Shown here: piece after piece, positions 1-64,000 of the stretch
Layout: every line of letters starts with the position of its first letter
How positions within the stretch are numbered: the first letter of the stretch is position 1
Source of the DNA: an uncultured Veillonellaceae bacterium
GTDB taxonomy: Bacteria; Bacillota; Negativicutes; UBA1444
Direction of reading: 5' to 3'
DNA length: 64,000 nucleotides
Assembly (NCBI GenBank): GCA_964638945.1
Contig: CAZXCC010000001.1
Location: 47,945-111,944 of the forward strand
Made by a program: the position numbers and the translations under genes
The notes under the pieces: model-generated
Databases searched by the model: none
Seen by the model: the letters and a program-made list of their open reading frames with translations, nothing else
What the model was told of the DNA's origin: nothing

Positions 1-13
1 AAGAATTCCAACA

Positions 14-502
14 TTGATCGCCATCACAACCTTGATTCTTGCAGTCTGCGCCACACTGGCTTCTTTCAAGGCAGCCGGGTTCGGCAACAAAATGGTGCTT
101 TCGCAAAGTCAGGCGTCTGACCAATGGGCGTACTATCAAGCAAAGAGCATCAAGGAAACCGCCTATCAGACGCAACGGGATGCAATGGAGCTGGCGCGTC
201 AGTCTTTGACGTCAAACGATGCGGCCTATCGGGAGAAAATTGCGGCTTATGATAAAGAGGTTGCCCGCTACAAGAAAGAGAAAAATGAAATCATGGATGA
301 AGCGAAGAAGCTGGAGGCTGCACGCGATAACTTCCAGATTCACAATAATCGTTTCGGGGAAGCCCTCATATTATTGCAGATAGGCATCCTGTTTTCTTCG
401 CTGTCGACGATCAGCAAGAACCATGTGTACTGGTATGCTGGAGCGGTGAGCGGCATGGCCGGTGTTGCTGCTTTTGTCCGTGCGCTTATACTGGCGCCGT
501 AG
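14..502 (+). CDS. small membrane protein, DUF4337-like; two hydrophobic helices flank a charged coiled segment
   Basis: ORF 162 aa with N- and C-terminal hydrophobic stretches; family assignment from memory of similar small membrane proteins. Confidence 0.45.
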   Translation: MIAITTLILAVCATLASFKAAGFGNKMVLSQSQASDQWAYYQAKSIKETAYQTQRDAMELARQSLTSNDAAYREKIAAYDKEVARYKKEKNEIMDEAKKLEAARDNFQIHNNRFGEALILLQIGILFSSLSTISKNHVYWYAGAVSGMAGVAAFVRALILAP

Positions 503-513
503 CTGCTTTCGGA

Positions 514-2076
514 ATGTGGGGAGAGAATTCTCGGCAAAGGATGGGTGAAATGATTAGTCTGGATGGAAATTCGCTAACGATCGACGAAGTGATCCGCGTT
601 GCCCGGAAATATGAAAAAGTTGCGATTGGTGAAGCTGGCTGCAGGCAAGTTGCAGTGAGCAGAGCCGTGGTCGAAAAACTGCTGGAGTCTGAGCAGCCGA
701 TTTATGGTATATCCACAGGATTTGGAAATCTCAGCACCATCTGGATATCACCGGCGGAAAGGGAAAAACTGCAACGGAATCTGATATTGAGCCATGCCGC
801 CGGCGTTGGGGAATGCCTGCCGGAGGATGTTGTGCGCGCGGCCATGCTAATGAGGGCCAATTCTTTGGCAAAAGGGTATTCCGGAATCCGGCCGGAAACT
901 TTGGAAATGCTGATTGCCCTGCTGAACCACAGGGTGTATCCGGCGGTGCCGTCCAAGGGCTCTGTCGGCGCAAGCGGCGATTTGTCGCCATTATCCCATG
1001 TTGCTCTCGTTTTGATGGGGGAAGGGAAAGCGTTTGTTGAAGGGAAAATCGTGCCGGGCAGGGAGGCTTTGGCCAGTGCCGGATTGCAGCCGATAGCTCT
1101 TGGAGGGAAAGAAGGACTGGCATTGATTAACGGAACGCAGATCATGACAGCCATTGGTGCGCTTGTCTGGTACGATGCTGCGAACCTGATGAAGGCCGCC
1201 GATATTGCGGCAGCCATGTCGCTGGAAGCGCTGCGGGGTACCCGGACCGCTTTTGACGAGCGTATCAGCCGGATACGTCCGCATCCGGGGCAGTTGGCAA
1301 CTTGCAGAAACATGCTGCGACTGACTGCGAATAGCAACATAATGGCATCGCACGAGCATTGCGGAAAAGTACAGGATGCCTATTCGCTGCGTTGCATTCC
1401 TCAGGTTCACGGTGCGTCAAAGGATGCGTTGCAGCGGACTTTGGACACGTTGAATATTGAAATGAATTCAGCAACGGATAATCCTTTGATTTTGCCGGAA
1501 ACAGGCGAAGTGATTTCCGGTGGCAATTTTCACGGACAGCCGGTGGCATTGGTCATGGACCATATGAAAATCGCTGTTGCAGAAATCGGCAGCATTGCCG
1601 AACGTCGCATCAACCGGATGCTTGATGCCCATCTCAGCGATTTGCCGCCATTTCTGACAGCATATCCAGGAGTTGACTCCGGACTGATGATTACGCAATA
1701 TACGGCTGCGGCCCTGGTGTCGGAAAACAAAGTGCTGGCTCATCCGGCTTGTGTGGACTCGATTCCAACCTCGGCGAATCAGGAAGACCATGTCAGTATG
1801 GGTACGATTGCTGCCAGACAGGCAAGGGAAATCCTCGAAAATGTAAGATATGTTGTGGCGATTGAAATGCTGGTTGCAGCCCAGGGGCTGGATTTTCTGC
1901 GGCCGCTTGAGCCGGGAGTCGGAGTTTGTGCGGCGTATCAGACGATCCGGCGGGAGATTCCGCATCTGGAAGAAGACCGGGTACCGGCAGAAGATATTGC
2001 GATTGTATATAAAATGTTGGTTGAAGGGGACATCGTGGAGGCTGCTGAGCGTGCGACAGGCGAGCTGAATGCCTGA
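514..2076 (+). CDS. histidine ammonia-lyase family enzyme (MIO-dependent aromatic amino acid ammonia-lyase); true start likely ATG near 541-550
   Basis: Ala-Ser-Gly MIO-forming triad in GASGDLSPLSHVAL; about 510 aa typical of HAL/PAL; no hutU/hutI nearby, so the substrate is uncertain. Confidence 0.8.
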   Translation: MWGENSRQRMGEMISLDGNSLTIDEVIRVARKYEKVAIGEAGCRQVAVSRAVVEKLLESEQPIYGISTGFGNLSTIWISPAEREKLQRNLILSHAAGVGECLPEDVVRAAMLMRANSLAKGYSGIRPETLEMLIALLNHRVYPAVPSKGSVGASGDLSPLSHVALVLMGEGKAFVEGKIVPGREALASAGLQPIALGGKEGLALINGTQIMTAIGALVWYDAANLMKAADIAAAMSLEALRGTRTAFDERISRIRPHPGQLATCRNMLRLTANSNIMASHEHCGKVQDAYSLRCIPQVHGASKDALQRTLDTLNIEMNSATDNPLILPETGEVISGGNFHGQPVALVMDHMKIAVAEIGSIAERRINRMLDAHLSDLPPFLTAYPGVDSGLMITQYTAAALVSENKVLAHPACVDSIPTSANQEDHVSMGTIAARQAREILENVRYVVAIEMLVAAQGLDFLRPLEPGVGVCAAYQTIRREIPHLEEDRVPAEDIAIVYKMLVEGDIVEAAERATGELNA

Positions 2077-2086
2077 ACTCCGGTTG

Positions 2087-2102
2087 TTGTAAATTCTTAC
2101 AA
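2087..2102. promoter_or_regulatory. inverted repeat TTGTAA-N4-TTACAA, followed by perfect 10-bp palindrome TCATGCATGA at 2106-2115, just upstream of the sigma-54 activator gene
   Basis: read directly in sequence; candidate operator(s); related TTGTAAC motifs recur elsewhere in the window. Confidence 0.3.
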
Positions 2103-2126
2103 TTTTTCATGCATGAGGTGTAACGA

Positions 2127-3725
2127 GTGGCTGATTTTCTGGAAACCCTGATCGAAGCGCTGCCTTTTATCGCACGCATTACAGGCGGATATGCGACAGT
2201 GACGGACAGGGACGGTGTCCGCATACGGACGTATGATTCCGAGGGGCAGGAAATAGTGGAGTGGCGGGGAACGGTCTTTGAGCTGGCGAGGGAAGTTGGT
2301 CAGAACGGCCAGGTCCGGATCGGGCCTTCCCAGATCATTGCCGATGCCGAGGCTTGGGCATTGCCGCTGGGTGAATATGTGATCGCCTCCAGCAATCTGG
2401 AAAGAGTGATGAGGGAGAAGGAGCTGCTTGAATCCTTGAAGTCGGCACTACCTTTTATTGCAAGGGTTGCCGGGGGGGAAGCCGTACTGTTCGACGAGGA
2501 AGGAAAACGCACTGCCAGTGTCGGATATGATGGGCAACCCAATACAAACTTTATCGGGCGAGTCAGTAAAGCTGCTCAAAAAGCCATGAAAACGGGTCGC
2601 CCGGTGATTGGGGAATCCATGTCGGCAAATGGTGCAATTGGTGTGAGGATTCCCATCACTCATAGTTTTGGTCTGGGGTTCAATAATGAGCATGGCGTGA
2701 TGCGGCAGCAGAAATTGATGGAGGAAGTAAAAAAATTTCAGTACGCACGCTATAATTTCACAGACATTGTCGGGAACAGCGAAGCGATTCAAAAAGTGAA
2801 AAGCATGGCCAGTTTTGTAGCAAATGGCATATCATCGATATTGATTCTGGGAGAAACCGGAACAGGAAAAGAGATGTTTGCCCAGTCCATCCATAATTGT
2901 AGCGAACGGCGCAGTAAACCTTTTATTGCGGTCAACTGCGGAGCTTTGCCGGCATCGATAATCGAAAGTTATCTGTTCGGTTATGTTGAGGGAGCGTTTA
3001 CGGGAGCCAAAAAGAGCGGCAGTCCGGGCGCTTTTGAGCAGGCAAACGGCGGAACCATTTTTCTCGACGAGCTTGGGGAAATGGATTTCAATTTACAGAG
3101 CAAATTGCTTAGAGTGCTGCAAGAACGGGAAGTAACGAGGATTGGCGGTTCAAAGCCGCTGCACATCGATGTACGGGTTATCGCTTCAACAAACCGTGAT
3201 TTGAGTGAAATGGTTACGGCGAACAAATTTCGCCAGGATCTATATTACAGGCTCAATGTTGTACAGCTGAAAATCCCGCCTCTGCGGGAACGGACCGAAG
3301 ATATTCCGGCTCTGGTCAAGGGAATGATTGACCGATTTAACAATATGCTTGGCAAATTTGTCGTGGGGATATCCGAAGAATGTATCGCCAAACTTTGTGA
3401 ACACAAATGGCCGGGCAATGTGCGGGAATTGCAGAATTGCGTCGAATATGCCATGAACATTATCGGCATCAATGATAGTGTTATCGAAGTGGAGCATTTG
3501 CCGCATAATATACAAAGTATCGTTCAAAACGGCAAAATTCAGACTGTCGGTACGTTGGCGGAAACGGTATTGCTGGCGGAAAAAGAGGCCATCCTAAAAG
3601 CGCTGGCATTCACCGGCCATGCGAAAAAGGAGACGGCCAGGCTCCTTGGCATCAGTACGACCACGCTATGGCGCAAAATGATTGAAACCGGCATTGAAAA
3701 TGCGCCTCCGCTTCCGGAAAAATGA
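2127..3725 (+). CDS. sigma-54-dependent transcriptional activator (NtrC-family EBP); N-terminus is two tandem copies of an uncharacterised roughly 95-aa sensory domain, then AAA+ sigma-54 interaction domain and C-terminal Fis-type HTH
   Basis: GETGTGKE Walker A, GAFTGA sigma-54 contact motif, C-terminal HTH; internal repeat ALPFIARITGG.. / ALPFIARVAGG..; GTG start with GAGGTG RBS. Confidence 0.85.
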   Translation: MADFLETLIEALPFIARITGGYATVTDRDGVRIRTYDSEGQEIVEWRGTVFELAREVGQNGQVRIGPSQIIADAEAWALPLGEYVIASSNLERVMREKELLESLKSALPFIARVAGGEAVLFDEEGKRTASVGYDGQPNTNFIGRVSKAAQKAMKTGRPVIGESMSANGAIGVRIPITHSFGLGFNNEHGVMRQQKLMEEVKKFQYARYNFTDIVGNSEAIQKVKSMASFVANGISSILILGETGTGKEMFAQSIHNCSERRSKPFIAVNCGALPASIIESYLFGYVEGAFTGAKKSGSPGAFEQANGGTIFLDELGEMDFNLQSKLLRVLQEREVTRIGGSKPLHIDVRVIASTNRDLSEMVTANKFRQDLYYRLNVVQLKIPPLRERTEDIPALVKGMIDRFNNMLGKFVVGISEECIAKLCEHKWPGNVRELQNCVEYAMNIIGINDSVIEVEHLPHNIQSIVQNGKIQTVGTLAETVLLAEKEAILKALAFTGHAKKETARLLGISTTTLWRKMIETGIENAPPLPEK

Positions 3726-3771
3726 TCGTGGGAAAACTGCCGGTACAATGAGTTGACAGGAGTGGATACGG

Positions 3772-4440
3772 GTGAAAGACAACAAGACTTCCCAATCAGC
3801 GGTGCTTTATGATGCCAATGTTCATAAAACAATTCCGCGGTACCATACTTTCCATGATGAGACGATTGAACTGATCCGAATTTTGAGACCGGCTCCGGCG
3901 GCATGGCTGGATACCGGCTGCGGTACAGGAACACTCATCGCAAAAGCAGCAGGTTGCTTTCCTGGAGTGAAATTTGTCGCAGCGGATCCGTCATCGGCGA
4001 TGCTGGAGCAGGCCAGGGAAAAGTTGGCCGGATTGGCGGTGGAATATGTGGAGGCCGGCACCGAGGCGTTTGCCGTGAAGAACAGATTTGATGTCATTAC
4101 TGCAATAATGTCGCACCACTACTTGAATTTCCCAGAGAGGGATACGGCAACGAAAAATTGCTTTGATGCACTGAACGAGGGGGGAGTGTATGTCACATTT
4201 GAAACCATACGGCCTTTTTCGGAACGCGGTACTGAAGTAGGGCTGCAAAGGTGGCGTACACATCAACTGTCAAACGGCAAAGCGCCTGAAGAAGTCGATA
4301 AGCATATCAGCCGTTATGGTATGGAATTATTGCCGATCTCGATTGATAATCATCTCGAATTGCTTCGCCGGGCAGGTTTTTCCACTGTGGAAATCTTGTG
4401 GGTATCTGGTTTACAGGCAGGGTTCTACGCTGTCAAATAG
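3772..4440 (+). CDS. class I SAM-dependent methyltransferase
   Basis: motif I LDTGCGTGTL; 222 aa. Confidence 0.7.
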   Translation: MKDNKTSQSAVLYDANVHKTIPRYHTFHDETIELIRILRPAPAAWLDTGCGTGTLIAKAAGCFPGVKFVAADPSSAMLEQAREKLAGLAVEYVEAGTEAFAVKNRFDVITAIMSHHYLNFPERDTATKNCFDALNEGGVYVTFETIRPFSERGTEVGLQRWRTHQLSNGKAPEEVDKHISRYGMELLPISIDNHLELLRRAGFSTVEILWVSGLQAGFYAVK

Positions 4441-4459
4441 CCGGAACGTGAGCGTGCTA

Positions 4460-4490
4460 TTGACAAAAAGACGGTACTCGTGATAATGTT
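4460..4490 (+). promoter_or_regulatory. possible sigma-A promoter (TTGACA, 16-17 nt, GATAAT with TG extension) followed by a GC hairpin at about 4510-4545
   Basis: pattern reading only. Confidence 0.3.
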
Positions 4491-4595
4491 CGAAATTATA
4501 ACAGTGGCAATGGAGCCGCCGCAAATGCGGTGGCTTTTGCTTTTTATTTTGCGAACCGATGGCGAAAATGTGCTGAGGGGAATTGTCTGATGCAT

Positions 4596-4611
4596 CGGCA
4601 CGATTCTTGCA
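4596..4611 (+). promoter_or_regulatory. sigma-54 (-24/-12) promoter CGGCACG-ATTC-TTGCA upstream of the soluble MCP-like gene
   Basis: GG at 4597-4598 and GC at 4609-4610 with canonical spacing; matches TGGCACG-N4-TTGCW except the first base. Confidence 0.6.
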
Positions 4612-4707
4612 ATAAATCTTGCTGAAACAAAATTTTGTAAAACGGCTACCGGAGATGGAGGCGATCTCCAATCTGGATTTTTTGAAAACAGGGGGGAAGT
4701 TGATACA

Positions 4708-5547
4708 ATGGCAACGTCGGAAGAAATTCTGGAAAGGTTGGTCCATGCACTACCGCTTATTCAGGGGGCTTTGCACGAAGATACAGGGGTTACTTTGACG
4801 AACCGGGAAAATTTTTTGTTCTACAAAGCAGGAAAAAATTTGGACCTAAAGGTTCCGCCCAATGCACAGGTAAAGCCGGGCAGCGGAGTGCACAGGGCCA
4901 TGCAGGAACGACGGCGCGTGGCGCTGCGCTTTGACAGCACGTTATATGGATTGCCTTACACATCTGTAGCGATTCCGGTTTATGATGAATCGCATGAAGT
5001 GATCGGAGCCATTGCCATTACTCAACCTGTGGAACTGCAGGAAAGCATCAAGCGGATGTCCGGCGGATTGTTGGACAATATCAGCGCTTTGGCTGCTACG
5101 AGCGAAGAGATTTCCGCCCAGACGGAAGAGATTGCGGCGTCCAGCCGTGTATTGACGGATATGGCGCATGAGTCACAAAAAAGAGCACAACAAACCGACC
5201 AAGTGTTGGGGTTGATTCGGAACATTGCCAGTCAGACAAATCTTTTGGGTTTGAATGCTGCTATTGAGGCAGCCCGTGTCGGGGAGCAAGGCCGCGGATT
5301 CGGCGTTGTTGCGGAGGAAATAAGAAAATTGGCTGGAACCAGCGCCCAGTCAATCAGCGAAGTGACTTCAATTATTGCAGCGATTCGTAAAGACAGCGAG
5401 GCCACTTACAGCCAGATGAATGAAATGCAGAGTGCAATCGGACAAATTGCCACTGCCGTTAGCCAAATTGCTGAAACAGTGCAAAAAATAACACAAAATG
5501 CATCGCAACTGGATAAGATTGCGGAAGCAATGAATGGGCAAGAATAG
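4708..5547 (+). CDS. soluble methyl-accepting chemotaxis protein-like transducer (no TM, no HAMP), N-terminal uncharacterised sensory domain shared with the sigma-54 activator; YfmS-like architecture
   Basis: MCP signalling core [34 protein letters not shown]; N-terminal about 110 aa alignable to 2127..3725 repeats and to 54187..55032. Confidence 0.8.
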
Positions 5548-5772
5548 TATTATTTCAAAAATGAAATGCGAAGGAATATTTTAAAGGAAATAAAGAATGC
5601 AAAAATAAGCTTTGGTTGATTCTTTTTCTGCAAAACTCGAGAATGAAGATTTGCTGCTGCAAATATGTGAGGGGCAAAAAGCAGGAATAATGCAGGTAGT
5701 GATGAAGAAGACCATTGTGATTATTGCTGTGTTTCTCTTTCCTCAGGGATAAATTCGGTGCGTTGCAATAAT

Positions 5773-5786
5773 GAAATGCGCATTTC
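5773..5786. promoter_or_regulatory. perfect 14-bp palindrome GAAATGCGCATTTC about 160 bp upstream of the sigma-54 promoter; candidate enhancer (UAS) for the sigma-54 activator; a half-site-like TGAAATGCGAAGG lies at about 5560
   Basis: read directly; position typical for EBP binding sites. Confidence 0.4.
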
Positions 5787-5933
5787 TGTTTTGAAATGAA
5801 AATGATAAGTTGACCGCTGAAAATTGATGAAAAAATAAGTGGAATTCCAACCTTGCAATACAATCATACGGCGGACGAATGGCAATGAAGCCTGGCAAGA
5901 GATCTTGCGGGCTTTTTTGTTTGGAAGGCATAT

Positions 5934-5949
5934 TGGCACGGCTCTTGCA
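5934..5949 (+). promoter_or_regulatory. sigma-54 promoter TGGCACG-GCTC-TTGCA, near-perfect consensus, immediately upstream of the RBS/start of the first nicotinate cluster gene
   Basis: GG 5935-5936, GC 5947-5948; exact match to TGGCACG-N4-TTGCW. Confidence 0.75.
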
Positions 5950-5976
5950 TTGGTCTATAAAACGGAGGTGTGCACG

Positions 5977-6450
5977 TTGAATGTTGAAATAACTTGTAGG
6001 ATTAATGGCAAAGAAATTAACATGACGGTTCGGCCTGAAATGCTGTTGGTGGATTTCCTGCGTGATGAACTTGGTTTGACAGGAACGAAGAGAGGCTGCG
6101 GGATCGGTGAATGTGGCGCTTGCACGGTCATAATGGATGGACGCACAGTGGCATCTTGTATTGTTCCTGCCGCTTCGATCGACGGTTCGGATATTTTAAC
6201 GGTGGAAGGGCTGTCTGACGGAGAAAAACTCCATGTCCTTCAGCAGGCTTTCATCGACCATGGCGCAGTACAGTGCGGTTTTTGCACACCTGGGATGCTC
6301 TTGTCGGCAAAGGCTTTATTGGACAAAAATCCAAAACCGACACGGGAAGAGATCCGAGTGGCCATCTCTGGCAATGCATGCCGCTGTACAGGCTATACCA
6401 AAATTGTTGATGCGGTAGAATCAGTGGCAAAACTGGGAGGTGACGTTTGA
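5977..6450 (+). CDS. ndhS: nicotinate dehydrogenase (xanthine dehydrogenase family) 2Fe-2S small subunit
   Basis: two 2Fe-2S motifs CGIGECGAC and CGFCTPG; TTG start 8 nt after GGAGGTG; the ATG at 5839 would include the sigma-54 promoter and is judged less likely. Confidence 0.75.
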   Translation: MNVEITCRINGKEINMTVRPEMLLVDFLRDELGLTGTKRGCGIGECGACTVIMDGRTVASCIVPAASIDGSDILTVEGLSDGEKLHVLQQAFIDHGAVQCGFCTPGMLLSAKALLDKNPKPTREEIRVAISGNACRCTGYTKIVDAVESVAKLGGDV

Positions 6451-7721
6451 TGAACAATGCCGGCATTGGCAGTTCGGTTTTGAAGTCGGATGCGCTTGCC
6501 AAGGTGACGGGGCAGGCGTTATTCGCTGCTGACATGAAACGTCCGGGCATGTTGTTTTGCAAAGTGGTTCGCAACGAAAGCAAAATCGCGCATGCCGTGA
6601 TCGAAGGGATAGATGTGGCGGAAGCAGCGGCAACTCCTGGGGTTGTGGCAGTTTTTACGGCAAAAGACATTCCTGGAACGAACGGCGTCGGCATCATCCT
6701 GAAGGATGAACCGGTGCTCGCGGGGGAAAAAGTCCGTCGCCATGGCGACGCATTGGCTCTTGTCGTGGCTGAAACAGAAGAGATAGCAATTGCAGCAGGC
6801 AAGAAGGTTCGTGCCACATTGAAAGAACTGCCGGCGTATTTTGATCCCATAGCTGCGATGGCTCCTGACGCAGTCAAGATTCACGGATCATCCAATGTGC
6901 TGACCCTGCGCAAGGTTCGCAAGGGGGATGTAGAGGCGGCTTTTGCTGCTTCAAAGGTGATCATTGAAAGACGGTACACTACGCAGACGATTGAGCATGC
7001 CTATATAGAACCGGAAGCGGGATTGGCCGAATACGACGGCAGAATGGTGACGGTTTGGGTTTCAACGCAGAACGCACATTTTGACCGCAAAGAAGTGGCT
7101 CGCAACCTGGGGCTGGGAGTACATCAGGTTCGAATCGTTCAGGCTGTCACCGGCGGCGGGTTTGGCGGCAAACTTGATATTTCGGTGCAATGTTATCTGG
7201 CCCTGGCAGCTTACAAAACCGGGCGCCCGGTGAAAATGGTCTGGCAACGGGAAGAATCCATGATTGCATCAGCCAAGCGGCATCCGTACCTGATCGATTA
7301 CAAGACAGGCGCCGATGCGGACGGCAGGTTGCTGGCCGTGAAAGCAAATATCATTGGCGACTCAGGTGCCTACGCGTCTTATGGGCCGGCTGTGCTGACA
7401 AGGGCCGCGGTTCATGCTACCGGTCCCTATGAAGTGCCCAATGTCCATGTGGACGCATATGCCGTATACACAAATAACCCCCAGGCCGGAGCCATGCGTG
7501 GCTTTGGCGTGCCGCAGATGGCTTTTGCGCATGAGACGCAGATGGATCTTCTGGCGGAAGAACTGGGCCTCTCCCCCTTCGAAGTTCGCAGGAGGAATGT
7601 ATTGCGTCCGGGGGGGACGACTGCGACGGGCCAAGTGCTGGAACATAGTGTGGGCATCGGAATGACGCTGGAACAAGCCTGTAAGGAAGCAGAAAAATTG
7701 TTCCGCACGGGGGTACTGTAA
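6450..7721 (+). CDS. ndhL: nicotinate dehydrogenase molybdopterin subunit, N-terminal half (NdhL-like)
   Basis: aldehyde oxidase/xanthine dehydrogenase a/b hammerhead region; ATGA overlap with ndhS stop. Confidence 0.75.
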   Translation: MNNAGIGSSVLKSDALAKVTGQALFAADMKRPGMLFCKVVRNESKIAHAVIEGIDVAEAAATPGVVAVFTAKDIPGTNGVGIILKDEPVLAGEKVRRHGDALALVVAETEEIAIAAGKKVRATLKELPAYFDPIAAMAPDAVKIHGSSNVLTLRKVRKGDVEAAFAASKVIIERRYTTQTIEHAYIEPEAGLAEYDGRMVTVWVSTQNAHFDRKEVARNLGLGVHQVRIVQAVTGGGFGGKLDISVQCYLALAAYKTGRPVKMVWQREESMIASAKRHPYLIDYKTGADADGRLLAVKANIIGDSGAYASYGPAVLTRAAVHATGPYEVPNVHVDAYAVYTNNPQAGAMRGFGVPQMAFAHETQMDLLAEELGLSPFEVRRRNVLRPGGTTATGQVLEHSVGIGMTLEQACKEAEKLFRTGVL

Positions 7722-8774
7722 ATGAAGAAACGTGGTACAGGAATCGGTTGCATGTGGTATGGCATCGGCAATACGGGGCTTCCCAATCCGGCAGCGGCGT
7801 TTGTCGAATGGCTGGATGACGGGACGGCCAATTTGCTCGTCGGATGCGCGGATATAGGACAGGGATCGGATACCGCACTTGCCCAGATTGTGGCGGAAGA
7901 GCTCGGCATCAGTGCTGAAAACGTCATGGTCACCTCGGCTGACACGATGGTCACCCCTGAAGGCGGCGCTACAAGCGCCAGCCGACAGACTTACATTTCC
8001 GGCAACGCAGCACGCCTGGCGGCCAAGGAAGCCAAGCAGGTGGCGATTGCGGAAGCGAAAGAGATGTTGAAAACAACCGGCAATGTTGATTTTTCCCGTG
8101 GGTTCGTCTTGGTAGACGGAAAACCGGGAGAGCTTTCTGTGAAAGAAGTATTGGGCAGCTGTCGCATGAAGGGAAAACTCACGCTGGGACACGGGTGGTT
8201 CAATCCGGCGACAACAGGACTGGATACTGCCACGGGTGTAGGTTCGCCTTACGGAACATACGCTTTTGCCACGCAGGTGGCTGAAGTGGAAGTGGATACG
8301 GAAACCGGAAAAGTCGAAGTTCTTCGCCTCGTAGCTTCCCATGACGTTGGAAAGGCCATCAATCCCCAACTGGTCCAGGCGCAGATCGAGGGTGGCAGTG
8401 TCATGGGGGTCGGCTATGCCTTACTTGAGGAGATTAACGTTTCTGGCGGCCGCATTACAAATCCCAACTTTGATGCGTATCTTTTGCCCACTGCACTGGA
8501 TACGCCTGAGATTTATTCGTTTATCGTCGAAGATCACGAACCCACCGGCCCTTTCGGGGCGAAAGGCGTCGGGGAACCTGCTCTGATTCCAACTGCGGCG
8601 GCGATTGCCAATGCCGTGTACGACGCAATCGGTGTCAGAATCTATTCCCTGCCGATTTCTCCGGAACGGGTGCTCCAGGCGCTGGCAGAGAAAAAGAATG
8701 AGCAAAAGCCTGGCAACTGCAGTGGACCGGTATATGCGATTTGTTCAATCGGTGTGGAAGAAAGCAAGCCCTAA
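7722..8774 (+). CDS. ndhM: nicotinate dehydrogenase molybdopterin subunit, C-terminal half (NdhM-like)
   Basis: xanthine dehydrogenase family Mo-binding C-terminal region; clean TAA-ATG junction with GGGGGT RBS, mirroring the split 50+37 kDa L/M subunits of the E. barkeri enzyme. Confidence 0.75.
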   Translation: MKKRGTGIGCMWYGIGNTGLPNPAAAFVEWLDDGTANLLVGCADIGQGSDTALAQIVAEELGISAENVMVTSADTMVTPEGGATSASRQTYISGNAARLAAKEAKQVAIAEAKEMLKTTGNVDFSRGFVLVDGKPGELSVKEVLGSCRMKGKLTLGHGWFNPATTGLDTATGVGSPYGTYAFATQVAEVEVDTETGKVEVLRLVASHDVGKAINPQLVQAQIEGGSVMGVGYALLEEINVSGGRITNPNFDAYLLPTALDTPEIYSFIVEDHEPTGPFGAKGVGEPALIPTAAAIANAVYDAIGVRIYSLPISPERVLQALAEKKNEQKPGNCSGPVYAICSIGVEESKP

Positions 8775-8822
8775 TATCCGGGAGGCAGATTCCCGGCAAT
8801 CATGATAAGGAGAGTGACACAA

Positions 8823-9995
8823 ATGGCAAACCTAGTAATTACCAACATCGGCACAATTGTTTCAGGGGACATCGATTCTCCGATTCTCCAGGGTAACACC
8901 ATCGTTATCAAAGACGGAAAAATTGATGCCGTGGGAAATGCGGAACTGGTAGACGCTCTCAAAAAAGAATCGGTCGAATTCAAAACCATTGACGCAGGTG
9001 GTATGACAGTGACCCCGGGTCTGATTGATTCGCATGTTCATCCGGTCATCGGCGACTATACACCGAGGCAAAAGATGTCGGATTTTATCGACAGTTCCAT
9101 TCATGGAGGCGTGACTTCGATGATCTCCGCAGGGGAATGTCATACGCCGGGCCGTCCGACGGATCCGGCCGGTGTAAAAGCTCTGGCCATTCTGGCGAAA
9201 AAATCATTCGCAAATCTTAAGCCGGGCGGTGTGAAAGTTCATGCCGGCTCCGTGATTCTTGAAAAAGGGCTGACGGAAGCTGATTTTGCTGAGATGGCGG
9301 CAGCGGGTGTCAATATCGTCGGCGAGGTGGGCCTGGGTTCGGTAAAGAAGCCTGAAGATGCTGCGCCCATGGTGGCCTGGGCCAAGAAGCACAATATGAA
9401 AGTCATGATGCACACGGGCGGCACTTCGATTCCAGGTAGCTCCACAGTATCTGCAGATGACGTGATCAAAACGGACCCGGACGTAGTATCTCACATCAAT
9501 GGCGGCCCTACGGCGGTTTCATTGAAAGAGGTCGACAGGTTGCTTGACGAGACGCAGTTTGCATTGGAGATCGTACAGTGCGGCAACCCGAAAGTGGCTG
9601 ACTATGTGGCGCGCAAAGCGGCTGCCAAGAACCAGATGCATCGGATTATTTTCGGCAACGATGCTCCTTCCGGCACCGGCGTGATTCCTCTGGGGATTCT
9701 TCGAAACATCTGCCAGATTGCCAGCATATCTGAGATTCCTGCAGAAAAAGCCATTGCGATGGCTTCGGGAAACACTGCCCGTACTTATGGATTGAACACC
9801 GGAGTGATTGCGCCGGGAAAAGACGCGGATCTTGTGATTTTGGACACACCGATGGGCTCGGTCGGCAAGAATGCGCTGGAAGCGATTGAAGCCGGAGATT
9901 TGCCTGGAGTCGCGTTGGTACTTGTTGATGGAGTGATCAAGGTAAACAAGAGCCGCAATACTCCGCCGACAGTGGGAAAAGTAACGGGTGCCTAA
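8823..9995 (+). CDS. ena: enamidase-like amidohydrolase (1,4,5,6-tetrahydro-6-oxonicotinate amidohydrolase)
   Basis: amidohydrolase metal motif GLIDSHVHP; 390 aa, matching the about 386-aa E. barkeri enamidase; cluster context. Confidence 0.7.
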   Translation: MANLVITNIGTIVSGDIDSPILQGNTIVIKDGKIDAVGNAELVDALKKESVEFKTIDAGGMTVTPGLIDSHVHPVIGDYTPRQKMSDFIDSSIHGGVTSMISAGECHTPGRPTDPAGVKALAILAKKSFANLKPGGVKVHAGSVILEKGLTEADFAEMAAAGVNIVGEVGLGSVKKPEDAAPMVAWAKKHNMKVMMHTGGTSIPGSSTVSADDVIKTDPDVVSHINGGPTAVSLKEVDRLLDETQFALEIVQCGNPKVADYVARKAAAKNQMHRIIFGNDAPSGTGVIPLGILRNICQIASISEIPAEKAIAMASGNTARTYGLNTGVIAPGKDADLVILDTPMGSVGKNALEAIEAGDLPGVALVLVDGVIKVNKSRNTPPTVGKVTGA

Positions 9996-10016
9996 GGAAA
10001 CGGGAGGTTTGGAACA

Positions 10017-11525
10017 ATGATCATTGTCAAGAAGGAACTCTGCAAGGCCTGCGGCTTATGTGTCAAGAACTGTCCGGCAAGCGCGGTCAAAGTCATAGAC
10101 AAATTGGCCGTGGTGCAGGAGAATTGCGTCAGTTGCGGCGTCTGCGTCCGTGTCTGCCCTTTTCAGGCAATCATGCGCGAAGTGGAAATTGCTGCAGGCG
10201 CAGTTTCTTGCCGTTCATGCCCGGTCCAATGCGAAATCAAGGCAGGGTTTGAAGGTGCATGCAAACGCTATAGCAACATCAACGGAAAATTGGTGCGAAA
10301 CCGTGAACTGGTACTGGAAAATACCCGGTCTCAGGTGCCGGACCGGACAATCCCGGATAAGCCTCTGATTACTGCCGTAGGTGCGGGTACAGAGTATCCC
10401 TGCTGCCGTCCGGCCCCTCATATTGTCGGTGAGACGATCGACGGCATCGATGTGGTGACCGTAGTGACGGAAGCTCCGCTCAGTTACAGCGGTATCAAGG
10501 TAAAGATTGACGCCAACCGCCACATCGGCGAAGAAGGCGCGAAGATATTCAGGGACGGTGCGCTCGTCGGCATGGTGGACACCGAAGAGTATGGATCAAA
10601 GATGATTTACATCGGCGGAGCGAATATTCTGAGCGGGAAGAATGGATTTGCCGCGGCCCGGACCATTGTCGAACTGGCGAATGAAGAACGAGTGACACTG
10701 CAGGTCGAAAAAGGAAGCAAGCTGGAACTGCAGGTCGGTCACGCACCAATCATTGACGGTGTTGCCGAAAAGAAAATGCGTGTTGGTTGCGGCAGTGCAA
10801 CCGTCGGTATGTTTGCACGTATCATGAGTCAGGCAGTGGATGAAGCCATCGTGCTGGACCATCATGTTATTGGACTTCTGTCGGAACACCGGGCGGGTGA
10901 AGAGGTTGGAATGCGCTGGAGCGGCGTTGTTCCAAACGGCAGAAAAAGTACAAGGGGTAGATATTTCGGGGAGCATGGGCATGGTTGGGGCGGCACTCAT
11001 ATCGAAAAGCCTCTGGATGCAGTCAAGTCTGTAGATATGAGCATCGCCAGACAGGGCATGAAAATATTGGTTACCGAAACTACCGGGCAAAAAGGCGCAT
11101 TGCTGGAAGTGCAAGCGGATGGCAGTGTGCGCGAGATTCCGATGACTCCGGATGCTCAGGCCGCTGTCAACATGATTGTCGACAATTGTGAGGAAGCCAG
11201 GGTATCTGCCGTTTATGTCGGCGGAACCGGCGGCAGTGCGAGAGCAGGCGTGACGACCTATCCCATCAAGCTTTCACGCGCCGTGCATGCAGGGGAAGCA
11301 AAGTTGACAATCGGCGGGGCCATGGCCTACATCCTTCCGGGAGGCGGCATAAATTTTCTGGTGGATGTGGAAAAAGTGGAACCGAAGGCTTTTACCTGGG
11401 TTCCGACTCCTGCAACAGTAGCGCCGGTTGAATATACGATGACCCGCCGCAAATATGAAGAAATCGGTGGACATGTCGAGTCCATCAAACCCCTCTCCAC
11501 GCTCAAAAAGGCGAACAAAAAATGA
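10017..11525 (+). CDS. hnr: 6-hydroxynicotinate reductase-like protein with N-terminal 2x[4Fe-4S] ferredoxin domain
   Basis: CKACGLCVKNCP and CVSCGVCVRVCP motifs plus additional Cys clusters; position and size consistent with Hnr of the E. barkeri pathway. Confidence 0.6.
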   Translation: MIIVKKELCKACGLCVKNCPASAVKVIDKLAVVQENCVSCGVCVRVCPFQAIMREVEIAAGAVSCRSCPVQCEIKAGFEGACKRYSNINGKLVRNRELVLENTRSQVPDRTIPDKPLITAVGAGTEYPCCRPAPHIVGETIDGIDVVTVVTEAPLSYSGIKVKIDANRHIGEEGAKIFRDGALVGMVDTEEYGSKMIYIGGANILSGKNGFAAARTIVELANEERVTLQVEKGSKLELQVGHAPIIDGVAEKKMRVGCGSATVGMFARIMSQAVDEAIVLDHHVIGLLSEHRAGEEVGMRWSGVVPNGRKSTRGRYFGEHGHGWGGTHIEKPLDAVKSVDMSIARQGMKILVTETTGQKGALLEVQADGSVREIPMTPDAQAAVNMIVDNCEEARVSAVYVGGTGGSARAGVTTYPIKLSRAVHAGEAKLTIGGAMAYILPGGGINFLVDVEKVEPKAFTWVPTPATVAPVEYTMTRRKYEEIGGHVESIKPLSTLKKANKK

Positions 11526-12355
11526 TCAGGGAATTGGGGCCGGGCAAGGTTGCGCTTGATTTTGGTCCTACCCAGATGAATATTCATGTTTCCGGCGACA
11601 ATGCCGGTACCGGCATTGCGAAAGAAGCAGCGGATTACGCAATAAAGCTGGTTACGGAACTGGCGGGTTTTAAAACGATTGCAGCCAGGCCGCAAAGCGA
11701 AATCGGCACGCTGGAGGATCTGCCTGTCGTGCTCCAGAGAATGATCGAGTCTGTCAGAAAAACCGGGGATACGGATCTGACCCCCATGGCTGCAGTTGCC
11801 GGAACTCTATCGGACATGACTGCAGACTGGCTTTTTGCCAGAGGCGTCTCGAAGGTTATCGTCAACAATGGCGGCGATATTGCGATAAGACTCTCGGGAG
11901 AACAACGAGCCACGGTTGGCATTGCACCGGCCTTGGGCATGCCGCCGACCCACGTTCTGCATATCGGTGCAGCCGATGGCATCGGCGGTGTGACAACAAG
12001 CGGTTCAGGCGGACGAAGTTTCACCAAAGGAATTGCCACCGCCGCCACCGTTGCGGCAAAAACGGCGTCGATAGCCGACGCCTGCGCCACAAGCATCGGC
12101 AACGCAACCTTTTCTCCCCATCCATCCATCCGCATGGCTAGAGCGGAAGAAATCGATCCATTGACTGACATCGCAGGGCACTGGGTGGTTCGGGACGTGG
12201 GAGAACTGCCGCAGGAAACGGTTCAGGCAGCTCTTGAAAACGGATGGATGAGGGCAAAAAGCTATTTGGACAGAGGGATCATCAAAGGATGCGTTATCTT
12301 TATCGGACAAGCTGGAGTGGTGCTGCCGGAAGGGCTAGTGACTCCCTTGCCGTAA
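11522..12355 (+). CDS. conserved hypothetical protein, Gly/Ala-rich, in nicotinate cluster (possible Hnr accessory)
   Basis: ORF 277 aa translationally coupled (ATGA) to hnr; no motif recognised. Confidence 0.45.
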   Translation: MIRELGPGKVALDFGPTQMNIHVSGDNAGTGIAKEAADYAIKLVTELAGFKTIAARPQSEIGTLEDLPVVLQRMIESVRKTGDTDLTPMAAVAGTLSDMTADWLFARGVSKVIVNNGGDIAIRLSGEQRATVGIAPALGMPPTHVLHIGAADGIGGVTTSGSGGRSFTKGIATAATVAAKTASIADACATSIGNATFSPHPSIRMARAEEIDPLTDIAGHWVVRDVGELPQETVQAALENGWMRAKSYLDRGIIKGCVIFIGQAGVVLPEGLVTPLP

Positions 12356-12376
12356 AAATTAAGAGGAGGGTATATT

Positions 12377-12961
12377 ATGGAACTGGAAATTCGTAAGATT
12401 GTAACTGTTGTGGAAGAAACCTGCAAGGAAGCCGGACGCAAACTGGAAAAACCGACGCGCAAAGCTGCGGCGATGGCTGTTGTTGCCAATCCGTATGCGG
12501 GGCAATATGTGGAAGACCTGAATCCGCTGATTGATGCCTGCCTGCCGCTCGGAGAGCTCTTGACCAAACGTGCAGTGGAAGCATTGGGCATTGCGCCTGA
12601 AAAAGTAGAAAGCTATGGCAAGGCGGCTATCGTAGGCATAAATGGCGAACTGGAGCATGCCGCGGCGCTGCTGCATCCCAAACTCGGGACACCGATCCGC
12701 GATAATGTCGGCGGAGGAAAGGCAATTCTGCCTTCAACCAAAAAAGTCGGTGGACCAGGAACGGCGATCGATGTATCACTCGGATTCAAAAACGCCGCAT
12801 ACGTGCGGACTCACTTCGATGCAATGGAAGTACGGATTGCCGATGCTCCACGGGACAATGAAATTGTCCTTATCGTTGCTGTGACTGATTCGGGCCGTCC
12901 GCTGGCGCGTGTGGGCGGATTGACTGTGGATCAGGTCAAAGGCGAAGACGGATTGCGCTAA
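12377..12961 (+). CDS. amino-acid-synthesis (AA_synth/DUF1185) family protein, function unknown
   Basis: N-terminal MELEIRKIVTVVEE... and length about 190 aa typical of that family (from memory). Confidence 0.5.
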   Translation: MELEIRKIVTVVEETCKEAGRKLEKPTRKAAAMAVVANPYAGQYVEDLNPLIDACLPLGELLTKRAVEALGIAPEKVESYGKAAIVGINGELEHAAALLHPKLGTPIRDNVGGGKAILPSTKKVGGPGTAIDVSLGFKNAAYVRTHFDAMEVRIADAPRDNEIVLIVAVTDSGRPLARVGGLTVDQVKGEDGLR

Positions 12962-12974
12962 ACAAAAAATATAG

Positions 12975-13007
12975 TTGCTAGAACAAGGAAATTCCTTGTT
13001 CTAGCAA
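12975..13007. other. perfect 15-bp stem / 3-nt loop hairpin (TTGCTAGAACAAGGA aat TCCTTGTTCTAGCAA) between cluster genes; U-run lies on the minus-strand side
   Basis: base pairing verified by eye, 15/15 pairs. Confidence 0.6.
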
Positions 13008-13024
13008 AATTGGGGGGAAGAAAG

Positions 13025-13912
13025 GTGCGTATCGGATTTATCGGTATCGGAGCCATGGGAAAACCGATGGCGCTGAACCTTCTAAAGGCTGGCCATGAAC
13101 TGTATGTTTTTGATGTCGTGGCAGCTGCGGTGGCAGACATGGTTGCTCAGGGGGGGCAGGCATGCACGTCGCCCAAAGAGCTTGCGCAGAAGACGGAAGC
13201 AGTTATTACAATGCTGCCCAATGCCAAGATTGTGGAAAGTACACTGACAGGTGAAAACGGGCTTTTAGCCGGCTCACGTCCCGGACAGGTTTTCATCGAC
13301 ATGAGCAGTGTCTCCGCTGGCAGTACGAAACTGATGGCCAAACTCGCCGGTGAAAAAGGGGTCGGCTATGTGGATGCACCGGTAAGCGGCGGGGTGGCTG
13401 GCGCTACGGCTGGAACACTGACCATCATGGTTGGGGGAAGTGTGGATGACGTTGCGAAAGTACAACCCATACTGCAGGCTATGGGGAAAAACATCCACCA
13501 TGTCGGAGAAGTGGGTGCGGGTGATTCCATCAAGGTCGTCAACAATCTGCTGCTCGGGATCAATATGGCAGCGGTTGCTGAAGCGTTGGTGCTCGGAGTG
13601 AAATCCGGCCTGTCGCCCCAGGTCATGCTTGATATCATCAAGGGGAGCTCCGGCCGAAGTTATGCGTTGGAGGCGAAGACTCCGGGCTTTATCCTGAAAA
13701 ATAATTTTGCAGCCGGATTTGCCATCGACCTGCAGTACAAGGATCTGGAACTGGCGGCCGAAACGGCAAAAAGTCTGGGAATGCCGCTTCCGCTGGGATC
13801 CATGGCGCAACAGATTTTTGAAATGGCCAGGGCCAAGGGACTGGGGCGCGAGGATATTTCAGCAGTGATCAAGGTGTGGGAAGAACTGGTCGGCGTGCAA
13901 GTGAGGGAATAG
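13025..13912 (+). CDS. hgd: 2-(hydroxymethyl)glutarate dehydrogenase-like (3-hydroxyisobutyrate dehydrogenase family, NAD-binding)
   Basis: GFIGIGAMGKPMALNL Rossmann motif; about 296 aa; cluster context. Confidence 0.75.
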   Translation: MRIGFIGIGAMGKPMALNLLKAGHELYVFDVVAAAVADMVAQGGQACTSPKELAQKTEAVITMLPNAKIVESTLTGENGLLAGSRPGQVFIDMSSVSAGSTKLMAKLAGEKGVGYVDAPVSGGVAGATAGTLTIMVGGSVDDVAKVQPILQAMGKNIHHVGEVGAGDSIKVVNNLLLGINMAAVAEALVLGVKSGLSPQVMLDIIKGSSGRSYALEAKTPGFILKNNFAAGFAIDLQYKDLELAAETAKSLGMPLPLGSMAQQIFEMARAKGLGREDISAVIKVWEELVGVQVRE

Positions 13913-13919
13913 AAGGTAG

Positions 13920-15344
13920 GTGCAGGGGATGGAGAAGATATATAAGGAATTAAAAGAAAAGAATTTGTTGCCGGGCCAGCTGACTATCGGTGACTGTATT
14001 GGTGTGGCCAAAACAGTCGGAACGAGTGTTGGTGAAGTGATCATTGCCGAAGCGATGGAAGTCGGCAAAATGACCCGGCAGGAAGTGCTGTCGGCCGTGA
14101 TGGCAAGTTTTTCTCACAATCTGTATGCGATAGAAATCGGTACAACAACTGGTTCCAGCTTTCTGATGGGCAACGCGGGGCGGGAACTGACACAGGGAGC
14201 TGCCCCGCAGATTGTGGAAGATACTTTCCTGAACAAGGTGCTGGGATTTACGATTGGGGCACAGGTGGGAAACCATTCGGTCGGTTTGCAGCCTTGCGCC
14301 GGAACTGGCGATTCCTGTACGTATTCGGGTTTTGTCAAAGCCATGTTGGAAGAGGTGGCCGATCAGGAGCTGATTGCCCGTGTTGCGGCTGTCATGCTGA
14401 AAATCGGTACGATATTTCGCGTGGGTAAAACATCAACCGGCTGTAATATGGAAGGATTTGGTGCAGGTTCCGCTGCTTCTGCGGCAGCGTTCATCGAACT
14501 AGCCGGCGGTACACCGGAACAGATGGAGAAGGCCATTGTCCTGGCCTTGTCACCAACGATCGCGGTTCCTTGTACCCCCAGGGTCATGGTGGCCGGAATT
14601 TGCGCCACGCATATCGGCGGTGGCGTAATGATCGGCAAACTGGCGGCGCAGCTTGCGATGCATACCTCCATCCCCATCACCGTTCCTGCAGATGTGATGA
14701 TCGCCATGGCGGCAGCCGTTCATCCGATATCCGCCAAACATGTGGTTCCCACAGTGATTCAGTACATGGAGCCTTTTTTCAAAACCAACCTGGCGGTAGA
14801 AGGCTATATTTCTCCGGAAATAAAGGCGGAGGAAAAGGAGCGGATCGATCAGACTATTGGTCATGCTCTTGCTGAAGCCCGAGAACTGGCCCGCAAATCC
14901 AACCCGATCGTCAAACCGTTCAGTGAGGCGGTTGTAGGCGGAAGCAGCCAAGCTGTCGGTTCCCCGACGAACGCGGCCCGGATTGCGCATTTCCTTGCCA
15001 AAGGCGAAGTGAAGAAAGTCAAAATCGAGCTGTATCCCGAATTATTTGCCAGACGCGGCATCAATGTGCCGGGCATCCTGATGGCGGCAATTTACGGCGC
15101 AGGGACGGATAACAGCAAACTGTATCGTGAAGTCATGGACAAAGTGAAGGCTGCGGGAATCGAAGTGGAAATCCTGCAGGCCAGCGAATCTCAGATGCAG
15201 CGGATTACCGTCGAAGCCAGTGAAAAGAACGGGATGGTGCAGACTCTCAATCGTGGCGGAGCCCGCCTGGTTCTGCAAAAAGCATCCGATTTGGCAGAAG
15301 CATTCCGGATTGCCAAGGACCTTGGCATTGAAACGGTCGAGTAG
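13920..15344 (+). CDS. hmd: 2-(hydroxymethyl)glutarate dehydratase-like (Fe-S L-serine dehydratase family, fused beta+alpha)
   Basis: serine dehydratase-like single-chain architecture 474 aa; cluster context. Confidence 0.7.
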   Translation: MQGMEKIYKELKEKNLLPGQLTIGDCIGVAKTVGTSVGEVIIAEAMEVGKMTRQEVLSAVMASFSHNLYAIEIGTTTGSSFLMGNAGRELTQGAAPQIVEDTFLNKVLGFTIGAQVGNHSVGLQPCAGTGDSCTYSGFVKAMLEEVADQELIARVAAVMLKIGTIFRVGKTSTGCNMEGFGAGSAASAAAFIELAGGTPEQMEKAIVLALSPTIAVPCTPRVMVAGICATHIGGGVMIGKLAAQLAMHTSIPITVPADVMIAMAAAVHPISAKHVVPTVIQYMEPFFKTNLAVEGYISPEIKAEEKERIDQTIGHALAEARELARKSNPIVKPFSEAVVGGSSQAVGSPTNAARIAHFLAKGEVKKVKIELYPELFARRGINVPGILMAAIYGAGTDNSKLYREVMDKVKAAGIEVEILQASESQMQRITVEASEKNGMVQTLNRGGARLVLQKASDLAEAFRIAKDLGIETVE

Positions 15345-15355
15345 GAGGAACGGTC

Positions 15356-16564
15356 GTGAATTTTATAGAAAAATATCTGGCTGCTGCGGCCGGTCTTGAA
15401 AAGGTAAGTGTAGGGCAAGATTTGCGCTGCCGGGTGGATCTGGCACTCAGCCATGACGTTACTGCGCCGATAGCCATTCAACAATTCGAACAGATTGGCA
15501 TCGACCATGTGTTTGATCCAGCCAAAGTGGTCCTGGTCATCGACCACATCTTTCCCGCATCGACCGTCCAGGCCCGGACTTCACATTGGATCATGAAAGA
15601 TTTTGCAGCAAAATTCGGTGTCACACTGTATAGCAAAGGGGAAGGCGTCTGCCACCAGCTCCTGTCGGAGCGGCATCGTTTGCAACCGGGGCAGATTCTG
15701 GTGGGGGCAGACTCACACACTTGTACAGCCGGCGGTTACGGCGTGATCGGAATCCCTGTCGGATCGACGGAACTGGCTGCTGCGATGGCGACCGGTACAA
15801 TCGACCTGGAAGTTCCACCTGTGGTCGAAGTCTTCATGACTGGCGCCCTGAATCCCGGCGTAAGCGGCAAGGACATCGTTCTGAGCCTGATCAAGCGTTT
15901 CGGCGTCGATGGGCTTACAGACAAGGCGGTTGTTTTTACTGGCCCGGGAATTACAGGAATTTCTACAGGGGAACGGATGACGATCTGTAATATGGGAATC
16001 GAGATGGGCGCAATGATTGCCTGCTTTGGAGAGGAAACCAAAGCGGAGGATGTTGCGGAAAGCATTCCGCTGGAGCTGGAAAAACTGGTTCCGCTTGCGG
16101 CCTGTCCGCATTCACCAGCCAATGTTCGCCCGGTTTCCGACCTGAAGGACGTATCGGTAACCCAGGTGGTGGTCGGCAGTTGTACGAACGGGAGACTGAA
16201 CGACATGGAAAAAGTAGTCGATGTGCTCAGAAACCATAAAGTTCATCCCGATGTAAACTGTCTGATAATCCCCGCATCGAAAAACATACTGGATGCGATG
16301 GAAGAACAAGGCTGGTGCAAAATTTTGCGCGATGCCGGCGCTGTGGTGGCAAATCCCGGTTGTGGCCCGTGTTTTGGCGCTCATCAGGGATTGGGCACGG
16401 AACGCGACGTGATCGTATCCACCACGAATCGTAATTTCCCAGGACGAATGGGGCACCGGACCGCGAATATCTATCTTGCTTCACCCGCTACGGCAGCTGC
16501 ATCGGCGGTGACCGGGAAAATTACCGAACCAGGTTCGCTGGCAGCCGGAGGTGATTTGAAATGA
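15356..16564 (+). CDS. dmdA: dimethylmaleate hydratase large subunit (aconitase/LeuC family)
   Basis: GADSHTCTAGG aconitase-family motif; GTG start after GGAGG. Confidence 0.75.
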   Translation: MNFIEKYLAAAAGLEKVSVGQDLRCRVDLALSHDVTAPIAIQQFEQIGIDHVFDPAKVVLVIDHIFPASTVQARTSHWIMKDFAAKFGVTLYSKGEGVCHQLLSERHRLQPGQILVGADSHTCTAGGYGVIGIPVGSTELAAAMATGTIDLEVPPVVEVFMTGALNPGVSGKDIVLSLIKRFGVDGLTDKAVVFTGPGITGISTGERMTICNMGIEMGAMIACFGEETKAEDVAESIPLELEKLVPLAACPHSPANVRPVSDLKDVSVTQVVVGSCTNGRLNDMEKVVDVLRNHKVHPDVNCLIIPASKNILDAMEEQGWCKILRDAGAVVANPGCGPCFGAHQGLGTERDVIVSTTNRNFPGRMGHRTANIYLASPATAAASAVTGKITEPGSLAAGGDLK

Positions 16565-17055
16565 AGACAATCAAGGGTCGTGTATGGGTTTTTGACGACA
16601 ATGTGGATACCGATCAGATACTGCCTGGCTATGCAATGGCCGAGGCTGCAGCTTCCCTGGGACGTTTTGCCATGGCTGGCAGCAAGATTCCGGATTTCTC
16701 CGGCAAGGTTCAAGCCGGTGACATTATTGTCGCAGGCAAAAACTTCGGCTGCGGTTCCAGTCGGGAGCAGGCGCCGGTTGCGCTGAAACTGGCAGGAGTC
16801 AGTCTGCTCATTGCTCCCTCTTTTGCCCGGATTTTTCGCCGGAATTCCATCAATATCGGATTGCCGGTGATGTTGGGAGATATTCGGGAGGAAGTCAAAA
16901 CAGGAGATATTATCGAAGTGGATATTGAAAGCGGCGTTATTGTCGCTGCGGAGAGAAAACTGTCAGCTCAACCTCTGGCGCCCAATGTGCTGGCAACGGT
17001 GCGGGCCGGCGGCCTGATCAACCGTGTCCGCCAAGAACTGGGTATTGCAAACTGA
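16561..17055 (+). CDS. dmdB: dimethylmaleate hydratase small subunit (LeuD-like)
   Basis: 164 aa LeuD-like swivel domain; ATGA overlap with dmdA. Confidence 0.75.
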
Positions 17056-17080
17056 ACGATATACTGCAGGAGGAACCAAA

Positions 17081-18928
17081 ATGCAAGAAAAAACCATGCG
17101 GATTATTACCGAGGACTATGACAGAGTAAAAGCATATTCGGAAACCTTTGCCGTTCCCATGCCGACCCTGGGCAAGGATGGATCGGTGGATGGTCTGCCG
17201 GCTCCATATCCGCGGGAAGTCTGCGGTGTCCAGCGCAGCGGCTACCGGATTTATGAACTGGCACAACAAGCTGAAAAAACAGGGATTCCTGTGCAGAATC
17301 CGATACTTGGGCGCAATACGGCGGAAGAAACCTATAAAGAATCGGTTGAAATGTATAATATGGCCGAAAAACTGGGCATCAAAATATTCCATTTTGTGCA
17401 CTCGGAAGCTACGCGCCATATCGATCCCTTGAACGGACGAGAACTGATCGAACAGTCGCGCGGCAAGGGCGGCATTACGCCGATGGGTGAACGAAAACTG
17501 GTGGAACTGGGCGGAGGCTCGATTCATCCGATGCGGATCAATGCAACAGGGGATACTCCGCATCTTTCGATCATCAACGCCCTGCTGGCCGGATTTGACG
17601 GAACGGACATCGGACCGGTCATTCATGTGCACTTCGGCGGCCGAGGCATCCATGACTACAAGACCAAAGTGGTAAACGGATTCCGCGCCTTGGAAATTTG
17701 TGCCGAGCACAATATGTTCGTGCAAATTGAGTCGCACAAGCACTTGAATAATATCGGCGGAACGGATGGGATGGCTCTGGCCATGTGTCTGCTGGCAGAA
17801 GGCTTGGGCGTTCTTGCCGGTCTGCCTCCGGAACTGAGCGCAGTGCAGATGAATGTGACAGGATTGAACTTGCTCGGAGATCTCGCATCAATGCGTGCCT
17901 TCAAGGAAACCATGTGGAGCAAGAGCCTGATCGTAGTGCCGGAAACCTTCCAGAATCCTCCGGGCGACCTGATTGCTGAATCGGCGCACTTTGCCCGGAT
18001 GGCGATTAGTGCAAAGCTTGGAGGCGCCCACTTCTACCGTCCGAAAGCAGCCGAGTCCGTGGGAATTCCCACTGGCGGCTCCATGGCAAAAGCGATCTGG
18101 GGAACACAAAACGTGTTCGAAAACACGGTGAAAGTGGAAATCCACGATCCGTACATCGAAGTCCGGAAAAATGAAATTCTTGATGAAGCCATGGCGGTGC
18201 TGGAAGGCGTTCTGGGCATCGGCCGTACGCTGGCGCCTGATGAAATCAACGAGAAATTCTGGCGCAAATATGACAAGGATGAACTGAGTGAAAAAATTGT
18301 CACTGCAGGCAAAGCCGGAATAATGGACTGCCCGCGCGCCGGCGGCTGGGATTTGAAACGCCATGTGCGAACGCACCGTGACAAAGACGGTATCAAACGA
18401 TATGTTCCGGGTTTCACTCCGTTGGGCGTGGATTCCGCACGTATGGCGATCACGACGGAACCGGTGGAAGTGCCGGAAGTGAAAAAACCTACCCGCAAGC
18501 AAAAAATGGTGCTGGCGACAGTTGGCGCCGATGCTCACGTCATGGGAATCAACATGATCAAGGAAGCTTTCGAAAAAGCCGGCTACGAGGTGATTTACCT
18601 CCGCGGCATGAACCTGCCGGAAACAGTGGCGGAAGTAGCGGCTGAAGCCAAGGCCGAGATTATTGGCATTACGAACCTTCTCGGGATGGGCCGCGAATTG
18701 TTCCCGAGGGTGCAGAAACGTCTGCAGGAACTGGGGATGAGCGATAAGGTCCTGCTCATCGCTGGGGGCCGGATTGCCGAAAAAGAAGAAGAACATGCCT
18801 ATTTTGAAGAAAAAATCGCCAAAGAAGGTCCGACTTTCCTCGGAGTGGAGAATTTCTTCGGGCCGGGCACCGATCCGGTCAAATGTGTCGAGTGGACCGC
18901 AAAAGCACTTGAAAGGAAGGGTCTGTAA
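17081..18928 (+). CDS. mgm: 2-methyleneglutarate mutase (adenosylcobalamin-dependent)
   Basis: C-terminal B12-binding domain with [12 protein letters not shown] (DxHxxG) motif; 615 aa, same as the E. barkeri enzyme; GGAGG RBS. Confidence 0.8.
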
Positions 18929-20061
18929 TGGGAGATATGCGTCGAATTCCCTGTGTAATTTTGCGTGGCGGCACAAGCAAAGGGATATATCTGAAATCCA
19001 ACCATCTGCCTCAGGATAAAGAAGCGCGGGACAAAGTCATTCTGGAGATTTTTGGCAGTCCGGATGTCCGACAGATTGACGGATTGGCCGGCGCCGACCC
19101 ATTGACAAGCAAAGTGGCAATCATTGGGCCGTCCACTCATCCCGGAGCCGATGTGGACTATACCTTTGGCCAGGTCAGCATCAACGCACCCTATATTGAC
19201 TATTCCGGAAACTGCGGCAATATTTCGTCGGGGGTGGGGCCGTTTGCAATCGACGAAGGTTTTGTCGCTGCGACCGGTTCCATGACCACAGTTCGGATTC
19301 ACAACACCAATACGGGAAAAATTCTGATTGCCGAAGTTCCGACGGAAGACGGTCTCGCAAAAGTAAACGGCGACTGCAAGATCGACGGAGTACCCGGTAC
19401 CGGCGCCCAAATCATGATGGACTTTTCCGGCACGGCGGGTTCGGTGACAAACAAACTGCTGCCGACAGGCAATCCTGTTGATACCATCAACACCAGCGCC
19501 GGCCCTTTGCAAATTTCGATCGTGGATGTGTCCAATCCCTGCGTGTTTGTCAGAGCAAAAGATGTGGGCATGAAAGGCGGCGAGACGCCCCAGGAAGTCA
19601 ACGGGAATCCGAAATTGCTGGGTCTCATGGAGGAAATCCGTGCCCAGGCCTGCGTGATGATCGGCATGGCGCCGGATGTGGCTACCGCCACAGCCAAGAG
19701 CCCGGCATTCCCAATGGTGGCCTATGTGTCCCCTGCGGCGGATTATGTTGATTTCACCACAGGCAAGACCATCAGCAAAGATCAGATCGATTTCATTTCC
19801 CGCATGATGTTCATGCAGGTGCTGCACAAAACCTACCCGGGAACCGGCACGGCATGTACCGGCGCAGCGGCGAAAATTCCGGGAACAATTGTCAACGAAG
19901 CAATCCCGCATATTGACTCCATCAAGATTATCCGCATCGGGCATCCGGCAGGAGTGATCGAGATTGAGGCCGCTTTTGAAAAAGGCGAGTTGTCAAGGGC
20001 TGCGTTTGCCCGAACGGCAAGGCGCATTATGGAAGGGTACGTCTACGTCAGAAATTCGTGA
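18928..20061 (+). CDS. mii: 3-methylitaconate delta-isomerase (PrpF family)
   Basis: PrpF-like N-terminus IPCVILRGGTSKG; 377 aa; TAATG overlap with mgm. Confidence 0.75.
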   Translation: MGDMRRIPCVILRGGTSKGIYLKSNHLPQDKEARDKVILEIFGSPDVRQIDGLAGADPLTSKVAIIGPSTHPGADVDYTFGQVSINAPYIDYSGNCGNISSGVGPFAIDEGFVAATGSMTTVRIHNTNTGKILIAEVPTEDGLAKVNGDCKIDGVPGTGAQIMMDFSGTAGSVTNKLLPTGNPVDTINTSAGPLQISIVDVSNPCVFVRAKDVGMKGGETPQEVNGNPKLLGLMEEIRAQACVMIGMAPDVATATAKSPAFPMVAYVSPAADYVDFTTGKTISKDQIDFISRMMFMQVLHKTYPGTGTACTGAAAKIPGTIVNEAIPHIDSIKIIRIGHPAGVIEIEAAFEKGELSRAAFARTARRIMEGYVYVRNS

Positions 20062-20083
20062 TTCATACGGGGAGTGAAAAGAC

Positions 20084-21520
20084 ATGAAGGCAAACCTTCT
20101 CGTATATGATGTCGGCAGCACCTACACCAAACTGACCGCTTTCCAGCTGGAAAAAGGCGTTCTGGATTATGTTGGCCGTTCCCAGTCCCCGACGACGATT
20201 CAGGATATTGAAATCGGTGTGCAGTCCGCACGGAGTTCGCTCGCGGAACAAGGGTTTGAAATCAGCCGGGATGCTGCTGTGTTTTCTACCAGCAGCGCAG
20301 CCGGCGGCCTCAGAATGGTGGCTCTTGGTTATATGCCGCGGGTTACGGCAAAAGCTGCCAAAGAAGTGGCCATGAGCGCCGGGGCCCGGGTGCTGGAAAT
20401 CGTCAGTTATGAAGATCCGCCGGAATATCGGCTGCAGGTACTTCGGGAAATCAAGCCGGATATCGTTCTCCTCGCTGGCGGCACGGATGGTGGCGATCAG
20501 GATTCCATGCTGGAAAATGCCCGGATCATCGTGCAATCAAAAATCAAGGCCGTCATCATCATTGCCGGGAATAAGGAAGCGCAGGGCGGAGTGGCGGAAA
20601 TCCTGAAACAGGGCGGAGTGGGATATGTCCGCGTGCCAAACGTCATGCCAACAATCCATGAGCTGAAAGTGAAGCCCGCGCGGGAGGCAATCCATGAACA
20701 GTTCATCAAACAGATTACTTTGGCAAAAGGATTAAATAAACTTCTTGATATCGTTTCCGACAAAAAGGTGACTCCGACGCCGGGGGCTGTTCTTTTGGGT
20801 GCAGAATTGCTGGCAAAAGGAACTTTTGAACAGGACGGTGTTGGAGAGGTCCTTGTCATTGACATTGGCGGCGCCACAACCGATATCCATTCCGTGTTGC
20901 CTGACCTTGATAAACTGACAATCGAGGAAAAAGGTCTGGTCATAACGAATGAAAAGCAACCTTCCTACCGGACCGTTGAAGGCAATCTGGGTCTCAGGAT
21001 CAGTGCCACAGGCATCGTGGAGACAGTGGGACCCCAGGGGGTTTTGGCCAAAATCGGCAAAAAGGAGGAAGAGCTGCAGGAAAGACTGACGGAGTACACG
21101 GCTTTCCTGGAAAAGAACCCCGAGCACATCAGCCAGTCTGAAGAAGAAAAGGAATTTGACCTGGCTCTTGCTATTGCCGCCATCGAGGTGGCGCTAAAAA
21201 GACATGCCGGCTATATTTCTCAGGAATTCAATCCGGTTATGGGCATTATTCCGGGAACACCTATCGGCCGAGATCTTCGCCGTGTCAGGCATGTGATCGC
21301 CGTGGGCGGAATCTTTACCCACCGAACTCCGGCAGAAAAATTATATGTATTGGAGCAGGCTTTTGCCAATCCGGGAATCTCGTTGCTTCCTGATGAACCC
21401 CATTTTATAGTGGATGAGCAGTATCTGCTCTACGCGATAGGTGTTCTCGGGCAAAAATACAGTGACGCCTGCCTGGATTTTGCCAGAAGGCAGTTCAATA
21501 TCGAAAAAAAAGGAGACTGA
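20084..21520 (+). CDS. GlmL/MutL-like ASKHA-fold protein, probable B12-mutase reactivating chaperone
   Basis: N-terminal LLVYDVGSTYTKLTAF actin-like phosphate-1 motif; about 480 aa like glutamate mutase GlmL; adjacent to the B12 mutase. Confidence 0.5.
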   Translation: MKANLLVYDVGSTYTKLTAFQLEKGVLDYVGRSQSPTTIQDIEIGVQSARSSLAEQGFEISRDAAVFSTSSAAGGLRMVALGYMPRVTAKAAKEVAMSAGARVLEIVSYEDPPEYRLQVLREIKPDIVLLAGGTDGGDQDSMLENARIIVQSKIKAVIIIAGNKEAQGGVAEILKQGGVGYVRVPNVMPTIHELKVKPAREAIHEQFIKQITLAKGLNKLLDIVSDKKVTPTPGAVLLGAELLAKGTFEQDGVGEVLVIDIGGATTDIHSVLPDLDKLTIEEKGLVITNEKQPSYRTVEGNLGLRISATGIVETVGPQGVLAKIGKKEEELQERLTEYTAFLEKNPEHISQSEEEKEFDLALAIAAIEVALKRHAGYISQEFNPVMGIIPGTPIGRDLRRVRHVIAVGGIFTHRTPAEKLYVLEQAFANPGISLLPDEPHFIVDEQYLLYAIGVLGQKYSDACLDFARRQFNIEKKGD

Positions 21521-21521
21521 C

Positions 21522-22394
21522 ATGAAAAAAACAACGATGCTGAGACAATTGCTGGCTCAGAAAAACATTCTGGTGGCGCCGGGAGCGCATGACGCTCTTT
21601 CGGCAAAAATTGTTGCACAGGCTGGCTTTGATGCGGTCTATTTTACCGGGTACGGTCAGGCGGCAAGCCACTTGGGCGGACCTGACGTCGGACTCATGAC
21701 GATGACCGAAATGGTAATGCGTGCCCGTAATTTTGCGGCTGCAGTCGATATTCCGGTGATTGCCGACGGCGACACGGGGTTCGGCAATGTAATCAACGTG
21801 ATCCGTACAGTAAGGGAATATGAAGCAGCCGGGGTGGCGGCCATACAGCTTGAAGATCAGGTTGCACCGAAGAAATGCGGTCACATGACAGGCAGGCAGG
21901 TTGTGGCGCTGGAAGAAATGGTCGGAAAGATCAAGGCGGCGGTTTCGGCCAGGCAGGATCCTGATTTCGTGATCATCGCCCGTACAGACGCCCGAACGAA
22001 CCTGGGAATTGAAGAAGCGCTGCGTCGAGGGAAGGCGTTTGCCGAAGCCGGTGCGGATGTTCTGTTCATCGAGTCTCCGGAAAGTCTGGAAGAAATGAAA
22101 TTGATCACATCAAGCTTCAATGTTCCTGTATTGGCGAATATGGTCGAAGGGGGCCGTACTCCGCTTATGACGGCAAAAGAACTGCAGGAACTGGGCTACG
22201 GCCTGGTCATCTTCCCCACTTCATCCACATATATTACGGCGCAGGCGGTCACCCGATGCATGCAGGAATTGAAGACCAACGGGACAACAAAAGCGTTGCT
22301 GAACGAGATGATCCCGTTTCAGCAGTTTAACGAACTGGTTGGTTTGCCTGGGGTGCGCGAGATCGAAAACAAATTCCTGCCGCCTCAAAAATAG
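21522..22394 (+). CDS. dml: 2,3-dimethylmalate lyase (isocitrate lyase / PEP mutase superfamily)
   Basis: methylisocitrate-lyase-like sequence, 290 aa; ATG at 21522 with AAAGGAG RBS (the ORF-track start at 21441 is upstream of this). Confidence 0.75.
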   Translation: MKKTTMLRQLLAQKNILVAPGAHDALSAKIVAQAGFDAVYFTGYGQAASHLGGPDVGLMTMTEMVMRARNFAAAVDIPVIADGDTGFGNVINVIRTVREYEAAGVAAIQLEDQVAPKKCGHMTGRQVVALEEMVGKIKAAVSARQDPDFVIIARTDARTNLGIEEALRRGKAFAEAGADVLFIESPESLEEMKLITSSFNVPVLANMVEGGRTPLMTAKELQELGYGLVIFPTSSTYITAQAVTRCMQELKTNGTTKALLNEMIPFQQFNELVGLPGVREIENKFLPPQK

Positions 22395-22413
22395 CCCTGG
22401 AAGGAGGCTGCAT

Positions 22414-23295
22414 ATGAGTTACATGTATTACGCGCCTAGAACCATGTCGGAACTTTTGCAAGTACTGGCCGAAAAGAAGGATGGCGCAATGATCATTGCG
22501 GGTGGAACGGATGTTATGGTCGAAATCCGTGCAGGACATGCGCCACAGAGTCTGGTCGACATTACGAAGATTCCTGAAATGAAAGGAATCAGGCGTGAAG
22601 GGGACAGGATCCACATCGGGCCTGCAACGACTTTTACAGATATCGTGGAATCAAAAATAATCCGTGAGAGTGCTTTTGTGCTGGCTCAGGCGGCTGTATC
22701 TGTTGGTTCTCCCCAGATCCGAAACCGCGGGACTGTTGGCGGAAACATTGTCAAAGGCTCGCCTGCCGCCGACTCGGTTCCGGCTCTGGTAGCGCTCGAA
22801 GCCAGGCTTCGGCTTGTATCCGGGGCTGGTGAAAGGGAACTGGGTATCGAAGAGTTTCTCGTCGGCGTTTGTAAAACAGCCATCCTTCCTGGCGAAGTAT
22901 TGGTCGATATTTCATTCAAGGCTCTGGCCCCAAAGACCGGCAGCGCTTTTGTCAAACTGGGCCGAAGGAATGCGCTCGCTATTTCTCGGGTGAGCGTGGC
23001 CGCAATCATTGGTTACGACGAAGTAGAAATGACCTGTACTGACTGTCGAATTTCCGTGGGCTCTGTGGCAAAAAATCCGTTTCGGGTCAGAACGGCCGAA
23101 GATATCTGGCAGAGCTGCAGTCTTACACATAGCAACCGGGACCTCTGCGTCGAAGCGGCGCTCAGGGAGATTAGCGTGACGCTTGGAGAACGGGCTTCGG
23201 CCGTGTATAAGAAACAGGCGGGTCCTGCCATCATCAGGCGCGCTGTCGATTCGGCGCTGGGACAGGTTTTTGGCGGATGGGAACAAGTTCTCTAA
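22414..23295 (+). CDS. ndhF: nicotinate dehydrogenase FAD-binding subunit (CoxM/XdhB-like)
   Basis: FAD-binding AGGTDVMV motif; 293 aa; GGAGG RBS. Confidence 0.8.
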   Translation: MSYMYYAPRTMSELLQVLAEKKDGAMIIAGGTDVMVEIRAGHAPQSLVDITKIPEMKGIRREGDRIHIGPATTFTDIVESKIIRESAFVLAQAAVSVGSPQIRNRGTVGGNIVKGSPAADSVPALVALEARLRLVSGAGERELGIEEFLVGVCKTAILPGEVLVDISFKALAPKTGSAFVKLGRRNALAISRVSVAAIIGYDEVEMTCTDCRISVGSVAKNPFRVRTAEDIWQSCSLTHSNRDLCVEAALREISVTLGERASAVYKKQAGPAIIRRAVDSALGQVFGGWEQVL

Positions 23296-23348
23296 GCTGA
23301 AGATAGAGACATATTTCCATAGTTTTCTCTAATATAGTTTTTGGACAT

Positions 23349-23362
23349 CATTCGGCCGAATG
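23349..23362. promoter_or_regulatory. perfect 14-bp palindrome CATTCGGCCGAATG upstream of MFS transporter gene; candidate operator
   Basis: read directly. Confidence 0.4.
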
Positions 23363-23447
23363 AAAGGAGTGATTTAGCGCCGCAGAAATGAACAGCAATT
23401 CACTACCAGCAGTAATTATTTCGTAATAAAAAAGGGGGCTCTCAGAG

Positions 23448-24806
23448 ATGTCAACAAAGACAATCACCGCCGAAGAACTAGTCGGCCGGATGGAACGGCT
23501 GCCGTTCTCACGGATGCACAAGAAGATTTATTCCCTGACAGCGGCAGGGTATCTGTTTGATGCATTCGACATTATGCTGCTCAGTTTCGTCATGCCCGCA
23601 CTGGCAAAAGACCTTGGCCTGACGCCGGTGCAAATCGGACTGTCTTTCAGTGTATCCTTCCTGGGCATGTTCGGTGGAGCGCTTTCCGGGGGTATACTGG
23701 CCGACATGTTTGGCAGGTTGAAAATTTTCAAAGTCACGTTGCTTACTTTTTCTGCGGCAACTTTCTTGACCGGCTTCGTAAATAGCTATGAAATGCTGCT
23801 GGTGTTGCGTTTCTTGACTGGTCTCGGTCTGGGGGCGGAACAGCCTGTCGTATTTACATATAACAGTGAAATGATGCCCAGTGCATACCGCGGTCGTCTC
23901 AACGGCATGACTGAAGCTCTCTGGGGCGGCGGAGTGCTGACGGCAGCTGCAGTCTCGCTTTTGCTGGTTCCAACTTACGGCTGGCGCGCAGCGTTTTTCG
24001 CCGGCGTAATTCCTGCCCTGCTGGTCTGGTTCCTGCGCAAAGGAATTCCTGAGTCTCCCCGCTGGTACGTCGTAAAAGGCGATTACAAAGCGGCGGAAGA
24101 ACATCTCTCGCAACTCGAACAAGCCATTGAAGCGGAAACGGGCACGAAACTTCCTGCAGTTCAGGAAGTTGCCAAGGTGCAATCGCAAACCGGCAACAAG
24201 ATGTCTGTCATCTTTAAGCCGACCTATATCCGCCGCACGATGATGCTGTGGATTCTCTGGTTCTTCCTCATGTTCGGGTACTGGGGCCTGAACACCTGGC
24301 TGCCGACGTTGCTGAAAAATTCGGGTTATTCGACATTTGCTGCCATAGGGTATGTGTTGGTTATGAACCTGGTCTGGATTCCGAGCGGTCTGTTTGGTTC
24401 CTATCTTGCGGATAAGATAGGTCGAAAAGTTCCGATTGTGGTGTACCTGATCCTTGCTGGAATCACAGGCGTTCTGTATGGCTGGGCCCTGACCCACAAG
24501 ATGCCGGAGACGATCATGCTGGCGTGCGGTTCGCTATCGGTACTGTTTTTGGCGGGTGCTTACTCTGTCGTATATGCTTATACACCGGAGAACTATCCGA
24601 CAGAAGTGCGCGGCACAGGAACCGGAACGGCGATGTCCTGGGGTCGTATCGGCGGTATTTTGGCGCCTACGGTCGTCGGTTATCTGTATCCGATCATTGG
24701 CCTTTACATGACACTGACAGTCGTCAGTTTGGGCTTTGTAGCCGCAGCTTTGGGAGTTGCATTCCTTGGGACAGAGACGAAAGGCAAAAACCTGGAATCT
24801 TGCTGA
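23448..24806 (+). CDS. MFS transporter (aromatic acid / niacin NiaP-like subfamily), candidate nicotinate importer
   Basis: 12 predicted TM segments, MFS signature GRLKIFK; adjacency to nicotinate cluster. Confidence 0.7.
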   Translation: MSTKTITAEELVGRMERLPFSRMHKKIYSLTAAGYLFDAFDIMLLSFVMPALAKDLGLTPVQIGLSFSVSFLGMFGGALSGGILADMFGRLKIFKVTLLTFSAATFLTGFVNSYEMLLVLRFLTGLGLGAEQPVVFTYNSEMMPSAYRGRLNGMTEALWGGGVLTAAAVSLLLVPTYGWRAAFFAGVIPALLVWFLRKGIPESPRWYVVKGDYKAAEEHLSQLEQAIEAETGTKLPAVQEVAKVQSQTGNKMSVIFKPTYIRRTMMLWILWFFLMFGYWGLNTWLPTLLKNSGYSTFAAIGYVLVMNLVWIPSGLFGSYLADKIGRKVPIVVYLILAGITGVLYGWALTHKMPETIMLACGSLSVLFLAGAYSVVYAYTPENYPTEVRGTGTGTAMSWGRIGGILAPTVVGYLYPIIGLYMTLTVVSLGFVAAALGVAFLGTETKGKNLESC

Positions 24807-24822
24807 CCTAAGAAAACCAAGT

Positions 24823-24877
24823 AAGAAAGCAGGAAGCGTTTCTCGGGAGAGGAACGACATCCTGCTTTCTTTTTTTT
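24823..24877. terminator. bidirectional rho-independent terminator (12-bp stem AAGAAAGCAGGA/TCCTGCTTTCTT plus T-run) between convergent genes
   Basis: perfect stem plus TTTTTTT. Confidence 0.7.
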
Positions 24878-24908
24878 ACGCTATTTCATGTGAATCTAAC
24901 GATAAAAC

Positions 24909-25553
24909 CTACTGCACGATAACGATGCCAGCCAGTACGCCTTTGGGAACACAGGCAGGGTCGGCTCCGCTGCCGATGGGATAAATATCCCAGCCGACAG
25001 AGGCTGCAAGCTTATATACATCAATCCCGACGGCTTCCATGGACGGGCGTGAGGTGAGAGCAAAACGGCATTTTTTTCCTTCCATGGCCGCGCAGGTTTC
25101 CTGCAAACCGCAGAAGCTATGACGGCAGGAACCGGCGCCAAAACCGAAGGCAAGGTAGTGGCCATCATAAAAAGCCAGAGATTCAATCGCGCTGACGGTT
25201 TTGAACACTTGCAGGTAGGCTGCGACACGTTCCTTGATGGTAGACTTGTTGCGGACGATGACTTCCGGCTCGACATCCAAGGTGAAAAAGACTGCCCACT
25301 CGTATTTTTTCAGATGTTCACGCAGTTCTGCCGGTTTCAGCGTATTTGGAGGGCAATGGGCACTCGCGCCGTAACCGAAGCAACGGGGAATCTGGCATTT
25401 CAGCACGACCCGTTCATCTACGGGAATGGCATTGGCTCGAATGATAATGGATCGGCTGGCTCCAAGCTCCAACGCTTTTTGTTCATAACGTTTGAGATGT
25501 TCCGGAAGCAGTGACTGGTTCATGTCAGTGGCAATTTTCTTCAAAAAATCCAT
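24909..25553 (-). CDS. DUF2284-like predicted metal-binding protein
   Basis: Cys-rich conserved hypothetical; start ATG after GGGAGGA RBS (the ORF track extends to 25598). Confidence 0.5.
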   Translation of the reverse strand: MDFLKKIATDMNQSLLPEHLKRYEQKALELGASRSIIIRANAIPVDERVVLKCQIPRCFGYGASAHCPPNTLKPAELREHLKKYEWAVFFTLDVEPEVIVRNKSTIKERVAAYLQVFKTVSAIESLAFYDGHYLAFGFGAGSCRHSFCGLQETCAAMEGKKCRFALTSRPSMEAVGIDVYKLAASVGWDIYPIGSGADPACVPKGVLAGIVIVQ

Positions 25554-25728
25554 TATATCGTCCTCCCTGATGGTTTTGTATCCTGTTTCTCTTATCAACT
25601 TGTTCCTGGGGATATTGTAACATTGTTTTGAAATTTGGTGGAGTGAATTCCAAACTTGCCGGTTGCTGTCACATGATTCCGAAAACTTGAAGGATTTTAA
25701 TCGAACCCCTTTTGGTATATACTGAATA

Positions 25729-28719
25729 TTGAAGTATGTTCAGAGAAGTACTCTGGAAAAGCGGGGAAGGATTTTGAAGAAATTTGTTGATTTGAAGGCG
25801 CGTTTTTCGGGAGTCCATGACCTGATCAAATTCAGGGTTACGGAAATACTATTGATATCTACTGCATATGACGGTTTTGTCCTCGAGGAGGACGGGCAGC
25901 TCACAGAACAGATTTATCATCAGTTCAACGATCTCAGCATTCCGTACATACCCAGGATTCATCGGGTGTCAAACAAGGACGAGGCACTGACCGAACTGCT
26001 GACAAGGCAGATCCATCTGATCATTACCATGTCCCGCATCAATGACACAGGTGCATTTGAAATTGAAACGGCCATACATGAAGCCTACCCGGAAATCCCG
26101 ATCGTGATGCTTTCTTACGATCGGCTGACACCGGAAATGATCGCCCAGATCAGGGATATTTCCTGCATCAACAGGGTATTCCACTGGTCGGGTGACAGCA
26201 AGATTCTGCTGGCCATCATAAAATACATAGAAGACCAGCAGAATGTTGAGGCGGACAGCAGGCTGGGAGTACAGGCAATCCTTTTGGTTGATGATTCTCC
26301 CATCTATTACTCGCAGATTTTGCCGATCATATATACGGAAATCCTGACACAGACGCGGTACCTGGTATTGCATGCCATGAATACCAGCCATGGCCTGCTT
26401 CGTGTTCGTCTGCGGCCGAAGATTCTTCTTGCGGAAACTTATGAAGAAGCAATGTCTATTATCAGCACTTACAGATACAATTTGCTGGGAGTAATTTCCG
26501 ATGTGAGATTTCCCAAGGATGGAGTGCTCAATCCATCCGCCGGTTTTGAACTTGCGCAAAGTGTGAGGGAAATGATCAGCGATTTTCCAGTGCTGCTCCA
26601 TTCGGAAGAGCAGGAAAACGCAGACAAAGCCAAAGCACTAAACATGCATTTTTTGAACAAAAACTCGCCTAACCTGCTGCATGATTTGCGCAACTTCATA
26701 ATGGAAAATTACGGTTTCGGCTCATTTGTGTTCAAGTATCCGGATGGCAGAATTATTGCAGAGGCGTCTGATATTACAAGCCTGGAAAGAATAATTCGTG
26801 ATCTCCCGGATGAGAGCCTGTATTATCACGCTGCCAATAATCATTTCTCACGCTGGTTCCGTGCCCGAACCGAATTTGAAGTAGCAGACAAATTGCGGCT
26901 GGTGGGTACGGAAGAACTGAGCAACATCGCGGACATCCGAACCTATATTCTAAAAGTGCTGAATGATTATTTTCAAAAGTATCAATCAGGCGTAATTCTG
27001 GATTTTGAAGGGCTAGCCAAAAAAGATATGGAGAATGCTTTCATTAAGCTTGGGACGGGTTCTTTGGGCGGAAAGGCCAGAGGAATTGCGTTTATTAATT
27101 CCATGATTGCGAAAGCCTGTCTGACGGATAAATACGAAGATATCAAAGTGAAGGTTCCCCGCTCATTCGTGATTTGCAGCGATGTTTTTGAAAAATTCAT
27201 CGAAGAGAATAACTTGTATCTCTTTTTTGCCAGCGCCCCGCGAGAGGAAGAGATTGCCCGAAAATTTACGGAAAGCGCTTTGCCGGCCACGATTCAGGAA
27301 AATCTGCGGGTTTTGACACAATATATAAAATGTCCGCTCGCAGTGCGGTCCTCAAGTATTTTGGAAGACTCACGCGTATTGCCTTTCGCTGGCATCTATA
27401 ATACCTACGTGGTTCCAAACAGTCATGAAGATCCGGAAATACGCTTTAAACAACTTTCGGACGCGGTAAAACTGGTGTATGCCTCGGTTTTTTACGCATC
27501 TCCTGTTCAATATGCAAAGAATGCGGATATTCGAATTGAAGAGGAAAAAATGGCTGTGCTGATCCAGGAACTCGTCGGAGAACGGTACGGTGACCTCTAT
27601 TATCCTGTCATTTCCGGCGTGGCCCAGTCCTATAACTTTTATCCGTATTATCCGATGAAACCGGAAGAAGGGACGGTAAGCCTGGCACTTGGACTGGGCA
27701 GGGCAATCGTTGACGGGGAACGTGTTTACAGATTTTCGCCGGATCATCCCAAACTGAACCCGCTATTTGCAAGTCCGGATGAATATATGAAAAAATCTCA
27801 AAACGCATTTTATGCCATTAATCTCAATACATCCGCCGATATCACTCTTCGGGCGGACGAAGGCTACACCTATGAAAAATTGTCCATATCCCAGGCAAAC
27901 AAAGATCAATCACTGGAATATATCGGCAGTACATATTCGATTGAAAATGACTGCATCTATGACAATATATATCAACCAGGTCCCAAACTGGTGACATTTG
28001 CTCCAATTCTCAAATATAACAGGCTGCCGCTTACGCAAATTATTAAAGATTTGCTCAGTCTGGGAAAACAATCCTTTGGTGCAAATGTTGAAATTGAATT
28101 TGCCGTCAATATTCCCAAGGATCCGAACAAGCCCAAAGAATTTAATTTCTTGCAAATCAGGCCGATGGTTGTCGGTAGAGAAGCACTTCAGGTCAATCTT
28201 GACGACAGGGAGGAAGCTCTGTGTTTCAGTTGCCGTACCATTGGCAATGGACTTCATAAAAATATCCATGACATAATTTTTGTCAATCCTGAGACGTTTA
28301 CCATACAGGACAGCGTTCAAATCGCGGATGAGATCGGTGAGCTCAACAGCATTCTGTTCAAGGAAGGGCGACGCTGCATACTCATCGGGTTTGGCCGAAT
28401 GGGAACATCGGACCGGTGGTTGGGGATTCCATTGACATGGGCGCAAATGTCTCAGGCACAAATTATCGTGGAAGTCGACCGGAAGGATTTGCGACCCGAA
28501 CCTTCGCTGGGGAGTCACTTCTTTCATAATCTGACCGCCACCAATATGGGATATTTCCACATCCAATACGACAATGAAGCGGAAGGGAAGATAGATTGGG
28601 ATTGGCTGACCAGGCAGCCGATTCTGGAGCAGACGAAACATGTGAAACTGGTTCGAAGGGAGGCGGAATTCAAGGCCAAACTGGATGGGAGAAACTTTAA
28701 AGGAATCGTGTACAAATAA
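25729..28719 (+). CDS. multidomain signalling protein: two receiver-like (REC) domains (first degenerate) then PEP synthase/pyruvate phosphate dikinase N-terminal (PPDK_N, ATP-grasp nucleotide-binding) domain; start uncertain
   Basis: ILLVDDSPIYY receiver motif; LGTGSLGGKARGIAFINSM resembles the PPDK_N ATP-binding region; C-terminal GFGRMGTSDRWLGIP resembles the phospho-His mobile-domain motif but lacks His. Confidence 0.6.
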   Translation: MKYVQRSTLEKRGRILKKFVDLKARFSGVHDLIKFRVTEILLISTAYDGFVLEEDGQLTEQIYHQFNDLSIPYIPRIHRVSNKDEALTELLTRQIHLIITMSRINDTGAFEIETAIHEAYPEIPIVMLSYDRLTPEMIAQIRDISCINRVFHWSGDSKILLAIIKYIEDQQNVEADSRLGVQAILLVDDSPIYYSQILPIIYTEILTQTRYLVLHAMNTSHGLLRVRLRPKILLAETYEEAMSIISTYRYNLLGVISDVRFPKDGVLNPSAGFELAQSVREMISDFPVLLHSEEQENADKAKALNMHFLNKNSPNLLHDLRNFIMENYGFGSFVFKYPDGRIIAEASDITSLERIIRDLPDESLYYHAANNHFSRWFRARTEFEVADKLRLVGTEELSNIADIRTYILKVLNDYFQKYQSGVILDFEGLAKKDMENAFIKLGTGSLGGKARGIAFINSMIAKACLTDKYEDIKVKVPRSFVICSDVFEKFIEENNLYLFFASAPREEEIARKFTESALPATIQENLRVLTQYIKCPLAVRSSSILEDSRVLPFAGIYNTYVVPNSHEDPEIRFKQLSDAVKLVYASVFYASPVQYAKNADIRIEEEKMAVLIQELVGERYGDLYYPVISGVAQSYNFYPYYPMKPEEGTVSLALGLGRAIVDGERVYRFSPDHPKLNPLFASPDEYMKKSQNAFYAINLNTSADITLRADEGYTYEKLSISQANKDQSLEYIGSTYSIENDCIYDNIYQPGPKLVTFAPILKYNRLPLTQIIKDLLSLGKQSFGANVEIEFAVNIPKDPNKPKEFNFLQIRPMVVGREALQVNLDDREEALCFSCRTIGNGLHKNIHDIIFVNPETFTIQDSVQIADEIGELNSILFKEGRRCILIGFGRMGTSDRWLGIPLTWAQMSQAQIIVEVDRKDLRPEPSLGSHFFHNLTATNMGYFHIQYDNEAEGKIDWDWLTRQPILEQTKHVKLVRREAEFKAKLDGRNFKGIVYK

Positions 28720-28946
28720 AGGTGCTTTTGGTGGATTCTTGAGATTACAGTTCTGAGCAAATAAAACCGAAAACCACACATTTGTTACAAAATGATAAAT
28801 AATATCAAAAATTATTCCCAAAAAATAAAATAATATTGTAATGAAACTGAAAATTTTGCTTGTATTGTGTATACAAAATTCAAAACCTGTTATACAATAA
28901 AGGGGAAGAAAATTGATGTGTAAAATGCGTCAGAAGGCGCAAATAG

Positions 28947-30320
<1,374 letters not shown>

Positions 30321-30345
30321 AATAAGTCTGTATGCGTTTGGCTTG

Positions 30346-30385
30346 AAACAAGGGGCTGTTCAGTATTGAACAGCCCCTTGTTTTC
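30346..30385 (+). terminator. rho-independent terminator of gdhA (16-bp stem AACAAGGGGCTGTTCA / TGAACAGCCCCTTGTT plus TTTT)
   Basis: read directly. Confidence 0.8.
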
Positions 30386-30439
30386 GTCGGTAAAGCGGGT
30401 GAGTTATCAACCCGCAATGGAAATTGCTCGAAGGGACTC

Positions 30440-30550
30440 TTGTCAGGTGAAATGTCGGGAGTTATAATAAGCGCAGGGCGTCAGTTTTTTGACACCATCG
30501 GAGCAAAGATGCTCGATTCTCCTATCGGAGGTCGCAGCATCTTTTTTTGA
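30440..30550 (+). ncRNA. candidate small RNA or leader/attenuator: consensus sigma-A promoter (TTGTCA, 17 nt, TATAAT at 30463-30468) and about 75 nt later a hairpin plus T7 terminator (about 30497-30548) just before the PAS sigma-54 activator gene
   Basis: promoter and terminator both read directly; no ORF between them. Confidence 0.4.
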
Positions 30551-30574
30551 TTTACTTCGCGGGGAGGGAATTTT

Positions 30575-32062
30575 GTGGATTTGGAGATGTATGATAAAAA
30601 GACTCGAGAAATTCTGACATCGGGTGATTCGGAACGATTGAAGAATTTTGCTATAGAACTGTTAGGCGGAGTGAACTTACAGCAGGTTCGATGGCAAGGT
30701 TTGCTTGATGTTTTGGAAGAGGCGGTTTGCGTGATTGACGACATGGAAAATGTCATAGGGTGGAACAGAAGAGCGGAAGCTCTTTATGGGATTTCTGCGA
30801 TGGAGATTATCGGACAGCCCATTGAAAAATTTTTTTCGAATTTGCTTTTGACACGGGCCATGAAAGACGGAAAGGTGCTGCGTGAAACCTATCATAAACC
30901 TTGTCCAGGAACCCATGTTCTGATCAATGCGCAACCGATCTATTTTCGTGGAAGAGTTGCGGGGGGGGTATCCGCCGAACGCGAAATTACGGAATTGGTA
31001 AATCTGAACCAGAAACTCTCGCAAGCCAGTCAGGAAGTCCAGACTTTGCGGGAGGAGATTGACAAGATACAAGCCAAAACTGACGAATTCTCCGCTATTT
31101 ATGGACATAGTCCCCTGATTGCCGAAGCTGTCCGTGTGGCACGACGCGTGGCAACCGCCAATGTGCCGATTCTGCTTCGCGGCGAAAGTGGAAGCGGGAA
31201 GGAACTGTTTGCCCGGGCCATCCATGATGCAAGCCATCGCAATGGAAGCTTTGTTGCCATAAACTGCGGCGCAATTCCTGCCAATTTGTTTGAAAGCGAA
31301 TTGTTCGGATATGAATCAGGAGCCTTTACCGGCGCCGACCGCAAGGGGAAATTCGGATTTTTGGAACGGTCCCACGGAGGAACGCTGTTTTTGGATGAAA
31401 TCGGTGAAATGCCGAAGGATATGCAGGTCAAATTGCTCAGAGTTTTGCAGGAACAAATTTTTTACAGAGTTGGCAGCACTAAGCCTGTTCATGTGGATTT
31501 GCGTGTCATTGCTGCGACACATCGCGACCTGGAAAGAATGATAAACCGGGGTGAATTTCGTGAAGACCTATATTACCGGATGAATGTTGTAACGATTCCA
31601 TTGCCCTCGCTGCGGGAAAGGAGGGAAGATATTCCAGAATTAGTGCACCGTGGATTGCGGTATTTTGGAAACCTTCATGCAAAAGTGATCCAACGCATCG
31701 ATCCGGCGGTTATGGCAGCGCTGCTGGATTATGAATGGCCGGGCAATGTCAGGGAATTATTCAATGTATTGGAAAGAATGGTCATTCTTTGTGATGGAGA
31801 CACGCTGAACCCGGAAAATCTTCCGATCAACCTGACGGACGAAAATAGCGCAAAAACCAAATATATGGCATTGTCAGCAGGTGGTTTGAATGCAATGACT
31901 GAAGATATGGAACGCAACCTGATCCAGCGTGTGCTTGAGGAGTCCAATAATAACAAAGCTATTGCGGCGCAAAAACTGGGAATTCCGCGAAGCACCCTTT
32001 ACTATAAAATGAATAGCTTGCGTATTGGAGTCAAGGACCTGACGCAAGTGTCGGAAAACTGA
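30575..32062 (+). CDS. sigma-54-dependent transcriptional activator with N-terminal PAS domain (RocR-like)
   Basis: GESGSGKE, GAFTGA, C-terminal HTH; GTG start after GGGAGGGA. Confidence 0.85.
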   Translation: MDLEMYDKKTREILTSGDSERLKNFAIELLGGVNLQQVRWQGLLDVLEEAVCVIDDMENVIGWNRRAEALYGISAMEIIGQPIEKFFSNLLLTRAMKDGKVLRETYHKPCPGTHVLINAQPIYFRGRVAGGVSAEREITELVNLNQKLSQASQEVQTLREEIDKIQAKTDEFSAIYGHSPLIAEAVRVARRVATANVPILLRGESGSGKELFARAIHDASHRNGSFVAINCGAIPANLFESELFGYESGAFTGADRKGKFGFLERSHGGTLFLDEIGEMPKDMQVKLLRVLQEQIFYRVGSTKPVHVDLRVIAATHRDLERMINRGEFREDLYYRMNVVTIPLPSLRERREDIPELVHRGLRYFGNLHAKVIQRIDPAVMAALLDYEWPGNVRELFNVLERMVILCDGDTLNPENLPINLTDENSAKTKYMALSAGGLNAMTEDMERNLIQRVLEESNNNKAIAAQKLGIPRSTLYYKMNSLRIGVKDLTQVSEN

Positions 32063-32110
32063 CAAAAAAAGAGGCTGTGAAAAAACAAAAACCCATCATG
32101 GATTAATGCG

Positions 32111-32148
32111 AAAACCGGCGCCGTTATAGGCTGAAGCCGGTTTTTTCA
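32111..32148 (+). terminator. rho-independent terminator after the PAS sigma-54 activator gene
   Basis: AAACCGGC...GCCGGTTTTTTCATTT. Confidence 0.65.
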
Positions 32149-32154
32149 TTTGTT

Positions 32155-32170
32155 TGGCATGGTTTGTGCA
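32155..32170 (+). promoter_or_regulatory. sigma-54 promoter TGGCAT-GGTTT-GTGCA about 30 nt upstream of the dehydrogenase operon start
   Basis: GG 32156-32157, GC 32168-32169 with canonical spacing; -12 element GTGCA has one mismatch from TTGCA. Confidence 0.55.
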
Positions 32171-32201
32171 ATTTAGTTTGAAAGGGTTGGAGGTGTGTAA
32201 G

Positions 32202-32507
32202 GTGCGTGTAAATCAACATCCCATATTGGAATTTCCGGTGCGGGAAACAGTGACGTTTTATTTTAACGGAACAGAGTTGCTGGGTTTTGCCGATGAACCC
32301 ATTGCTGCGGCGTTGCATGCGGCTGGAATTCGGACCTTGCGTCATAGCTCGCGGTATCACCGTCCGCGCGGGCTTTTCTGTGCTATCGGCAATTGCTCGT
32401 CTTGCCTGATGACCGTGGATGGTGTGCCGAACGTGCGGGTTTGCGTGGAACCGCTGCGGGCCGGCATGCGGGTGGAGACGCAGGAAGGAAAGGGACGTCT
32501 GATATGA
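32202..32507 (+). CDS. 2Fe-2S subunit (HcnA / sarcosine oxidase alpha N-terminal-like) of a multi-subunit amino acid dehydrogenase
   Basis: Cys motif CAIGNCSSCLMTVDG...VCVEP; GTG start after GGAGG. Confidence 0.6.
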   Translation: MRVNQHPILEFPVRETVTFYFNGTELLGFADEPIAAALHAAGIRTLRHSSRYHRPRGLFCAIGNCSSCLMTVDGVPNVRVCVEPLRAGMRVETQEGKGRLI

Positions 32508-33592
32508 AAGAACCGGATATCGTTGTTGTCGGCGCCGGCCCTGCCGGGTTGATGGCAGCAAAATATGCTGCAGAAATGGGCGCATCCGTTCTTCTTCTCG
32601 AAAGGTCTGCGGATTTGGGCGGTCAACTGGTGAAACAGACTCACAAGTTTTTTGGGTCCCGGGCAGAATTTGCCGGGGAACGGGGCTTTGAAATCGCTCA
32701 CAAGCTGATGGAACAGGTAACAGGACAGCCTCATATTACGGTATGGAAAAATGCAACAGCGCTCGGAGTGTATCCGGATGGAGTCATGACAGTGAAAAAG
32801 GATGAAAGGTTTCGTGTCATCAAACCTCGCAGAATCATTGTGACGACCGGAGCATCCGAGAAGACACTGTCTTTTCCCAATAACGACCTGCCTGGAATCT
32901 ACGGAGCGGGTGCAGTCCAGACCTTGATGAATGTGTATGGCGTGTTGCCTGCAAAACGGGTTGTGATGGTCGGAGCCGGAAATATCGGAGTTATAGTGGC
33001 GTATCAACTGCTGCAGGCAGGTGTGGAAGTGGCTGCAGTGATTGAAGCGGCGCCGCGGATCGGTGGCTATTGGGTACATGCGTCAAAGATCCAACGCTGC
33101 GGCGTTCCAATTTTGACCGGGCATACCATTAAACAGGCCCATGGAGAAAACCAACTGGCAGGAGTCACAATCTGCCGGCTTGACGAAAAATGGGCCATGA
33201 TACCGGGAACGGAACGATATCTGGATGTGGACGGCCTGTGTATAGCGGTGGGACTCAGTCCTCTGACTGAACTTTTGTGGCAGGCGGGATGCAAAATGGA
33301 ATTCGTGCCGGAATTGGGCGGATATGTGCCCTGGCGCGATGCGGAGTTGCGGACAACTCAGCGCAATGTTTTCGTGGCAGGTGATGTCGCAGGTGTGGAA
33401 GAAGCGTCCGCAGCGATGGTGGAAGGAAAACTGGCCGGTCTTGCAGCGGCATTTTCCCTGCACTATCAAGCTGAGAATTTTGCTGCTGAATTTCACGAAG
33501 CCAAAACCCAATTGAACTCGCTGCGGTCCGGCCCTGTTAGCGCCAAGGTTTGCAAAGGCCTGTGTAAAGTGATGTTGGGGGAGGCGGTTTGA
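32504..33592 (+). CDS. FAD/NAD(P)-binding oxidoreductase subunit (HcnB / PDH1 alpha-like)
   Basis: IVVVGAGPAGLMAAKYAAEMG dinucleotide motif and second Rossmann VVMVGAGNIG; ATGA overlap. Confidence 0.65.
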   Translation: MKEPDIVVVGAGPAGLMAAKYAAEMGASVLLLERSADLGGQLVKQTHKFFGSRAEFAGERGFEIAHKLMEQVTGQPHITVWKNATALGVYPDGVMTVKKDERFRVIKPRRIIVTTGASEKTLSFPNNDLPGIYGAGAVQTLMNVYGVLPAKRVVMVGAGNIGVIVAYQLLQAGVEVAAVIEAAPRIGGYWVHASKIQRCGVPILTGHTIKQAHGENQLAGVTICRLDEKWAMIPGTERYLDVDGLCIAVGLSPLTELLWQAGCKMEFVPELGGYVPWRDAELRTTQRNVFVAGDVAGVEEASAAMVEGKLAGLAAAFSLHYQAENFAAEFHEAKTQLNSLRSGPVSAKVCKGLCKVMLGEAV

Positions 33593-33593
33593 T

Positions 33594-34088
33594 ATGCTGG
33601 ATATAGACGGAATTCCTTCTCATTCGGACCTTGCAGCAGTCACTCCGAAGACCGATAGAATGATAGAGGGACCGGTGGCTGTAATCGAATGTTTTCAGGA
33701 AATACCCTGCAATCCTTGCGCAGATGCCTGTCCACAAGGCGCGATAGTCATTCCGGCCAATATCAGCGCCCGTCCTCAATTTGACGAATCAAAATGCAAT
33801 GGATGCGGAATCTGTGTGACGCGTTGCCCGGGACTCGCAATCTTTGTCGTAGATCTTTCCTTGGGGGAAAATGAGGCACTGCTCAAAATCCCTTTTGAAT
33901 TTTGCCCATTGCCGGAGAAGGAAGAAATGGTGGAAACCTTGGACAGAAGTGGGAAGCCCGTTGGAAAGGGTCGAGTGGTTCGTGTGCAAATCCAAGCCAA
34001 CAAGACAACCGTTCTGTGGCTGGCCGTGCCACGGCAAGAAGCGATGGTGGTGCGAAATATACGCCGCAGAAAGGAGGAGACAGAATGA
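33594..34088 (+). CDS. 4Fe-4S ferredoxin-domain subunit
   Basis: CNPCADACP and CNGCGICVTRCP motifs. Confidence 0.55.
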   Translation: MLDIDGIPSHSDLAAVTPKTDRMIEGPVAVIECFQEIPCNPCADACPQGAIVIPANISARPQFDESKCNGCGICVTRCPGLAIFVVDLSLGENEALLKIPFEFCPLPEKEEMVETLDRSGKPVGKGRVVRVQIQANKTTVLWLAVPRQEAMVVRNIRRRKEETE

Positions 34089-34360
34089 ACGACGACATCA
34101 TCATTTGCCGGTGTGAGGACATTACGTTGTCGGAAATCACAGACTGCATAGAAAATGGCGACCGTTCAACGGAAGAGGTCAAACGTTCCTGCCGCTGCGG
34201 AATGGGCCCCTGCCAGGGCCGCACATGCATGCCGCTGGTGGCTCAGGAGTTGGCAAAAGCGACAGGAAAGAATGTGGGAGAAGTCAGTCTTCCCACTTTC
34301 CGCCAGCCTGTAGCGTCGATCAAGCTGGGAGCCTTGGCCGGGGGTGACGGGGATGAGTAA
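34085..34360 (+). CDS. BFD-like [2Fe-2S]-binding small subunit
   Basis: CRCEDIT...CRCGMGPCQGRTC motif; ATG after AAAGGAGGAG, ATGA overlap with upstream gene (the ORF track shows a longer N-terminal extension from 33902). Confidence 0.55.
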   Translation: MNDDIIICRCEDITLSEITDCIENGDRSTEEVKRSCRCGMGPCQGRTCMPLVAQELAKATGKNVGEVSLPTFRQPVASIKLGALAGGDGDE

Positions 34361-35501
34361 AACTGCGGATGTAGTTGTCATTGGCGGTGGAATCATAGGC
34401 TGCTCTACGGCGTACAACTTGGCACGGCTCGGCGCCGGCAGGGTGGTGCTTGTGGAACGTGGTTATCTTGCGAGTGGGGCGACTGGACGTTGCGGCGCCG
34501 GTATGCGAATGCAATGGGGAACGGAGACCAATTGTCTGTTATCTCGTGAGAGTACCCGGATGCTGGAACAATTGCCGGAAATTCTTGATGTGGATATCGA
34601 TATAGAATTAAAACAGGGCGGATATCTGCTTTTGGCCTATACGGAAAAAATGGCCGAGCAATTCAAAAAAAACCTCGTTTTGCAGGCGAAACACGGCATC
34701 CCTTCCTACTGGGTCACACCGGCGCAGGCGAAAGAAATCGTGCCGCATCTAAACACAGAGGGATTGCTTGGCGCAACTTTTTGCCCCAAAGATGGTCACT
34801 GCAATCCTTTTAAAGCAACGGCCGCTTATGCCAAAGCCGCAAGACGGCTGGGGGTGGAGATTCTGACGCATATGGAAGTGACCGGTATCGAGGAGGAAGG
34901 CTGTCGCATTAAAGCAGTGAAAACCAATCAGGGCGAAATCGTTACACCCAAAGTAGTCGTCGCTGCCGGCGGATATACCAAACAACTCGGGCTTATGGTG
35001 GGGGCGGAAATTCCTGTTTATCCGGAGCGTCACGAGATTTTGGTGACAGAACCGGTGGAACCGATGCAGGAGTCGATGGTTATGAGTTTTCATCATAATC
35101 TATATTGCCAGCAGAGTCCACACGGCAGCTTTATCATGGGAATTGGACATCCGGATTTGCCGGAGAGTTTTGATATCCGTTCCAGTTGGCAGTTTTTGCG
35201 TGAGATGGCCGAGAGACTCATCAAAATACTGCCGCCATTGGCTGGACTGAATGTTGTGCGTCAATGGGCCGGACTATATGATATGTCGCCGGATCGTCAG
35301 CCAATACTTGGACCGGCAGGAGATGTGGAAGGATTTCATGTTGCCGCAGGGTTCAGCGGACATGGCTTTATGATCGCTCCGATCACGGGACAGATTGTCG
35401 CGGAACAACTTTTGGGACTCCCCACAACATTGCCTGTCGGCATGCTGGATGCGGGAAGGTTCCGCCGTGGAGACTTGTTTATCGAGCCATCCGTTGTATA
35501 A
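34344..35501 (+). CDS. FAD-dependent amino acid dehydrogenase/oxidase catalytic subunit (DadA/HcnC/PDH1 beta-like)
   Basis: VVVIGGGIIGCSTAYNLAR FAD motif; 385 aa. Confidence 0.7.
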   Translation: MTGMSKTADVVVIGGGIIGCSTAYNLARLGAGRVVLVERGYLASGATGRCGAGMRMQWGTETNCLLSRESTRMLEQLPEILDVDIDIELKQGGYLLLAYTEKMAEQFKKNLVLQAKHGIPSYWVTPAQAKEIVPHLNTEGLLGATFCPKDGHCNPFKATAAYAKAARRLGVEILTHMEVTGIEEEGCRIKAVKTNQGEIVTPKVVVAAGGYTKQLGLMVGAEIPVYPERHEILVTEPVEPMQESMVMSFHHNLYCQQSPHGSFIMGIGHPDLPESFDIRSSWQFLREMAERLIKILPPLAGLNVVRQWAGLYDMSPDRQPILGPAGDVEGFHVAAGFSGHGFMIAPITGQIVAEQLLGLPTTLPVGMLDAGRFRRGDLFIEPSVV

Positions 35502-35528
35502 ATAGAAAAATATAGGGGGAATAATCTT

Positions 35529-37076
35529 ATGTTGACAGAATATCGCAATGAACCGTTCACAAATTTTTCCCTGCCGGAGAACAAGGCTGCGATGGAGGCC
35601 GCACTCGCTCTGGTTGCATCGCAAAAAGGCCGTCACTACCCACTCCGGATTAACGGAGCTTCTGTGGATACGGAGGCCAAAATTACATCGGTCAACCCGT
35701 CCTGTATCAAGGAGGTCGTTGGAACGGTTGCGAGGGCAAACAGTGAACTTGCCGAAAAAGCGGTGCAGGCGGCAGTGACGGCATTCAAAAGCTGGAAACA
35801 GGTTGAGCCGGAAACACGTGCGAGGTTGTTGTTCAAAGCGGCTGCAATTTTACGCCGCCGCAAATTTGAATACTCTGCCTGGTTGGTGGCGGAGGCCGGA
35901 AAGAATTGGGCGGAAGCGGATGCTGACACAGCGGAAGCGATCGATTTCATGGAGTATTATGGGCGCGAAATGCTGCGTTATGCGGAAGGCATGACGGTGA
36001 CGTCCTATCCGGGAGAACAGAATGAGTGTTTTTATATTCCCTTGGGTGTTGGCGTCGTGATTCCGCCATGGAATTTCCCACTGGCCATTTTGGCAGGGAT
36101 GACGGCCGCTGCTGTTGTTACAGGAAATACTGTCATTATGAAACCGGCAAGCAGTACGCCGGTGATTGCCGCGAAACTTATGGAGCTGTTTGAAGAAGCC
36201 GGTGTGCCGGCAGGTGTAATAAATTACCTGCCTGGAAGTGGAGGCAGTATCGGTGACTTTCTTGTAACGCACCCACAGGTTCGTTTTATTAATTTCACCG
36301 GATCGAAGGAAGTCGGCCTGCGAATCAACAAACTTGCGGCTGATGTAGCGCCGGGACAAATCTGGATCAAACGCGTGGTTGCGGAGATGGGCGGCAAAGA
36401 TGCCATTATTGTCGACGAAGAAGCTGATCTGGAGGAGGCGGCTGCAGGCATCGTGACATCGGCTTTCGGTTTTCAGGGGCAAAAATGTTCAGCCTGTTCG
36501 CGTGCGATTGTGGTAAAAAGCGTATATGAAGAACTGGTGGCAAAAGTCGCAGCAAAGGCCAAAGCTCTTCGTGTGGGTCCGGCAGCGGAATTCGGCGTGA
36601 ATCTGGGTCCCGTTGTGGACGAAGGCGCTTATAAAAAAGTGCTTGAATATATTGAAATTGGCAAGAAAGAAGCCCGTCTGGTTGCTGGCGGAAACAAAGC
36701 GGGTGAGGAGGGGTGGTTCATTGAACCGACGGTGTTTGCAGATGCAGCGGCAAAGTCACGAATTGCGCAGGAAGAAATTTTTGGTCCGGTTGTTGCAATC
36801 ATTCCTGCCGATGATTTCGACGACGCACTGGATATTGCAAATGGTACGGAATATGGACTTACCGGCGCAGTCTACTCGAAAAATCGCGCAAAATTGGAGA
36901 AGGCCCGCCGTGAATTTCATGTCGGAAACCTCTATCTGAACCGGAAATGCACGGGAGCATTGGTTGGAGTACAGCCGTTTGGTGGATTCAACATGTCGGG
37001 TACAGATTCCAAAGCCGGTGGTGCAGATTATTTGCTTTTATTCCTTCAAGCGAAAGCAGTGGCGGAAAAATTGTAA
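35529..37076 (+). CDS. rocA: L-glutamate gamma-semialdehyde (1-pyrroline-5-carboxylate) dehydrogenase
   Basis: 515 aa aldehyde dehydrogenase with RocA/PutC-type N-terminus [10 protein letters not shown] and catalytic EMGGK / Cys region. Confidence 0.8.
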
Positions 37077-37094
37077 ATAATTTAAGAAAAACCC

Positions 37095-37123
37095 TTGAAA
37101 AAATAAATATCGAGTATTATAAT
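37095..37123 (+). promoter_or_regulatory. consensus sigma-A promoter TTGAAA - 17 nt - TATAAT driving a 216-nt untranslated leader ahead of the LivJ-like binding protein gene
   Basis: read directly. Confidence 0.55.
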
Positions 37124-37339
37124 CATCATCAAGACCTCTTGTAGTGGACAGATGGCTATAATTTCTCGAAAAGCAAAGAAGCTTTTTGGCTCAATACCGC
37201 CCTGGTATTTTGTCGAAAAGTTTCTTTTTTTCTTCAGCCAACTGCGGATTTGCGCAAATAGATGCGCTAAGTTGTATGAACTGAAGGGAGGCAGAAGTTT
37301 AGTCGTTTCGGGTATTTTAAAGTTTGAAAAAAGATTATT

Positions 37340-38536
37340 TTGGAGGGTGACAAGATGAGAAGAAATGGACTGTTCCTAGCACTTGTTCTTTTGGTTATCG
37401 GAATTTTTGCCGTTGCAGGATGTGGTGGCGGCAGCGCACCGGCAAAGCCTGCCGAATCGAAAGATATTAAAATCGGCGTGGTATATGAACTGACAGGAAA
37501 CACGGCATCCTTCGGCACAGCGGCAAATAACGGAACAAAACTTGCTTTTAAAGAAATCAATGCCGCTGGCGGAGTTCTGGGCAAACAGATCGCCATTGTC
37601 AGCGCGGACAACAAGGGAGAACCTTCTGAGTCAGCCAATGCAATGACAAAAGTAATCACTCAGGATAAAGTGGTTGCCGTAGTTGGTTTCACTACCAGTT
37701 CCAATGGGATTGCCGGCTCGGCTGTCAACGAAGCGAACAAGATTCCTTTCGTAGCAGCGGCTACAACCAATCCGAAAGTGACGGTGGATGAAGCGACAGG
37801 TAAGGCAAAACCATATACTTTCCGGGTTTGTTTTATCGACCCGTTTCAGGGGACGGTGGGCGCCAATTTCGTTCTGAAGGATCTGAAACTGAAAAAAGCT
37901 GTCGTTCTGATTGATAACTCCAGCGATTACAGCAAGGGACTGTCCAAGTTTTTTAAAGAGGCGTACACTAAGGGCGGTGGAACGATTCTCGGCGAAGAAG
38001 CTTATCTGCAAAAAGACAAGGACTTTAAAGCACTGTTAACCAAAATCAAAGGCCTGAACCCTGAAGTGATCTATCTGCCCGGTTATTATGAAGAAGCAGG
38101 CATGATCTCCAAACAGGCGCGTGAACTTGGCATTACCGTTCCCATCGTGGGCGGCGATGGCTGGGATTCTCCCAAATTGGTTGAAATCGGCACGGCTGCC
38201 GGTATGAACAACACATACTTCACCAATCACTATTCACCGGAAGATTCCAGTGCGGCTTCGAAAAAATTCGTCGACGCCTATAAGAAAGAATACGGTGTAA
38301 TGCCTGATGCGATGGCTGTTCTTGGCTATGATGCGGCATATGTCATGGCTGATGCGATCAAACGTGCTGGTGCAGCGGAACCGGCTAAGATTCAGGCCGC
38401 TTTGGTGGCAACGAAAGATTTTCCGGCTGTTACCGGCGCCACTACTCTGAATGATACCCATGATGCAGTGAAGAGTGCTGTTATCATCGAAATGAAAGAT
38501 GGCAAGATGGTTTATAAGACCACTGTCAAACCCTGA
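37340..38536 (+). CDS. ABC transporter substrate-binding lipoprotein, branched-chain amino acid (LivJ/Peripla_BP_6) family; orphan (no permease/ATPase adjacent)
   Basis: lipobox AVAGCGGGS; family-typical sequence; 398 aa. Confidence 0.75.
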   Translation: MEGDKMRRNGLFLALVLLVIGIFAVAGCGGGSAPAKPAESKDIKIGVVYELTGNTASFGTAANNGTKLAFKEINAAGGVLGKQIAIVSADNKGEPSESANAMTKVITQDKVVAVVGFTTSSNGIAGSAVNEANKIPFVAAATTNPKVTVDEATGKAKPYTFRVCFIDPFQGTVGANFVLKDLKLKKAVVLIDNSSDYSKGLSKFFKEAYTKGGGTILGEEAYLQKDKDFKALLTKIKGLNPEVIYLPGYYEEAGMISKQARELGITVPIVGGDGWDSPKLVEIGTAAGMNNTYFTNHYSPEDSSAASKKFVDAYKKEYGVMPDAMAVLGYDAAYVMADAIKRAGAAEPAKIQAALVATKDFPAVTGATTLNDTHDAVKSAVIIEMKDGKMVYKTTVKP

Positions 38537-38558
38537 TTTGTTTTCAACTTACGACAAA

Positions 38559-38608
38559 GGCAGGGAACCAGCCGGGTTTGGCTGGTTCCCTGCCTTTTCT
38601 GCTTTTGT
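38559..38608 (+). terminator. rho-independent terminator (15-bp stem GGCAGGGAACCAGCC / GGCTGGTTCCCTGCC plus T-run)
   Basis: read directly. Confidence 0.85.
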
Positions 38609-38747
38609 CCGCTCCACAATAGTTCACAAAGTTGTAACAAATATGCCATAGTTTTGTAACGACTGCCGTCTATACTCATAAGTGAGTTCCCGTCATTCTG
38701 CAATAGGCAGGAAAATGGAGTTGCATGAGGTGAATGGAGGTAGATTT

Positions 38748-39257
38748 GTGAACAACAGAGCACCAAAAAAAATCGTCTGTTCTTTGTTAATCGGATTGCT
38801 GCAGTTCGGTGGAGGGGCTTATGTCGTTGAAGCGGCAGCAAGGGAAGAGCAACGGACTCAGCTTGCGGCGCCTCAGGATCCGTCAAAATTCGATAGGGCT
38901 CAGCAAGAGCGCTACTGGCAGGAACGTCGACATCTGCAGGAACAGGAACTGAATGAACGTCGCCGGGAAGAAGCTCTACGGCATGAACAGGAACTAAGGC
39001 GGCGCGAACGGGAAGACGAACGGGAATGGAAGAATCGGCAATGGCTGGAGCACCAGCGGATTCAACAACGGAACGAAGAACGCGCACGCAGGCAATGGTG
39101 GGAAAATCAGCGCCACGAAGAGGCAATGCGGCGGTTGGAATATGAAAGTGATCGTGAATGGCATCGGCGGCAATGGCAGGAGAAACAGCGCCATGAAGAA
39201 GCAATGCGTGAAATAGAAATAGGCGTATTAGCCTTGGCGGTACTTCTCGGCAAATGA
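38748..39257 (+). CDS. secreted/anchored low-complexity protein: signal peptide, long Arg/Glu/Gln/Trp-rich repetitive helical region (QRHEEAMR repeats), C-terminal hydrophobic anchor
   Basis: GTG start 7 nt after GGAGG; internal near-identical 27-nt DNA repeats at about 39108 and 39184; the antisense ORF 38512..39204 is judged spurious. Confidence 0.5.
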   Translation: MNNRAPKKIVCSLLIGLLQFGGGAYVVEAAAREEQRTQLAAPQDPSKFDRAQQERYWQERRHLQEQELNERRREEALRHEQELRRREREDEREWKNRQWLEHQRIQQRNEERARRQWWENQRHEEAMRRLEYESDREWHRRQWQEKQRHEEAMREIEIGVLALAVLLGK

Positions 39258-39385
39258 ATAAAGTTGCGTGGGCAGCCCCGGATTGTACCGTGGCTGTTCT
39301 TTTTCACGAGCAAAGGAATAACTGCGGTTTTACAGAATAATCTTCCGTACAAGAGGTCATTTGTTCACAGGGAGATGGAACAGAG

Positions 39386-42253
39386 ATGGGCAAAGTAAAC
39401 CGACGGAATTTTTTGAAAGGATTGGGATGCGCGGCTGCAGTGGTGACCGCATGCAGTGTACCCGGAAAATATCTGCGCCCTGTGACTGGCGCAGCAGCGA
39501 ATACTTTCCACCGCATAAGCCGAGAAAGCGAATATGGACCGTGGGCGGCAGAGTTGTATCTAAATACGGCGAAATGGAATTCGGGGCAAACTGTTGAAGG
39601 GGAAACCGTTCTATATTTGCCTTTTGGGACTCGAGCGGCGATGGAAGCCGACGGCTTCATCCCGGAACGATGGATATGTCTTGTCACGGCTGAGCGGCTG
39701 TTCGATGCAAATGGGGATTTGCGTTTGATTAATGGGGTCGGATGCGCCACCTGTCTGACACCGGGAGGATTGGCCATCGAAGGCGGGGTGCAGGGTGCTT
39801 TGGGTTCTATGGGAGAGAAATCTTTTCGAGCCTATCTGGACGTGTATGTGGAAGCCAAACGTGCTGAGGCGCACGGGGATACCAATGTTGTTGAAACAGT
39901 AAGATTTCCATTCAAATATAAACTGGCTGAAGACATTCCGGCAGGAACAGTAAGGTTGCGTGTTGATTTTGGGATTGGCGAAAACAGGGCCGGACATGTC
40001 GGCCATAGGCATAGCCTCAACGGAGAAGGGTTTGCGCGACGGCAACGCGATGGCTGGTCCGGTTTCTTCTCGGCTCCGATACCAGTGAATATGGAGCCCG
40101 GGAAGAGGCGCATCCCTTGGGTGATTATGTCCCGATGGGGATCAAACGGGCAAAGGGGGATAGTTGCCGAGGAAGATAAAGGCAGATTTGCCTTGTCTCC
40201 CAGACATATTGCTCCTGCTGATCCAATTTTTCCTATGGAGGATTCGGGTGGGAGAAAGCAGGAATATGAGGTCATTCCTGACATACTGGCTTGGAAATCG
40301 GATAAACACCGTCAAATCGAATGGGCAAGCGAGGCGGGCTGGTTTTCTGCGGAGCTGCAGATGCCATCCGGAAAAAATCTGCAATTTGACAATCTGTCCC
40401 TCATTCCCGGTCTGGATGGAACGCTGGCTGTTTCCGATATGAAACGTTGCCGCTGGCGTCCGGAAGAATATGGTGAACATGTGCTGATACTAAGGGGTTA
40501 TTGTGTCGATACATGGGGAAACCATTATGATGGCGGGGGAACATATCGATTTTGGATAGCGGAACGCCTGACGATTGCTACAGCCACTTTTCTGGGTCTT
40601 GCTTTACAGGCCGGCCGGAACTATGGGGCTCCGATCGCCATGAATCCGGCTTTTGCTGGTGAAGTTTCCATTGAACTTCAATTGTATTCTGCATCAGAAA
40701 AACAACGGCGGAAGAATTTCCAATGTTCGGGGAAGAGCAATGAGAGCGGCGTTTTTGGTCCGGCGGAAGGATTGAAGCAATTTACTCTTGATGAACCAGG
40801 AGAGTATATTGCCAGGATCCGGGGAAAAGCCACGGATAAAAAAGGGCGTTTGTGGATGGCATCGTTGACTCATGCCGGGGTCGTGGTTCCTCCGGATACA
40901 ACAATTGAAGCGCGGGGCAAAAAGATTAAAATTGGACGAGCCTATGCACTGCGCGGCGAAACACATTCCGAGGGGTATGTTGAAAAAGGATTGCCGCCGT
41001 TGCCGGCAAATGGGAAGTACTCAAGGGCTGACCTGGCGAGATTCCGGTTTCTTGACCATATCAACTATCCCTGGTTTCCGCTTGACGTGCTTCTTGTCGC
41101 GAGTGAAGGGCAAGGCGCCAACAAGATTGAACCGGTATTAACGTACGTGCGAAAAGGAGAAACGGAAGATTTAAAGCGCGGTACATTGGGAATCGGGTAC
41201 TCCGAACTGCAGTTCCCGCAATGCGAGGGCGGCTGGGACCCCTTCACCCACCCTGAAAAAATAAGGCAAAAAGGCGGATATTGGTACGCAGCGGCACCGA
41301 GGCCAGGATTTATGTCCAGATTTATGGTGGCGACCAATGGCGTATTCGCGCCATACTGGCCTACAAGCAACACCAATTTCGGCGGCCAGGCTGGCGCCTC
41401 GGCAAATGGGGATATGCCTGGTGATATCTATCGTCTGCTCGGCGGTGTCGTTGTGCCGGAAAAAAACGGACCCCCCTCCTATGCCGGCTATTTGGCCAAC
41501 GCAGTCATTTTGCCTGCCGGATCAGGAAACAACCGCATCATATCTCCTGGACTGGAAGATTTGCCAGGACCTGACGGGAAACAGGGACGTTTTTTTCTTG
41601 TTGCGGTTCGTCCGGGAACGGTTTATGGCGCAGACGCCAGATTCACGCCTTTTTTGCAGATTGACCCGGTCGTGCAGGCGCAGGTTCGCTATGAACTGAT
41701 TTCGCCAGCCGGAAAGATTTATAGAGCAGAAGGCATTGGTAACATGGAGGGTTATTTTTTTGGCAGAGAAACCTGGCTGCTCAATGAACCCGGTGTCTGG
41801 ACGTACAGGATACAGGCGGAATTTGACGGAAAGCCCGGACGTATGCCCGGATTGCCGTCAACAGGCGGATGGCTTTTTGTTACTGAAAAGCGGAACGCAA
41901 TGAATGCGGCTAAACTTGATTTGGGAGTGCCTGACAAGTTGCCGTTTGACCCGGCAAAAGGGTTCAAGGTGCAGGGGATTACGACAGGACAGAGCGTGTT
42001 TCTCGCTGCAGTAGTGCCGGGATGTGTAGTGGGTCAATGGGAGATTCCTGTGCGGACAGGCCGGTTTGAATGGCAGTTTGATCCGGGATTCATTCATGAA
42101 AGGGTTCCCGCCTATGATATCAAGCATAGCGCTTCGGGGCGCGCGCAACTCGGGCGAATCGTGCATTTGACATATTTTACACGAACCCTTACCGGTTCAT
42201 GGGAATGGGCGCGAATCATCGTGCGCGGTCCGGTGGCTTTCAACGGAACCTGA
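39386..42253 (+). CDS. large (955 aa) Tat-exported protein of unknown function
   Basis: twin-arginine signal NRRNFLKGLGCAAAVVTA; no catalytic motif recognised. Confidence 0.65.
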   Translation: MGKVNRRNFLKGLGCAAAVVTACSVPGKYLRPVTGAAANTFHRISRESEYGPWAAELYLNTAKWNSGQTVEGETVLYLPFGTRAAMEADGFIPERWICLVTAERLFDANGDLRLINGVGCATCLTPGGLAIEGGVQGALGSMGEKSFRAYLDVYVEAKRAEAHGDTNVVETVRFPFKYKLAEDIPAGTVRLRVDFGIGENRAGHVGHRHSLNGEGFARRQRDGWSGFFSAPIPVNMEPGKRRIPWVIMSRWGSNGQRGIVAEEDKGRFALSPRHIAPADPIFPMEDSGGRKQEYEVIPDILAWKSDKHRQIEWASEAGWFSAELQMPSGKNLQFDNLSLIPGLDGTLAVSDMKRCRWRPEEYGEHVLILRGYCVDTWGNHYDGGGTYRFWIAERLTIATATFLGLALQAGRNYGAPIAMNPAFAGEVSIELQLYSASEKQRRKNFQCSGKSNESGVFGPAEGLKQFTLDEPGEYIARIRGKATDKKGRLWMASLTHAGVVVPPDTTIEARGKKIKIGRAYALRGETHSEGYVEKGLPPLPANGKYSRADLARFRFLDHINYPWFPLDVLLVASEGQGANKIEPVLTYVRKGETEDLKRGTLGIGYSELQFPQCEGGWDPFTHPEKIRQKGGYWYAAAPRPGFMSRFMVATNGVFAPYWPTSNTNFGGQAGASANGDMPGDIYRLLGGVVVPEKNGPPSYAGYLANAVILPAGSGNNRIISPGLEDLPGPDGKQGRFFLVAVRPGTVYGADARFTPFLQIDPVVQAQVRYELISPAGKIYRAEGIGNMEGYFFGRETWLLNEPGVWTYRIQAEFDGKPGRMPGLPSTGGWLFVTEKRNAMNAAKLDLGVPDKLPFDPAKGFKVQGITTGQSVFLAAVVPGCVVGQWEIPVRTGRFEWQFDPGFIHERVPAYDIKHSASGRAQLGRIVHLTYFTRTLTGSWEWARIIVRGPVAFNGT

Positions 42254-42389
42254 GATTGAATCGGAATTGAATATTGAATGTAGTGCAGGAGAAGCAGGCC
42301 TTGATGTGAAATAATTAATAAGAATCGATTTGTACATGGACATGGTTGTCATTTTCGAACGCAAATGCTGGAAAACCGGAGGCGAAACT

Positions 42390-45248
42390 GTGTTTCTTCG
42401 TCTGCGAAAGACTGCAAAAAAAAGTGGCTGGGGCAGCCTGCTTTTGCTGGCTTCGATTTTTTGCGGTCTCATTTTGACAGGGCATCTATCTTTACTGCTT
42501 ACCCCTGTGGCTGCCGGAGAAACTCAGCAACGGATAATCCGCCTTGCTGACGATAAGGGGTATCCACCCTATATTTTCACTAATTCCGCCGGGCAGCCGG
42601 ATGGATTTGAAATGGATTTGTTCCGGCTGATCGAGCAGGATACCGGCCTGAAGTTCGAATGGACGCTGACCGAATTTGACAATGCGGTGAATATGCTGCG
42701 CAACGGCCAGGCAGAAATCGTTCCAGGAATGAATGTGACAGAAGACCGAAAAATGGAATTTGCTTTTTCACGCCCTTATTTGCAGGATAAGGGTGTGCTT
42801 TTTGTACCTGCGGACAGTTATCACATAAGCAGGCTGGACGATCTGGTGGGACGGCGGGTTGGAGTGCAGCAGGGGGAGGTGTCGGAGCAGTATCTGCGGC
42901 AAAACAAGAAACAACTTTCTCTGTATCTTTTTCCCAGTCAACGGGAACTTTTGCAGGCTGTGGTTGAGCGAAAAATTGATGCAGCAATCTGCAATTACTA
43001 TTCGGGACATTATTTCCTACATCAGCTGCAATTGGAGGAAAAAGTAAAGACGATTGGCGAGCCGATTTTTACCCATCCTTTCGCAGTGGCAGCTAGCAAA
43101 GATAATAGAGATGTGCTGGCAATTATAGATGCTTCGATTGAAAAATTGCAGTCAGGCGGCAGACTGGATGCCCTACAGGAAAAATGGTTTGGCGGGCAAA
43201 ATCTGATTTTGGGAATGAGCCGGCAAAAGCTTGGCTTATATGCGGCGGTTGCAACAGCTGGAATCATTGCCGTTGCTTGCGTAACCCTGTTGTTTATCCT
43301 CTTCCTGCGACGGAAAATTGTACAGGCTACCTCCGAGATTGCAGGACAGAGGGATGAACTTCACAAGGCGTATCAGGAAATGGCGGCGCAAAATGAAGAA
43401 CTGCTGGCGCAGGATGAACTGCTGAGTTTTCAGAACCGCACCCTGCAACTGCAGGAGCAAAGATTGACAGAGCGGAATCGAATTTTGGAAGCGTTGCAGG
43501 ATACGACTATCGAGATGCTGCAAATAGACGATGTGGATGAATTGTTTGCGCGCATCCTCAAGAGGGCGGCTCAGCTGGCTGGAACCGAAAGCGCAAAAAT
43601 CGACACATGGGATGCCGCAGGGTCGATGCTTCAGGCACGGGTTGCAATGGGATACGCCGGAAATATTGGACATATTCCGGGGAAAGGCCTTACGGGAGAG
43701 GTTATCCAACACGGAAAAACATTGCTGATAGAAGATTACCAGTCATGGGAAAAGCGTCTCCACGGGCCGGAAACGGACGTGATCCTTTCGGCGCTGGGCG
43801 TGCCGCTCTTGATTCGTGGCAATGTCCGGGGACTTCTCATAATGGACCACACAGAGCAAGGAAAAAGTTTTTCTCCGGAGCAGATTGCGGCAGTGGAGCA
43901 GTTTGCACATATTGCCGCAATTGTCCTCGCAAACGCCGATGACCGAGAAGCTTTGAAAACTATGGCGTATCACGATGCGTTGACGACTCTGCCAAACAGG
44001 CCGGCTCTCATGGAACGTCTCGTGCAGGAACTGGACAGGGCTATACGGGGGGAAACCTCCGGGGCAATCCTGTTGCTGGATCTCGATAATTTCAAGATGG
44101 TGAATGATTCGCTGGGGCATGCCTGCGGCGACTTGCTTTTGCAGGAACTGGGCAGGCGTTTGCATGAAACCGCTGCGGAGGCCGATATGGTTGCCAGAAG
44201 CGGTGGTGACGAGTTTGTGATTTTGTATGGCAATGTGGCTGATGACGGAGTGATTGAGGAATTTGCCGGAAGGATTATGCGATCTGTTTCCCAGCCTTAC
44301 GAGGTATGCGGCCAGCGTATGTACTGTACCATGAGCATGGGAATTGTACGGTATCCGGCTGATGGGACCGTTGCGGAAGAATTGTTCCGGGATGCGGATA
44401 CGGTTCTGCACGAAGTAAAAAGCGCCGGAAAAAATTCCTGGCGCTTCTTTGACTCGGCCATGAGGGACACGGTGTATCGCCGGATGCAGCTTGAGCACAG
44501 CCTGCACCAGGCAATGGGAAATAATGAACTGTTCGTTGTCTATCAGCCGGTTGTGGAGTTGCAGACACATCGTATCGTTGGATTTGAAACGCTGTTGCGT
44601 TGGAATAATCCGCAATACGGAAACGTCTCCCCCGTTTCATTCATCCCGATTGCTGAAGAAACCGGCTGGATTGTTTCCATCGGTCAGTGGGTCATTCGCC
44701 AGGCATGTCATTTTATGCAGAGACTGCGCCAGGATGGAAATGAAGATTTATTCGTGGCAGTCAATCTTTCGCCAAGGCAGTTGCGTCAGAGTGATTTTGT
44801 TGCGATGGTCCAGTCCATATTGCAGGAAACAGCGGTACCTCCTGAATTGCTCGAATTGGAAATCACGGAAACTCTGTTTATGGAATCAGTGGAACCGAAT
44901 CTGCAAAAAATCCGTGAACTGCGCAGTATTGGGGTCAGATTGGCTCTGGACGATTTCGGAACGGGATATTCTTCGTTGACCTATCTGAAGAACTTGCCGA
45001 TCAATACATTGAAAATTGATAAAACATTTGTGGATGATATCGTCGGGAGTTCCGTCAATGCAGCGATTCTTGGCTCGATTATTCAAATGGCTCATGGACT
45101 GGAGCTGACAGTAGTTGCCGAAGGCGTTGAAACGGAAGGGCAACGGAACGAGTTGATCCGACAGGGTTGCGACTTGATGCAGGGATATCTGTTCAGCAAA
45201 CCGGTGTTGGAGAATGAACTTTGCCGGATGTTGACAAAGAAAGCATAG
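42390..45248 (+). CDS. c-di-GMP turnover signalling protein: signal/TM - periplasmic SBP type 3 (PBPb) domain - TM - coiled coil - GAF - GGDEF - EAL
   Basis: GGDEF motif RSGGDEFVIL, EAL-domain motifs ETLLRWN and DDFGTGYSSL; GTG start 7 nt after GGAGG (the ORF-track TTG at 42330 is the alternative). Confidence 0.85.
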   Translation: MFLRLRKTAKKSGWGSLLLLASIFCGLILTGHLSLLLTPVAAGETQQRIIRLADDKGYPPYIFTNSAGQPDGFEMDLFRLIEQDTGLKFEWTLTEFDNAVNMLRNGQAEIVPGMNVTEDRKMEFAFSRPYLQDKGVLFVPADSYHISRLDDLVGRRVGVQQGEVSEQYLRQNKKQLSLYLFPSQRELLQAVVERKIDAAICNYYSGHYFLHQLQLEEKVKTIGEPIFTHPFAVAASKDNRDVLAIIDASIEKLQSGGRLDALQEKWFGGQNLILGMSRQKLGLYAAVATAGIIAVACVTLLFILFLRRKIVQATSEIAGQRDELHKAYQEMAAQNEELLAQDELLSFQNRTLQLQEQRLTERNRILEALQDTTIEMLQIDDVDELFARILKRAAQLAGTESAKIDTWDAAGSMLQARVAMGYAGNIGHIPGKGLTGEVIQHGKTLLIEDYQSWEKRLHGPETDVILSALGVPLLIRGNVRGLLIMDHTEQGKSFSPEQIAAVEQFAHIAAIVLANADDREALKTMAYHDALTTLPNRPALMERLVQELDRAIRGETSGAILLLDLDNFKMVNDSLGHACGDLLLQELGRRLHETAAEADMVARSGGDEFVILYGNVADDGVIEEFAGRIMRSVSQPYEVCGQRMYCTMSMGIVRYPADGTVAEELFRDADTVLHEVKSAGKNSWRFFDSAMRDTVYRRMQLEHSLHQAMGNNELFVVYQPVVELQTHRIVGFETLLRWNNPQYGNVSPVSFIPIAEETGWIVSIGQWVIRQACHFMQRLRQDGNEDLFVAVNLSPRQLRQSDFVAMVQSILQETAVPPELLELEITETLFMESVEPNLQKIRELRSIGVRLALDDFGTGYSSLTYLKNLPINTLKIDKTFVDDIVGSSVNAAILGSIIQMAHGLELTVVAEGVETEGQRNELIRQGCDLMQGYLFSKPVLENELCRMLTKKA

Positions 45249-45299
45249 CTGATTCAGAAATAGAGGTCGCGTGAACCGTCCTTGATTTCGGAGAGTTTC

Positions 45300-46532
45300 T
45301 TACTCTTCTTCATCCAGGATTTCCTGAAGCAGGGGAAAGGGAGAGAGCGCCCTGCGCAGGATGCCCATAAGGGCAGCAATGGCAACGCCATAATTCACGA
45401 TGGGAACACCGGCCTGCTGTACCTCTACGATCCGGGCAAGCATTTCCCGGCGATTTGTCATGCATGCGCCGCAGTGAAGCACCAGTTTGTATTCGCTCAG
45501 ATTTTTCGGGAAGGTCAGGCCGCTGGAGTGGTCGACAGTCAGTTCTCCTCCGACATGCTGGCGCAACCAGCGAGGGATTTTAACAGTGCCGATGTCATCT
45601 TCTACACGGTGATGCGTGCAGGACTCGCTGATCAGTACCTTGTCGCCGGGTTTCAGATGATCGATGGCACGTGCGCCACGCACCATGGTTTCCAGATCCC
45701 CCTTGTAGCGGGCAAACAGAATGGAAAAAGAAGTGAGCAGCACATCAGGCGGGGTATCCGCATCGGCCTTGAGAAAAACCTGTGAATCTGTGATTACGAT
45801 TCTGGGTTTGCGGTTCAGGCTGGCGATACATTCCTTCAATTCCCGCTCTTTGACGGTATAGGCCATGGCGTCATGGTCGAGGATATCGCGGATCATCTGT
45901 ACCTGCGGCAGAATCAAACGCCCTGCGGGAGCTGCCAGATCGATGGGCACTACCAGGACAGCAACATCGCCCGGTTGCAGCAGGTCCCCCACGATGGTCT
46001 GATTGTCCCAACGAGCCGGCGCATGACGGACCATGGCGATTTTCAGATCACCAATGCCGCGTCGTTCGCTGGCGCTGACTGCGACTGCTGCAGCGGCTCC
46101 CAGTTCCGATTTGGCGTTTTCCAGAGCCTCCGCTGCAGGAGTTTCCAAGTCGGTTTTGTTAAATACAAGGAGAAAGGGAATGTTTTGCAGCCGGCACTTT
46201 TCCGCAAGTTCTTTCTCCGGCGCACCTATTCCGAGCGTGGCATCGGTCACCAGCAGCACCAGGTCGGATTTGCGCAGTACCTCCAGAGATTTTTCGATGC
46301 GCAGCTTCCCCAGCTCTCCGACATCGTCCAGACCTGCCGTGTCGATGACGACCACGGGTCCGAGGGGCAGGATTTCCATGGACTTATAGACTGGATCCGT
46401 GGTGGTGCCGGCAACCGAAGAGACGATAGCGAGCGATTGATTGGTCAGTGCGTTGATGAGACTGGACTTGCCGGCGTTTCGGCGTCCAAAGAGGGATATA
46501 TGCAGGCGGTTGCCGCGTGGCGTTTCATTCAT
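45300..46532 (-). CDS. hydF: [FeFe]-hydrogenase H-cluster maturation GTPase
   Basis: N-terminal GTPase G1 GRRNAGKSSLINAL, DTAG; C-terminal Fe-S motifs CTHH and HCGAC characteristic of HydF; 410 aa. Confidence 0.7.
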   Translation of the reverse strand: MNETPRGNRLHISLFGRRNAGKSSLINALTNQSLAIVSSVAGTTTDPVYKSMEILPLGPVVVIDTAGLDDVGELGKLRIEKSLEVLRKSDLVLLVTDATLGIGAPEKELAEKCRLQNIPFLLVFNKTDLETPAAEALENAKSELGAAAAVAVSASERRGIGDLKIAMVRHAPARWDNQTIVGDLLQPGDVAVLVVPIDLAAPAGRLILPQVQMIRDILDHDAMAYTVKERELKECIASLNRKPRIVITDSQVFLKADADTPPDVLLTSFSILFARYKGDLETMVRGARAIDHLKPGDKVLISESCTHHRVEDDIGTVKIPRWLRQHVGGELTVDHSSGLTFPKNLSEYKLVLHCGACMTNRREMLARIVEVQQAGVPIVNYGVAIAALMGILRRALSPFPLLQEILDEEE

Positions 46533-47967
46533 GTCGCGCCTCCTTTGTTTTGGCTGGAGCCGGTTTTTTTATCATGCCCGGACGGGTCAGCATTTCCGGC
46601 CTCAATAGAATTTCCACCTCTTCTTCTGTAAAGAGGTGGCTTGCAACCAAGATTTGCTTGACGGAGGTATCATCGTGCAGAGCCTGCTTGGCGACGACGG
46701 CAGCCCGGTCATAGCCGATTAGCGGTGCAAGAGCCGTTGCAAGAGCTACGCTATGCTCCAGATGAGACAGGCATTTCGCAGGACTGGCGTCGATCCCTGC
46801 AATACAGCGGTCTGCAAATAACTTCATCGCTTTTGTGAGTTCTTCCATCGCCGGCAGCAAGTTGGCGGCAATGAGCGGCAAAAATGCGTTGAGCTCCAGC
46901 TGACCTCCCTGCGCCGCCAGTGTGATAGCCAAGTCGCGTGCTATGGTCTGATATGCAACCTGGGCTAATAATTCGGGCATGACCGGGTTGACTTTGCCTG
47001 GCATGATGGAAGAGCCCGCCTGCAATTCCGGCAGATGGATTTCGGCGAAGCCTCCTTTTGGCCCGGAGGAAAGGAGCCGCAGATCATTGCTGATTTTGAT
47101 CAGAGTTGCGGCACAGGCCTTGAGCAGACCGGAAACCTCAACAAAAACATCGGCATTTTGCGTGGTGTCGATCATGTTTTCATCCCTGGCAAGGCCGATG
47201 CCGGTCAAGGCCCGTAAACGTTCGACAACACCGAAAACATATTTTCTTTCGGCATTCAGGCCGGTACCGACGGCAGTGCCGCCGAGGTTGACCTCGCGCA
47301 AGCGTTCTTCCACTTTATAAAGCCGCCATCGATCACGGGCAACTGCCTCGGCCCAGGCGGAAAATTCCTGTCCGAGGGTGATCGGTACGGCATCCTGCAT
47401 TTCCGTACGTCCCAATTTAAGGATACTTGCAAACTCCGCTTCCTTTTTCTGCAATGCTCCCTGCAGTTGCGCGCAGGCTTCCGAAAGGGGTTGGAGCAGC
47501 CGGATGGCCGCAACGCGCAAAGCTGTGGGATACACGTCATTGGTCGATTGCGACAAATTGACGTGGTCCAGGGGGTGAACCACACGATAGTCTCCTTTTT
47601 GGCCGCCAAGCAGTTCGATGGCCCGGTTGGCTACGACCTCATTGACGTTCATGTTGGTTGAAGTGCCGGCACCTCCCTGCAAGGCGTCTACCGGAAACTG
47701 ATCTGAAAACCTTCCTTCCGACACTTCGGCGGCAGCCTGGAATATCGCCGAACCCAATCGGGGCTCCAGAATGCCGAGAGACATGTTCATTTCCACCGCA
47801 GCCTGTTTGACTGTGGCAATGGCGCGAATGAGCTCCGGGTGAACCGCTTGTCCGGAAACTGAGAAATTTTCCAGTGCCCGCACGGTATGGATGCCATAAT
47901 AGGCTTCGGACGGTACTTGCTTTTCGCCGAGAAAATCGTGTTCTGTCCGGTACATGACGACCTCCAT
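46525..47967 (-). CDS. aspA: aspartate ammonia-lyase (fumarase/aspartase class II family)
   Basis: GSSIMPGKVNP signature; DQFPVDALQGGAGTSTNMNVNEV matches aspartase rather than FumC. Confidence 0.8.
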   Translation of the reverse strand: MEVVMYRTEHDFLGEKQVPSEAYYGIHTVRALENFSVSGQAVHPELIRAIATVKQAAVEMNMSLGILEPRLGSAIFQAAAEVSEGRFSDQFPVDALQGGAGTSTNMNVNEVVANRAIELLGGQKGDYRVVHPLDHVNLSQSTNDVYPTALRVAAIRLLQPLSEACAQLQGALQKKEAEFASILKLGRTEMQDAVPITLGQEFSAWAEAVARDRWRLYKVEERLREVNLGGTAVGTGLNAERKYVFGVVERLRALTGIGLARDENMIDTTQNADVFVEVSGLLKACAATLIKISNDLRLLSSGPKGGFAEIHLPELQAGSSIMPGKVNPVMPELLAQVAYQTIARDLAITLAAQGGQLELNAFLPLIAANLLPAMEELTKAMKLFADRCIAGIDASPAKCLSHLEHSVALATALAPLIGYDRAAVVAKQALHDDTSVKQILVASHLFTEEEVEILLRPEMLTRPGMIKKPAPAKTKEARHE

Positions 47968-47971
47968 ATTT

Positions 47972-48226
47972 TTATTTGCTGCTTAAGGCGGAACGCACCT
48001 GGACTCCGTTTATATTGCCAAGTTGCCCTGTCAGGGACCCAATCTCGTCGGTTGTCCCCTGCACAATCAGGGTAATGACCGATATGCCTGTTTCGTTATG
48101 TTGAATGCGGGGAATACCCATCCTCCCGGCAATGATTTGTCCATGGCGGCTGAGAATGGCATTGATCTCGGGAGCGCGAAGCGGGTCCTCAATCACAATG
48201 CCGATAAAACCAAGTCTTTGTTGCAT
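47972..48226 (-). CDS. small ACT-domain protein of the TM1266 type (putative iron-only hydrogenase system regulator)
   Basis: 84 aa, MQQRLGFIGIVIEDP...; AAGGGGGT RBS; family call from memory. Confidence 0.5.
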   Translation of the reverse strand: MQQRLGFIGIVIEDPLRAPEINAILSRHGQIIAGRMGIPRIQHNETGISVITLIVQGTTDEIGSLTGQLGNINGVQVRSALSSK

Positions 48227-48523
48227 GGAAACCCCCTTGAAAAAATGAGAAGCCTTGCGCAAACCGCGCAAGGCTGATGAACCTCGTGACACAGGAAACA
48301 AGCGTCACTGCGATCATCCCTTGGCGTCAGGCAGCGCCCTGTTCCTCAGGAATCCAGATTTTGTCTTCATTATAAACTTGGGGTCCGATAAAATCAAGTT
48401 GCGAAAAAGAATGAAAATCCGTATCCGCCTTGCAGAGGCGACCAGAATTTTTTCGGAGCAGCATTATCATTGTTCACGCAGGAGGAGTTTGAACAAATGT
48501 GCAGAAAGCCTTAAAAAGAAGAA

Positions 48524-50533
48524 GTGCCAAAGGGAATGAGTAAAGGGGAAATCGTTGTGAAAAGCATTCAGATGAAACTGACGGTTACTATTTTGATTAT
48601 TTTCCTCGGAGCCCTGAGTACCTTGGGTGGGCTGAACTACTGGAAGGCGCGTGAACTCGTCTACACAAGCTCCGTCAACGAAATCAAGATATTGGCCGCC
48701 AATTCGGCCAATGAGGTCAGTGACTGGCTTGAGGCGCACAAATACGAAGTGGCCGGCATGGCCCTGGCACCGACCCTGCAGTCTGGAATCCGGGAACAGA
48801 TTTTGCCTTTCCTGGTTGCTGCAATTAAAGCAAATGGAAGATATGTCTCTTTTGGGTACGTGAATACATCCGGCATCGGGTTTGATTCCAACGCCGTGGC
48901 TGTCAATCTCAGTGCTCGGGAATATATCCAAAAAGCCCTGCGCGGAGAACACTCCATGTCAGACCCTGTAGTTTCGCCTGCAACCGGAGCTCTGGTGGCT
49001 GTCTTTGCTTCTCCTGTCAAGGCTCCGGATGGCAAAGTGACTGGAGTATTTTTCGGGGCCATCGATCTTGGTGAAATATCCAAAAAGGTTGGCGAGGTAA
49101 GAATCGGCAAAACGGGATACGCTTATATGTTGAAAGGCGATGGGATGACGATCGTCAATCCGAATAAAGACCTGGTAATGAAGGACAATCCCTTGAAAAA
49201 TGAGAAACTGCCGCAATCGTTGCGACAAACGGCCGAACGCATGGTCAAGGGAGAAAAGGGCATCACTGTTTATGAGTACAACGGCATGGAAAAAATGGTG
49301 GGTTTTGCACCGGTAAAAAGTGCCGGATGGTCTCTGGCGGTAAGTGCGCCGCTTACTGAGATGACAGAAGGATTGAACGCATTGACGTGGATTTCTCTTG
49401 TCACCATCTTAGTTGTGCTGATTATTGCGGCCCTCATTATCGCCTGGTTTGCAAAGAGTATCGCCAAACCCATACGGATTCTCGAGAAGGCCGTGAACAC
49501 CGTCGCTGCGGGAGATCTGTCCGAAACCAGCATGGGGATCCGTTCCCAAGACGAAATCGGCCGTTTGGCCAGAAGCTTCAAACAGATGGTCGGAAACATG
49601 CGGGCGCTGGTCAAGCAAATTTCCAGCGATGCCGAACATTTGGCAGCTTCCAGCGAGGAGCTCACTGCCAGTGCGGAACAATCTTCCCAGGCGACAAACC
49701 AGGTCGCACTTTCCATCCAGGAAGTTGCAGGCGGTGCGAACGAACAGATGAATGCCGCAAACGAGGCTGCCGCCGTTGTTACAGAGATGTCGGCCGGTAT
49801 CCAACAGATTGCTGCGAATGCATCTTCGGTATCCGAACAGTCTGAAACGGCGGCGGATAAAGCAGTCAAGGGAGGAGCGGCTGTGGATAAAGCCGTCAGC
49901 CAGATGAGCCAGATAGAACAGACTGTCAATACTTCCGCCCAGGTCGTGGCCAAGCTCGGTGAAAGGTCAAAAGAAATCGGACAGATTGTCGATGCCATCT
50001 CAGGGATTGCCGGCCAGACGAACCTGTTGGCTCTCAATGCTGCCATTGAGGCGGCACGGGCGGGAGATGCGGGGCGTGGCTTTGCCGTGGTGGCCGAAGA
50101 AGTGAGGAAGCTGGCCGAACAATCGGAAGAGGCGGCCAAGAAAATCGCCGGACTGATCGGAGAAATCCAGGTGGATACGGACAAAGCGGTTCAGGCAATG
50201 CAACAGGGAACACAGGAAGTAAAAACCGGTGCGGAAGTGGTGAATGCCGCCGGAATATCCTTCCGTGAGATAGCGGATCTGGTGACGGAGGTTTCGGACC
50301 AGGTCGGACAAATCTCCAAAGCGATCCATGAGATGGCTTCGGGGAGTCAGAAAATTGTGGAGTCCGTCAATAAAATCGACGGGCTGAGTAAAAAATCGGC
50401 AGGGGAGGCGCAGAGCGTCTCTGCAGCTACGGAAGAGCAACTGGCGTCAATGGAGGAGATTTCCACTTCAAGCCGGGCGCTTGCTACTTTGGCTCAGGAA
50501 CTTCAGACGGCTGTAGGAAAATTTAAGTTCTAA
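48524..50533 (+). CDS. methyl-accepting chemotaxis protein with double Cache (dCache_1) periplasmic sensor, HAMP and MCP signalling domain; start possibly GTG 48557
   Basis: two TM segments flank an about 250-aa extracellular domain; HAMP; MCP core [35 protein letters not shown]. Confidence 0.85.
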
Positions 50534-50771
50534 CGATTGAAAATGAAGCGAATCTTGGGAGTTGCGATTCCTACCCCGGTTCCCTCCATGGGCGCCGGGG
50601 CTTTTACTTTTCTATCAGAAAATATAACTATCTGGGACATGAGAAACCCACGGCTTCCCCGGCGCAGAGGTTCGGCGCAAGCCATGTTTTCTCAGGCTCA
50701 AGATGAAAACAGCAGGATAAATTCCTCTGGAAGACGAAAACGGGGATGAGGGATTGGCAAGGAGTGAAGTG

Positions 50772-51569
50772 AATATGAATACTCGCTTGTATTATTACAC
50801 CGGTACGGGAAATTCTCTTTGGATAGCACGGCAACTGGCAGGGCGGCTGCAAGGGGAAACTGCGCTGATTTCTTTGGGAACCGGAATCCCAATGCCTGAC
50901 GAGTCCTGCGAGAGAATAGGCATCGTTTTTCCTGTTCATATTTGGGGAGTGCCGCGACGCGTATTAGAATTTGTTGAAAAAATGACGGTACAGCCTGGGT
51001 GTTATTTTTTTGCGATTGCGGTCAATGCGGGGCAAGTGGCGGCGACACTCGTACAGTTGAAAAAGAGTTTGGCAGCCAGGGGTATCCTGCTCGGTTCCGG
51101 GTTCGACTTGAAAATGCCGTCAAACTATATTCCATGGGGTGGTGCACAGCCGGAGAAAAAACAGGAAGAGCTGTTTTCGCAGGCAGAAAAGAAATTGGAC
51201 AAAATTGCCGAAATTGTTCAGCTCCGGGAAAATGAACCGGTGGAAAAAGGTCCGTGGTGGCAGAATTTGCTGTTTTCTTTTGCCAATAAAATGACCTTTG
51301 CGCATGTCCCCAAACTGGACAAGGATTTTTGGGTAGGAGAGCTTTGTAATGGTTGTGGTCTTTGCACCCGGGTGTGTCCGGCAGGAAACATCCGCATGGC
51401 GGCAGGAAAACCTGTCTGGCAGCACCATTGCGAACAATGTCTTGCCTGTCTGCAATGGTGTCCGCAGGAAGCGATCCAATACGCAAAAAAAACGGCAGGG
51501 AAGAAAAGGTACCATCATCCGAAGATTTCAGCGGCTGACATGGTGGGAGCACCTGTTGGCCGGAAATGA
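50772..51569 (+). CDS. EFR1-family ferredoxin (flavodoxin-like domain fused to 2x[4Fe-4S] domain)
   Basis: YYYTGTGNS flavodoxin-like N-terminus; CNGCGLCTRVCP and CEQCLACLQWCP motifs. Confidence 0.6.
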   Translation, partial: NMNTRLYYYTGTGNSLWIARQLAGRLQGETALISLGTGIPMPDESCERIGIVFPVHIWGVPRRVLEFVEKMTVQPGCYFFAIAVNAGQVAATLVQLKKSLAARGILLGSGFDLKMPSNYIPWGGAQPEKKQEELFSQAEKKLDKIAEIVQLRENEPVEKGPWWQNLLFSFANKMTFAHVPKLDKDFWVGELCNGCGLCTRVCPAGNIRMAAGKPVWQHHCEQCLACLQWCPQEAIQYAKKTAGKKRYHHPKISAADMVGAPVGRK

Positions 51570-51652
51570 GAATGCCGGATGACTTTGACAGTAAGGGAGC
51601 GCTCTGTGATATAATGAGAACGGATTTTTGAGAGATAGGGCGGAATGACCTT

Positions 51653-52075
51653 TTGCTAAAGCGTTTTATCAAGTTTTCCATCGTCGGTCTGTCCGGAACT
51701 GTGGTCAACATGGCCGTTTATGCGTTGGCAGTGCAAGGCGGCCTGTATTACATGACGGCGGCGGTGGTTTCTTTTTTGTTTGCTGTGACAAATAACTTTT
51801 ACTGGAATTTTCGCTGGACATTCAGGGGACAGGCGCCGGACCGCAGTTTACGAAATAAATATCTGCGTTTTCTCGGTTTCAGCGTATTGAACCTGGGGGT
51901 AAATTTGGTATTGCTTCGAGTTCTTGTGGAGTCGTTTTCTTTTGATAAAACGTTGGCACAGCTTGTTGCAATTGGCATGGTGAGCATCCTCAACTTTGGG
52001 ATGAACGCCCGGTTTACTTTTGGTGAAAAGAGTGGCGGCCAAATTGTGGCGGAACCTGGCAAGGAGGAGAAGTAG
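51653..52075 (+). CDS. GtrA-family small membrane protein (lipid-linked sugar translocation)
   Basis: 4-TM 140-aa protein, GtrA-like. Confidence 0.6.
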   Translation: MLKRFIKFSIVGLSGTVVNMAVYALAVQGGLYYMTAAVVSFLFAVTNNFYWNFRWTFRGQAPDRSLRNKYLRFLGFSVLNLGVNLVLLRVLVESFSFDKTLAQLVAIGMVSILNFGMNARFTFGEKSGGQIVAEPGKEEK

Positions 52076-52077
52076 GA

Positions 52078-52797
52078 GTGGCCGGACACCTTATTATTAT
52101 TCCAACTTATAATGAACGGGAAAATCTTGAGCAATTGCTGGAACGGATCACCTTGACTGATCCGGTGGCTCACATCCTGATAGTGGATGACAATTCGCCG
52201 GACAGGACGTATGAAATAGTGGAAAGCCTGATGCAAACGAAATATCAAGGCAGGCTTTTTTTATTGAAACGCGCTGGAAAATTGGGCCTGGGAACCGCTT
52301 ATATTGCAGGATTCAAATGGGCACTGGCACGGGATTATGAGTATATTTTTGAAATGGATGCTGATTTCTCCCATGATCCGAAGTATCTGCCGGATTTTTT
52401 GGCTGCCGTTCAAACGAATGATTTGGTTTTGGGAAGCCGGTACGTGCCGGGTGGTGGCGTGAAGAACTGGGGATTTCTGCGGAAACTGATCAGCCGGGGC
52501 GGGAGCTTGTATGCGAGAACGATACTGGGACTGCAGCTGCGTGACCTTACAGGCGGATTCAAGTGCTTTCGGCGTGAAGTGCTGGCGGCTATCAATCTGG
52601 ATGAAGTGAAGTCAAACGGGTATTCGTTCCAGATTGAAATGACGTACCGGGCGTTCCGCAAGGGATTTAGAATTGCCGAAACCCCGATTGTTTTTGAAGA
52701 CAGGACGGCAGGCAAATCCAAAATGTCCCGCAAAATATTTCTGGAGGCTGTGTTGATGGTCTGGCGGCTCCGGCTGGATTCGCGCATTGGTGTATGA
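52078..52797 (+). CDS. GT2 polyprenol-phosphate sugar synthase (Dpm1/GtrB-like)
   Basis: IIIPTYNEREN and DADFSHDP motifs. Confidence 0.8.
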   Translation: MAGHLIIIPTYNERENLEQLLERITLTDPVAHILIVDDNSPDRTYEIVESLMQTKYQGRLFLLKRAGKLGLGTAYIAGFKWALARDYEYIFEMDADFSHDPKYLPDFLAAVQTNDLVLGSRYVPGGGVKNWGFLRKLISRGGSLYARTILGLQLRDLTGGFKCFRREVLAAINLDEVKSNGYSFQIEMTYRAFRKGFRIAETPIVFEDRTAGKSKMSRKIFLEAVLMVWRLRLDSRIGV

Positions 52798-54248
52798 AAG
52801 CGAAGGGTATCGGGCTGCTGGCCGCTGCTTTTCTTGTAAATTCATTTTATAACACTACATTGCCTTTACACTTTGATGAAGCCTACTATTGGGTCTGGTC
52901 CCAGCATCTTCAGTGGTCCTATTTTGATCATCCGCCTTTGATTGCATATCTCATTCATCTGGCAACGCTCTTTGGCCATGCGGAATGGCAGATCCGCCTG
53001 GTGCCGCTGCTCTGCTCGGCAATGACAGGCTGGGGGATTTGGCGCTTGGGCAATGAAATGTTCGGTTCAGAGGTGGGGCTAAAAGCGTTGGTGATTTTCC
53101 TTTTGTCCCCTCTGGCACAGATTGGCTTTGCACTGGCTACACCGGATTCGCCGCTGATTCTTGGCTGGACTGCGGCGATTTTTTTCACCTACAAGGCGGT
53201 ATTTGAGCAAAAAAAAGCCTTTTACATTGCTGCCGGATTCGCTGCCGGATTTTCCCTGCTGGCAAAGTATACAGCCGTTCTGCTATTGCCGGGGTTATTG
53301 CTATTTTTTGTTTTTTCTGCCCGGCGGGACGAATTGAAGAGTCCGTGGCCATATGCGGGAATTCTTGCAGCTCTTTTGATTTTTTTTCCGGTGCTGCTTT
53401 GGAATGCAGGGCACGACTGGGTTTCGTTCCGTTTTCAGCTTGCGCACGGGCTCGCCAATGAACGGGTATTGAATCTGAAAACATTAGGGGAATTTATCGC
53501 AGTACAGGCGCTTGCGTTGAACCCGGTATTTTTCCTTTCCTTTCTTTGGTTTGGAGCGAAACGGTTTCGGGAGGCTTTCGCAGAGGATCGGCAGGCCTTT
53601 CTTTTGTGGCCGTGTCTGTTTGTTCTGGGTTTCTTTGGGTATGCGTCGTTGTTCAAAAGAGTGGAAGGCAACTGGGCTGCTCCGGCTTATGTAACCGGAT
53701 CGATCTTGCTTGCCTATTGGCTGGATGCTTCAAGACAGAAATGGCTTTATAAAACAGGCATCGTCATGGGGCTTGCCATGACGATGCTTTTGAAAGTGCC
53801 GGAACTATTTGATTTTTTGCCTAAACAAATTGTGATGAAAAGACAGGTGCTGGGGTATGATGAAATGTTCCGTTCGGCAGGAAGCCTCATAGCGGATTCT
53901 GAAATGGTACTGGCTGCCGATTATAAACTTGCATCCCTTGCATGGTATTATCTGCCCGGAAACCCGGTGGTGCATGTTGTGACCCAATCGCGGCCGTCGC
54001 AGTATGACTATTGGAGGGGAACGCTTCAGAAGGCAGGCGGGAAAAACGCGGTATTTTTCGGTTCGACCGGGCAAGAGGCAGAGTTGGCCCTCCTGTTTGA
54101 AAAAGTGATCCCCGAGGAATCTCTGTCGTATACGGACCGTTATATTTCCCGGGAAATCAAAGTATATAAATGCTTTACCCTGAAACCTATTCCTGGTTTC
54201 GGGTCAGCGAGTCGGCCATCGAATTCAGAGACCGCGCCATTTCATTGA
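52794..54248 (+). CDS. GT-C fold membrane glycosyltransferase (GT39/ArnT/PMT-like)
   Basis: multi-TM N-terminal region with DE motif FDEAYYW near the first loop. Confidence 0.7.
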
Positions 54249-55032
54249 CTTCCTGAACTGATCCGGCTACCTGGGTAATAGCCTGGGCGATCTGCGGCAT
54301 TACTTCGTCGATGTGCCGGGATTGCTCGTAATTTTTTCGACTGTCATCCCGAATCGTCTGCAAAGTCGATTCTATTTTTTTGATGGATTCCCCGGTGGAG
54401 GCAGCTAATTTGCGTATCTCTTCGGCAACAACACCAAATCCACGTCCCTGCTCGCCAACCCTGGCTGCCTCGATCGCTGCGTTCAGGCCCAGCATGTTGG
54501 TTTGCCCGGCTACGGCTTTAATCAGCCCGATGACCTGATCGGTTTCCTGCAAACGGCCCTGAGATTCGGCAGCGGCCACTGACATGGCCCGACTGACTGC
54601 GCTGACTTCCTGGGTTTGCGCAGAGATTTCTTCGGATGTGCTTGCAAGCAGACTGGTATTGTCTGAAAGCTTTGCCGCCATTTCTTTCAATAAATCCTGC
54701 TGCTCCACGGATTCGATGATGACTGAGCCACCGATGACCTTTCCGGAAGCATCGTGAATCGGTACGGCGGTCGCAATATACGGCAGGCCGAATGTTGCCT
54801 TGTCGCCGCGAACTATGACTCGCCGATTCTCGTTCATGCACCTGTGGACCGCAGTACCGGTTTTAATGGGCGCGCCGGAGGAAATTTTCAGGTCCAGATT
54901 CCGTCCCGGCTTATAGAGCAGGTATTTTTCGCGATCAGTGACGGCTACGCCGATATCGCCTGAGAACATGCTCCCCAGCAGAGGCATAACATGGAGAAAT
55001 TTTTCCAGAATATCATTGTCACTGTCAGACAT
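54187..55032 (-). CDS. second soluble MCP-like transducer with the same N-terminal sensory domain as 4708..5547 and the sigma-54 activator
   Basis: MCP core [37 protein letters not shown]; N-terminal region alignable to 4708..5547. Confidence 0.8.
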
Positions 55033-55101
55033 TAAAACATAGCCCTCCTTCTTGAAATCGAAATCGACAGGCGAACTTTCTTGTCATATAAATAAAAAGA
55101 A

Positions 55102-55117
55102 AGCAAAAACTATGCCA
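55102..55117 (-). promoter_or_regulatory. sigma-54 promoter on the minus strand (reads TGGCAT-AGTTT-TTGCT) upstream of the second soluble MCP-like gene
   Basis: reverse complement of AGCAAAAACTATGCCA; canonical GG-N10-GC spacing. Confidence 0.55.
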
Positions 55118-55320
55118 AAGATATGGTTTGTGAAACAATACGTATTGAAATAAATTTGCAGAGGAAGAAAGACAACAGTCAAGGAAAGACTCATCCATTA
55201 CGTCACAATTGACATTCGGATGCAAAGTCGTCATTTCCTGCAAAAAGAAAGAAAAAATGTTGAGGAGACTAGACAGTGTACAGGAAGAAGGGCAAAGGAC
55301 TAGACAGGTCGGCAGGCTTA

Positions 55321-55349
55321 TTGTCGCATCAGCGACGTTGTAATATAAT
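55321..55349 (+). promoter_or_regulatory. consensus sigma-A promoter TTGTCG - 17 nt - TATAAT for the ABC transporter operon
   Basis: read directly. Confidence 0.5.
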
Positions 55350-55415
55350 CAATACCAAACAAGTCACAAGAGGGATCCGTAGGAAAGAAGCATGGTGTGG
55401 AAAGGGAGAGAGATT

Positions 55416-56501
55416 GTGAAGAAAAGCAGAAAATGGATGGTTATCCCGGTTTTGGCAGCGTTTTTGCTGGGAATGGTGCTTGCAGGTTGTGGCAAGGGGG
55501 CGGAGCCTGCCAAGCCGGAAACTGCGAGACCGGAGGCGCCAAAACAGGCAACGAAAGTCGGCGTAGGGATTCTTAAACTTACAAGTTCGGCACCGATTTT
55601 TATTGGGATGGAGAAAGGTTTTTTCAAAGAGCAGGGAATAGAGATCGACCCGCAGTGGTTTGACGCAGCTCATCCGATAGCAGTGGCCACGGCTTCGAAT
55701 AAAGTACAGGTTGGCGCCACAGGCATCACTGCCAGTCTTTTTAACATGGTGGCCGGGGGACAGAATCTGTCCATAGTGGCGGACAAAGGACGGGAACAGA
55801 AAGGCTACTCCTCTTCTGCCGTGTTGGTACGGACCGACCTTTGGGATGCGGGTGCGAAAAAAATAGAAGACCTGAAAGGAAAACGGATAGGAATCACCCA
55901 AACGGGGTCCACTTTCCATTATATGATTGGCCGACTCCTGGAAGCCAAGGGGCTTACACTGTCGGATGTGGAACTGGTGCCGCTGGGGAAACTCAGTTCC
56001 CTGATGGCTGCGTTGCAGGGAAAACAGGTTGATGCGGTGATTCTGAACGAGCCAAACATCACCAAGGTGCTAAAAGACGGTTATGGAAAGCTCATCACCC
56101 AAGTCGGTGACGTGATTGACTATCAGACTTCCGGAATTTTCTTTGCACCGGAATTCATGAAGAACGAAGACGCGGCTGTAAGATTTCTGATGGCTTATAT
56201 CAAGGCCTCCCGCTACTATTATGATGCGGTTTTGGTACAAAAGGACGGGAAACCGGCACCGGGTGCAAACTATGAAGAAGTGGTCGGCATCATTGCAAAA
56301 TATACTGGTGCTCCGGCTGCAGATGTCAAACTGGGTCTTCCTTACATGGACAGGGACGGCAAACTGCTTGCCAGCGATATTCAGACACAGATCGACTGGT
56401 ACTTCAAAAACAAAATGATTGAAAAACAGGTGAGTGCAGCCCAAGTCGCCGATACGAAACTTTGGGATGCAGCCCTGAAAAAAATCGGCGCCGGCAAATG
56501 A
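55416..56501 (+). CDS. ABC transporter substrate-binding lipoprotein, NMT1/SsuA/TauA family
   Basis: lipobox LAGCGKG; GTG start after GGGAGAG. Confidence 0.75.
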
Positions 56502-57274
56502 GAGTAGTCATTGACCAGGTCAACAAACAGTATGCAGGACCGGACGGCAGTCCGGTCGTTGCTTTGCAAAACATAGACCTGACCATTGAACAGGAAGAAT
56601 TCGTTGTTCTTGTGGGACCCAGCGGTTGTGGAAAGTCGACTTTGCTTAACATGGTGGGCGGGCTGCTTGCACCGACCTCAGGCCGCATCGTGGTGGAAGG
56701 GCTGAGTGAAGACAGGGATCCGTCAGTCGGTATCGTATTTCAGGAAGTAGGCCTTTTCCCCTGGCGCACCGTCGAGGGAAACGTCGGATTTGGCCTCGAA
56801 GAAAGCGGACTTTCTGCTTCCGAACAACAGGAACGAATCCAACAGAACATCGAACTGGTAGGCTTAGTAGGCTTTGAAAAATCCTACCCCCATCAGTTGT
56901 CCGGAGGAATGCGCCAGCGGGCCGGTATTGCGAGGACACTGGCGATACAGCCGGATCTTTTGCTCATGGATGAGCCGTTCTCAGCCCTGGATGCACAGAC
57001 GCGGACCCTGATGCAGGAAGAATTGCTGCGCATATGGGAAACAAAACGGCTCAGCACGCTTTACGTGACTCACAATATCCAGGAGGCTGTATATCTGGCA
57101 GACCGCATCGTAGTATTGTCTCGCCGACCCGGGCGGGTTACCAGTATTTTGCCGATAGATCTGCCGCGCCGCAACCGTGACGGTGCGGAACATGTGGCCG
57201 CATTCAATGCGTATTGTGAAAATATCTGGCGCCTCATCCGCAAAGACGCGGAAGAAGCCCTGCGGGAGGCGTAG
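56498..57274 (+). CDS. ABC transporter ATP-binding protein (SsuB/TauB-like)
   Basis: Walker [10 protein letters not shown], signature LSGGMRQR. Confidence 0.85.
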
Positions 57275-57278
57275 AAAA

Positions 57279-58070
57279 ATGGAGGGTTTTCAAAGAGAAG
57301 TTCGCTTCCGGCTGGCTTTTATGGAACGGAAAGTTTCCAAATGGACCGGGCCGGGCGGCATATTGGCCCTGCTATTGTTCTGGCAGGCAGTATGCATGAC
57401 AGGCTGGGTATCGGAACTCTATCTTCCTGCGCCGACCTCGATAGTAAAAACCGGCTGGACCATGGTTATTAGTGGAGAAATTTCCGTGAATATGCAGGCA
57501 AGCCTGCAACGGATCGGCTGGGGCTTTTTCATCGGCAGCGCTGCCGGCATAGCCATCGGGCTATTGACCGGGTTTTCCCGCCTGGCGGAAGCTGTGGGGA
57601 ATCCGATGATTTACTCGCTGTATCCCATACCTAAAATTGCTTTGCTGCCCTTGATCATACTATGGCTGGGCATCGGAGAAGTTTCCAAGGTCAGCATTAT
57701 CGCCCTCGGGGTATTTTTCCCGGTAGTCATCAATACGTATTCCGGCGTGAAGAATGTGGATCCGTTGTTGCTCAGGGTCGCTGTCAGCTATCGCACATCC
57801 CGGCTGAATATCATTCGCAAGGTTGTGTTGCCTGCGGCATTGCCTGTTATCTTTGCCGGGCTCAAGCTGGCGGCGGGAACCTCTCTGCTGCTGCTGGTGG
57901 CAGCAGAGATGATTGCTGCGAAAGAAGGCATCGGTGCGATGATACTTCACTACGGAGACCTGATGCTTACGACCAAACTCATGGTCGGGGTGCTCGTATT
58001 GTCTTTGCTGGGACTGATTTTTAACCGTTTGCTGGAATGGCTGGAGCACCGCCTGATACCTTGGAAATAA
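57279..58070 (+). CDS. ABC transporter permease (SsuC/TauC-like)
   Basis: 6-TM BPD_transp_1 type; start uncertain. Confidence 0.75.
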   Translation: MEGFQREVRFRLAFMERKVSKWTGPGGILALLLFWQAVCMTGWVSELYLPAPTSIVKTGWTMVISGEISVNMQASLQRIGWGFFIGSAAGIAIGLLTGFSRLAEAVGNPMIYSLYPIPKIALLPLIILWLGIGEVSKVSIIALGVFFPVVINTYSGVKNVDPLLLRVAVSYRTSRLNIIRKVVLPAALPVIFAGLKLAAGTSLLLLVAAEMIAAKEGIGAMILHYGDLMLTTKLMVGVLVLSLLGLIFNRLLEWLEHRLIPWK

Positions 58071-58078
58071 AAAAAACA

Positions 58079-58107
58079 AAAATCCTGCGTAAGGCAGGAT
58101 TTTTTTT
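58079..58107 (+). terminator. rho-independent terminator (AATCCTGC..GCAGGATT plus T7)
   Basis: read directly. Confidence 0.85.
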
Positions 58108-58178
58108 GCCTGAAACGAAAGTAAGAATACTGTAACAATTCTGTATAAACCGTTTTATGAGAAAGGGAGGACGAACAC

Positions 58179-59180
58179 GTGACGAAAAAATGGACTCTGG
58201 TTTCCCTGTTTCTGGTACTGACCATGCTTGCGGTGGCAGGCTGCGGCGGTGGCGCAAAACCTGAGGCAAAGCCGGAAGCGCCCAAGGCAACCTTCCCAAC
58301 GAAAGCAGTTTCAGTCATCGTTCCTTATAACGCCGGCGGCGGCACCGATTTAACCGCACGGGCGCTTGCCAAGGCAAGCGAAAAACATCTTGGCAAACCG
58401 ATCGTCATTGTCAACAAATCCGGCGGAGGAGGGGCCGTTGGGTTTTCTGAAGGCTCAAACGCCAAACCTGACGGCTACACAGTCACCATGGTCACCGTAG
58501 AGCTCACCACTCTGCGCCATCTGGGACTTGCCACCAACAGTTACAAGGATTTCAAGGCAATCGCCCAGATCAACTATGATCCTTCGGCAATTACCGTAAA
58601 AGCTGACTCGCCCTGGAAGAATGCCAAGGAATTCCTGGCTTATGCGAAAGCCCATCCTGGCGAAGTGAAAGAAGGAAATTCCGGCCCTGGGTCAATCTGG
58701 CACTTGTCGGCTGCCGGTGTTGAAAAATCGGCAGGCGTGAAATTCACACATATCCCCTTTGACGGCGCTGCGCCGGCAGTTATTGCCCTCATGGGCGGCC
58801 ATGTCGACGTCGTTTTTGTCAGCCCGGCCGAAGTCAAGGCCCAAGTGGAAGCCGGAAAAATAAGGCCTCTGGCTATTGTTGACTCCAAGCCGTCTGATGC
58901 CCTGCCGGGCGTGAAAACGTTCGAAGAGGAAACCGGCATCAAAACGACCTTTGTAGGTCCTTGGCGCGGCCTCTGCGTACCGAAAGACACCCCAGAGGAT
59001 ATCGCCAAGATTCTGACCGACGCCTTCATGAAAGGGGCGAATGAGCCGGAATTCAAGGACTATATGAAGAAGAACGGCCTCGGCATGGCCATCAAAGATG
59101 GCGCCGGATTCACGAAATTGATGGCGGATAGCGATGCCGCCTTCGCCGAACTGGTACCGGCCCTTGGCCTCAAGAAATAG
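58179..59180 (+). CDS. tctC: tripartite tricarboxylate transporter substrate-binding protein
   Basis: TctC-family sequence, lipobox AVAGCGGG; GTG start. Confidence 0.75.
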   Translation: MTKKWTLVSLFLVLTMLAVAGCGGGAKPEAKPEAPKATFPTKAVSVIVPYNAGGGTDLTARALAKASEKHLGKPIVIVNKSGGGGAVGFSEGSNAKPDGYTVTMVTVELTTLRHLGLATNSYKDFKAIAQINYDPSAITVKADSPWKNAKEFLAYAKAHPGEVKEGNSGPGSIWHLSAAGVEKSAGVKFTHIPFDGAAPAVIALMGGHVDVVFVSPAEVKAQVEAGKIRPLAIVDSKPSDALPGVKTFEEETGIKTTFVGPWRGLCVPKDTPEDIAKILTDAFMKGANEPEFKDYMKKNGLGMAIKDGAGFTKLMADSDAAFAELVPALGLKK

Positions 59181-59229
59181 AGAAGAATTATCAATGTTCC
59201 ACCTTGTTTGAAGCATTCCGTCGACTATC

Positions 59230-59274
59230 GGAGGTCGTTCTCTATGCGTCCCGAGAACGGCCTCCTTCGTTGTT
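59230..59274 (+). terminator. intra-operon hairpin (13-bp stem, one mismatch) plus T-rich tail between tctC and tctB; partial terminator/attenuator
   Basis: GGAGGTCGTTCTC..GAGAACGGCCTCC TTCGTTGTT. Confidence 0.45.
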
Positions 59275-59332
59275 ACACTGATTCTCCAGATTTCATCATG
59301 CCTCTACACTCCATTTGGAAGGACTTGATAAC

Positions 59333-59782
59333 ATGAAGAATGCTGGTGTTTGGTCTGGTATTATAATTATGTGCATCGGAGGGATATTCCTGTGGGGATC
59401 CCTGGGCCTGAAATATTCGAGTCCTGTAGGACCGGGGCCGGGGTTGTTTCCCTTCTGGCTAAGCATTATTTTAATCTGCGTCTCGCCTTTTTACATATGG
59501 GAATCGATAAAAAAAGACGTCATCTTGTTGTCGGATGTAATACCCAGGGGCAAAGAATTGAAAAGTCTTGTCGGCATTGCAATTTCTCCGGTGGTTTTTA
59601 TGGTCCTCGTTCCTTTTACCGGATTTTGCATTGCCGGGACGGTTCTCATGCTGATGCTTCTAATGCGTGAGTATAAATGGCAGTCGGCGTTGGCGATTTC
59701 CCTGATCACAGCGATAGTCACCTTTCTGCTTTTTAATTCTTTTCTGGATGTGCCGCTGCCTGTCAACGCATTCGGTTGGTAA
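59333..59782 (+). CDS. tctB: tripartite tricarboxylate transporter small membrane subunit
   Basis: 150 aa 4-TM protein between tctC and tctA. Confidence 0.65.
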   Translation: MKNAGVWSGIIIMCIGGIFLWGSLGLKYSSPVGPGPGLFPFWLSIILICVSPFYIWESIKKDVILLSDVIPRGKELKSLVGIAISPVVFMVLVPFTGFCIAGTVLMLMLLMREYKWQSALAISLITAIVTFLLFNSFLDVPLPVNAFGW

Positions 59783-59794
59783 GGGGAGAGTAAT

Positions 59795-61291
59795 ATGGAA
59801 CAATGGATCGGCGGCTTCCACACCGCACTTTCGGGATGGAATCTGCTTTATTGCTTAATCGGAGTAACGATTGGCATGCTAATCGGAGTTCTGCCGGGAA
59901 TCGGACCCACAACAGGTACGGCGGTATTATTGCCGATTTCTTTCAGCATGGAGCCGGTATCGGCGATCATCATGCTGGCGGGAATTTATTACGGGGCGAT
60001 GTATGGTGGCACTGTCACCTCGGTGCTTATCAATGTGCCAGGCGAAGCGGCCTCCGTCATCACCTGTCTGGACGGATACCCCATGGCCAAGCAGGGCAGG
60101 GCAGGGGCCGCCCTCGGGATTGCCGGAATCGGCTCGTTTATCGGTGGCACGATTTCCATATTCGGGCTGGCGTTTATCGGTCCACCGTTGGCAAATTTCG
60201 CTCTGAGGTTTGGACCGCCGGAATTCTTCGCCCTCATGGTTTTGGGGATGACGATGGTTATCGGTTTGTTGGGCAAATCTACGATCCGCGGCATCGTTTC
60301 CGCGGTCTTGGGGTTAAATCTCGCGCTCATCGGTCAGGACCCGACCTCAGGCTCCCTCCGGTTTACCATGGGTATACCGTATTTGATGGGCGGCATCGAC
60401 TTTGTGACCGTTGCCATGGGTCTATTTGGATTGTCGGAGATTCTCCTCAGCGCGGAAGCAAGCTATAAAGCCGAAAAACCTGCGGAAATAACAAGTGTTT
60501 TCCCCAAACCCGAAGAATGGATACCCAGTCTGAAGGCTATCGGACGGGGAACGGGCATCGGCTTTCTGATCGGCCTGATTCCCGGCACTAATTCTGTCAT
60601 TCCGGCGATTCTCTCCTATGCGGCCGAAAAGAAGCTGGCCAAAGATCCCTCCCGTTTCGGCAAAGGAGCGATCGAAGGCGTGGCCGGGCCGGAAACAGCC
60701 AACAATTCCTACTGCGGCGGTGCTCTTATCCCCCTGTTCACCTTGGGGATTCCCAGTTCACCGACCATCGCCATCTTGTTTGGGGCGTTCATAATGCATG
60801 GCTTAACCCCGGGGCCGACACTGTTCGTAAACAATCCCGATTTCGTGTGGGGCATCATCGCCAGTATGTTCATCGGAAACGCAATGCTGCTCGTCATGAA
60901 CGTGCCGATGGCCCGCTATTGGGCTAAGATCGCCACAGTGCCATTCGAGTTGCTGTTTCCGATCATCGTGCTTATTTCGGTTGTTGGCGCCTATACCGTC
61001 AATAACAGCCTGTGGGACGTAGGACTGATGGTTGTCTTTGGTATTATGGGCTATTTTATGAAGAAACTTGACATGCCGATGGCCCCCATCGTTTTAACTT
61101 TTGTTTTGGGGAAAATGATGGAAGCCTCCCTGCTTCAATCCCTGACCATGTTCCACGGGAGCTTTCTCGCCATCTTCCAGCGCCCCATTGCTGGCACGCT
61201 TTTGAGTTTGGCGATCCTGATCATCGCTTTTAGCTTGTTTTCAGGCATTAAGAGAAAACGCGACATCTTTTCCAGCGATGTTGAAATGTAA
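59795..61291 (+). CDS. tctA: tripartite tricarboxylate transporter large permease
   Basis: 498 aa multi-TM TctA family. Confidence 0.8.
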   Translation: MEQWIGGFHTALSGWNLLYCLIGVTIGMLIGVLPGIGPTTGTAVLLPISFSMEPVSAIIMLAGIYYGAMYGGTVTSVLINVPGEAASVITCLDGYPMAKQGRAGAALGIAGIGSFIGGTISIFGLAFIGPPLANFALRFGPPEFFALMVLGMTMVIGLLGKSTIRGIVSAVLGLNLALIGQDPTSGSLRFTMGIPYLMGGIDFVTVAMGLFGLSEILLSAEASYKAEKPAEITSVFPKPEEWIPSLKAIGRGTGIGFLIGLIPGTNSVIPAILSYAAEKKLAKDPSRFGKGAIEGVAGPETANNSYCGGALIPLFTLGIPSSPTIAILFGAFIMHGLTPGPTLFVNNPDFVWGIIASMFIGNAMLLVMNVPMARYWAKIATVPFELLFPIIVLISVVGAYTVNNSLWDVGLMVVFGIMGYFMKKLDMPMAPIVLTFVLGKMMEASLLQSLTMFHGSFLAIFQRPIAGTLLSLAILIIAFSLFSGIKRKRDIFSSDVEM

Positions 61292-61456
61292 GTCTGGTAT
61301 ATCATCTGCCTGTTTGCGGAATTATTGCATGACCCGCTTCCGTAGGCGACAGAAATCCAAAGTGTAAAGCTTATTTTAAATTGCAGGGCAGATCCCGATG
61401 CAGGGATTTGTCCTTCTTTTATGGTATTACTCTTGTTAGAGAGGGGGAGTGCGGCT

Positions 61457-63199
61457 ATGTTGCAGCAAATTTCCTGGAAAATCGGCGGGCAACAGGGAGA
61501 AGGAATCGAAAGTGCTGGAGAATTGTTGGCTACAGGACTGAACCAACTGGGGTATTATCTTTATGGGTACCGTGTTTTTTCCTCCCGCATACGAGGGGGA
61601 CATACCAATTACAATATCCGTGTCAGTTCAGTACCGATTGCCTCTGTTGCGGACGGGATAGATGTTTTAATTGCACTGGATCAGGAAACGATTGCTCTAT
61701 GCGCGCGGGAAGTGCACAATGGCGGTCTGATTCTTGCCGATAGTTCTTTTTCTCCTGTGTTGCCGGAAGCGCTCCAGGTATCAATGGTTTCCGTACCACT
61801 GGCAGAATTGGCCGCAAAGGCAGGCAGCGCAAAAATGAAAAATGTTGCAGCAGTGGGGATGACTGTGGCCATGCTCGGGCTGGCGGCGACAAAATGGGAA
61901 AAACCGTTGAATGAGGAATTTGCCCCGAAAGGGGACAAGATTTTGCAGGAAAATTTGGCATCGCTCCAAAACGGCTGGGACTATGCCATGACAATGACTG
62001 ACTTCGCCGGTAGGTGGAAAATGGAAGCTGGAGATGGAATCCCCAGGCTCTACGTAATAGGCAATGAGACGATCAGCCGGGGAGCAGTTGCCGCCGGTGC
62101 GAAATTTATGGCGGCATATCCCATCACGCCGGCATCGGAAATCATGGAAAACATGGTGCAACGACTGCCGGAGCAGGGCGGACGCATGGTACAGACAGAA
62201 GACGAAATCGCTGCCTGCATGATGGCCATCGGAGCCAATTATGCAGGCGTTCGAGCCTTCACTGCCACATCGGGTCCGGGATTGTCCTTGATGGCGGAAT
62301 CGATCGGGCTGGCGGCTATGACGGAAACTCCGCTGGTGGTCATCGATGTGCAGCGTGGAGGACCATCCACCGGTCTGCCGACAAAACATGAGCAGTCTGA
62401 TGTTTTGGCGGCGCTTTTTTCCACTCATGGCGAGGCGCCAAAAATCGTCCTGGCGCCGGATTCCATTGCGGCGGCGTATCAGGATACGATCGAAGCGTTT
62501 AATCTGGCGGAAGAATTTCAATGTCCGGTGATTTTGTTGTCCGATATGCAGCTTTCACTTGGCGTACAGACCATCGCTGCGTTGCCGGACGAGTCGCCGG
62601 AGCAGCGACGCGGGAATTTGATGCCGGCGGATTCTTTGCCTGAATTACCGAAAAACCAGTACTTTCGGAGATACCAGGTAACGCCGGACGGAATATCGCC
62701 GCGAGTCATTCCGGGAACGAAAAATGGCATGCATCACTCGACCGGCCTGGAACACGATGAGACCGGACGACCCTTTGAAGGAACAGCCAACCGGGTTGCA
62801 CAGACTGATAAACGACAGAGAAAATTGGCGACGGTTGTTAAACAATTTTCCCACCCCGTAAAGAGAGATACACCATACGAAGAAGCGGATTTGCTGGTTA
62901 TCGGAGTCGGTGCGTCTTCCGGTCCGATGACGGAAGCGGTGGCGCGATTGCGGCAAGACGGCATTCGTGTCAATCAGGCAGTGATCCGTCTGCTGCAGCC
63001 GTTTCCGACGGATCTGTTGGAGACGGAAATGGTGAAAGCAAAACAGATTGTTGTCGTGGAACACAATGCCACAGCGCAGTTGGCCGCTTTGATCCGGATG
63101 CGCACGACGGTTGGAAGGCCTGTCCACTCCGTATTGAAATATGACGGAAATCCATTTCGGCCGGCGGAAATCGATGCCGGTTGCCGGGAGGTGTTATAA
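61457..63199 (+). CDS. korA: 2-oxoacid:ferredoxin oxidoreductase alpha subunit (gamma-alpha fusion)
   Basis: N-terminal gamma-like domain then POR alpha domain; 580 aa; GAGGGGGAG RBS. Confidence 0.8.
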   Translation: MLQQISWKIGGQQGEGIESAGELLATGLNQLGYYLYGYRVFSSRIRGGHTNYNIRVSSVPIASVADGIDVLIALDQETIALCAREVHNGGLILADSSFSPVLPEALQVSMVSVPLAELAAKAGSAKMKNVAAVGMTVAMLGLAATKWEKPLNEEFAPKGDKILQENLASLQNGWDYAMTMTDFAGRWKMEAGDGIPRLYVIGNETISRGAVAAGAKFMAAYPITPASEIMENMVQRLPEQGGRMVQTEDEIAACMMAIGANYAGVRAFTATSGPGLSLMAESIGLAAMTETPLVVIDVQRGGPSTGLPTKHEQSDVLAALFSTHGEAPKIVLAPDSIAAAYQDTIEAFNLAEEFQCPVILLSDMQLSLGVQTIAALPDESPEQRRGNLMPADSLPELPKNQYFRRYQVTPDGISPRVIPGTKNGMHHSTGLEHDETGRPFEGTANRVAQTDKRQRKLATVVKQFSHPVKRDTPYEEADLLVIGVGASSGPMTEAVARLRQDGIRVNQAVIRLLQPFPTDLLETEMVKAKQIVVVEHNATAQLAALIRMRTTVGRPVHSVLKYDGNPFRPAEIDAGCREVL

Positions 63200-63954
63200 T
63201 GTCGTCTGTTGCAGATTTTCAGTTTAATGTCAAACAAAACTGGTGCCCTGGTTGCGGTGATTACTCCGTACAGGCGGCGATTCAGCGTGCACTCGGCAAT
63301 CTTGGCGTCGGGCCGCATGAAGTGGTCATTGTATCAGGCATTGGCTGTTCCAGCCGGTTGCCGGGATATGTGAACACCTATGGTTTTCACTCTACCCATG
63401 GCCGGTCACTTCCCATGGCGCAAGGCGTCAAGCTTGCCAATCCGGCTTTGACCGTACTGGCGTGCGGCGGTGACGGCGACGGTTTTGCCATCGGGCTTGG
63501 ACACACCATCCATGCCATGCGTCGCAACGTGGACATTACCTACATCGTTATGGACAATCATGTCTATGGATTGACAAAGGGACAGGTTTCGCCGCGCAGC
63601 GATCTGGGTTTCAAGACAAAGACAAGCCCAAATGGTTCTACAGAACCGCCGGTTCCGGCTTTGGAAGTGGCGCTGGCGTCTGGGGCGGGTTTTGTGGCAC
63701 AGGGTTTTTCAAAAGACTTGAATGAGCTTGCTGCGTTGATTGAAGCTGGAATCCGGCATAAGGGCTTTTCCTATATCAATGTCTTCAGTCCCTGTGTTAC
63801 TTTCAACAAGGTAAACACTTACGAATGGTATAGCCAAAGGCTGAAGCGGATTTCCGACATCGACGGATATAATCCGGCAAACCGTGCGGTCGCCATGCAA
63901 TGTGTGATGGAATACGATGGACTGGTTACCGGTCTGGTGTATGAGAGGAAATAA
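63199..63954 (+). CDS. korB: 2-oxoacid:ferredoxin oxidoreductase beta subunit (TPP-binding)
   Basis: TPP motif GDGDGFAIG, Cys motif CPGCGDY. Confidence 0.8.
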   Translation: MSSVADFQFNVKQNWCPGCGDYSVQAAIQRALGNLGVGPHEVVIVSGIGCSSRLPGYVNTYGFHSTHGRSLPMAQGVKLANPALTVLACGGDGDGFAIGLGHTIHAMRRNVDITYIVMDNHVYGLTKGQVSPRSDLGFKTKTSPNGSTEPPVPALEVALASGAGFVAQGFSKDLNELAALIEAGIRHKGFSYINVFSPCVTFNKVNTYEWYSQRLKRISDIDGYNPANRAVAMQCVMEYDGLVTGLVYERK

Positions 63955-63968
63955 ATGATGAAGACCCC

Positions 63969-63996
63969 GGCTCAAAATAGCCGGGGTCTTCATCGG
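63969..63996 (+). terminator. GC-rich hairpin (GAAGACCCCGGCT..AGCCGGGGTCTTC) after korB; T-tail would lie beyond the window end
   Basis: read directly; truncated by window. Confidence 0.4.
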
Positions 63997-64000
63997 GGGG

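Follow-up and report, generated by a model that had tools for sequence, protein, structure and literature searches.

A tandem sensor outside catalogued domain families in a putative sigma-54 activator of nicotinate fermentation, and a soluble chemoreceptor encoded beside it

Sensor-type activators such as FhlA, NorR, NifA, AcoR, DhaR and PrpR combine a GAF or PAS sensor with an AAA+ domain bearing GAFTGA and a Fis-type HTH, and the catabolic operons that they control are preceded by palindromic upstream sites and a -24/-12 promoter. The sensor of FhlA is a tandem GAF pair, and DhaR(N) binds DhaK/DhaL. Among chemoreceptors, NahY of Pseudomonas putida is encoded on the naphthalene plasmid and induced with the catabolic cluster; receptors of this type are transmembrane proteins with a periplasmic ligand. 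The soluble receptor YfmS of Bacillus subtilis is an orphan (PMC5137498, PMC7542364), and the nicotinate fermentation gene cluster of Eubacterium barkeri is that of Alhapel et al. 2006, as cited in PMC5746545.

The window studied here, the whole 64-kb stretch of DNA that was analysed, carries an activator gene, a nicotinate operon and genes for MCP-like proteins (Table 1). The reading frames of the activator (2127-3725, plus strand, 532 aa) and of two MCP-like proteins, MCP1 (4708-5547, plus strand, 279 aa) and MCP2 (54187-55032, minus strand, 281 aa), have the extents given in an earlier note on this DNA. The activator shares the domain order of FhlA and its like: Pfam places Sigma54_activat (PF00158) at residues 214-381 (E 1.7e-69), AAA_lid_14 at 387-467 and HTH_8 at 484-518, and the AAA+ domain has a GAFTGA loop (289) between Walker A (GETGTGKE, 242) and Walker B (FLDE, 312). 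With its Fis-type HTH, cognate upstream sites and a target promoter of the -24 GG / -12 GC kind, it classes by sequence as a bacterial enhancer-binding protein of the NtrC superfamily, predicted to activate the sigma-54 holoenzyme.

Table 1. Features of the activator, chemoreceptor and nicotinate loci, in window coordinates.
Feature	Position	Strand	Details and basis
Sigma-54 enhancer-binding protein, putative nicotinate-pathway activator	2127..3725	+	532 aa; Pfam domains, motifs, neighbouring genes
Activator sensor module 1, aa 1-99	2127..2423	+	AF2 model; without Pfam match
Activator sensor module 2, aa 100-205: second copy of the module, and linker helix into AAA+	2424..2741	+	
Activator AAA+ sigma-54 interaction domain, lid, Fis-type HTH	2766..3680	+	Pfam coordinates
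Class I SAM-dependent methyltransferase	3772..4440	+	Pfam Methyltransf_25/12/11
Terminator-like GC hairpin and T-run, 3' of methyltransferase gene	4515..4549	+	read from sequence
Sigma-54-type -24/-12 promoter of MCP1, CGGCACGATTCTTGCA	4596..4611	+	one consensus mismatch
MCP1 N-terminal cytoplasmic sensor, aa 1-107, Cache/GAF/IclR-effector-like	4708..5028	+	
MCP1 signalling hairpin, short, ~170 aa, canonical tip motif	5029..5547	+	MCPsignal E 9e-30
Putative upstream activator site A, TATTTCAAAAATGAAATG	5551..5568	.	one mismatch to CATTTCA-N4-TGAAATG
Putative upstream activator sites B and C, CGTTGCAATAATGAAATG and CATTTCTGTTTTGAAATG	5761..5798	.	palindrome match, PWM
Sigma-54 promoter of nicotinate operon, TGGCACGGCTCTTGCA	5934..5949	+	zero mismatches
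Nicotinate fermentation operon, 17 ORFs	5977..24806	+	Pfam domain content
MCP2, soluble MCP of YfmS-labelled family	54187..55032	-	281 aa; MCPsignal E 3e-25
Sigma-54-type promoter of MCP2, TGGCATAGTTTTTGCT	55102..55117	-	one mismatch

Like that of FhlA, the activator sensor is a tandem pair. Its first ~200 aa are two copies of one module, as the earlier note had read them, and residues 5-100 align with 101-197 at 33% identity (97 aa, E 1.2e-14), as testimony to an internal duplication. The difficulty of assigning the module by eye to PAS, GAF, Cache, V4R or PrpR_N proved well founded: residues 1-205 have no match in Pfam or NCBIfam, the PAS, PrpR_N and V4R models of Pfam find nothing in the N-terminus, and no model of the GAF clan (CL0161) matches the activator and 7 aligned homologues at E <= 1. 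Module 2 gives a weak sCache_3_2 match (E 0.057), which we did not count as membership of that family, and in one distant member of the activator family (P0140) module 1 reaches GAF_3 (E 3e-6, 27.9 bits), where no stretch passes on its own.

The AF2 model of the sensor (pLDDT 90.4) predicts each module, of ~100 aa, to be a compact domain of the PAS/GAF/Cache superfold, with the topology alpha-beta-beta-alpha-beta-beta-beta-alpha (module 1: H2-19, E22-27, E31-36, H52-60, E64-67, E75-81, E84-89) and the antiparallel sheet packed on helices of a GAF-like fold. One long helix joins the two modules in the model and a second leads to the AAA+ domain. The activator has this predicted sensor fold in common with the GAF/PAS-sensor activators, but its modules are shorter than a typical GAF domain, match no PrpR_N, V4R, PAS or GAF HMM and belong to a small family tied to anaerobic nicotinate fermentation. 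A HMMER search of 1.84 billion representatives with the module profile found 70 proteins, and the family amounts to ~50 clusters at 50% identity; sigma-54 activators or fragments of them made up the credible matches and every non-repeat match that was compared with Pfam. The searchable papers yielded no description of the module. The suggestion of a possibly undescribed sensor thus holds for the activator N-terminus, which by these searches represents a new family, uncatalogued in Pfam and NCBIfam.

The promoter of the nicotinate operon is the sole zero-mismatch match to the sigma-54 consensus in the window, and most related loci have an equivalent promoter 3' of their activator gene. Allowing up to two mismatches shows no enrichment of the consensus over the whole window (49 matches observed vs 40.6 expected); our promoter calls are made because of near-perfect match, position and conservation. 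Just upstream of this perfect promoter lie the three best PWM matches of the window to an 18-bp palindrome, CATTTCA-N4-TGAAATG, which recurs downstream of the activator gene across related loci. Site A has the highest score (25.3), and its equivalent is kept directly 3' of the MCP gene in two of these loci (L042 and L043); sites B and C are the only other palindrome matches with two or fewer mismatches in the 64 kb, where shuffles gave a mean of 0.19. In 31 of 40 loci the palindrome is present in the 350 bp that follow the stop codon of the activator gene, and its density there (61 sites in 14.8 kb) is 110x that found elsewhere (26 sites in 694 kb). The palindromes are candidate binding sites of the activator, and the operon is putatively activated through sigma-54.

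The likely true start of ndhS, the first gene of the operon, is a TTG at 5977 behind a GGAGG ribosome-binding site. Named by domain content, the genes include ndhS/L/M, an enamidase-like gene, an Hnr-like gene, ApbE, AA_synth, Hgd, Hmd, DmdAB, Mgm, Mii, a MutL-like gene, Dml, ndhF and an MFS transporter. At the Pfam-domain level, the complete E. barkeri-type set of pathway enzymes is encoded together: a nicotinate dehydrogenase with split Mo subunit (ndhF/S/L/M), an enamidase-like amidohydrolase, a ferredoxin-domain reductase, a 3-hydroxyisobutyrate-dehydrogenase-like Hgd, a serine-dehydratase-like Hmd, a B12 mutase, a PrpF-like isomerase, an aconitase-like dehydratase and a PEP-mutase-like lyase. 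A scan of reference genomes located the tandem-module activator at 41 loci, 30 of which lie within 10 kb of nicotinate-pathway genes (contig ends cut five of the others), and the same operon genes lie 3' of the activator in other genomes. E. barkeri itself was absent from the genomes in which the scan found the activator motif.

The perfect promoter, the three palindromes and the same layout in ~30 other genomes uphold the proposal that the adjacent operon is under the control of the activator through sigma-54. We consider it probable, taking the explanation as a whole, that the activator is the pathway-specific regulator of an E. barkeri-type cluster for the anaerobic fermentation of nicotinate (vitamin B3). 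By analogy with other sensor-type activators, we infer that the sensor would keep the AAA+ ATPase off in the absence of ligand, and would release it once it had bound nicotinate, 6-hydroxynicotinate or a carboxylate formed later in the pathway. A hexamer of the activator would then form on the three palindromes (5551-5798) and remodel the sigma-54 holoenzyme at the -24/-12 promoter, which would drive the whole operon, with ndhS as its first gene and the MFS transporter gene as its last. What is new here is the sensor family and its regulon; the kind of system is familiar.

Between the activator and the operon, behind the methyltransferase gene, lies the gene for MCP1. Its promoter has counterparts at the matching position in L042 (TGGCACGATTATTGCG) and L043 (AGGCATGCTTCTTGCA), where an equivalent of the terminator-like hairpin also stands 5' of the MCP promoter. 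No strong palindrome was found upstream of the MCP1 promoter by PWM: the nearest strong site is ~950 bp downstream, and only weak matches occur at 4088-4208. The tip motif of the hairpin is at residue 187, and a single site, at 136, fits the methylation consensus [ASTG][ASTG]xx[EQ][EQ]xx[ASTG][ASTG]; the AF2 model of the N-domain has a pLDDT of 92.3. At least 8 independent contigs have an MCP1 orthologue within a nicotinate cluster (L042, L043 with two copies, L066, L069, L070, L072 and L082 bear such clusters), and the methyltransferase accompanies the nicotinate-cluster MCP in L042, L043, L070 and L072. Synteny and sequence mark MCP1 as a nicotinate-cluster-specific paralogue, with its own conserved sigma-54-type promoter, of the abundant soluble chemoreceptors labelled YfmS.

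MCP2 resembles MCP1 in its N-terminus (44% identity, E 1e-41) and differs from it in genomic company. Elements like its promoter lie 88-119 bp upstream in the orthologous loci L044, L048 and L061, and its orthologues are syntenic with ABC transporter and glycosyltransferase (GT39/GT2) genes. Its tip motif is at residue 188, and it has zero sites of the methylation consensus. In both proteins MCPsignal (PF00015), with the conserved hairpin-tip motif, is the sole Pfam domain and occupies the C-terminal half, and their description as transmembrane-less is borne out by a maximal 19-residue hydropathy of 1.1-1.4, vs 3.1 in the canonical MCP of the same window. The link between nicotinate and taxis that had been proposed for the two receptors is accordingly plausible for MCP1, with its orthologues in nicotinate clusters and its kept promoter, and falls for MCP2, which by its synteny is a paralogue beside an ABC transporter, with no nicotinate link.

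By sequence, both proteins are members of a large family of soluble chemoreceptors of ~280 aa, to which annotation sources give the label YfmS: a search with MCP1 returned >5500 matches, the best 120 of which were nearly all full-length, at ~280 aa. The build is a single Cache/GAF/IclR-effector-like N-domain fused straight to a short hairpin with the canonical CheA/CheW-binding tip. Weak IclR_C matches occur in half of the MCP N-domains, all below the curated cut-off, but sequence identity is 10-17% and no IclR-type winged-helix DNA-binding domain is present here. B. subtilis YfmS is likewise ~280 aa long, without a transmembrane segment and with a C-terminal MCP hairpin, and by the source labels it is a putative relative; unlike it, the family described here has many paralogues per genome, placed in catabolic clusters and often with sigma-54 promoters. 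Eight of 38 metagenomic members have such a promoter 70-132 bp upstream, where ~0.5 would be expected by chance, and further paralogues sit within different catabolic clusters, frequently next to an activator gene. Besides MCP1 and MCP2, the window encodes a canonical transmembrane MCP, and no che genes.

As with NahY, the gene of MCP1 lies inside or beside the catabolic operon of the compound, suggesting taxis co-induced with the pathway. In contrast to receptors of the NahY type, MCP1 is cytoplasmic and would report an intracellular substrate or intermediate, and it stands under a sigma-54-type promoter, in strict anaerobes. MCP1 most likely provides inducible taxis, dependent on a cytoplasmic metabolite and tied to nicotinate catabolism, although we infer its chemotactic role, and a coupling of this catabolism to a chemotaxis-type output through MCP1 is plausible from its gene context. 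More tentatively, it is possible that Negativicutes and related anaerobes keep one soluble receptor per catabolic operon, with dozens of YfmS-labelled ~280-aa receptors, often sigma-54-dependent and co-induced, and that MCP1 and the activator converged on the same intracellular metabolite via unrelated versions of one fold. If this is true, cells would swim towards a compound only during its metabolism, and the methyltransferase that accompanies MCP1 might be part of the MCP1-activator module.

It is unlikely that MCP1 and MCP2 are instead no flagellar chemotaxis receptors and serve a different Che-like pathway or regulate inside sigma-54 regulons. The very short hairpin (~170 aa), the few or zero methylation-consensus sites, the repeated proximity of family members to sigma-54 activator genes and the lack of a reported ligand for B. 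subtilis YfmS (PMC5137498, PMC7542364) would fit such a role. The tip motif, which binds CheA/CheW in canonical receptors, is nevertheless intact, MCPsignal scores are strong and the canonical transmembrane MCP is encoded in the same window, all of which favour chemotaxis receptors.

The earlier note had gone further, equating the MCP N-terminus with the repeated module of the activator and seeing in it one ligand-sensing module that feeds both outputs. The two do have the same order of secondary structure, with an N-terminal helix ending 'aLPhI' (LPxI in both) followed by a beta-hairpin, their models match identical PDB entries, and MCP1 orthologues adjoin the activator in several genomes. 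Sequence comparison lends this identity no support: either activator repeat against either MCP N-terminus gave no match or E >= 0.42 in BLASTP, and hhalign of modules against MCP N-domains returned probabilities of 1.0%, 1.9% and 8.6% in three runs. These runs agree in register, and P falls to 0.004 with the deeper profiles of the third (148 modules vs 117 MCPs); still, no ~280-aa MCP was among the 70 proteins recovered by the module profile from the 1.84 billion representatives, despite the abundance of that family, and with HMMER filters off neither HMM matched the other family at E <= 1 in 4021 ORFs. In Pfam, the MCP N-domains also give weak signals for Cache and IclR_C, which are absent from the activator modules, most activator loci are without an adjacent MCP, and MCP2 is without a link to nicotinate genes. 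We therefore regard as quite improbable a single homologous module, mutually closest in the two proteins, that reads the same nicotinate-related ligand for transcription and taxis in parallel. Models support a shared fold as the source of the likeness noticed by eye, rather than demonstrable membership of one family, and the two sensors are, by sequence, separate families with only a PAS/GAF/Cache-like superfold in common.

Also quite improbable is that the tandem modules, unusually small for GAF, bind no small molecule and serve, as DhaR(N) does, for protein interaction, reading the state of a pathway enzyme, of the co-located MCP or of the methyltransferase: the activator is conserved with nicotinate genes in ~30 genomes, most of them without MCP and methyltransferase, so that any fixed partner would have to be a core pathway enzyme, and IclR-type effector domains, which are small-molecule binders, score equal or better. 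For the activator as a ligand-responsive regulator of nicotinate fermentation, a dicarboxylate from further down the pathway could be the effector instead of nicotinate. Some activator paralogues precede the lower pathway only (L024, L027, L014, L016 and L022), and the activators of the Desulfofundulus clade adjoin instead a cluster of TRAP transporter, lyase, CoA-ligase, PrpD and fumarate-reductase genes.

The sigma-54 activator of the window is composed of an N-terminal sensor region and, as assigned with Pfam, a Sigma54_activat domain (residues 214–381, E 1.7e-69), an AAA_lid_14 segment (residues 387–467) and an HTH_8 domain (residues 484–518), with the Walker A, GAFTGA and Walker B motifs all intact. 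Residues 1–205 gave essentially no match when Pfam and NCBIfam were searched at E ≤ 1. This region is a tandem duplication, as an earlier note had proposed: residues 5–100 and 101–197 align by BLASTP over 97 residues with 33% identity (E 1.2e-14). The protein is a sensor-type sigma-54 activator and works like the known ones; it differs from them in its sensor, which fails the sequence models of GAF, PAS, Cache, PrpR_N and V4R, and whose modeled fold matches that of these families. The novelty claimed for the sensor is supported, as no Pfam or NCBIfam model covers it, and the tandem module of ~100 aa, missing from the domain databases, could be added to them.

Features of the window, in order of position
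Feature	Position	Strand	Description	Basis
Aromatic amino acid/histidine ammonia-lyase gene	514-2076			
Sigma-54 activator	2127-3725	+	532 aa	ORF listing
Methyltransferase gene	3772-4440	+	class I, SAM-dependent	
Sigma-54-type promoter, MCP1	4596-4611		directly after terminator hairpin	
MCP1	4708-5547	+	279 aa	ORF listing
Palindrome	5551-5568		≤2 mismatches	motif search
Palindrome	5761-5778		≤2 mismatches	motif search
Palindrome	5781-5798		≤2 mismatches	motif search
Sigma-54 -24/-12 element	5934-5949	+	TGGCACGGCTCTTGCA	sole perfect match in window
Dehydrogenase subunits	within 5977-24806	+	2Fe-2S subunit, split molybdopterin subunits, FAD subunit	domain content
Amidohydrolase; ferredoxin-domain reductase	within 5977-24806	+		domain content
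ApbE; AA_synth	within 5977-24806	+		domain content
NAD-dependent dehydrogenase; serine-dehydratase-like protein	within 5977-24806	+		domain content
Aconitase-like protein	within 5977-24806	+	large and small subunits	domain content
B12-binding mutase; PrpF-like isomerase; MutL-like protein	within 5977-24806	+		domain content
PEP-mutase/isocitrate-lyase-like lyase; MFS transporter	within 5977-24806	+		domain content
Second sigma-54 activator	30575-32062			
955-aa ORF	39386-42253			
Canonical dCache-HAMP-MCP	48524-50533			
MCP2	54187-55032	-	281 aa	ORF listing
Sigma-54-type promoter, MCP2	55102-55117	-		sequence match

An exhaustive HMMER search of 1.84 billion representative sequences with a profile of the module returned 70 proteins. 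The credible matches, and all the non-repeat ones checked in Pfam, are sigma-54 activators or fragments thereof, typically with two matched stretches in a protein of ~520–545 aa. Activators of ~440 aa carrying one sensor module, the AAA+ domain and the HTH also exist (P0166 and P0169), so the duplication is not universal in the family. Long proteins with many matched stretches at the tail of the search were rejected as relatives: the single one examined (P0156) proved to be a beta-propeller repeat protein, and the rest, all very long, share its multi-stretch pattern. Word-indexed searches with the N-domains alone matched no more than 8 and 2 proteins and under-represent both families, whose real sizes came from the full-length MCP query and a genome scan.

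The earlier note had further held that the same module forms the N-termini of two small chemoreceptor-like proteins, MCP1 and MCP2. The N-termini of these two are homologous (44% identity, E 1e-41 by BLASTP), but no significant similarity links them to the activator repeats. BLASTP between repeats and MCP N-termini gave no match or E ≥ 0.42, and profile-profile comparisons gave probabilities of 1.0% (13 modules against 4 MCPs), 1.9% (modules against 42 MCPs) and 8.6% (148 modules against 117 MCPs, P 0.004), with a constant register in every run and a score never near significance. No MCP of ~280 aa is present among the 70 HMMER matches to the module profile, though the MCP family is abundant, and with the HMMER filters off neither HMM matched the other family at E ≤ 1 in 4021 ORFs from 84 loci and the window. 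The second sigma-54 activator of the window was discarded as a carrier of either sensor, having an ordinary PAS domain; its gene has a glutamate dehydrogenase gene upstream of it, with genes for oxidoreductase, aldehyde dehydrogenase and binding protein coming after.

AlphaFold2 models based on family alignments (activator residues 1–211, pLDDT 90.4, pTM 0.73; MCP1 residues 1–128, pLDDT 92.3, pTM 0.80) predict a common order of elements in each activator module and in the MCP domain: an N-helix, a β-hairpin, a short helix, three strands and a C-helix. In the activator model, a 25-residue helix (residues 91–115) bridges the two modules and a helix formed by residues 188–205 runs into the AAA+ domain. 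The domains named in the fold comparison of the sensors are the IclR-family effector domain, DhaR(N), SpoVT, WalK/KinD PDC/Cache, CitA and GAF. When scanned singly in Pfam, 42 MCP N-domains gave consistent sub-threshold matches to sCache_3_3 (33 of 42), dCache_1 (32), IclR_C (21) and GAF (9). Essentially no match of that kind was seen in the activator modules, and GAF_3 was touched by module 1 of one distant member of the activator family. From the models and the Pfam scans we therefore infer that both sensors adopt a PAS/GAF/Cache-like superfold, yet belong to separate sequence families. The likeness seen by eye between ‘ALPFIAR...’ and ‘ALPLIQG...’ corresponds to the end of the N-helix and the first hairpin of the common fold, a caution for annotation: motif resemblance between small α/β sensor domains does not prove a shared module. 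Sequence searches of the PDB with both profiles yielded nothing meaningful. Seven MCP1-like proteins (P0019, P0023, P0028, P0038, P0041, P0043 and P0082) carry JGI names, mostly ‘transcriptional regulator of acetoin/glycerol metabolism’, the COG name of AcoR, and in one case ‘IclR family regulator’; these labels hint at a resemblance between the MCP N-domain and AcoR-type sensor domains.

The anaerobic fermentation of nicotinate, with its B12 mutase and Mo-Se hydroxylase, is textbook biochemistry. At the Pfam level, the domain content of the ORFs at 5977–24806 fits the pathway of Eubacterium barkeri, as cited in PMC5746545. No description of its regulation, including by a sigma-54 regulator, was found in the searchable literature: reviews of Clostridiales sigma-54 regulons contain no nicotinate regulator (PMC6615313), and a broader survey mentions nicotinate once, in a compound list of the genomic-context section (PMC3162934). 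Scanning one genome per species, we found the tandem-module activator encoded at 41 loci, in hosts that include Sporomusa, Sedimentibacter, Proteiniborus, Tepidanaerobacter, Desulfosporosinus, Thermacetogenium, Brassicibacter, Desulfofundulus, Desulfovirgula and two Planctomycetaceae MAGs. Nicotinate-pathway genes lie within 10 kb of the activator in 30 of these loci; of the other 11, five are cut by contig ends and the remaining six come from a divergent Desulfovirgula/Desulfofundulus clade. In the Planctomycetaceae MAGs (L040 and L041), the tandem-sensor activator (35–37% identity) accompanies a nicotinate fermentation cluster that is nearly complete, a finding in keeping with horizontal transfer or mis-binning, given the distance of this phylum from Bacillota. 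The ammonia-lyase gene immediately upstream of the activator in the window is also found upstream in L043.

Near-consensus sigma-54 promoters are located 3' of the activator gene in most loci, and an 18-bp palindrome, CATTTCA-N4-TGAAATG, is common to the upstream regions. Allowing at most two mismatches, we counted 61 copies in the 14.8 kb directly 3' of the activator stop codons, spread over 31 of 40 loci, against 26 copies in the remaining 694 kb, so that its density differs 110-fold. The three sites of the window, the only ones in 64 kb against a mean of 0.19 in shuffled sequence, also have the three best PWM scores. The distance from them to the single perfect -24/-12 element downstream is 136–383 bp, and that element is followed by a GGAGG ribosome-binding site and a TTG at 5977, the likely true start of ndhS. 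As judged from sequence, palindromes, promoter and operon are arranged in the way that is standard for sensor-type sigma-54 activators and their operons. The proposed link between activator and nicotinate operon is supported by 30 of 41 loci and by the conserved operator and sigma-54 promoter, providing a classic pathway with a candidate activator, operator motif and promoter, directly testable, in ~30 genomes.

Beyond the observed domain anatomy, duplication, fold class, conserved operator and promoter, and nicotinate gene link, a mode of action can be proposed by analogy with the known systems NorR, FhlA, XylR/DmpR and DhaR. The tandem sensor would repress the AAA+ domain in the effector-free state; upon effector binding, the activator would oligomerize on the palindromes and the sigma-54 promoter would be opened. 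The overall type of system is known; what is new is an uncatalogued tandem sensor family, with a newly defined regulon and operator. The tandem module could serve as a compact model for the gating of an AAA+ activator by duplicated PAS/GAF-like domains.

For the activator of the window, the candidate effectors are nicotinate, 6-hydroxynicotinate and a later acid. Sporomusa aerivorans (L005, L017) and S. acidovorans (L011, L022) each possess two activator paralogues, one before the upper pathway (dehydrogenase, transporters, amidohydrolase) and the other before the lower pathway (with Hgd, Hmd and Dmd, among others), which suggests two effectors. In the Tepidanaerobacter loci, the activator immediately precedes the lower pathway. 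A divergent clade with ~40% sensor identity (L033–L039, including Desulfofundulus thermosubterraneus, L037 5782–20067) has its paralogue between TRAP-transporter genes and genes for an HpcH-type lyase, a CoA ligase, a PrpD-family dehydratase and fumarate-reductase-like proteins, with an FrhB-like protein also in the cluster; the palindrome is still found 3' of the activator gene in L037. The range of effectors sensed by the family may therefore extend to carboxylates in general.

MCPsignal, in the C-terminal half, is the sole Pfam domain of MCP1 and MCP2, and the canonical hairpin-tip motif is present in each. Both proteins lack a transmembrane segment (hydropathy maxima 1.1–1.4, versus 3.1 for the canonical dCache-HAMP-MCP of the window). 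A search with full-length MCP1 gave more than 5500 matches, the best 120 of which are nearly all full-length, ~280 aa, with many from Negativicutes. Some of these 120 are named ‘YfmS’ by their source, and a label like ‘yfmS 9’ implies that one genome holds many paralogues. YfmS of B. subtilis is an orphan soluble chemoreceptor (PMC5137498, PMC7542364).

At least eight independent contigs have MCP1 orthologues or close paralogues (57–95% identity) within their nicotinate clusters, with the orders EBP-MT-MCP-ndhS (L042, Anaeroselena agilis), EBP-MCP-MT-MCP-ndhS (L043), EBP-MCP-ndh (L066, L082), Dml-MCP (L069, L072) and MFS-MCP-MT (L070), where EBP is the activator and MT the methyltransferase. 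The MCP is absent from most activator loci; in the lineage of the window, the MT gene and MCP1 separate the activator gene from its operator region, which looks like an insertion. The MT gene travels with the nicotinate-cluster MCP in variable orders (EBP-MT-MCP, EBP-MCP-MT-MCP, MFS-MCP-MT and Dml-MCP-MT) and is found once without MCP (loci L042, L043, L070, L072 and L022); a metabolite of the pathway and the receptor itself are both conceivable as substrates of the enzyme. A sigma-54-type promoter directly after a terminator hairpin precedes the MCP gene in the window, L042 and L043, and 8 of 38 metagenomic family members, found by N-domain motif, have one 70–132 bp upstream (~0.5 expected by chance from the information content of the pattern). 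The palindrome was rejected as an upstream site for the MCP1 or MCP2 promoter, no site there scoring above 10 with the PWM; the strong palindrome nearest to the MCP1 promoter, 5551–5568, is ~950 bp downstream.

Other soluble MCP paralogues sit in other catabolic clusters, frequently beside an activator gene: with acyl-CoA dehydrogenase/ETF genes, FixCX among them (L050, L083), in a PAS-activator operon with BKACE, GntP and CoA-transferase genes (L084), or with a thiolase and a PAS activator (L073). Where a sigma-54 activator adjoins in these four loci, it is of PAS type or part of an NtrC-type two-component pair. A soluble chemoreceptor inside a catabolic cluster is notable, not unprecedented. 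From its context, MCP1 would mediate inducible taxis tied to nicotinate metabolism, and sigma-54-driven soluble chemoreceptors in catabolic clusters suggest metabolism-coupled inducible taxis in strict anaerobes. Such placement could give orphan YfmS-labeled receptors a functional context.

The nicotinate role also suggested for MCP2 is not supported. Its orthologues are syntenic not with nicotinate genes but with a divergently oriented ABC transporter (comprising binding protein, ATPase and permease) and with convergent glycosyltransferase genes (GT39/GT2/GtrA), as seen at 54187–58070 in the window and in L044, L045, L047, L048 and L061. In the window, the end of the GT39 ORF (54248) overlaps the 3' end of MCP2 by ~60 bases. 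Elsewhere in the window, the 955-aa ORF has a weak, below-cut-off TAT signal match and otherwise no Pfam domain.

Follow-up and report, generated by a model that had tools for sequence, protein, structure and literature searches.

Conserved sigma-54-type promoters precede two genes for soluble chemoreceptor-like proteins in a Negativicute

The stretch of Negativicute DNA analyzed here (64 kb; the window) carries two genes for soluble MCP-like proteins, and the question it raises is what turns these genes on. An initial annotation had read -24/-12 motifs ahead of both as sigma-54 promoters, and had set this against the usual dependence of chemoreceptor genes on sigma-D or sigma-A. That premise is sound for E. 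coli and for Bacillus; in Bacillus subtilis, receptor genes depend on sigma-D. A link between sigma-54 and genes for motility and chemotaxis is already on record for Proteobacteria (PMC11704786). There, however, sigma-54/FleQ control is part of the flagellar hierarchy (PMC11704786, PMC8125075), whereas the two genes described here stand in a metabolic context, among genes for nicotinate fermentation and transporters, and have no flagellar genes as neighbors. The best overall explanation, and a probable one in our judgment, is that both genes have real sigma-54 promoters, that their products are soluble and chemoreceptor-like, and that their induction depends on an activator. The coordinates of the features discussed are collected in Table 1.

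Both products have the features of YfmS-like soluble chemoreceptors: a length of about 280 aa, a cytoplasmic sensor joined to an MCP domain, and no transmembrane segment. They are also, as annotated, related to each other, being 50% identical over 273 residues (their whole length), with the MCP signalling domain PF00015 matched in the C-terminal 150–170 residues of each (E = 9e-30 for gene 1 and 3e-25 for gene 2). In the gene 1 protein, ~105 residues at the N-terminus form a GAF/PAS-like domain, which is followed by a short MCP hairpin of ~24 heptads; the MCP-like signalling domain measures ~168 aa. No Pfam family matches the N-terminal 105–120 residues of either protein. An AF2 model of the MCP-like protein shows a globular alpha/beta domain and a long helix, with no hydrophobic helix. 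At the hairpin tip predicted to bind CheA/CheW, a 27-residue stretch is identical in both paralogues, and a 24-residue stretch of the tip is nearly unchanged across the MCP-like family, a conservation that argues for array or kinase coupling. In its general features, B. subtilis YfmS (PMC7542364) resembles these proteins: its size is ~280 aa, its MCP domain is short and it lacks membrane segments. The closest named relatives are from Negativicutes, namely Sporomusa species and Anaeroselena agilis (75% identity). Several homologues appear at NCBI as 'putative sensory transducer protein YfmS', and a protein identical to the gene 2 product (P0067) is recorded there as well. Many of the MCP-like homologues are multiple paralogues inside single Sporomusaceae genomes.

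Table 1. Features of the window, with positions counted from its first nucleotide
Feature	Position	Strand	Remarks
EBP1, sigma-54 enhancer-binding protein	2127..3725	+	two tandem small sensor modules, AAA+ with GAFTGA, HTH_8
Class I SAM methyltransferase	3772..4440	+	Pfam assignment; adjoins EBP and MCP-like gene in all orthologous loci
Intrinsic-terminator-like hairpin and T-run	4512..4545	+	between EBP-methyltransferase unit and gene-1 promoter
Putative sigma-54 (-24/-12) promoter, MCP-like gene 1	4595..4612	+	TCGGCACGATTCTTGCAA; PWM 17.7, window rank 4
MCP-like gene 1	4708..5547	+	soluble, 279 aa
Candidate EBP1 enhancer sites	5552..5796	+	half-site 5552-5570, palindrome 5763-5796; motif TTKCAAWAMWGMAAT
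Putative sigma-54 promoter, ndh (nicotinate dehydrogenase/fermentation) operon	5933..5950	+	TTGGCACGGCTCTTGCAT; PWM 21.5, best in window
2Fe-2S subunit	within 5978-23295	+	
Split molybdopterin subunit pair	within 5978-23295	+	424 and 350 aa
FAD-binding molybdo-dehydrogenase subunit	within 5978-23295	+	
Amidohydrolase	within 5978-23295	+	enamidase-like
Fe-S protein	within 5978-23295	+	502 aa; Fe-S reductase type
ApbE-like protein	within 5978-23295	+	
AA_synth protein	within 5978-23295	+	
3-Hydroxyisobutyrate-dehydrogenase-like enzyme	within 5978-23295	+	
Serine-dehydratase-alpha-like enzyme	within 5978-23295	+	
Aconitase-like large/small pair	within 5978-23295	+	
B12-binding protein	within 5978-23295	+	634 aa; B12 mutase type
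PrpF-family isomerase	within 5978-23295	+	
MutL-like protein	within 5978-23295	+	reactivase type
PEP-mutase/isocitrate-lyase-family protein	within 5978-23295	+	lyase-like
EBP2	30575-32062		Sigma54_activat domain
PWM match	32154-32171	+	17.8; precedes operon after EBP2
MCP-like gene 2	54187..55032	-	soluble, 281 aa
Putative sigma-54 promoter, MCP-like gene 2	55101..55118	-	TTGGCATAGTTTTTGCTT; PWM 20.2, window rank 2
Two direct CTGTCTAGTC copies	55267..55307	-	31 nt apart, ~150-190 nt upstream of gene 2 -24 element

Both motifs are present where the initial annotation had placed them, each with the GG-N10-GC geometry. Site 1 (4596-4611, + strand) reads CGGCACGATTCTTGCA, with GG at 4597-4598, GC at 4609-4610 and a spacer of exactly 10 nt. 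Its end lies 96 nt from the ATG at 4708, in agreement with the ~95 nt that had been given. Site 2 (55117-55102, - strand) reads TGGCATAGTTTTTGCT; its position upstream of gene 2 was correctly described, but the distance from its end to the ATG at 55032 is 69 nt (~70), not ~60. Relative to TTGGCAY-N5-TTGCW, site 1 has one mismatch, the C at -26, and site 2 has none. Site 2 also exactly fits TTGGCATNNNNNTTGCT, a Clostridiales consensus that was used to rebuild sigma-54 regulons in 57 Clostridiales genomes (PMC6615313); the host in the present case is a Negativicute.

The statistical weight of the two motifs differs. The initial annotation had proposed a scan with a sigma-54 PWM, and such a scan, made with an approximate matrix modeled on published promoter compilations, places both sites among four matches of at least 17.5, against 0.11 expected and a simulated maximum of 2 for the 64-kb window (300 first-order Markov simulations of the window). 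These top four matches on both strands (128 kb) are all intergenic, and each is aimed at a gene starting less than 100 nt away; the next match scores 14.9. By pattern, the window holds two exact copies of TTGGCAYN5TTGCW (at 5933 and at 55102; 0.07 expected), and the loose core GGC-N7-TTGC occurs 33 times against 15.9 expected. When up to one mismatch to TTGGCAYN5TTGCW is allowed, five matches are found where 2.35 are expected, site 1 among them. Site 2 is thus convincing by itself, whereas site 1 is within chance for 64 kb on pattern matching alone, so that further evidence is needed and conservation decides. A sigma-54 system in the window is supported by two EBPs and by strong promoters before the ndh operon and before the operon that follows EBP2; the rpoN gene is absent from the 64 kb. 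A further PWM match at 55452-55469 (+) was considered as the promoter of an ABC-transporter gene and set aside, as it falls inside the coding region for a lipoprotein signal peptide.

Site 1 is intergenic, directed at its gene and located after a terminator, and this arrangement is conserved. Four loci orthologous to that of gene 1 were fetched, one from A. agilis (L001) and three from metagenome assemblies (L002-L004; 79-88% protein identity), and a -24/-12 element precedes the gene in all four, 48-98 nt before the start codon and with scores of 16.0-18.9 (TTGGCACGATTATTGCGT, TAGGCATGCTTCTTGCAT, TAGGCACGGTTCTTGCAA, TTGGCATAATTCTTGCAA). The element is the best match of its locus in A. agilis and the second best in the other three, behind the ndh promoter only. 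When the five intergenic regions are aligned (A1), most of the invariant columns belong to GGCA..TT.TTGC and to the upstream terminator stem, and the flanking intergenic DNA of L001-L004 is unalignable except for the terminator. The -26 base of the elements varies (C, T or A), and GG and GC are constant. Base changes that preserve pairing accompany the hairpin at 4512-4545 in L001-L003, and L004 has a different hairpin at that position. In the window, the sigma-54 element starts 50 nt past the terminator hairpin; the order of terminator and then -24/-12 element recurs in the gene 1 orthologues and also after EBP2. A terminator-like hairpin directly before the promoter implies that gene 1 needs a promoter of its own.

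The element of gene 2 is conserved more widely. It occurs in 12 of the 13 distinct orthologues that have upstream DNA (loci L005-L007, L014, L019-L022, L024 and L026-L028; 71-84% identity), 58-104 nt before the start codon, and ranks first in its locus in L020-L028, the loci for which a rank was computed. The exception is the lineage P0173 (L015/L016), in which the gene 2 orthologue has no motif and the best score is 4.2. A metagenome scan for gene 2 yielded only three close loci; for the genome scan of the family, a 7-sequence N-terminal alignment served as the query. Among more distant paralogues, the motif can also precede a two-gene unit: in L018 (A. agilis) and in L029, a gene of the AP-endonuclease-2 fold comes first and the MCP-like gene second, with the motif before the pair (15.8 and 16.6), and in L033 and L034, from two Sporomusa genomes, the first place is taken by a 466-aa ORF, with motifs of 20.3 and 21.3 upstream. 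The distant paralogues L030, L032, L036 and L037 are without the motif. Because L015/L016 and several distant paralogues have no motif, sigma-54 control appears limited to certain clades. Over the window and all loci, there are 33 PWM matches of at least 15.8; 18 of them stand directly before an MCP-like gene, four before a two-gene unit ending in one, and four before ndh operons. The intergenic region of gene 2 (359 nt) is common to a divergent NMT1-type ABC-transporter gene, which has a sigma-70-like promoter of its own at 55321-55349. No Rfam family was matched in the window.

Gene 1 lies in conserved synteny with a sigma-54 EBP, EBP1, which carries the GAFTGA loop. The third member of the group is the methyltransferase at 3772-4440, for which there is no specific NCBIfam match. 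The order in the window and in L001 is EBP, methyltransferase, MCP-like gene; in L002 and L003 it is EBP, MCP-like gene, methyltransferase, MCP-like gene; and in L004 it is MCP-like gene, methyltransferase, EBP, with the EBP gene separating the MCP-like unit from ndh. Through these three gene orders, the trio stays beside the ndh operon. In L002 and L003, only 1-6 nt separate the extra MCP-like copy from the stop codon of the EBP gene, and this copy adjoins or overlaps the methyltransferase gene.

The operon next to gene 1 points to the physiological setting. Its first gene starts at ~5978, and the + strand run from there to 23295 holds all of the domain types of nicotinate fermentation (Table 1), with an MFS transporter gene after the enzymes. 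Judged by these predicted domains, the cluster is the anaerobic nicotinate fermentation enzyme set of the Eubacterium barkeri type. Apart from nicotinate dehydrogenase and enamidase, the assignment of its enzymes follows the pathway as reportedly described by Alhapel et al. 2006. Nicotinate dehydrogenase has four subunits, NdhS/F/M/L (PMC10331938), and the enamidase step has been described as well (PMC9304392).

Which activator serves each promoter can be approached through candidate enhancer sites. All five loci have sites of the TTKCAAWAMWGMAAT type between -100 and -440 relative to the ndh promoter, and these are likely to be the EBP1 enhancer of that promoter. In none of the five loci do the 350 nt before the gene-1 promoter contain the EBP1-type motif; the closest copy is just past the stop codon of the gene, 0.9-1.0 kb downstream of the promoter (~1.7 kb away in L004), and the nearest sites taken together lie 0.9-1.2 kb downstream. 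A search for shared 9-mers and other k-mers around the five gene-1 promoters returned nothing positional besides the promoter. FleQ is documented to work through enhancers at downstream positions (Jyot et al. 2002, cited in PMC8125075), and by that precedent EBP1 may co-activate gene 1. Given the synteny, which speaks in favor, we put the chances that EBP1 acts at the gene-1 promoter at roughly even. Upstream of gene 2, (T/C)GTCTA repeats occur 100-205 nt before the -24 element in 13/13 regions (24 repeats against 2.9 expected). In the window, the CTGTCTAGTC copies could equally be a candidate enhancer of gene 2 or an operator of the divergent ABC-transporter gene. Since the repeats differ from the EBP1 motif, another regulator of gene 2 is likely, and no EBP gene is found near it. 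The proposal that the EBP co-induces its own chemosensory partners is not supported in that form, since the EBP1 motif precedes only the ndh promoter, and gene 2 has other repeats and no EBP nearby.

That proposal had been tied to a second one, that the two MCP-like proteins share a sensor with an EBP. In sequence, no such homology is detectable. BLASTP of the MCP-like against the EBP1 N-terminus gave nothing significant, and an HMM built from 23 MCP-like N-termini matched no EBP among all of the ORFs of the window and the loci. Profile-profile comparison of the two N-termini with hhalign reached 4% and 2.5% probability over 27-29 columns, an overlap that spans the first helix and strand only. 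When the EBP1 N-terminus was searched with phmmer against 1.84 billion cluster representatives, the 52 matches were, judged by length, mostly EBP-sized (~520-545 aa) or shorter fragments, and none had the MCP-like length of ~280 aa. A word-indexed search for homologues of the EBP N-terminus returned only eight, mostly fragmentary, matches, and no Pfam model matches the N-terminus of EBP1 either.

What the two sensors do have in common is a fold class. The predicted structures are confident (pLDDT 89 for the MCP-like protein and 96.6 for EBP1, AF2). In these models, the MCP-like sensor is one module of a helix, two strands, a helix and three strands, and EBP1 has two such helix-strand modules in tandem, so that fold and topology are predicted to be the same. 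Structural matches include IclR-family effector domains, KdgR, TtgV, the DhaR N-terminal domain, SpoVT and WalK; sequence identity to them is only 10-17%, the IclR effector-binding and DhaR/AcoR N-terminal GAF-like domains included. This fold resemblance probably accounts for the AcoR or IclR COG names that some homologues carry at JGI. On the models, then, the MCP-like and EBP1 sensors are of the same GAF/PAS-like fold class, with no demonstrable common domain family.

The simplest alternative to sigma-54 control is that both motifs are chance matches, transcription of the genes being due to sigma-A or sigma-D promoters or to read-through. It could draw on the unremarkable count of one-mismatch matches that includes site 1, and on several sigma-70-like candidates: one at 4460-4487 (11/12 positions), one at 4682-4709 (10/12) and a weak one at 55369-55342 (-) upstream of gene 2. 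However, the terminator stands between the promoter at 4460-4487 and gene 1 (predicted read-through from it could nevertheless contribute to gene 1), and the match at 4682-4709 was rejected for its overlap with the RBS and start codon. No sigma-D-type motif was found in the window; the transmembrane MCP gene at 48524 is preceded by a CCGATAA, but its spacing does not fit sigma-D. The recurrence of the element at the same place in 4/4 and 12/13 orthologues amid diverged DNA, and the intergenic position and correct orientation of all of the top four PWM matches, make chance a very unlikely explanation. The sequence evidence thus upholds the central claim of the initial annotation: both sites are, on this evidence, real, conserved and ordinary sigma-54-class promoters, so that each of the soluble MCP-like genes has its own. 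Equally improbable is that the gene-1 promoter is the main promoter for the MCP-like gene and the ndh operon together. This would suit A. agilis, in which the ndh gene has weak motifs only (12.1-12.4) and the MCP-like gene has one of 18.7, but in the window and in L002-L004, ndh has a stronger and conserved promoter of its own (21.5-22.3) along with enhancer-like sites and, in the window, a preceding hairpin with a T-run, and the interposed EBP gene of L004 speaks against it as well.

Another reading accepts the promoters and questions the products, which would not be chemotaxis receptors. Here the MCP-like protein, the non-CheR methyltransferase and the EBP would form a signalling module for sigma-54 transcription, possibly as a co-sensor, an anti-activator or an adaptation device for the nicotinate operon. 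The persistence of the three genes together through three orders fits such a module, as do the closeness of the extra MCP-like copy of L002/L003 to the EBP stop codon, the minimal signalling domain and the absence of che genes from the window. Yet the family keeps its CheA/CheW-binding tip nearly unchanged, no EBP or methyltransferase gene lies near gene 2 or near many of the paralogues, and the methyltransferase may be merely a pathway enzyme; we regard this reading as improbable. There is likewise only a slim likelihood that the EBP, the non-CheR methyltransferase and the minimal soluble MCP-like protein constitute a new signalling module that feeds or adapts sigma-54 transcription, or that couples the pathway to taxis through a dedicated methyltransferase; in either form, it would be something other than an ordinary chemoreceptor under shared regulation.

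If both genes are sigma-54-dependent chemoreceptor-like genes, as we favor, the following scheme can be proposed. Each promoter would drive a gene, monocistronic or first in its unit, for a YfmS-type cytoplasmic chemoreceptor-like protein. At the -24 GG and the -12 GC, sigma-54 holoenzyme would form a closed complex, and only after its remodeling by a metabolite-activated AAA+ EBP would transcription start, ~12 nt downstream. Own sigma-54 promoters, one of them in a nicotinate cluster, probably mean nutrient-specific activators and not flagellar co-expression. Gene 1 would be part of the nicotinate-fermentation regulon, most likely induced with the pathway, and its receptor would be made only during import and fermentation of nicotinate. 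The GAF/PAS-like domain of this receptor may bind an intracellular ligand, most plausibly nicotinate or an early intermediate, which the MFS transporter of the cluster would import, and the hairpin tip would couple the receptor to CheA/CheW. For gene 2, which adjoins an ABC/Tct transporter cluster, the same logic would apply with a different activator.

Parts of this scheme have counterparts elsewhere. In the catabolic sigma-54 regulons of Clostridia/Firmicutes, the -24/-12 consensus and spacing are as found here, the EBP gene adjoins its target operon, and the targets are genes for amino-acid and organic-acid fermentation (Nie et al. 2019, PMC6615313). In the present case, soluble chemoreceptor-like genes are among the targets, and the bacterium is a Negativicute; in the main text of that reconstruction, which deals with 57 genomes, chemotaxis and MCP genes go unmentioned. 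Chemoreceptors from catabolic clusters are known, namely NahY, NbaY, McpT and NtdY (PMC6600141, PMC13149774). As with gene 1, their genes lie in or beside genes for the degradation of one compound, which suggests pathway-specific taxis. However, these receptors are transmembrane proteins of aerobic Proteobacteria and mostly plasmid-borne, whereas the gene 1 product is cytoplasmic and minimal and belongs to an anaerobic nicotinate context. Their genes are under sigma-70-type pathway regulators; gene 1, in contrast, encodes a GAF/PAS-like sensor and has its own predicted sigma-54 promoter.

The literature searched contains no description of sigma-54 promoters on YfmS-like genes. What is new here is a combination: a YfmS-type soluble minimal receptor has a predicted sigma-54 promoter of its own, this arrangement is conserved in a Sporomusaceae clade, and one receptor copy is embedded in an anaerobic nicotinate fermentation regulon. 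In addition, a putatively sigma-54-controlled nicotinate fermentation cluster is hereby annotated outside E. barkeri. Should the promoters function as predicted, the making of certain cytoplasmic chemoreceptors in some Negativicutes would be confined to times when a specific sigma-54 activator is active. The receptors would then belong to substrate-specific catabolic regulons and not to the flagellar regulon, with nicotinate as the predicted substrate for gene 1, and the range of sigma-54 targets in Firmicutes-type bacteria would extend beyond enzymes and transporters. An orphan receptor family with hundreds of close homologues thereby gains a candidate ligand that can be tested.

The top-scoring sigma-54 promoter in the whole window (5933-5950, + strand) lies ahead of the nicotinate dehydrogenase (ndh) operon, downstream of gene 1, the first of two MCP-like soluble chemoreceptor-type genes. 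Upstream of this promoter are an enhancer-like palindrome and an additional half-site, both present in all five orthologous loci (the window and L001-L004), and a short box accompanied by a hairpin and T-run, which is likewise seen in every locus. Elsewhere in the window the box is found at just one place, where it and a terminator hairpin come approximately 25 nt or less after a sigma-70-like promoter; this arrangement is kept in L001-L003. For the box/hairpin element, a very small sRNA, an attenuator and a protein site are all conceivable.

Features of the window and of orthologous loci (window coordinates unless a locus is named)
Feature	Position	Strand	Remarks
Sigma-70-like promoter, box, terminator hairpin	4460-4545	+	TTGACA-N16/17-GATAAT; box TGGCAATGGAGCC
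Enhancer-like palindrome and half-site before ndh promoter	5763-5796, 5552-5570	+	Palindrome TTGCAATAATGAAATGCG / CGCATTTCTGTTTTGAAA
Second box copy, hairpin, T-run before ndh promoter	5880-5920	+	TGGCAATGAAGCC
Nicotinate-type gene set	5978-24806	+	Dehydrogenase part: split NdhL/NdhM, NdhS, NdhF; other enzymes: enamidase-like amidohydrolase, Fe-S reductase, PrpF isomerase; further members: B12 mutase with MutL-like reactivase; remaining members: aconitase-like dehydratase pair, ICL-family lyase, MFS transporter
996-aa protein	25729-28719	+	PPDK_N (PEP-utilising, ATP-grasp), weak receiver-like region, DUF5752
Second EBP, then hairpin and sigma-54 motif	30575-32171	+	PAS, AAA+, HTH
955-aa ORF	39386-42253	+	Directly upstream of 42330-45248 gene
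SBP_bac_3-GAF-GGDEF-EAL protein, 972 aa	42330-45248
Exact direct repeats (n=2), 31 nt apart	55267-55307	-	CTGTCTAGTC
Additional MCP-like gene in related genomes	L002:6001-6840, L003:4273-5112

The additional MCP-like copy in L002 and L003, which is missing in the window's organism, has no promoter of its own. It lies 1-6 nt past the stop codon of the EBP gene and either overlaps or directly adjoins the gene for the methyltransferase, placed as if translationally coupled. As for gene 2, the second MCP-like gene, (T/C)GTCTA repeats located 100-205 nt upstream of its promoter are conserved in 13 of 13 orthologous regions and are either a candidate enhancer or an operator of the divergent ABC-transporter gene. 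In L015 and L016, the sigma-54 motif is absent from the GC-rich 400-nt region upstream of the gene (at position 4001) for P0173, a gene-2 orthologue with 78% identity; this is one case of promoter turnover inside the clade.

The N-terminus of EBP1, the enhancer-binding protein encoded upstream of gene 1, contains a tandem sensor module (2127-2750, + strand) of a rare family, with 52 representatives in 1.84 billion clusters. Eight separate stretches of protein P0266 (997 aa) and six of P0276 (807 aa) match EBP1 residues 15-50, which suggests repeat proteins made of the EBP1-type helix-strand unit.

For the second EBP of the window, the top NCBIfam match is PrdR, at a score under the PrdR cut-off. 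After its gene come a terminator-like hairpin and then a sigma-54 motif, TTGGCATGGTTTGTGCAA (32154-32171, + strand). The operon downstream of this motif has genes for a pyridine-nucleotide-disulphide oxidoreductase, a ferredoxin-like protein and two further enzymes, a DAO-family oxidase and an aldehyde dehydrogenase. Among the other large ORFs, the 996-aa protein has an unusual domain architecture, and the 955-aa ORF had no Pfam match at E values up to 0.001.

The genes that begin with the ndh operon form a complete set resembling the anaerobic nicotinate fermentation pathway of Eubacterium barkeri. Here, the host of this gene set is a Negativicute, and its control is predicted to be exerted by sigma-54 and an EBP.

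Follow-up and report, generated by a model that had tools for sequence, protein, structure and literature searches.

Candidate sigma-54 promoter and 18-bp activator sites ahead of a predicted nicotinate fermentation operon in an uncultured Veillonellaceae bacterium

What turns on the operon that begins with ndhS, and which element of the 429-bp control gap ahead of this gene (5548-5976) would its activator recognize? The gap belongs to the window, by which we mean the whole 64-kb stretch of DNA that was analysed. Comparison with related loci indicates that the operon is most likely turned on by a sigma-54 promoter together with three upstream candidate activator sites. An earlier note on the same DNA had placed both the promoter and the enhancer correctly, yet its definition of the operator, a perfect 14-bp palindrome, did not hold, and neither did the related site it saw near 4520. 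Computation established the elements concerned, how far they are conserved, the positions to which they are confined and what the genes encode; the features used throughout are as follows.

2127-3725, plus strand: gene for a sigma-54 enhancer-binding protein (EBP) of 532 aa, from Pfam, orthologue alignment, AlphaFold and Foldseek
3772-4440: methyltransferase gene
4512-4537, plus strand: hairpin with T-run after the methyltransferase gene, containing CAAATGCGG, from a terminator scan
4596-4611, plus strand: second sigma-54-type promoter, CGGCACGATTCTTGCA, ahead of the MCP gene and without a copy of the candidate upstream activator sequence (UAS) of its own
4708-5547: gene for a soluble MCP-signalling protein
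5551-5568: candidate UAS site S1, TATTTCaaaaatGAAATG, read as TATTTC aaaaat GAAATG, with one mismatch to the core, 4 bp past the MCP gene stop
5761-5778: candidate UAS site S2, CGTTGCaataatGAAATG, read as CGTTGC aataat GAAATG, with two mismatches, abutting S3
5773-5786: perfect 14-bp palindrome GAAATGCGCATTTC, in which CG joins the right arm of S2 to the left arm of S3
5781-5798: candidate UAS site S3, CATTTCtgttttGAAATG, read as CATTTC tgtttt GAAATG, with a perfect core
5886-5923, plus strand: hairpin with T-run, intrinsic-terminator-like, from a terminator scan
5934-5949, plus strand: candidate sigma-54 promoter TGGCACGGCTCTTGCA, from the consensus match and orthologous promoters
5960-5976, plus strand: inferred transcript start (about 5960) and 17-nt leader with the RBS GGAGG at 5964-5968, from the -24/-12 numbering only
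5977-23295, plus strand: ndh operon, from Pfam and PDB matches
30575-32062: second EBP gene

The target operon spans about 17 kb, and its genes, separated by short gaps, run in the order ndhS, ndhL, ndhM, ena, hnr, an apbE-like gene, an AA_synth gene, hgd, hmd, dmdA, dmdB, mgm, mii, a mutL-like gene, dml and ndhF. The 2Fe-2S subunit is encoded by ndhS, which has a TTG start at 5977, and the FAD subunit by ndhF, which was located by tblastn at the far end (22339-23295); a gene for an MFS transporter (23448-24806) may follow the operon. The best PDB match of NdhL is 3HRD_A, from the nicotinate dehydrogenase of Eubacterium barkeri (9e-125, the next match being at 8e-65), NdhS matches 3HRD_D, and the amidohydrolase Ena matches the enamidase 2VUN (6e-169). 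At the level of predicted homologues, the enzyme set confirms the operon as an E. barkeri-type nicotinate fermentation cluster.

The promoter ahead of ndhS reads TGGCACG-GCTC-TTGCA, with GG at 5935-5936, GC at 5947-5948 and exactly 10 bp between them. It had been described as a match to the RpoN consensus, and this is accurate, coordinates included: TGGCACGGCTCTTGCA has zero mismatches and is the single such match to TGGCAC-N5-TTGCW in 64 kb. Taken alone, the exact match is only mildly unusual, with 0.11 matches expected in a shuffled window and at least one found in 11 of 100 shuffles. Sequence statistics by themselves are not compelling for either the promoter or the palindrome, and the significance of both derives from context and from comparison across loci.

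Regarding context, GGAGG (5964-5968) and the TTG start of ndhS lie on the coding strand, 15 bp and 43 bp past the promoter, respectively. This geometry would place the transcript start at about 5960, just ahead of the ndhS RBS, as had been proposed. The leader so defined is short (17 nt). The EBP gene is located 2.2 kb upstream of TGGCACGGCTCTTGCA. No rpoN gene lies within the 64-kb window; its presence in the genome is only implied by the two EBP genes (2127-3725 and 30575-32062).

For the comparison across loci, searches with the EBP yielded 13 distinct informative loci from, among other sources, Sporomusa malonica, a Sporomusa MAG, Bacillota MAGs, Anaeroselena agilis (L017; Acetonemataceae, Negativicutes), a Peptococcaceae MAG, a Desulfosporosinus-type contig and metagenome contigs, with EBP identities of 54-85%. 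In all 13, the first ndh gene is preceded at 41-82 bp by a -24/-12 element (TGGCATGATAATTGCA and TGGCACGACTTTTGCA are examples), and each locus has an orthologous EBP adjoining. Where the target is visible, the EBP gene leads to this element either directly or after methyltransferase and MCP genes. The commoner gene order, found in most lineages, is EBP, gap, ndhF, ndhS, ndhL(M), while the window, L016 (85%) and L017 (77%) have the order EBP, methyltransferase, MCP, gap, ndhS, ndhL, ndhM. The distance from promoter to start is 41-45 bp for L016 and L017 and 50-82 bp where ndhF comes first; the promoter of L017 is a weaker version, TGGTACAGTTCGTGCT.

Given this conservation at orthologous loci, the sigma-54 reading is well supported, and we infer that the ndhS promoter depends on sigma-54. 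The EBP, the upstream motif described below and the promoter occur together in 13/13 loci, across two gene orders and several families. This co-occurrence agrees with the proposal that the adjacent sensor EBP is the likely activator.

The hairpin at 5886-5923 stands between enhancer and promoter, with 11 bp separating it from the -24 element, and has a folding energy of -19.5 kcal/mol and a z of -3.8. Its position is conserved: equivalent hairpins fold in L016 (-19.9) and L017 (-12.5), each then followed by TTTGTTTG, and among these three sequences no two-sided compensatory change was seen. The probable role of the hairpin is to terminate transcription of the MCP gene and to keep read-through away from the ndh promoter. 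Given that activation would take place by DNA looping, its position should be harmless to activation. The string TGGCAAGAGATCTTGC (5893-5908) was also considered as an overlapping second -24/-12 element and rejected: its GG-to-GC spacing is one base longer here and two bases longer in L016, which is wrong for sigma-54, and it is therefore read as hairpin stem.

The candidate activator is composed of a tandem PAS-like sensor (residues 1-205), an AAA+ domain with the GAFTGA motif (214-381) and a Fis-type HTH (484-518), with Pfam E-values of 1.7e-69 for Sigma54_activat, 6.9e-23 for the lid domain and 1.5e-9 for HTH_8. GAFTGA, Walker A and Walker B are intact and invariant in the orthologue alignment, and the EBP family as a whole keeps the HTH recognition helix ISTTTLWRK. 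Among the NCBIfam matches listed (25 of 31), which cover only residues ~193-520, none of the equivalogs (PrdR, NifA, PrpR, NorR, AtoC and others) is at cutoff; the best, PrdR, scores 375.6 bits against a cutoff of 795, and in the AAA+/HTH part only.

Searches of Pfam, NCBIfam and PDB sequences with the sensor domain gave nothing significant. In the AlphaFold model, residues 1-213 have a pLDDT of 90.8, and residues 1-205 form two tandem helix-plus-five-strand modules. Foldseek places the sensor among tandem PAS, GAF-PAS and dCache folds (MmoS, FixL, DhaR-N, Tlp3), with a probability of ~1 but a TM of only 0.25-0.30 and an identity of 7-18%. A sensor domain common to the EBP and the MCP N-terminus was considered as well and set aside, given that BLASTP reached an E-value of 0.04 over 14 residues and homology is unsupported. 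Judging from the content of the operon and regulon, the EBP ligand is presumably nicotinate or an early intermediate such as 6-hydroxynicotinate, which we offer as a guess.

The conserved unit of the upstream regions is the inverted repeat CATTTC-N6-GAAATG, in its fuller form cATTTCa-N4-TGAAATG, since position 7 of the 18-mer is in most cases A and position 12 invariably T. The 220 kb of the 13 loci hold 20 sites that deviate from this core at no more than one position, and 20/20 lie within the 4.2 kb directly upstream of the sigma-54-type promoters, with at least one such site in 13/13 upstream regions. The motif is AT-rich and lies in AT-rich DNA, and composition was controlled by a first-order model only: Markov resampling of the 4.2 kb gave a mean of 0.033 sites and never more than 2 over 2000 runs.

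L001-L013 served to define the motif, and six later loci were used as an independent test. In their 68 kb they contributed 10 further sites, with none outside the target intergenic regions. A position weight matrix (PWM) built without any site from the window, L016 or L017 gave S3 (23.8 bits), S1 (23.5 bits) and S2 (21.9 bits) as the best three 18-mers of the 64-kb window, while the next best 18-mer scored 10.3 bits.

In the window, the centres of S3, S2 and S1 lie 146, 166 and 376 bp upstream of the -24 GG, so that S2 and S3 are 20 bp apart centre to centre. Across loci, the strong site closest to the promoter usually has its centre 113-167 bp from the -24 element (243 bp in L016 and 333 bp in L018), and strict helical phasing or distance of the sites to the promoter is not conserved between loci. 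In Clostridiales sigma-54 regulons, most UAS sites are found 100-250 bp upstream (PMC6615313).

S1 bears on what had been called a half-site near 5560. The sequence is present, but it is the right arm of the complete site S1, whose counterpart GATTTCaaaaatGAAATG is found in both L016 and L017. The 9-mer TGAAATGCG itself has a second copy at 5562-5570, which gives two copies against 1.67 expected by chance. The promoter at 4596 is conserved in L016 (8230) and L017 (7403), and no UAS was found upstream of it, the best PWM score there being 8 bits against 20-23 for S1-S3. The PWM likewise found no UAS for the promoter of a second MCP gene (55117, minus strand).

The string CAAATGCGG near 4520, taken earlier for a related site of the 4596 promoter, does exist, but it consists of the loop and 3' stem of the terminator-like hairpin at 4512-4537 (-23.7 kcal/mol, z -3.6), whose stem is conserved and whose loop varies in L016 and L017 (AAAT / TATG / ATAA). 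Separately, the gaps 4441-4707 and 5548-5976 were compared as possible duplicated terminator-plus-promoter modules; blastn gave short matches only (E >= 0.14), and the idea was dropped.

The sites might instead work as RNA hairpins or terminators, for instance of the EBP gene, and not as protein-binding enhancers. Long arms speak for this: they span 12-18 bp in L001, L002, L003, L009, L011, site 1 of L013 and L019, and those folded (all but L019) have energies between -14 and -26 kcal/mol and z between -4 and -9. In addition, the outer arms differ between loci yet stay complementary, and where ndhF comes first, no more than ~100 bp separate the repeat from the EBP stop and a U-rich run comes after it.

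However, the sequence of the 6+6 core does not vary, a constancy that a terminator would not require, and 18 of the 28 tabulated sites, S1-S3 among them, have fewer than six extra symmetric arm pairs outside the 6-bp core. The three folded short-arm examples fold weakly (-3 to -7 kcal/mol), do not differ significantly from shuffled sequences and have no U-tract; as RNA, S3 forms a 6-bp hairpin only (-6.5 kcal/mol, z -0.5), has no U-tract and is not terminator-like. Furthermore, sites occur in arrays, as three 74-bp tandem repeats in L013 and as pairs 19-20 bp apart in the window, L017, L018 and L019, and also before mttB promoters, far from any gene end. A purely RNA-level role is hence quite improbable in our judgement.

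With a permissive E-value, Rfam gave neither a riboswitch nor a leader in 4300-6200, its sole match being SNORD78 (E 0.26), below threshold and attributable to chance. The likeliest reconciliation of these observations would be a protein-binding core everywhere, with a terminator role only after the EBP gene in the ndhF-first loci, where the repeat could be mainly or additionally the terminator of that gene.

If the sites are bound by protein, the operator unit has to be defined. It had been taken to be the 14-bp palindrome GAAATG-CG-CATTTC, binding one EBP dimer, with TGAAATGCG-like half-sites elsewhere. The palindrome is indeed perfect, has the coordinates given for it, lies at an enhancer location (about 150 bp upstream) and is unique in the window; looser versions (at most 3 mismatches) are at chance level, with 7 found against 7.5 expected. 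A 10-12-bp palindrome, (G/A)AAATGCATTTC, also stands at the equivalent place in L003, L001 and L009.

What decides against the 14-mer is how its two halves behave between loci. L003, L001 and L009 have 0 nt between GAAATG and CATTTC, L016 and L017 have 1 nt, the window has 2 nt and L013 has 3 nt, and the left GAAATG is missing altogether in L011 (AAAAAT) and L002 (AAAGAG). In L016 and L017 the palindrome position holds GAAATTGCGTTTC and GAAATGTCATTTC, one base shorter and non-palindromic, and both 18-bp units are kept despite the changed S2/S3 junction (1 nt). In contrast, the spacing within CATTTC-N6-GAAATG is constant in 28/28 tabulated sites. Given that such variation of the junction would not be tolerable for a dimer, the 18-mer and not the 14-mer is the operator unit suggested by these alignments.

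Hence GAAATGCGCATTTC is, on this comparison, the predicted seam between two adjoining sites and not the operator itself, and we hold the 14-bp operator to be very unlikely. The recurrent 19-20-bp pairs fit two dimers side by side. Absence from orthologous promoters had been named as the observation that would speak against the palindrome; the shared core is present in 13/13 intergenic regions, so that this check does not refute the enhancer reading. The palindrome itself is not kept.

Finally, that another regulator occupies the sites while the EBP acts elsewhere or from solution, or that the -24/-12 element is fortuitous and a sigma-70 promoter drives the operon, is hardly credible: although the 4596 promoter apparently works without its own site and 11% of shuffles hold an exact consensus by chance, EBP, motif and promoter co-occur in 13/13 loci, no sigma-70-like promoter was found in 5548-5976, and expression by read-through is made less likely by the terminator-like hairpin that precedes the -24 element by 11 bp.

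We therefore regard a sigma-54 promoter activated by an EBP from upstream enhancer sites as a highly probable model for this nicotinate fermentation operon, as far as comparative sequence evidence goes. According to this model, sigma-54 RNA polymerase would sit on TGGCACGGCTCTTGCA as a closed complex, and dimers of the adjacent EBP would bind S1, S2 and S3 through the Fis-type HTH. Sensing of the ligand by the tandem PAS-like domain would lead to assembly of the AAA+ ring, which would reach the promoter by DNA looping and open it with ATP. Transcription would then begin at about 5960, ahead of the ndhS RBS, while the hairpin at 5886-5923 would block transcripts arriving from the upstream MCP gene.

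A broader reading, which we put forward tentatively and consider rather doubtful as a whole, is that the EBP represents an undescribed family of nicotinate-responsive sigma-54 activators with a tandem PAS-like sensor and an enhancer that does several jobs. As parts of this same speculation, the family would be widespread in Negativicutes and in Peptococcaceae-/Desulfitobacterium-type Bacillota, and the palindrome of the ndhF-first loci would double as the terminator of the activator gene. In the lineage of the window, one enhancer may serve both the ndh promoter and the MCP promoter ~1 kb upstream, which, if true, would couple nicotinate catabolism to chemotaxis. Some regulons would also extend to an MttB-family methyltransferase and a transporter; if so, these could feed N-methylnicotinate (trigonelline) into the pathway.

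Full-text searches, which did not extend to the original paper on the E. barkeri cluster, found no literature linking sigma-54 to nicotinate fermentation and, within the same scope, no account of the regulation of anaerobic nicotinate fermentation. The regulatory model, consisting of the activator family, the 18-bp CATTTC-N6-GAAATG and the -24/-12 promoter, is transferable across genomes and usable for annotating regulons of nicotinate (vitamin B3) degradation in Negativicutes and anaerobes related to them; for binding assays it also defines precise fragments and point mutations. Given that the mechanism is textbook sigma-54 activation, the gain lies in annotation and experimental design, and no new principle is involved. 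Promoter, site definition and regulon assignment can be used and tested but come as no surprise.

Among regulators of nicotinate catabolism, NicR and NicS of Pseudomonas putida are nicotinate-responsive repressors of the MarR/TetR classes, and HxnR is a Cys2His2 zinc-finger activator. To our knowledge, none of the three is sigma-54-dependent. HxnR is the nicotinate-responsive regulator of Aspergillus nidulans (PMC5746545). The system proposed here resembles them in controlling a nicotinate catabolic cluster and, presumably, in responding to nicotinate or a derivative; unlike the EBP, however, they belong to unrelated classes and act on sigma-70 or eukaryotic promoters.

The nicotinate fermentation gene cluster of Eubacterium barkeri was reportedly described by Alhapel and co-workers in PNAS in 2006. 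With it, the present operon shares split NdhL/NdhM, NdhS, NdhF, Ena and Hnr and, further, Hgd, Hmd, Mgm, Mii, DmdAB and Dml, and its best PDB matches are E. barkeri proteins. In contrast with that cluster, ndhF stands here at the cluster end, and the regulator is separated from ndhS by the methyltransferase and soluble MCP genes. PMC5746545 also refers to the E. barkeri cluster.

In the Clostridiales sigma-54 regulons (Nie et al. 2019, PMC6615313), operons for catabolism or fermentation in anaerobic Bacillota carry a sigma-54 promoter in front, and most EBP groups have multiple UAS sites, as in the PrdR regulon for proline reductase; the general features of bEBP upstream activator sequences are summarised in the same source. 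None of the 39 EBP groups in that survey covers nicotinate or ndh genes, and many of them have TGT-N10-12-ACA motifs, unlike CATTTC-N6-GAAATG (PMC6615313). PrdR is the best NCBIfam match for the AAA+/HTH part of the present EBP, while the N-terminal sensor is unrelated.

The classical NtrC-type enhancer is that of glnAp2, where the NtrC motif is TGCACC-N5-GGTGCA. The motif here, CATTTC-N6-GAAATG, differs from it, and the EBP carries a tandem PAS-like sensor in place of the receiver domain of NtrC. A further difference from glnAp2 is the terminator-like hairpin between enhancer and promoter; an IHF-type site was not identified. Despite these differences, the predicted architecture is like that of NtrC and glnAp2 in its -24/-12 promoter, in its inverted-repeat sites for a Fis-type HTH dimer ~100-170 bp upstream, and in its pair of neighbouring sites that share roughly one face of the helix, with a third site farther away. 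As in NtrC-type and other bEBP systems, the activator gene adjoins its target.

The layout found ahead of the nicotinate dehydrogenase gene ndhS appears, from the order of its elements, to be echoed at a second sigma-54 enhancer-binding protein (EBP) gene in the window, where a terminator-like stretch, a sigma-54-type promoter and an RBS follow one another in the same order. The features concerned are:

30575-32062, second EBP, with PAS, AAA+ and HTH_8 domains
about 32120-32150, hairpin and T-run lookalike 3' of the second EBP gene, judged by eye
32154-32170, TTGGCATGGTTTGTGCA, after the hairpin-like stretch and followed by an RBS and then the operon

The operon itself encodes an oxidoreductase, a 4Fe-4S protein, a DAO protein and an aldehyde dehydrogenase, and the whole region spans 30575-37076.

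The small cytoplasmic MCP-like proteins also appear to form a sigma-54-controlled class in this organism, given the promoters predicted for the following genes:

4596-4611, sigma-54-type promoter of the first MCP gene (4708-5547), conserved
54187-55032 (-), second soluble MCP-signalling protein, 281 aa, 50% identical to that encoded at 4708-5547
55102-55117 (-), sigma-54-type promoter TGGCATAGTTTTTGCT of the second MCP gene

No copy of the inverted repeat CATTTC-N6-GAAATG, the candidate activator site, was found near the promoter of the second gene, and no activator site for the promoter of the first lies in the roughly 900 bp upstream of it. The three copies S1-S3, located about 1 kb downstream of the latter promoter, are the only ones in the 64-kb window.

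Two further features lie upstream of the first EBP (2127-3725) and of the first MCP gene, respectively:

514-2076, aromatic amino acid / histidine ammonia-lyase gene (3441-4967 in L016, one of the two closest relatives of the window locus)
4460-4487, near-consensus sigma-70-like promoter TTGACA-16-GATAAT, 11/12 consensus match

In the window and L016 the ammonia-lyase gene immediately precedes the EBP, a position that it does not occupy in Anaeroselena agilis (L017) or in the remaining loci. The sigma-70-like promoter, whose ATTGACA is kept in L016 and L017, lies about 25 bp ahead of a terminator hairpin (4512-4537), and may yield a very short RNA, or nothing.

In the window, ndhF, which encodes the FAD subunit, is found at the end of the cluster (22339-23295) and not ahead of ndhS. 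Its identity to the ndhF of the loci in which this gene comes first is only 36-39%; for NdhS, NdhL and NdhM, identity to the same loci is about 57-64%. The gene may have been replaced or relocated in the window lineage.

Among the related loci, L013 carries a 74-bp unit repeated three times in tandem (2230-2440), with one site per unit, 128-275 bp upstream of a sigma-54 promoter; this predicted enhancer is a product of tandem duplication. In L023 (5146-9852) and in the Dehalobacterium formicoaceticum locus L020 (6612-10433), a related EBP is accompanied by a site of the same type and a sigma-54 promoter, and after these come genes for an MttB-family methyltransferase and an SSF transporter; in L023 the two genes are directly followed by another site, promoter and ndhF. 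Gene order, the sole basis of this guess, suggests demethylation of a quaternary amine, e.g., N-methylnicotinate (trigonelline), feeding the nicotinate pathway.

Follow-up and report, generated by a model that had tools for sequence, protein, structure and literature searches.

The window, by which we mean the whole 64 kb stretch of DNA that was analysed, carries 16 intact + strand genes between positions 5977 and 23295, in the order ndhS-ndhL-ndhM-ena-hnr-apbE-AA_synth-hgd-hmd-dmdA-dmdB-mgm-mii-mgmL-dml-ndhF, and the ORF list thus bears out the original prediction of a one-strand run of 16 pathway genes. The spacers between them are, in order, -4, 0, 48, 21, -4, 21, 48, 7, 11, -4, 25, -1, 22, 1 and 19 nt. 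Since only about five of these junctions overlap or abut, the accompanying description of the run as translationally coupled fits some gene pairs and not the remaining ones. The limits first proposed for the unit, 5934-23295, proved to be too small: position 5934 is the first base of the promoter motif TGGCACGGCTCTTGCA rather than a gene start, and 23295 is the end of the ndhF stop codon, while a regulator module that begins at 2127, a transporter gene and a strong terminator near 24880 also belong to the unit. The transporter, the last gene of the unit (23448..24806, +), is an MFS protein similar to aromatic acid/H+ symporters (Pfam MFS_1, 200 bits; TIGR00895, 295 bits, which is under the cut-off) and is probably a nicotinate importer. 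It is separated from ndhF by a gap of 152 nt, which could hold a separate promoter for the transporter gene and in which we found no terminator. An intrinsic terminator at 24823..24880 (+), made up of a hairpin (-30.5 kcal/mol, z -6.6) and T8, would then close the transcription unit. Genes for RpoN or for selenium and molybdenum cofactor functions were not found within the 64 kb window, and rpoN would lie elsewhere in the genome.

A nicotinate fermentation cluster has reportedly been described in Eubacterium barkeri. As a reference for this system, we used a near-E. barkeri contig (L087), whose Ena and NdhM share 96.8% and 98.5% identity with the E. barkeri sequences in the PDB, together with PDB entries 2vun, 3cky, 3g7k and 3hrd. 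Each of the 16 window proteins pairs with an L087 protein as a within-cluster reciprocal best hit, with identities that range from 32% (NdhF) to 68%, and for five of them (Ena, Hgd, Mii, NdhL and NdhM) the E. barkeri structures score 1.6- to 18-fold over the next PDB entry. Pfam architectures agree with all the named enzymes of the cluster, and on the strength of the PDB matches and reciprocal best hits every enzyme assignment that had been proposed can be upheld. The two clusters have 16 gene families in common, including the split NdhL/NdhM pair and the ApbE-like and PF06684 proteins. Their gene order differs, as had been anticipated, since in L087 a minus-strand lysR gene is followed by hnr-apbE-hgd-ndhF-ndhS-ndhL-ndhM-EIIC-like-ena-AA_synth-mgm-mii-mgmL-dml-hmd-dmdA-dmdB. 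The transporters differ too, being an MFS protein in the window and a PTS_EIIC_2-like protein in L087.

Within nicotinate dehydrogenase, the [2Fe-2S] subunit is encoded by ndhS (5977..6450, +; Pfam Fer2_2 and Fer2; 54% identical to L087 NdhS), which starts with a TTG codon at 5977 preceded by GGAGGTG. The large and medium molybdopterin subunits are encoded by ndhL (6447..7721, +) and ndhM (7722..8774, +), the N- and C-terminal halves of a split Mo subunit, and the FAD subunit by ndhF at the 3' end of the cluster (22414..23295, +; Pfam FAD_binding_5 and CO_deh_flav_C). The split Mo subunit is said to be unique to nicotinate dehydrogenase, and the only full-length PDB matches of NdhL and NdhM are chains A and B of 3hrd, with scores of 420 bits against 223 for the runner-up entry (3hrd_A) and 340 against 175 (3hrd_B). 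For the other two subunits PDB scores alone are not diagnostic, with a tie at 171 bits between 3hrd_D and 4zoh_C for NdhS and 137 bits for 3hrd_C against 127 for CutM in the case of NdhF, and both were therefore assigned by cluster context. NdhF is the fastest-evolving dehydrogenase subunit across all clusters; in contrast to its low identity to the L087 subunit, it is 81% identical to the gene in the same position in Anaeroselena agilis.

The next steps are encoded by ena (8823..9995, +), an enamidase that matches PDB 2vun with 565 bits against 31 for the runner-up and is 68% identical to L087 Ena, and by hnr (10017..11525, +), an Fe-S protein assigned as 6-hydroxynicotinate reductase (60% identity to L087 Hnr, 501/502 residues). 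Its two CxxCxxCxxxC(P) motifs, the residues C65, C68, C72 and C82, and a GCGSA motif all show a conservation of at least 97% among 62 orthologues. The hnr stop is overlapped by an ApbE-like gene (11522..12355, +; Pfam ApbE 30.6 bits, orthologues PF27030 AbpE_bact), followed by a gene for a PF06684 (AA_synth/DUF1185) protein (12377..12961, +; Pfam 253 bits), whose PDB relatives 2qtp and 3byq were both deposited as uncharacterised. An ApbE-like gene adjoins hnr in 48 of 61 hnr-bearing loci, and 70 of 80 loci have a PF06684 gene close to ena, L087 having both. By their conserved gene neighbourhood we regard the two proteins as putative accessory partners of Hnr and Ena. These two ORFs and a third at 20084..21520 (mgmL, see below) had been singled out, with exact coordinates, as extra to the E. 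barkeri pathway; that view has to be given up, because the ApbE-like, PF06684 and GlmL-like genes are all part of the E. barkeri-type cluster and of most others. The pathway is continued by hgd (13010..13912, +), for 2-(hydroxymethyl)glutarate dehydrogenase (PDB 3cky, 361 bits against 228 for the runner-up), and hmd (13920..15344, +), for a serine-dehydratase-like 2-(hydroxymethyl)glutarate dehydratase with a full-length identity of 51% to L087 Hmd and a weak SDH_alpha match.

Downstream of these, dmdA and dmdB (15356..16564 and 16561..17055, +) encode an aconitase-family hydratase (Pfam Aconitase and Aconitase_C) with SCTN and CGPC cluster motifs in DmdA. Both score under the LeuC and HacA equivalog cut-offs of NCBIfam and are 41% (DmdA) and 47% (DmdB) identical to the L087 pair and about 33% to that of Acetobacterium bakii; their conserved gene position points to dimethylmaleate as the substrate. 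The coenzyme B12-dependent 2-methyleneglutarate mutase gene mgm (17081..18928, +) encodes a protein 68% identical to L087 Mgm (614/615 residues), with a DAHVMG (DxHxxG) motif at residue 484; in the source records its homologues are named '2-methyleneglutarate mutase' or 'mgm', that of A. agilis bearing the generic name 'cobalamin-dependent protein'. It is followed by mii (18928..20061, +), a 3-methylitaconate isomerase of the PrpF fold (PDB 3g7k, 561 bits against 256 for the runner-up), and mgmL (20084..21520, +), which encodes a mutase accessory protein of the GlmL/MutL family (Pfam MutL 463 bits; NCBIfam glmL_fam 312, over the cut-off of 204; 51% identity to its L087 counterpart). The 2,3-dimethylmalate lyase gene dml (21522..22394, +) encodes a member of the PEP mutase/isocitrate lyase superfamily that PDB scores alone do not diagnose; identity to L087 Dml is 60%, and the KKCGH motif is conserved. 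Like the DxHxxG of Mgm, the SCTN and CGPC of DmdA and three Cys motifs of Hnr, KKCGH is a diagnostic motif.

Could the same lower pathway serve another pyridine or N-heterocyclic carboxylate, such as a substituted analogue of nicotinate, or 6-hydroxynicotinate imported as such? NdhL and NdhM have an identity of only 51% to their E. barkeri counterparts, NdhF is highly divergent, and the transporter is of a different type from the EIIC-like protein of the E. barkeri-type cluster, all of which would fit such a substrate. However, the split L/M architecture, with a PDB match far over all other molybdenum hydroxylases, indicates a nicotinate dehydrogenase, 44 loci have the ndh genes together with hnr and ena, and all steps after 6-hydroxynicotinate are orthologous to the E. 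barkeri type, so that we consider a different substrate improbable and nicotinate itself the likely one.

The region upstream of ndhS holds a regulator module, which begins with a gene for a sigma-54 enhancer-binding protein (EBP; 2127..3725, +; Pfam Sigma54_activat 233 bits, AAA_lid_14 and HTH_8). Its two tandem N-terminal sensor repeats of about 95 aa each (34% identical to each other, E 5e-13) precede an AAA+ domain, with a Walker A motif at residue 242 and GAFTGA at residue 289, and a Fis-type HTH. Because a profile search gave no significant family match for the sensor and the structure model, at pLDDT 42, was unusable, nicotinate or an early intermediate is a guess at its ligand. The second gene encodes a class I SAM-dependent methyltransferase (3772..4440, +; Pfam Methyltransf_25/12/11) that reaches no NCBIfam equivalog cut-off and whose homologues adjoin nicotinate clusters in L084, L085, L086 and L001. 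This pair is followed by an intrinsic terminator (4506..4550, +; hairpin of -23.7 kcal/mol, z -4.65, then a T run); by hairpin energies and z scores, strong terminators flank the proposed units. The module is completed by a short soluble protein (4708..5547, +) that combines an MCP signalling domain (Pfam MCPsignal 104 bits) with an N-terminal Cache/PAS-like domain, for which the Cache hints are weak (E 0.002); its position is kept in L085 and L086, ENA metagenome contigs that have the EBP, the methyltransferase, the short MCP protein and the promoter in common with the window. In 18 of 80 genome loci, as well as in L084-L086, the nicotinate cluster has an EBP orthologue (40-84% identity) upstream of it.

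The promoter itself, TGGCACGGCTCTTGCA (5934..5949, +), is an exact TGGCAC-N5-TTGCA match 43 nt 5' of ndhS, which supports the earlier claim of a near-perfect sigma-54 promoter; it is the only one in the window, against 0.07 expected by chance. An identical sequence lies 42 nt 5' of ndhS in L047, and of the 18 EBP-bearing genome loci 13 have a -24/-12 motif in the interval from the EBP gene to the first gene of the cluster, as do L085 and L086. In contrast, L087 has a divergent LysR gene in place of an EBP and no -24/-12 motif anywhere on the contig, in agreement with the prediction that sigma-54 control distinguishes this operon from the E. barkeri type. Three predicted EBP sites lie in the 386-nt intergenic region: UAS1, TTTCAAAAATGAAA, a perfect TTTCA-N4-TGAAA palindrome (5553..5566), and UAS2 and UAS3, TTGCAATAATGAAA and TTTCTGTTTTGAAA, which are 20 bp apart (5763..5796) and lie in a block that an upstream-region alignment shows to be conserved across four loci (the window, L085, L086 and L047). 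Three of the eight palindrome matches in the entire window thus fall within 5553..5796. Over 16 loci there are 16 copies of the motif in the 4.8 kb that precede the predicted promoters, against 9 in 363 kb elsewhere, an enrichment of about 130-fold; it is missing from L047, L037, L043 and L066. Just 5' of the promoter there is a hairpin with a T run (5881..5925, +; -19.5 kcal/mol, z -2.7) that is conserved in each of the four aligned loci and probably stops transcripts running in from the gene upstream.

A scan of the whole window that allowed one mismatch to the promoter consensus was not enriched (6 observed against 3.5 expected), as might be the case were the motif incidental and the operon dependent on a sigma-70 promoter or on transcripts that run in from the upstream gene. 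We think this very improbable, since the match is exact, lies 43 nt from the start codon, is conserved in orthologous loci beside an orthologous EBP, has conserved palindromes at a typical enhancer distance and a terminator-like hairpin directly upstream, and since no sigma-70-like match was found between 5548 and 5976. Transcription from the sigma-54 promoter would have parallels in Clostridiales, where sigma-54/EBP regulons, for example those of PrdR and OrdR, govern the fermentation of amino acids and other fermentation pathways (Nie et al. 2019, PMC6615313). The window has their layout, in which an EBP gene lies beside a catabolic operon with inverted-repeat enhancer sites and a -24/-12 promoter in front of it. 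In its central and C-terminal parts the EBP of the window is similar to PrdR (376 bits, under the cut-off of 795), whereas its sensor, a tandem of two unclassified repeats, sets it apart from these regulons, and its predicted TTTCA-N4-TGAAA site differs from the TGT-N10-12-ACA of many groups in that survey, which makes no mention of nicotinate, enamidase or methyleneglutarate.

The pathway had also been described as rare, which does not hold at the level of genes: at least 585 species genomes contain relatives of enamidase, the gene set of the window recurs around ena in dozens of genomes, and since the genes are widespread in genome databases, rarity applies to biochemical characterisation only. 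A matching arrangement is that of the published genome of Anaeroselena agilis (GCA_032334055.1, JAUOZS010000001.1:3625746-3647593; L083), which over the compared stretch, from ndhL onward, has the same order from ndhL through ndhF to the MFS gene, with protein identities of 64-92% (84% for the MFS protein, in the same position as in the window) and different flanking genes. MFS genes are found in 14 other clusters. A partial 'upper' pathway of Ndh, Hnr and Ena has reportedly been noted in Proteobacteria and Azorhizobium caulinodans. Such a partial pathway is also mentioned in PMC9304392, and in comparison the window adds the complete lower pathway within one operon. The ndh-hnr-ena(-AA_synth) module recurs alone in many loci and is 81-91% identical between L047 and the window, against 54-71% elsewhere, so the module appears, from these identities, to recombine independently of the lower pathway. 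That purine/xanthine dehydrogenase, LeuCD/homoaconitase, glutamate mutase with GlmL, and methylcitrate-cycle PrpF and PrpB genes merely lie side by side here by chance has next to no probability: these families do give the top-scoring NCBIfam models, because NCBIfam has no nicotinate-specific ones, but the matches are under the equivalog cut-offs for xanthine dehydrogenase, LeuCD, HacAB, GlmS, GlmL, PrpF and PrpB, and, contrary to what best matches in unrelated pathways without reciprocal best hits would have looked like, the E. barkeri structures score far higher, all 16 proteins pair reciprocally with the near-E. barkeri cluster and the gene set co-occurs in many genomes.

By analogy with the E. 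barkeri pathway, NdhSLMF would hydroxylate nicotinate to 6-hydroxynicotinate, Hnr would reduce the ring to 1,4,5,6-tetrahydro-6-oxonicotinate, and enamidase would open it to yield 2-formylglutarate and ammonia. Hgd would then reduce 2-formylglutarate to 2-(hydroxymethyl)glutarate, which Hmd would dehydrate to 2-methyleneglutarate. Rearrangement by the B12 enzyme Mgm, with MgmL servicing it, would produce 3-methylitaconate, isomerisation by Mii dimethylmaleate, and hydration by DmdAB dimethylmalate, to be cleaved by Dml into propionate and pyruvate. The genes would be expressed as a single transcript of about 19 kb from the sigma-54 promoter at 5934 to the terminator near 24880, with the hairpin just 5' of the promoter blocking read-through. 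Bound at the TTTCA-N4-TGAAA palindromes, 140-380 bp upstream, the EBP would switch the promoter on once the tandem repeats at its N-terminus sense nicotinate or an early intermediate. Taken as a whole, the region is very likely a catabolic operon by which a Negativicutes host near Anaeroselena/Sporomusa would ferment nicotinate anaerobically in the manner of E. barkeri, with a proposed sigma-54/EBP control, and in which the enzymes appear to be ordinary orthologues and the predicted sigma-54 switch the only undescribed part.

The stretch from 5977 to 23295 on the + strand holds 16 intact open reading frames with no internal stops, separated by intergenic spacers of -4 to 48 nt. The three frames that the original prediction had set apart from the named pathway enzymes were recovered at exactly the same coordinates (11522..12355, 12377..12961 and 20084..21520). 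Its left limit, 5934, marks the first nucleotide of TGGCACGGCTCTTGCA and not the start of a gene; the start codon of ndhS is a TTG at 5977, preceded by GGAGGTG. All of the enzyme names proposed at that stage fit the Pfam domain architectures of the encoded proteins. The subunits of nicotinate dehydrogenase (Ndh) carry a 2Fe-2S domain, split MoCoBD_1 and MoCoBD_2 domains, and FAD_binding_5; the enamidase (Ena) candidate is an amidohydrolase, and the candidate 6-hydroxynicotinate reductase (Hnr) has an N-terminus with a double [4Fe-4S]. For the later steps, Hgd is 3-hydroxyisobutyrate-dehydrogenase-like, Hmd is serine-dehydratase-alpha-like, DmdA and DmdB form an aconitase large and small subunit pair, Mgm has a B12-binding domain at the end of the protein, and Mii, MgmL and Dml match the PrpF, MutL/GlmL and PEP_mutase/ICL families, respectively. 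These results support both the existence of a nicotinate cluster and the reading first given to it.

NCBIfam has no nicotinate-specific models, and for those that it does offer (xanthine dehydrogenase, LeuCD/HacAB, GlmS/GlmL, PrpF and PrpB) every score fell below the equivalog cut-off. PDB searches were, at the level of sequence, decisive for five proteins, each of which matched a crystallised Eubacterium barkeri enzyme: Ena with 565 bits against 2vun (next best PDB match, 31), Mii with 561 bits against 3g7k (256), NdhL with 420 bits against 3hrd_A (223), Hgd with 361 bits against 3cky (228) and NdhM with 340 bits against 3hrd_B (175). The same scores did not discriminate NdhF (137 versus 127 bits) or NdhS (a tie at 171 bits), for both of which genes are present. 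As expected of an E. barkeri-type nicotinate dehydrogenase, the molybdopterin subunit is split into NdhL and NdhM and is accompanied by separate FeS and FAD subunits.

A search with 2vun as query also yielded a 20-kb contig (L087) whose enamidase is 97% identical to it. This contig can be used as a stand-in for the E. barkeri cluster, since identity to the E. barkeri crystal sequences is 96.8% for its Ena and 98.5% for its NdhM. Each of the 16 window proteins forms a within-cluster reciprocal best hit with one of the L087 proteins, with identities of 54% (NdhS), 51% (NdhL), 51% (NdhM), 32% (NdhF), 68% (Ena), 60% over the full length (Hnr), 40% (the ApbE-like protein), 54% (the PF06684 or AA_synth protein), 59% (Hgd), 51% (Hmd), 68% (Mgm), 66% (Mii), 51% (MgmL), 41% (DmdA), 47% (DmdB) and 60% (Dml). 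Signature motifs were found in Mgm (DxHxxG, as DAHVMG), Dml (KKCGH) and DmdA (SCTN and CGPC), while Hnr has three conserved Cys clusters and keeps its Fe-S Cys motifs. Taken together, the PDB scores and the reciprocal best hits exclude the scenario in which these proteins belong to unrelated pathways, as purine xanthine dehydrogenase, LeuCD and glutamate mutase would. The window cluster thus holds orthologues of the genes of a pathway that is already well characterised, and the enzymology itself is not new. It is predicted to convert nicotinate to propionate, pyruvate and ammonia by way of a selenium-dependent Ndh; selD, yqeB and yqeC were not seen within the 64-kb window. We infer the enzyme activities, and likewise the inducer, the selenium and rpoN dependence and the transcript ends.

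The cluster was correctly described as rearranged, as its gene order differs from that of L087, which reads lysR(-) / hnr apbE hgd ndhF ndhS ndhL ndhM EIIC-like ena AA_synth mgm mii mgmL dml hmd dmdA dmdB. The Acetobacterium bakii locus has essentially the order of L087, but with a dCache chemoreceptor inserted 3' of the ApbE-like gene. Among closer relatives, window Mgm shares 92% identity with its Anaeroselena agilis counterpart and 89% with that of Sporomusa ovata. From ndhL, at which the examined stretch starts, via dml and ndhF to an MFS gene, the A. agilis genome matches the window in gene order, at 64-92% identity; its 3' flanking genes are unlike those of the window. In S. ovata (L084, CP146301.1:1373974-1395821) the cluster is divided in two, and the locus carries both a LysR-type regulator and a sigma-54 enhancer-binding protein (EBP): the first part ends in AA_synth hgd hmd ndhF, next come lysR(-), a 283-aa ORF without Pfam match, the EBP gene, a 64-aa ORF and a methyltransferase gene, and then dmdAB mgm mii mgmL dml. 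The left end of the window recurs in two contigs from metagenomes (L085 and L086). Because ndhF precedes ndhS in other Sporomusaceae (L027, L040, L042), the relocation of ndhF is specific to the lineage of the window. We dropped the idea that window NdhF is a non-orthologous replacement, since NdhF is the fastest-evolving subunit everywhere (30-58% identity between clusters) and divergence plus relocation therefore suffices to explain it.

The DmdAB pair diverges from the characterised type, so that its substrate is deduced from its conserved position beside mgm and mii; dmdB lies directly 5' of mgm in 18 loci. When the pairs were compared (L001, A. bakii, 18855..20677; L087, 18185..19954; window, 15356..17055), DmdA of A. 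bakii and its relatives (L001-L003) proved to be about 33% identical, and DmdB 29-46% identical, to those of all other clusters. It may be that the dimethylmaleate hydratase studied biochemically represents a minority lineage.

Three genes had been noted as interleaved with those of the named pathway enzymes, but the ApbE-like, PF06684 and GlmL-like genes are all also found in the E. barkeri-type cluster. Among 80 genome loci taken around ena, the PF06684 gene is present in 70, and the ApbE-like gene lies directly 3' of hnr in 48 of the 61 that have hnr. The three are conserved accessory genes and not insertions. For PF06684, two structures exist, both deposited as uncharacterised. The gene at 11522..12355 encodes an ApbE-like partner of Hnr, an enzyme that reportedly carries covalently bound flavin. 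That this partner is the flavin transferase for Hnr is a guess, since its match to Pfam ApbE is weak (30.6 bits) and the canonical motif is missing: a motif search for the flavinylation sequence of ApbE targets, D-x-x-[S/T]-G-A-[S/T] (PMC12052999), found it neither in Hnr nor in any other protein of the unit. An Hnr-ApbE fusion in A. bakii was ruled out, the 1024-aa ORF in question being a dCache chemoreceptor by Pfam. This dCache-HAMP protein (L001, 2135..5209) lies inside the nicotinate cluster and, along with the short MCP-like gene of the window, hints at taxis towards nicotinate.

Predicted terminators delimit three transcription units. The first, with the genes for the EBP and a methyltransferase, would end at a hairpin at 4506..4550 (-23.7 kcal/mol); the second, with the gene for the short MCP-signal protein (4708..5547), at a conserved hairpin at 5881..5925; and the third, from ndhS to ndhF and an MFS transporter gene, at 24823..24880 (-30.5 kcal/mol, z -6.6, then T8). 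Because no terminator was found between ndhF and the MFS gene, the functional unit would span about 2127..24880, so that the 16-gene run stands as proposed, within limits wider than those first drawn. A search of the window against Rfam gave no match, so the conserved leader hairpin does not belong to any known riboswitch class.

The claim of a sigma-54 promoter is supported by an exact -24/-12 match, its conservation in orthologous loci and an EBP gene upstream. TGGCAC-N5-TTGCA has one match in the window (0.07 expected by chance), which is exact and lies at 5934..5949, 43 nt 5' of the ndhS start; the promoter of an orthologous genome locus (L047) is identical, and close variants occur in L085 and L086. 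The EBP (2127..3725) has GAFTGA (residue 289), a Walker A motif, and matches to Sigma54_activat (233 bits) and HTH_8 (38 bits). An orthologous gene stands upstream of the nicotinate cluster in 18 of the 80 genome loci, 13 of which have a -24/-12 motif between it and the first cluster gene. L087, in contrast, is without this motif and has a divergent LysR gene instead. The window encodes a second EBP (30575..32062), which points to use of sigma-54 by the organism.

Aligning the upstream regions of four loci revealed a conserved block with TTTCA-N4-TGAAA palindromes. Across 16 loci, the 4.8 kb upstream of the orthologous promoters contain 16 copies of this sequence versus 9 in 363 kb elsewhere, an enrichment of about 130-fold, and 12 of the 16 loci have it there. 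The window has 8 matches with at most one mismatch, three of them at 5553, 5763 and 5783, the last two 20 bp apart. We predict that the palindromes are upstream activator sequences, which are expected about 100-300 bp from the promoter. For the sensor domain of the EBP, Pfam gave sub-threshold Cache hints at most and no family assignment, a single-sequence AlphaFold model reached a pLDDT of 42, and comparison of the N-terminal domain with that of the short MCP-like protein revealed no significant similarity. In the literature searched, we met no account of nicotinate clusters under sigma-54 control, and nicotinate is not among the regulons listed in a survey of sigma-54 in Clostridiales (Nie et al. 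2019, PMC6615313).

Further genes were noted in the window and in the other loci. Another short soluble protein that has an MCP signalling domain (54187..55032, - strand) is 50% identical to the 4708..5547 protein; its gene has a sigma-54-like TGGCATAGTTTTTGCT 70 nt upstream (55102..55117, - strand), and the first has CGGCACGATTCTTGCA 97 nt upstream (4596..4611, + strand). Such small Cache/PAS-plus-MCP proteins may be a sigma-54-controlled family in the source organism. Distant lineages repeatedly have, next to their nicotinate clusters, a gene for a class I SAM methyltransferase that could be assigned to no equivalog (window, 3772..4440; S. ovata L084, 7559..8227; L085, 4844..5530; L086, 5178..5873; and the end of A. 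bakii L001), directly 5' of dmdA in S. ovata and 3' of dmdB in A. bakii. Further downstream, a glutamate dehydrogenase-like gene and then the second EBP, with PAS and sigma-54 AAA+ domains (28965..32062), are followed by FAD oxidoreductases and an aldehyde dehydrogenase (32393..37076), which together may form another sigma-54-controlled catabolic unit. The window also encodes a 996-aa protein with a weak response-regulator receiver match and a PEP-utilising PPDK_N domain (25729..28719), and a 955-aa ORF with zero Pfam matches (39386..42253).

Compared with window 5977..20061, L047 is 81-91% identical from ndhS to the PF06684 gene, where the promoter is also the same, and 54-71% identical from hgd to mii, with an EBP identity of 54%. 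This locus looks like a mosaic, which suggests recombination of two separate modules, one for the upper pathway (nicotinate to 2-formylglutarate) and one for the lower. The flanks of the unit vary between close relatives: at the 5' flank, a histidine ammonia-lyase gene is found in the window (514..2076) and in L085 (852..2378), and rpsF-ssb-rpsR in L086 (1933..2859). The unit of regulator plus operon seems to move as a block.

One joint reading of these data, which we put forward tentatively and rate at somewhat below an even chance, is of an undescribed sigma-54 regulon for nicotinate fermentation, common to Sporomusaceae-like Negativicutes, Desulfitobacteriaceae, Peptococcaceae and some Clostridia MAGs. 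Here, an EBP with a new tandem sensor domain would bind the TTTCA-N4-TGAAA enhancers when nicotinate or 6-hydroxynicotinate is present, and a linked module for sensing or taxis would consist of the methyltransferase and the co-conserved short soluble MCP-like protein. The Hnr and enamidase steps would, on this reading, require the ApbE-like and PF06684 proteins, which are universally conserved. The predicted sigma-54/EBP/palindrome control and the unexplained conserved accessory genes are apparently the only undescribed aspects of the cluster, and the advance is incremental. They provide two practical leads: the predicted set of regulator, promoter and operators, potentially usable as a nicotinate-responsive switch, and the ApbE-like and PF06684 genes, a conserved pair never given a step in the textbook pathway.

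To our knowledge, E. barkeri is almost the only organism in which the biochemistry of anaerobic nicotinate fermentation has been studied. The supposition that it is known from very few organisms is true of the biochemical literature only, as enamidase relatives with at least 59% identity occur in at least 585 stretches of GTDB species genomes; hosts among the matches listed include Oscillospiraceae, Lachnospiraceae, Acetobacterium, Moorella, Desulfitobacterium, Desulfosporosinus, Desulfobacterales and a Treponema. For Mgm, at least 120 clusters have at least 70% identity to the window protein. The source names met in our searches are mostly generic ('amidohydrolase family protein', 'cobalamin-dependent protein'), and some pipelines do name genes 'ena', 'Enamidase' or 'mgm'. 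Where visible, the window arrangement is already in a public genome, and the cluster family is common in anaerobes. This suggests that the full gene set is widespread among them, including gut Oscillospiraceae and Lachnospiraceae, acetogens, sulfate reducers and Negativicutes.
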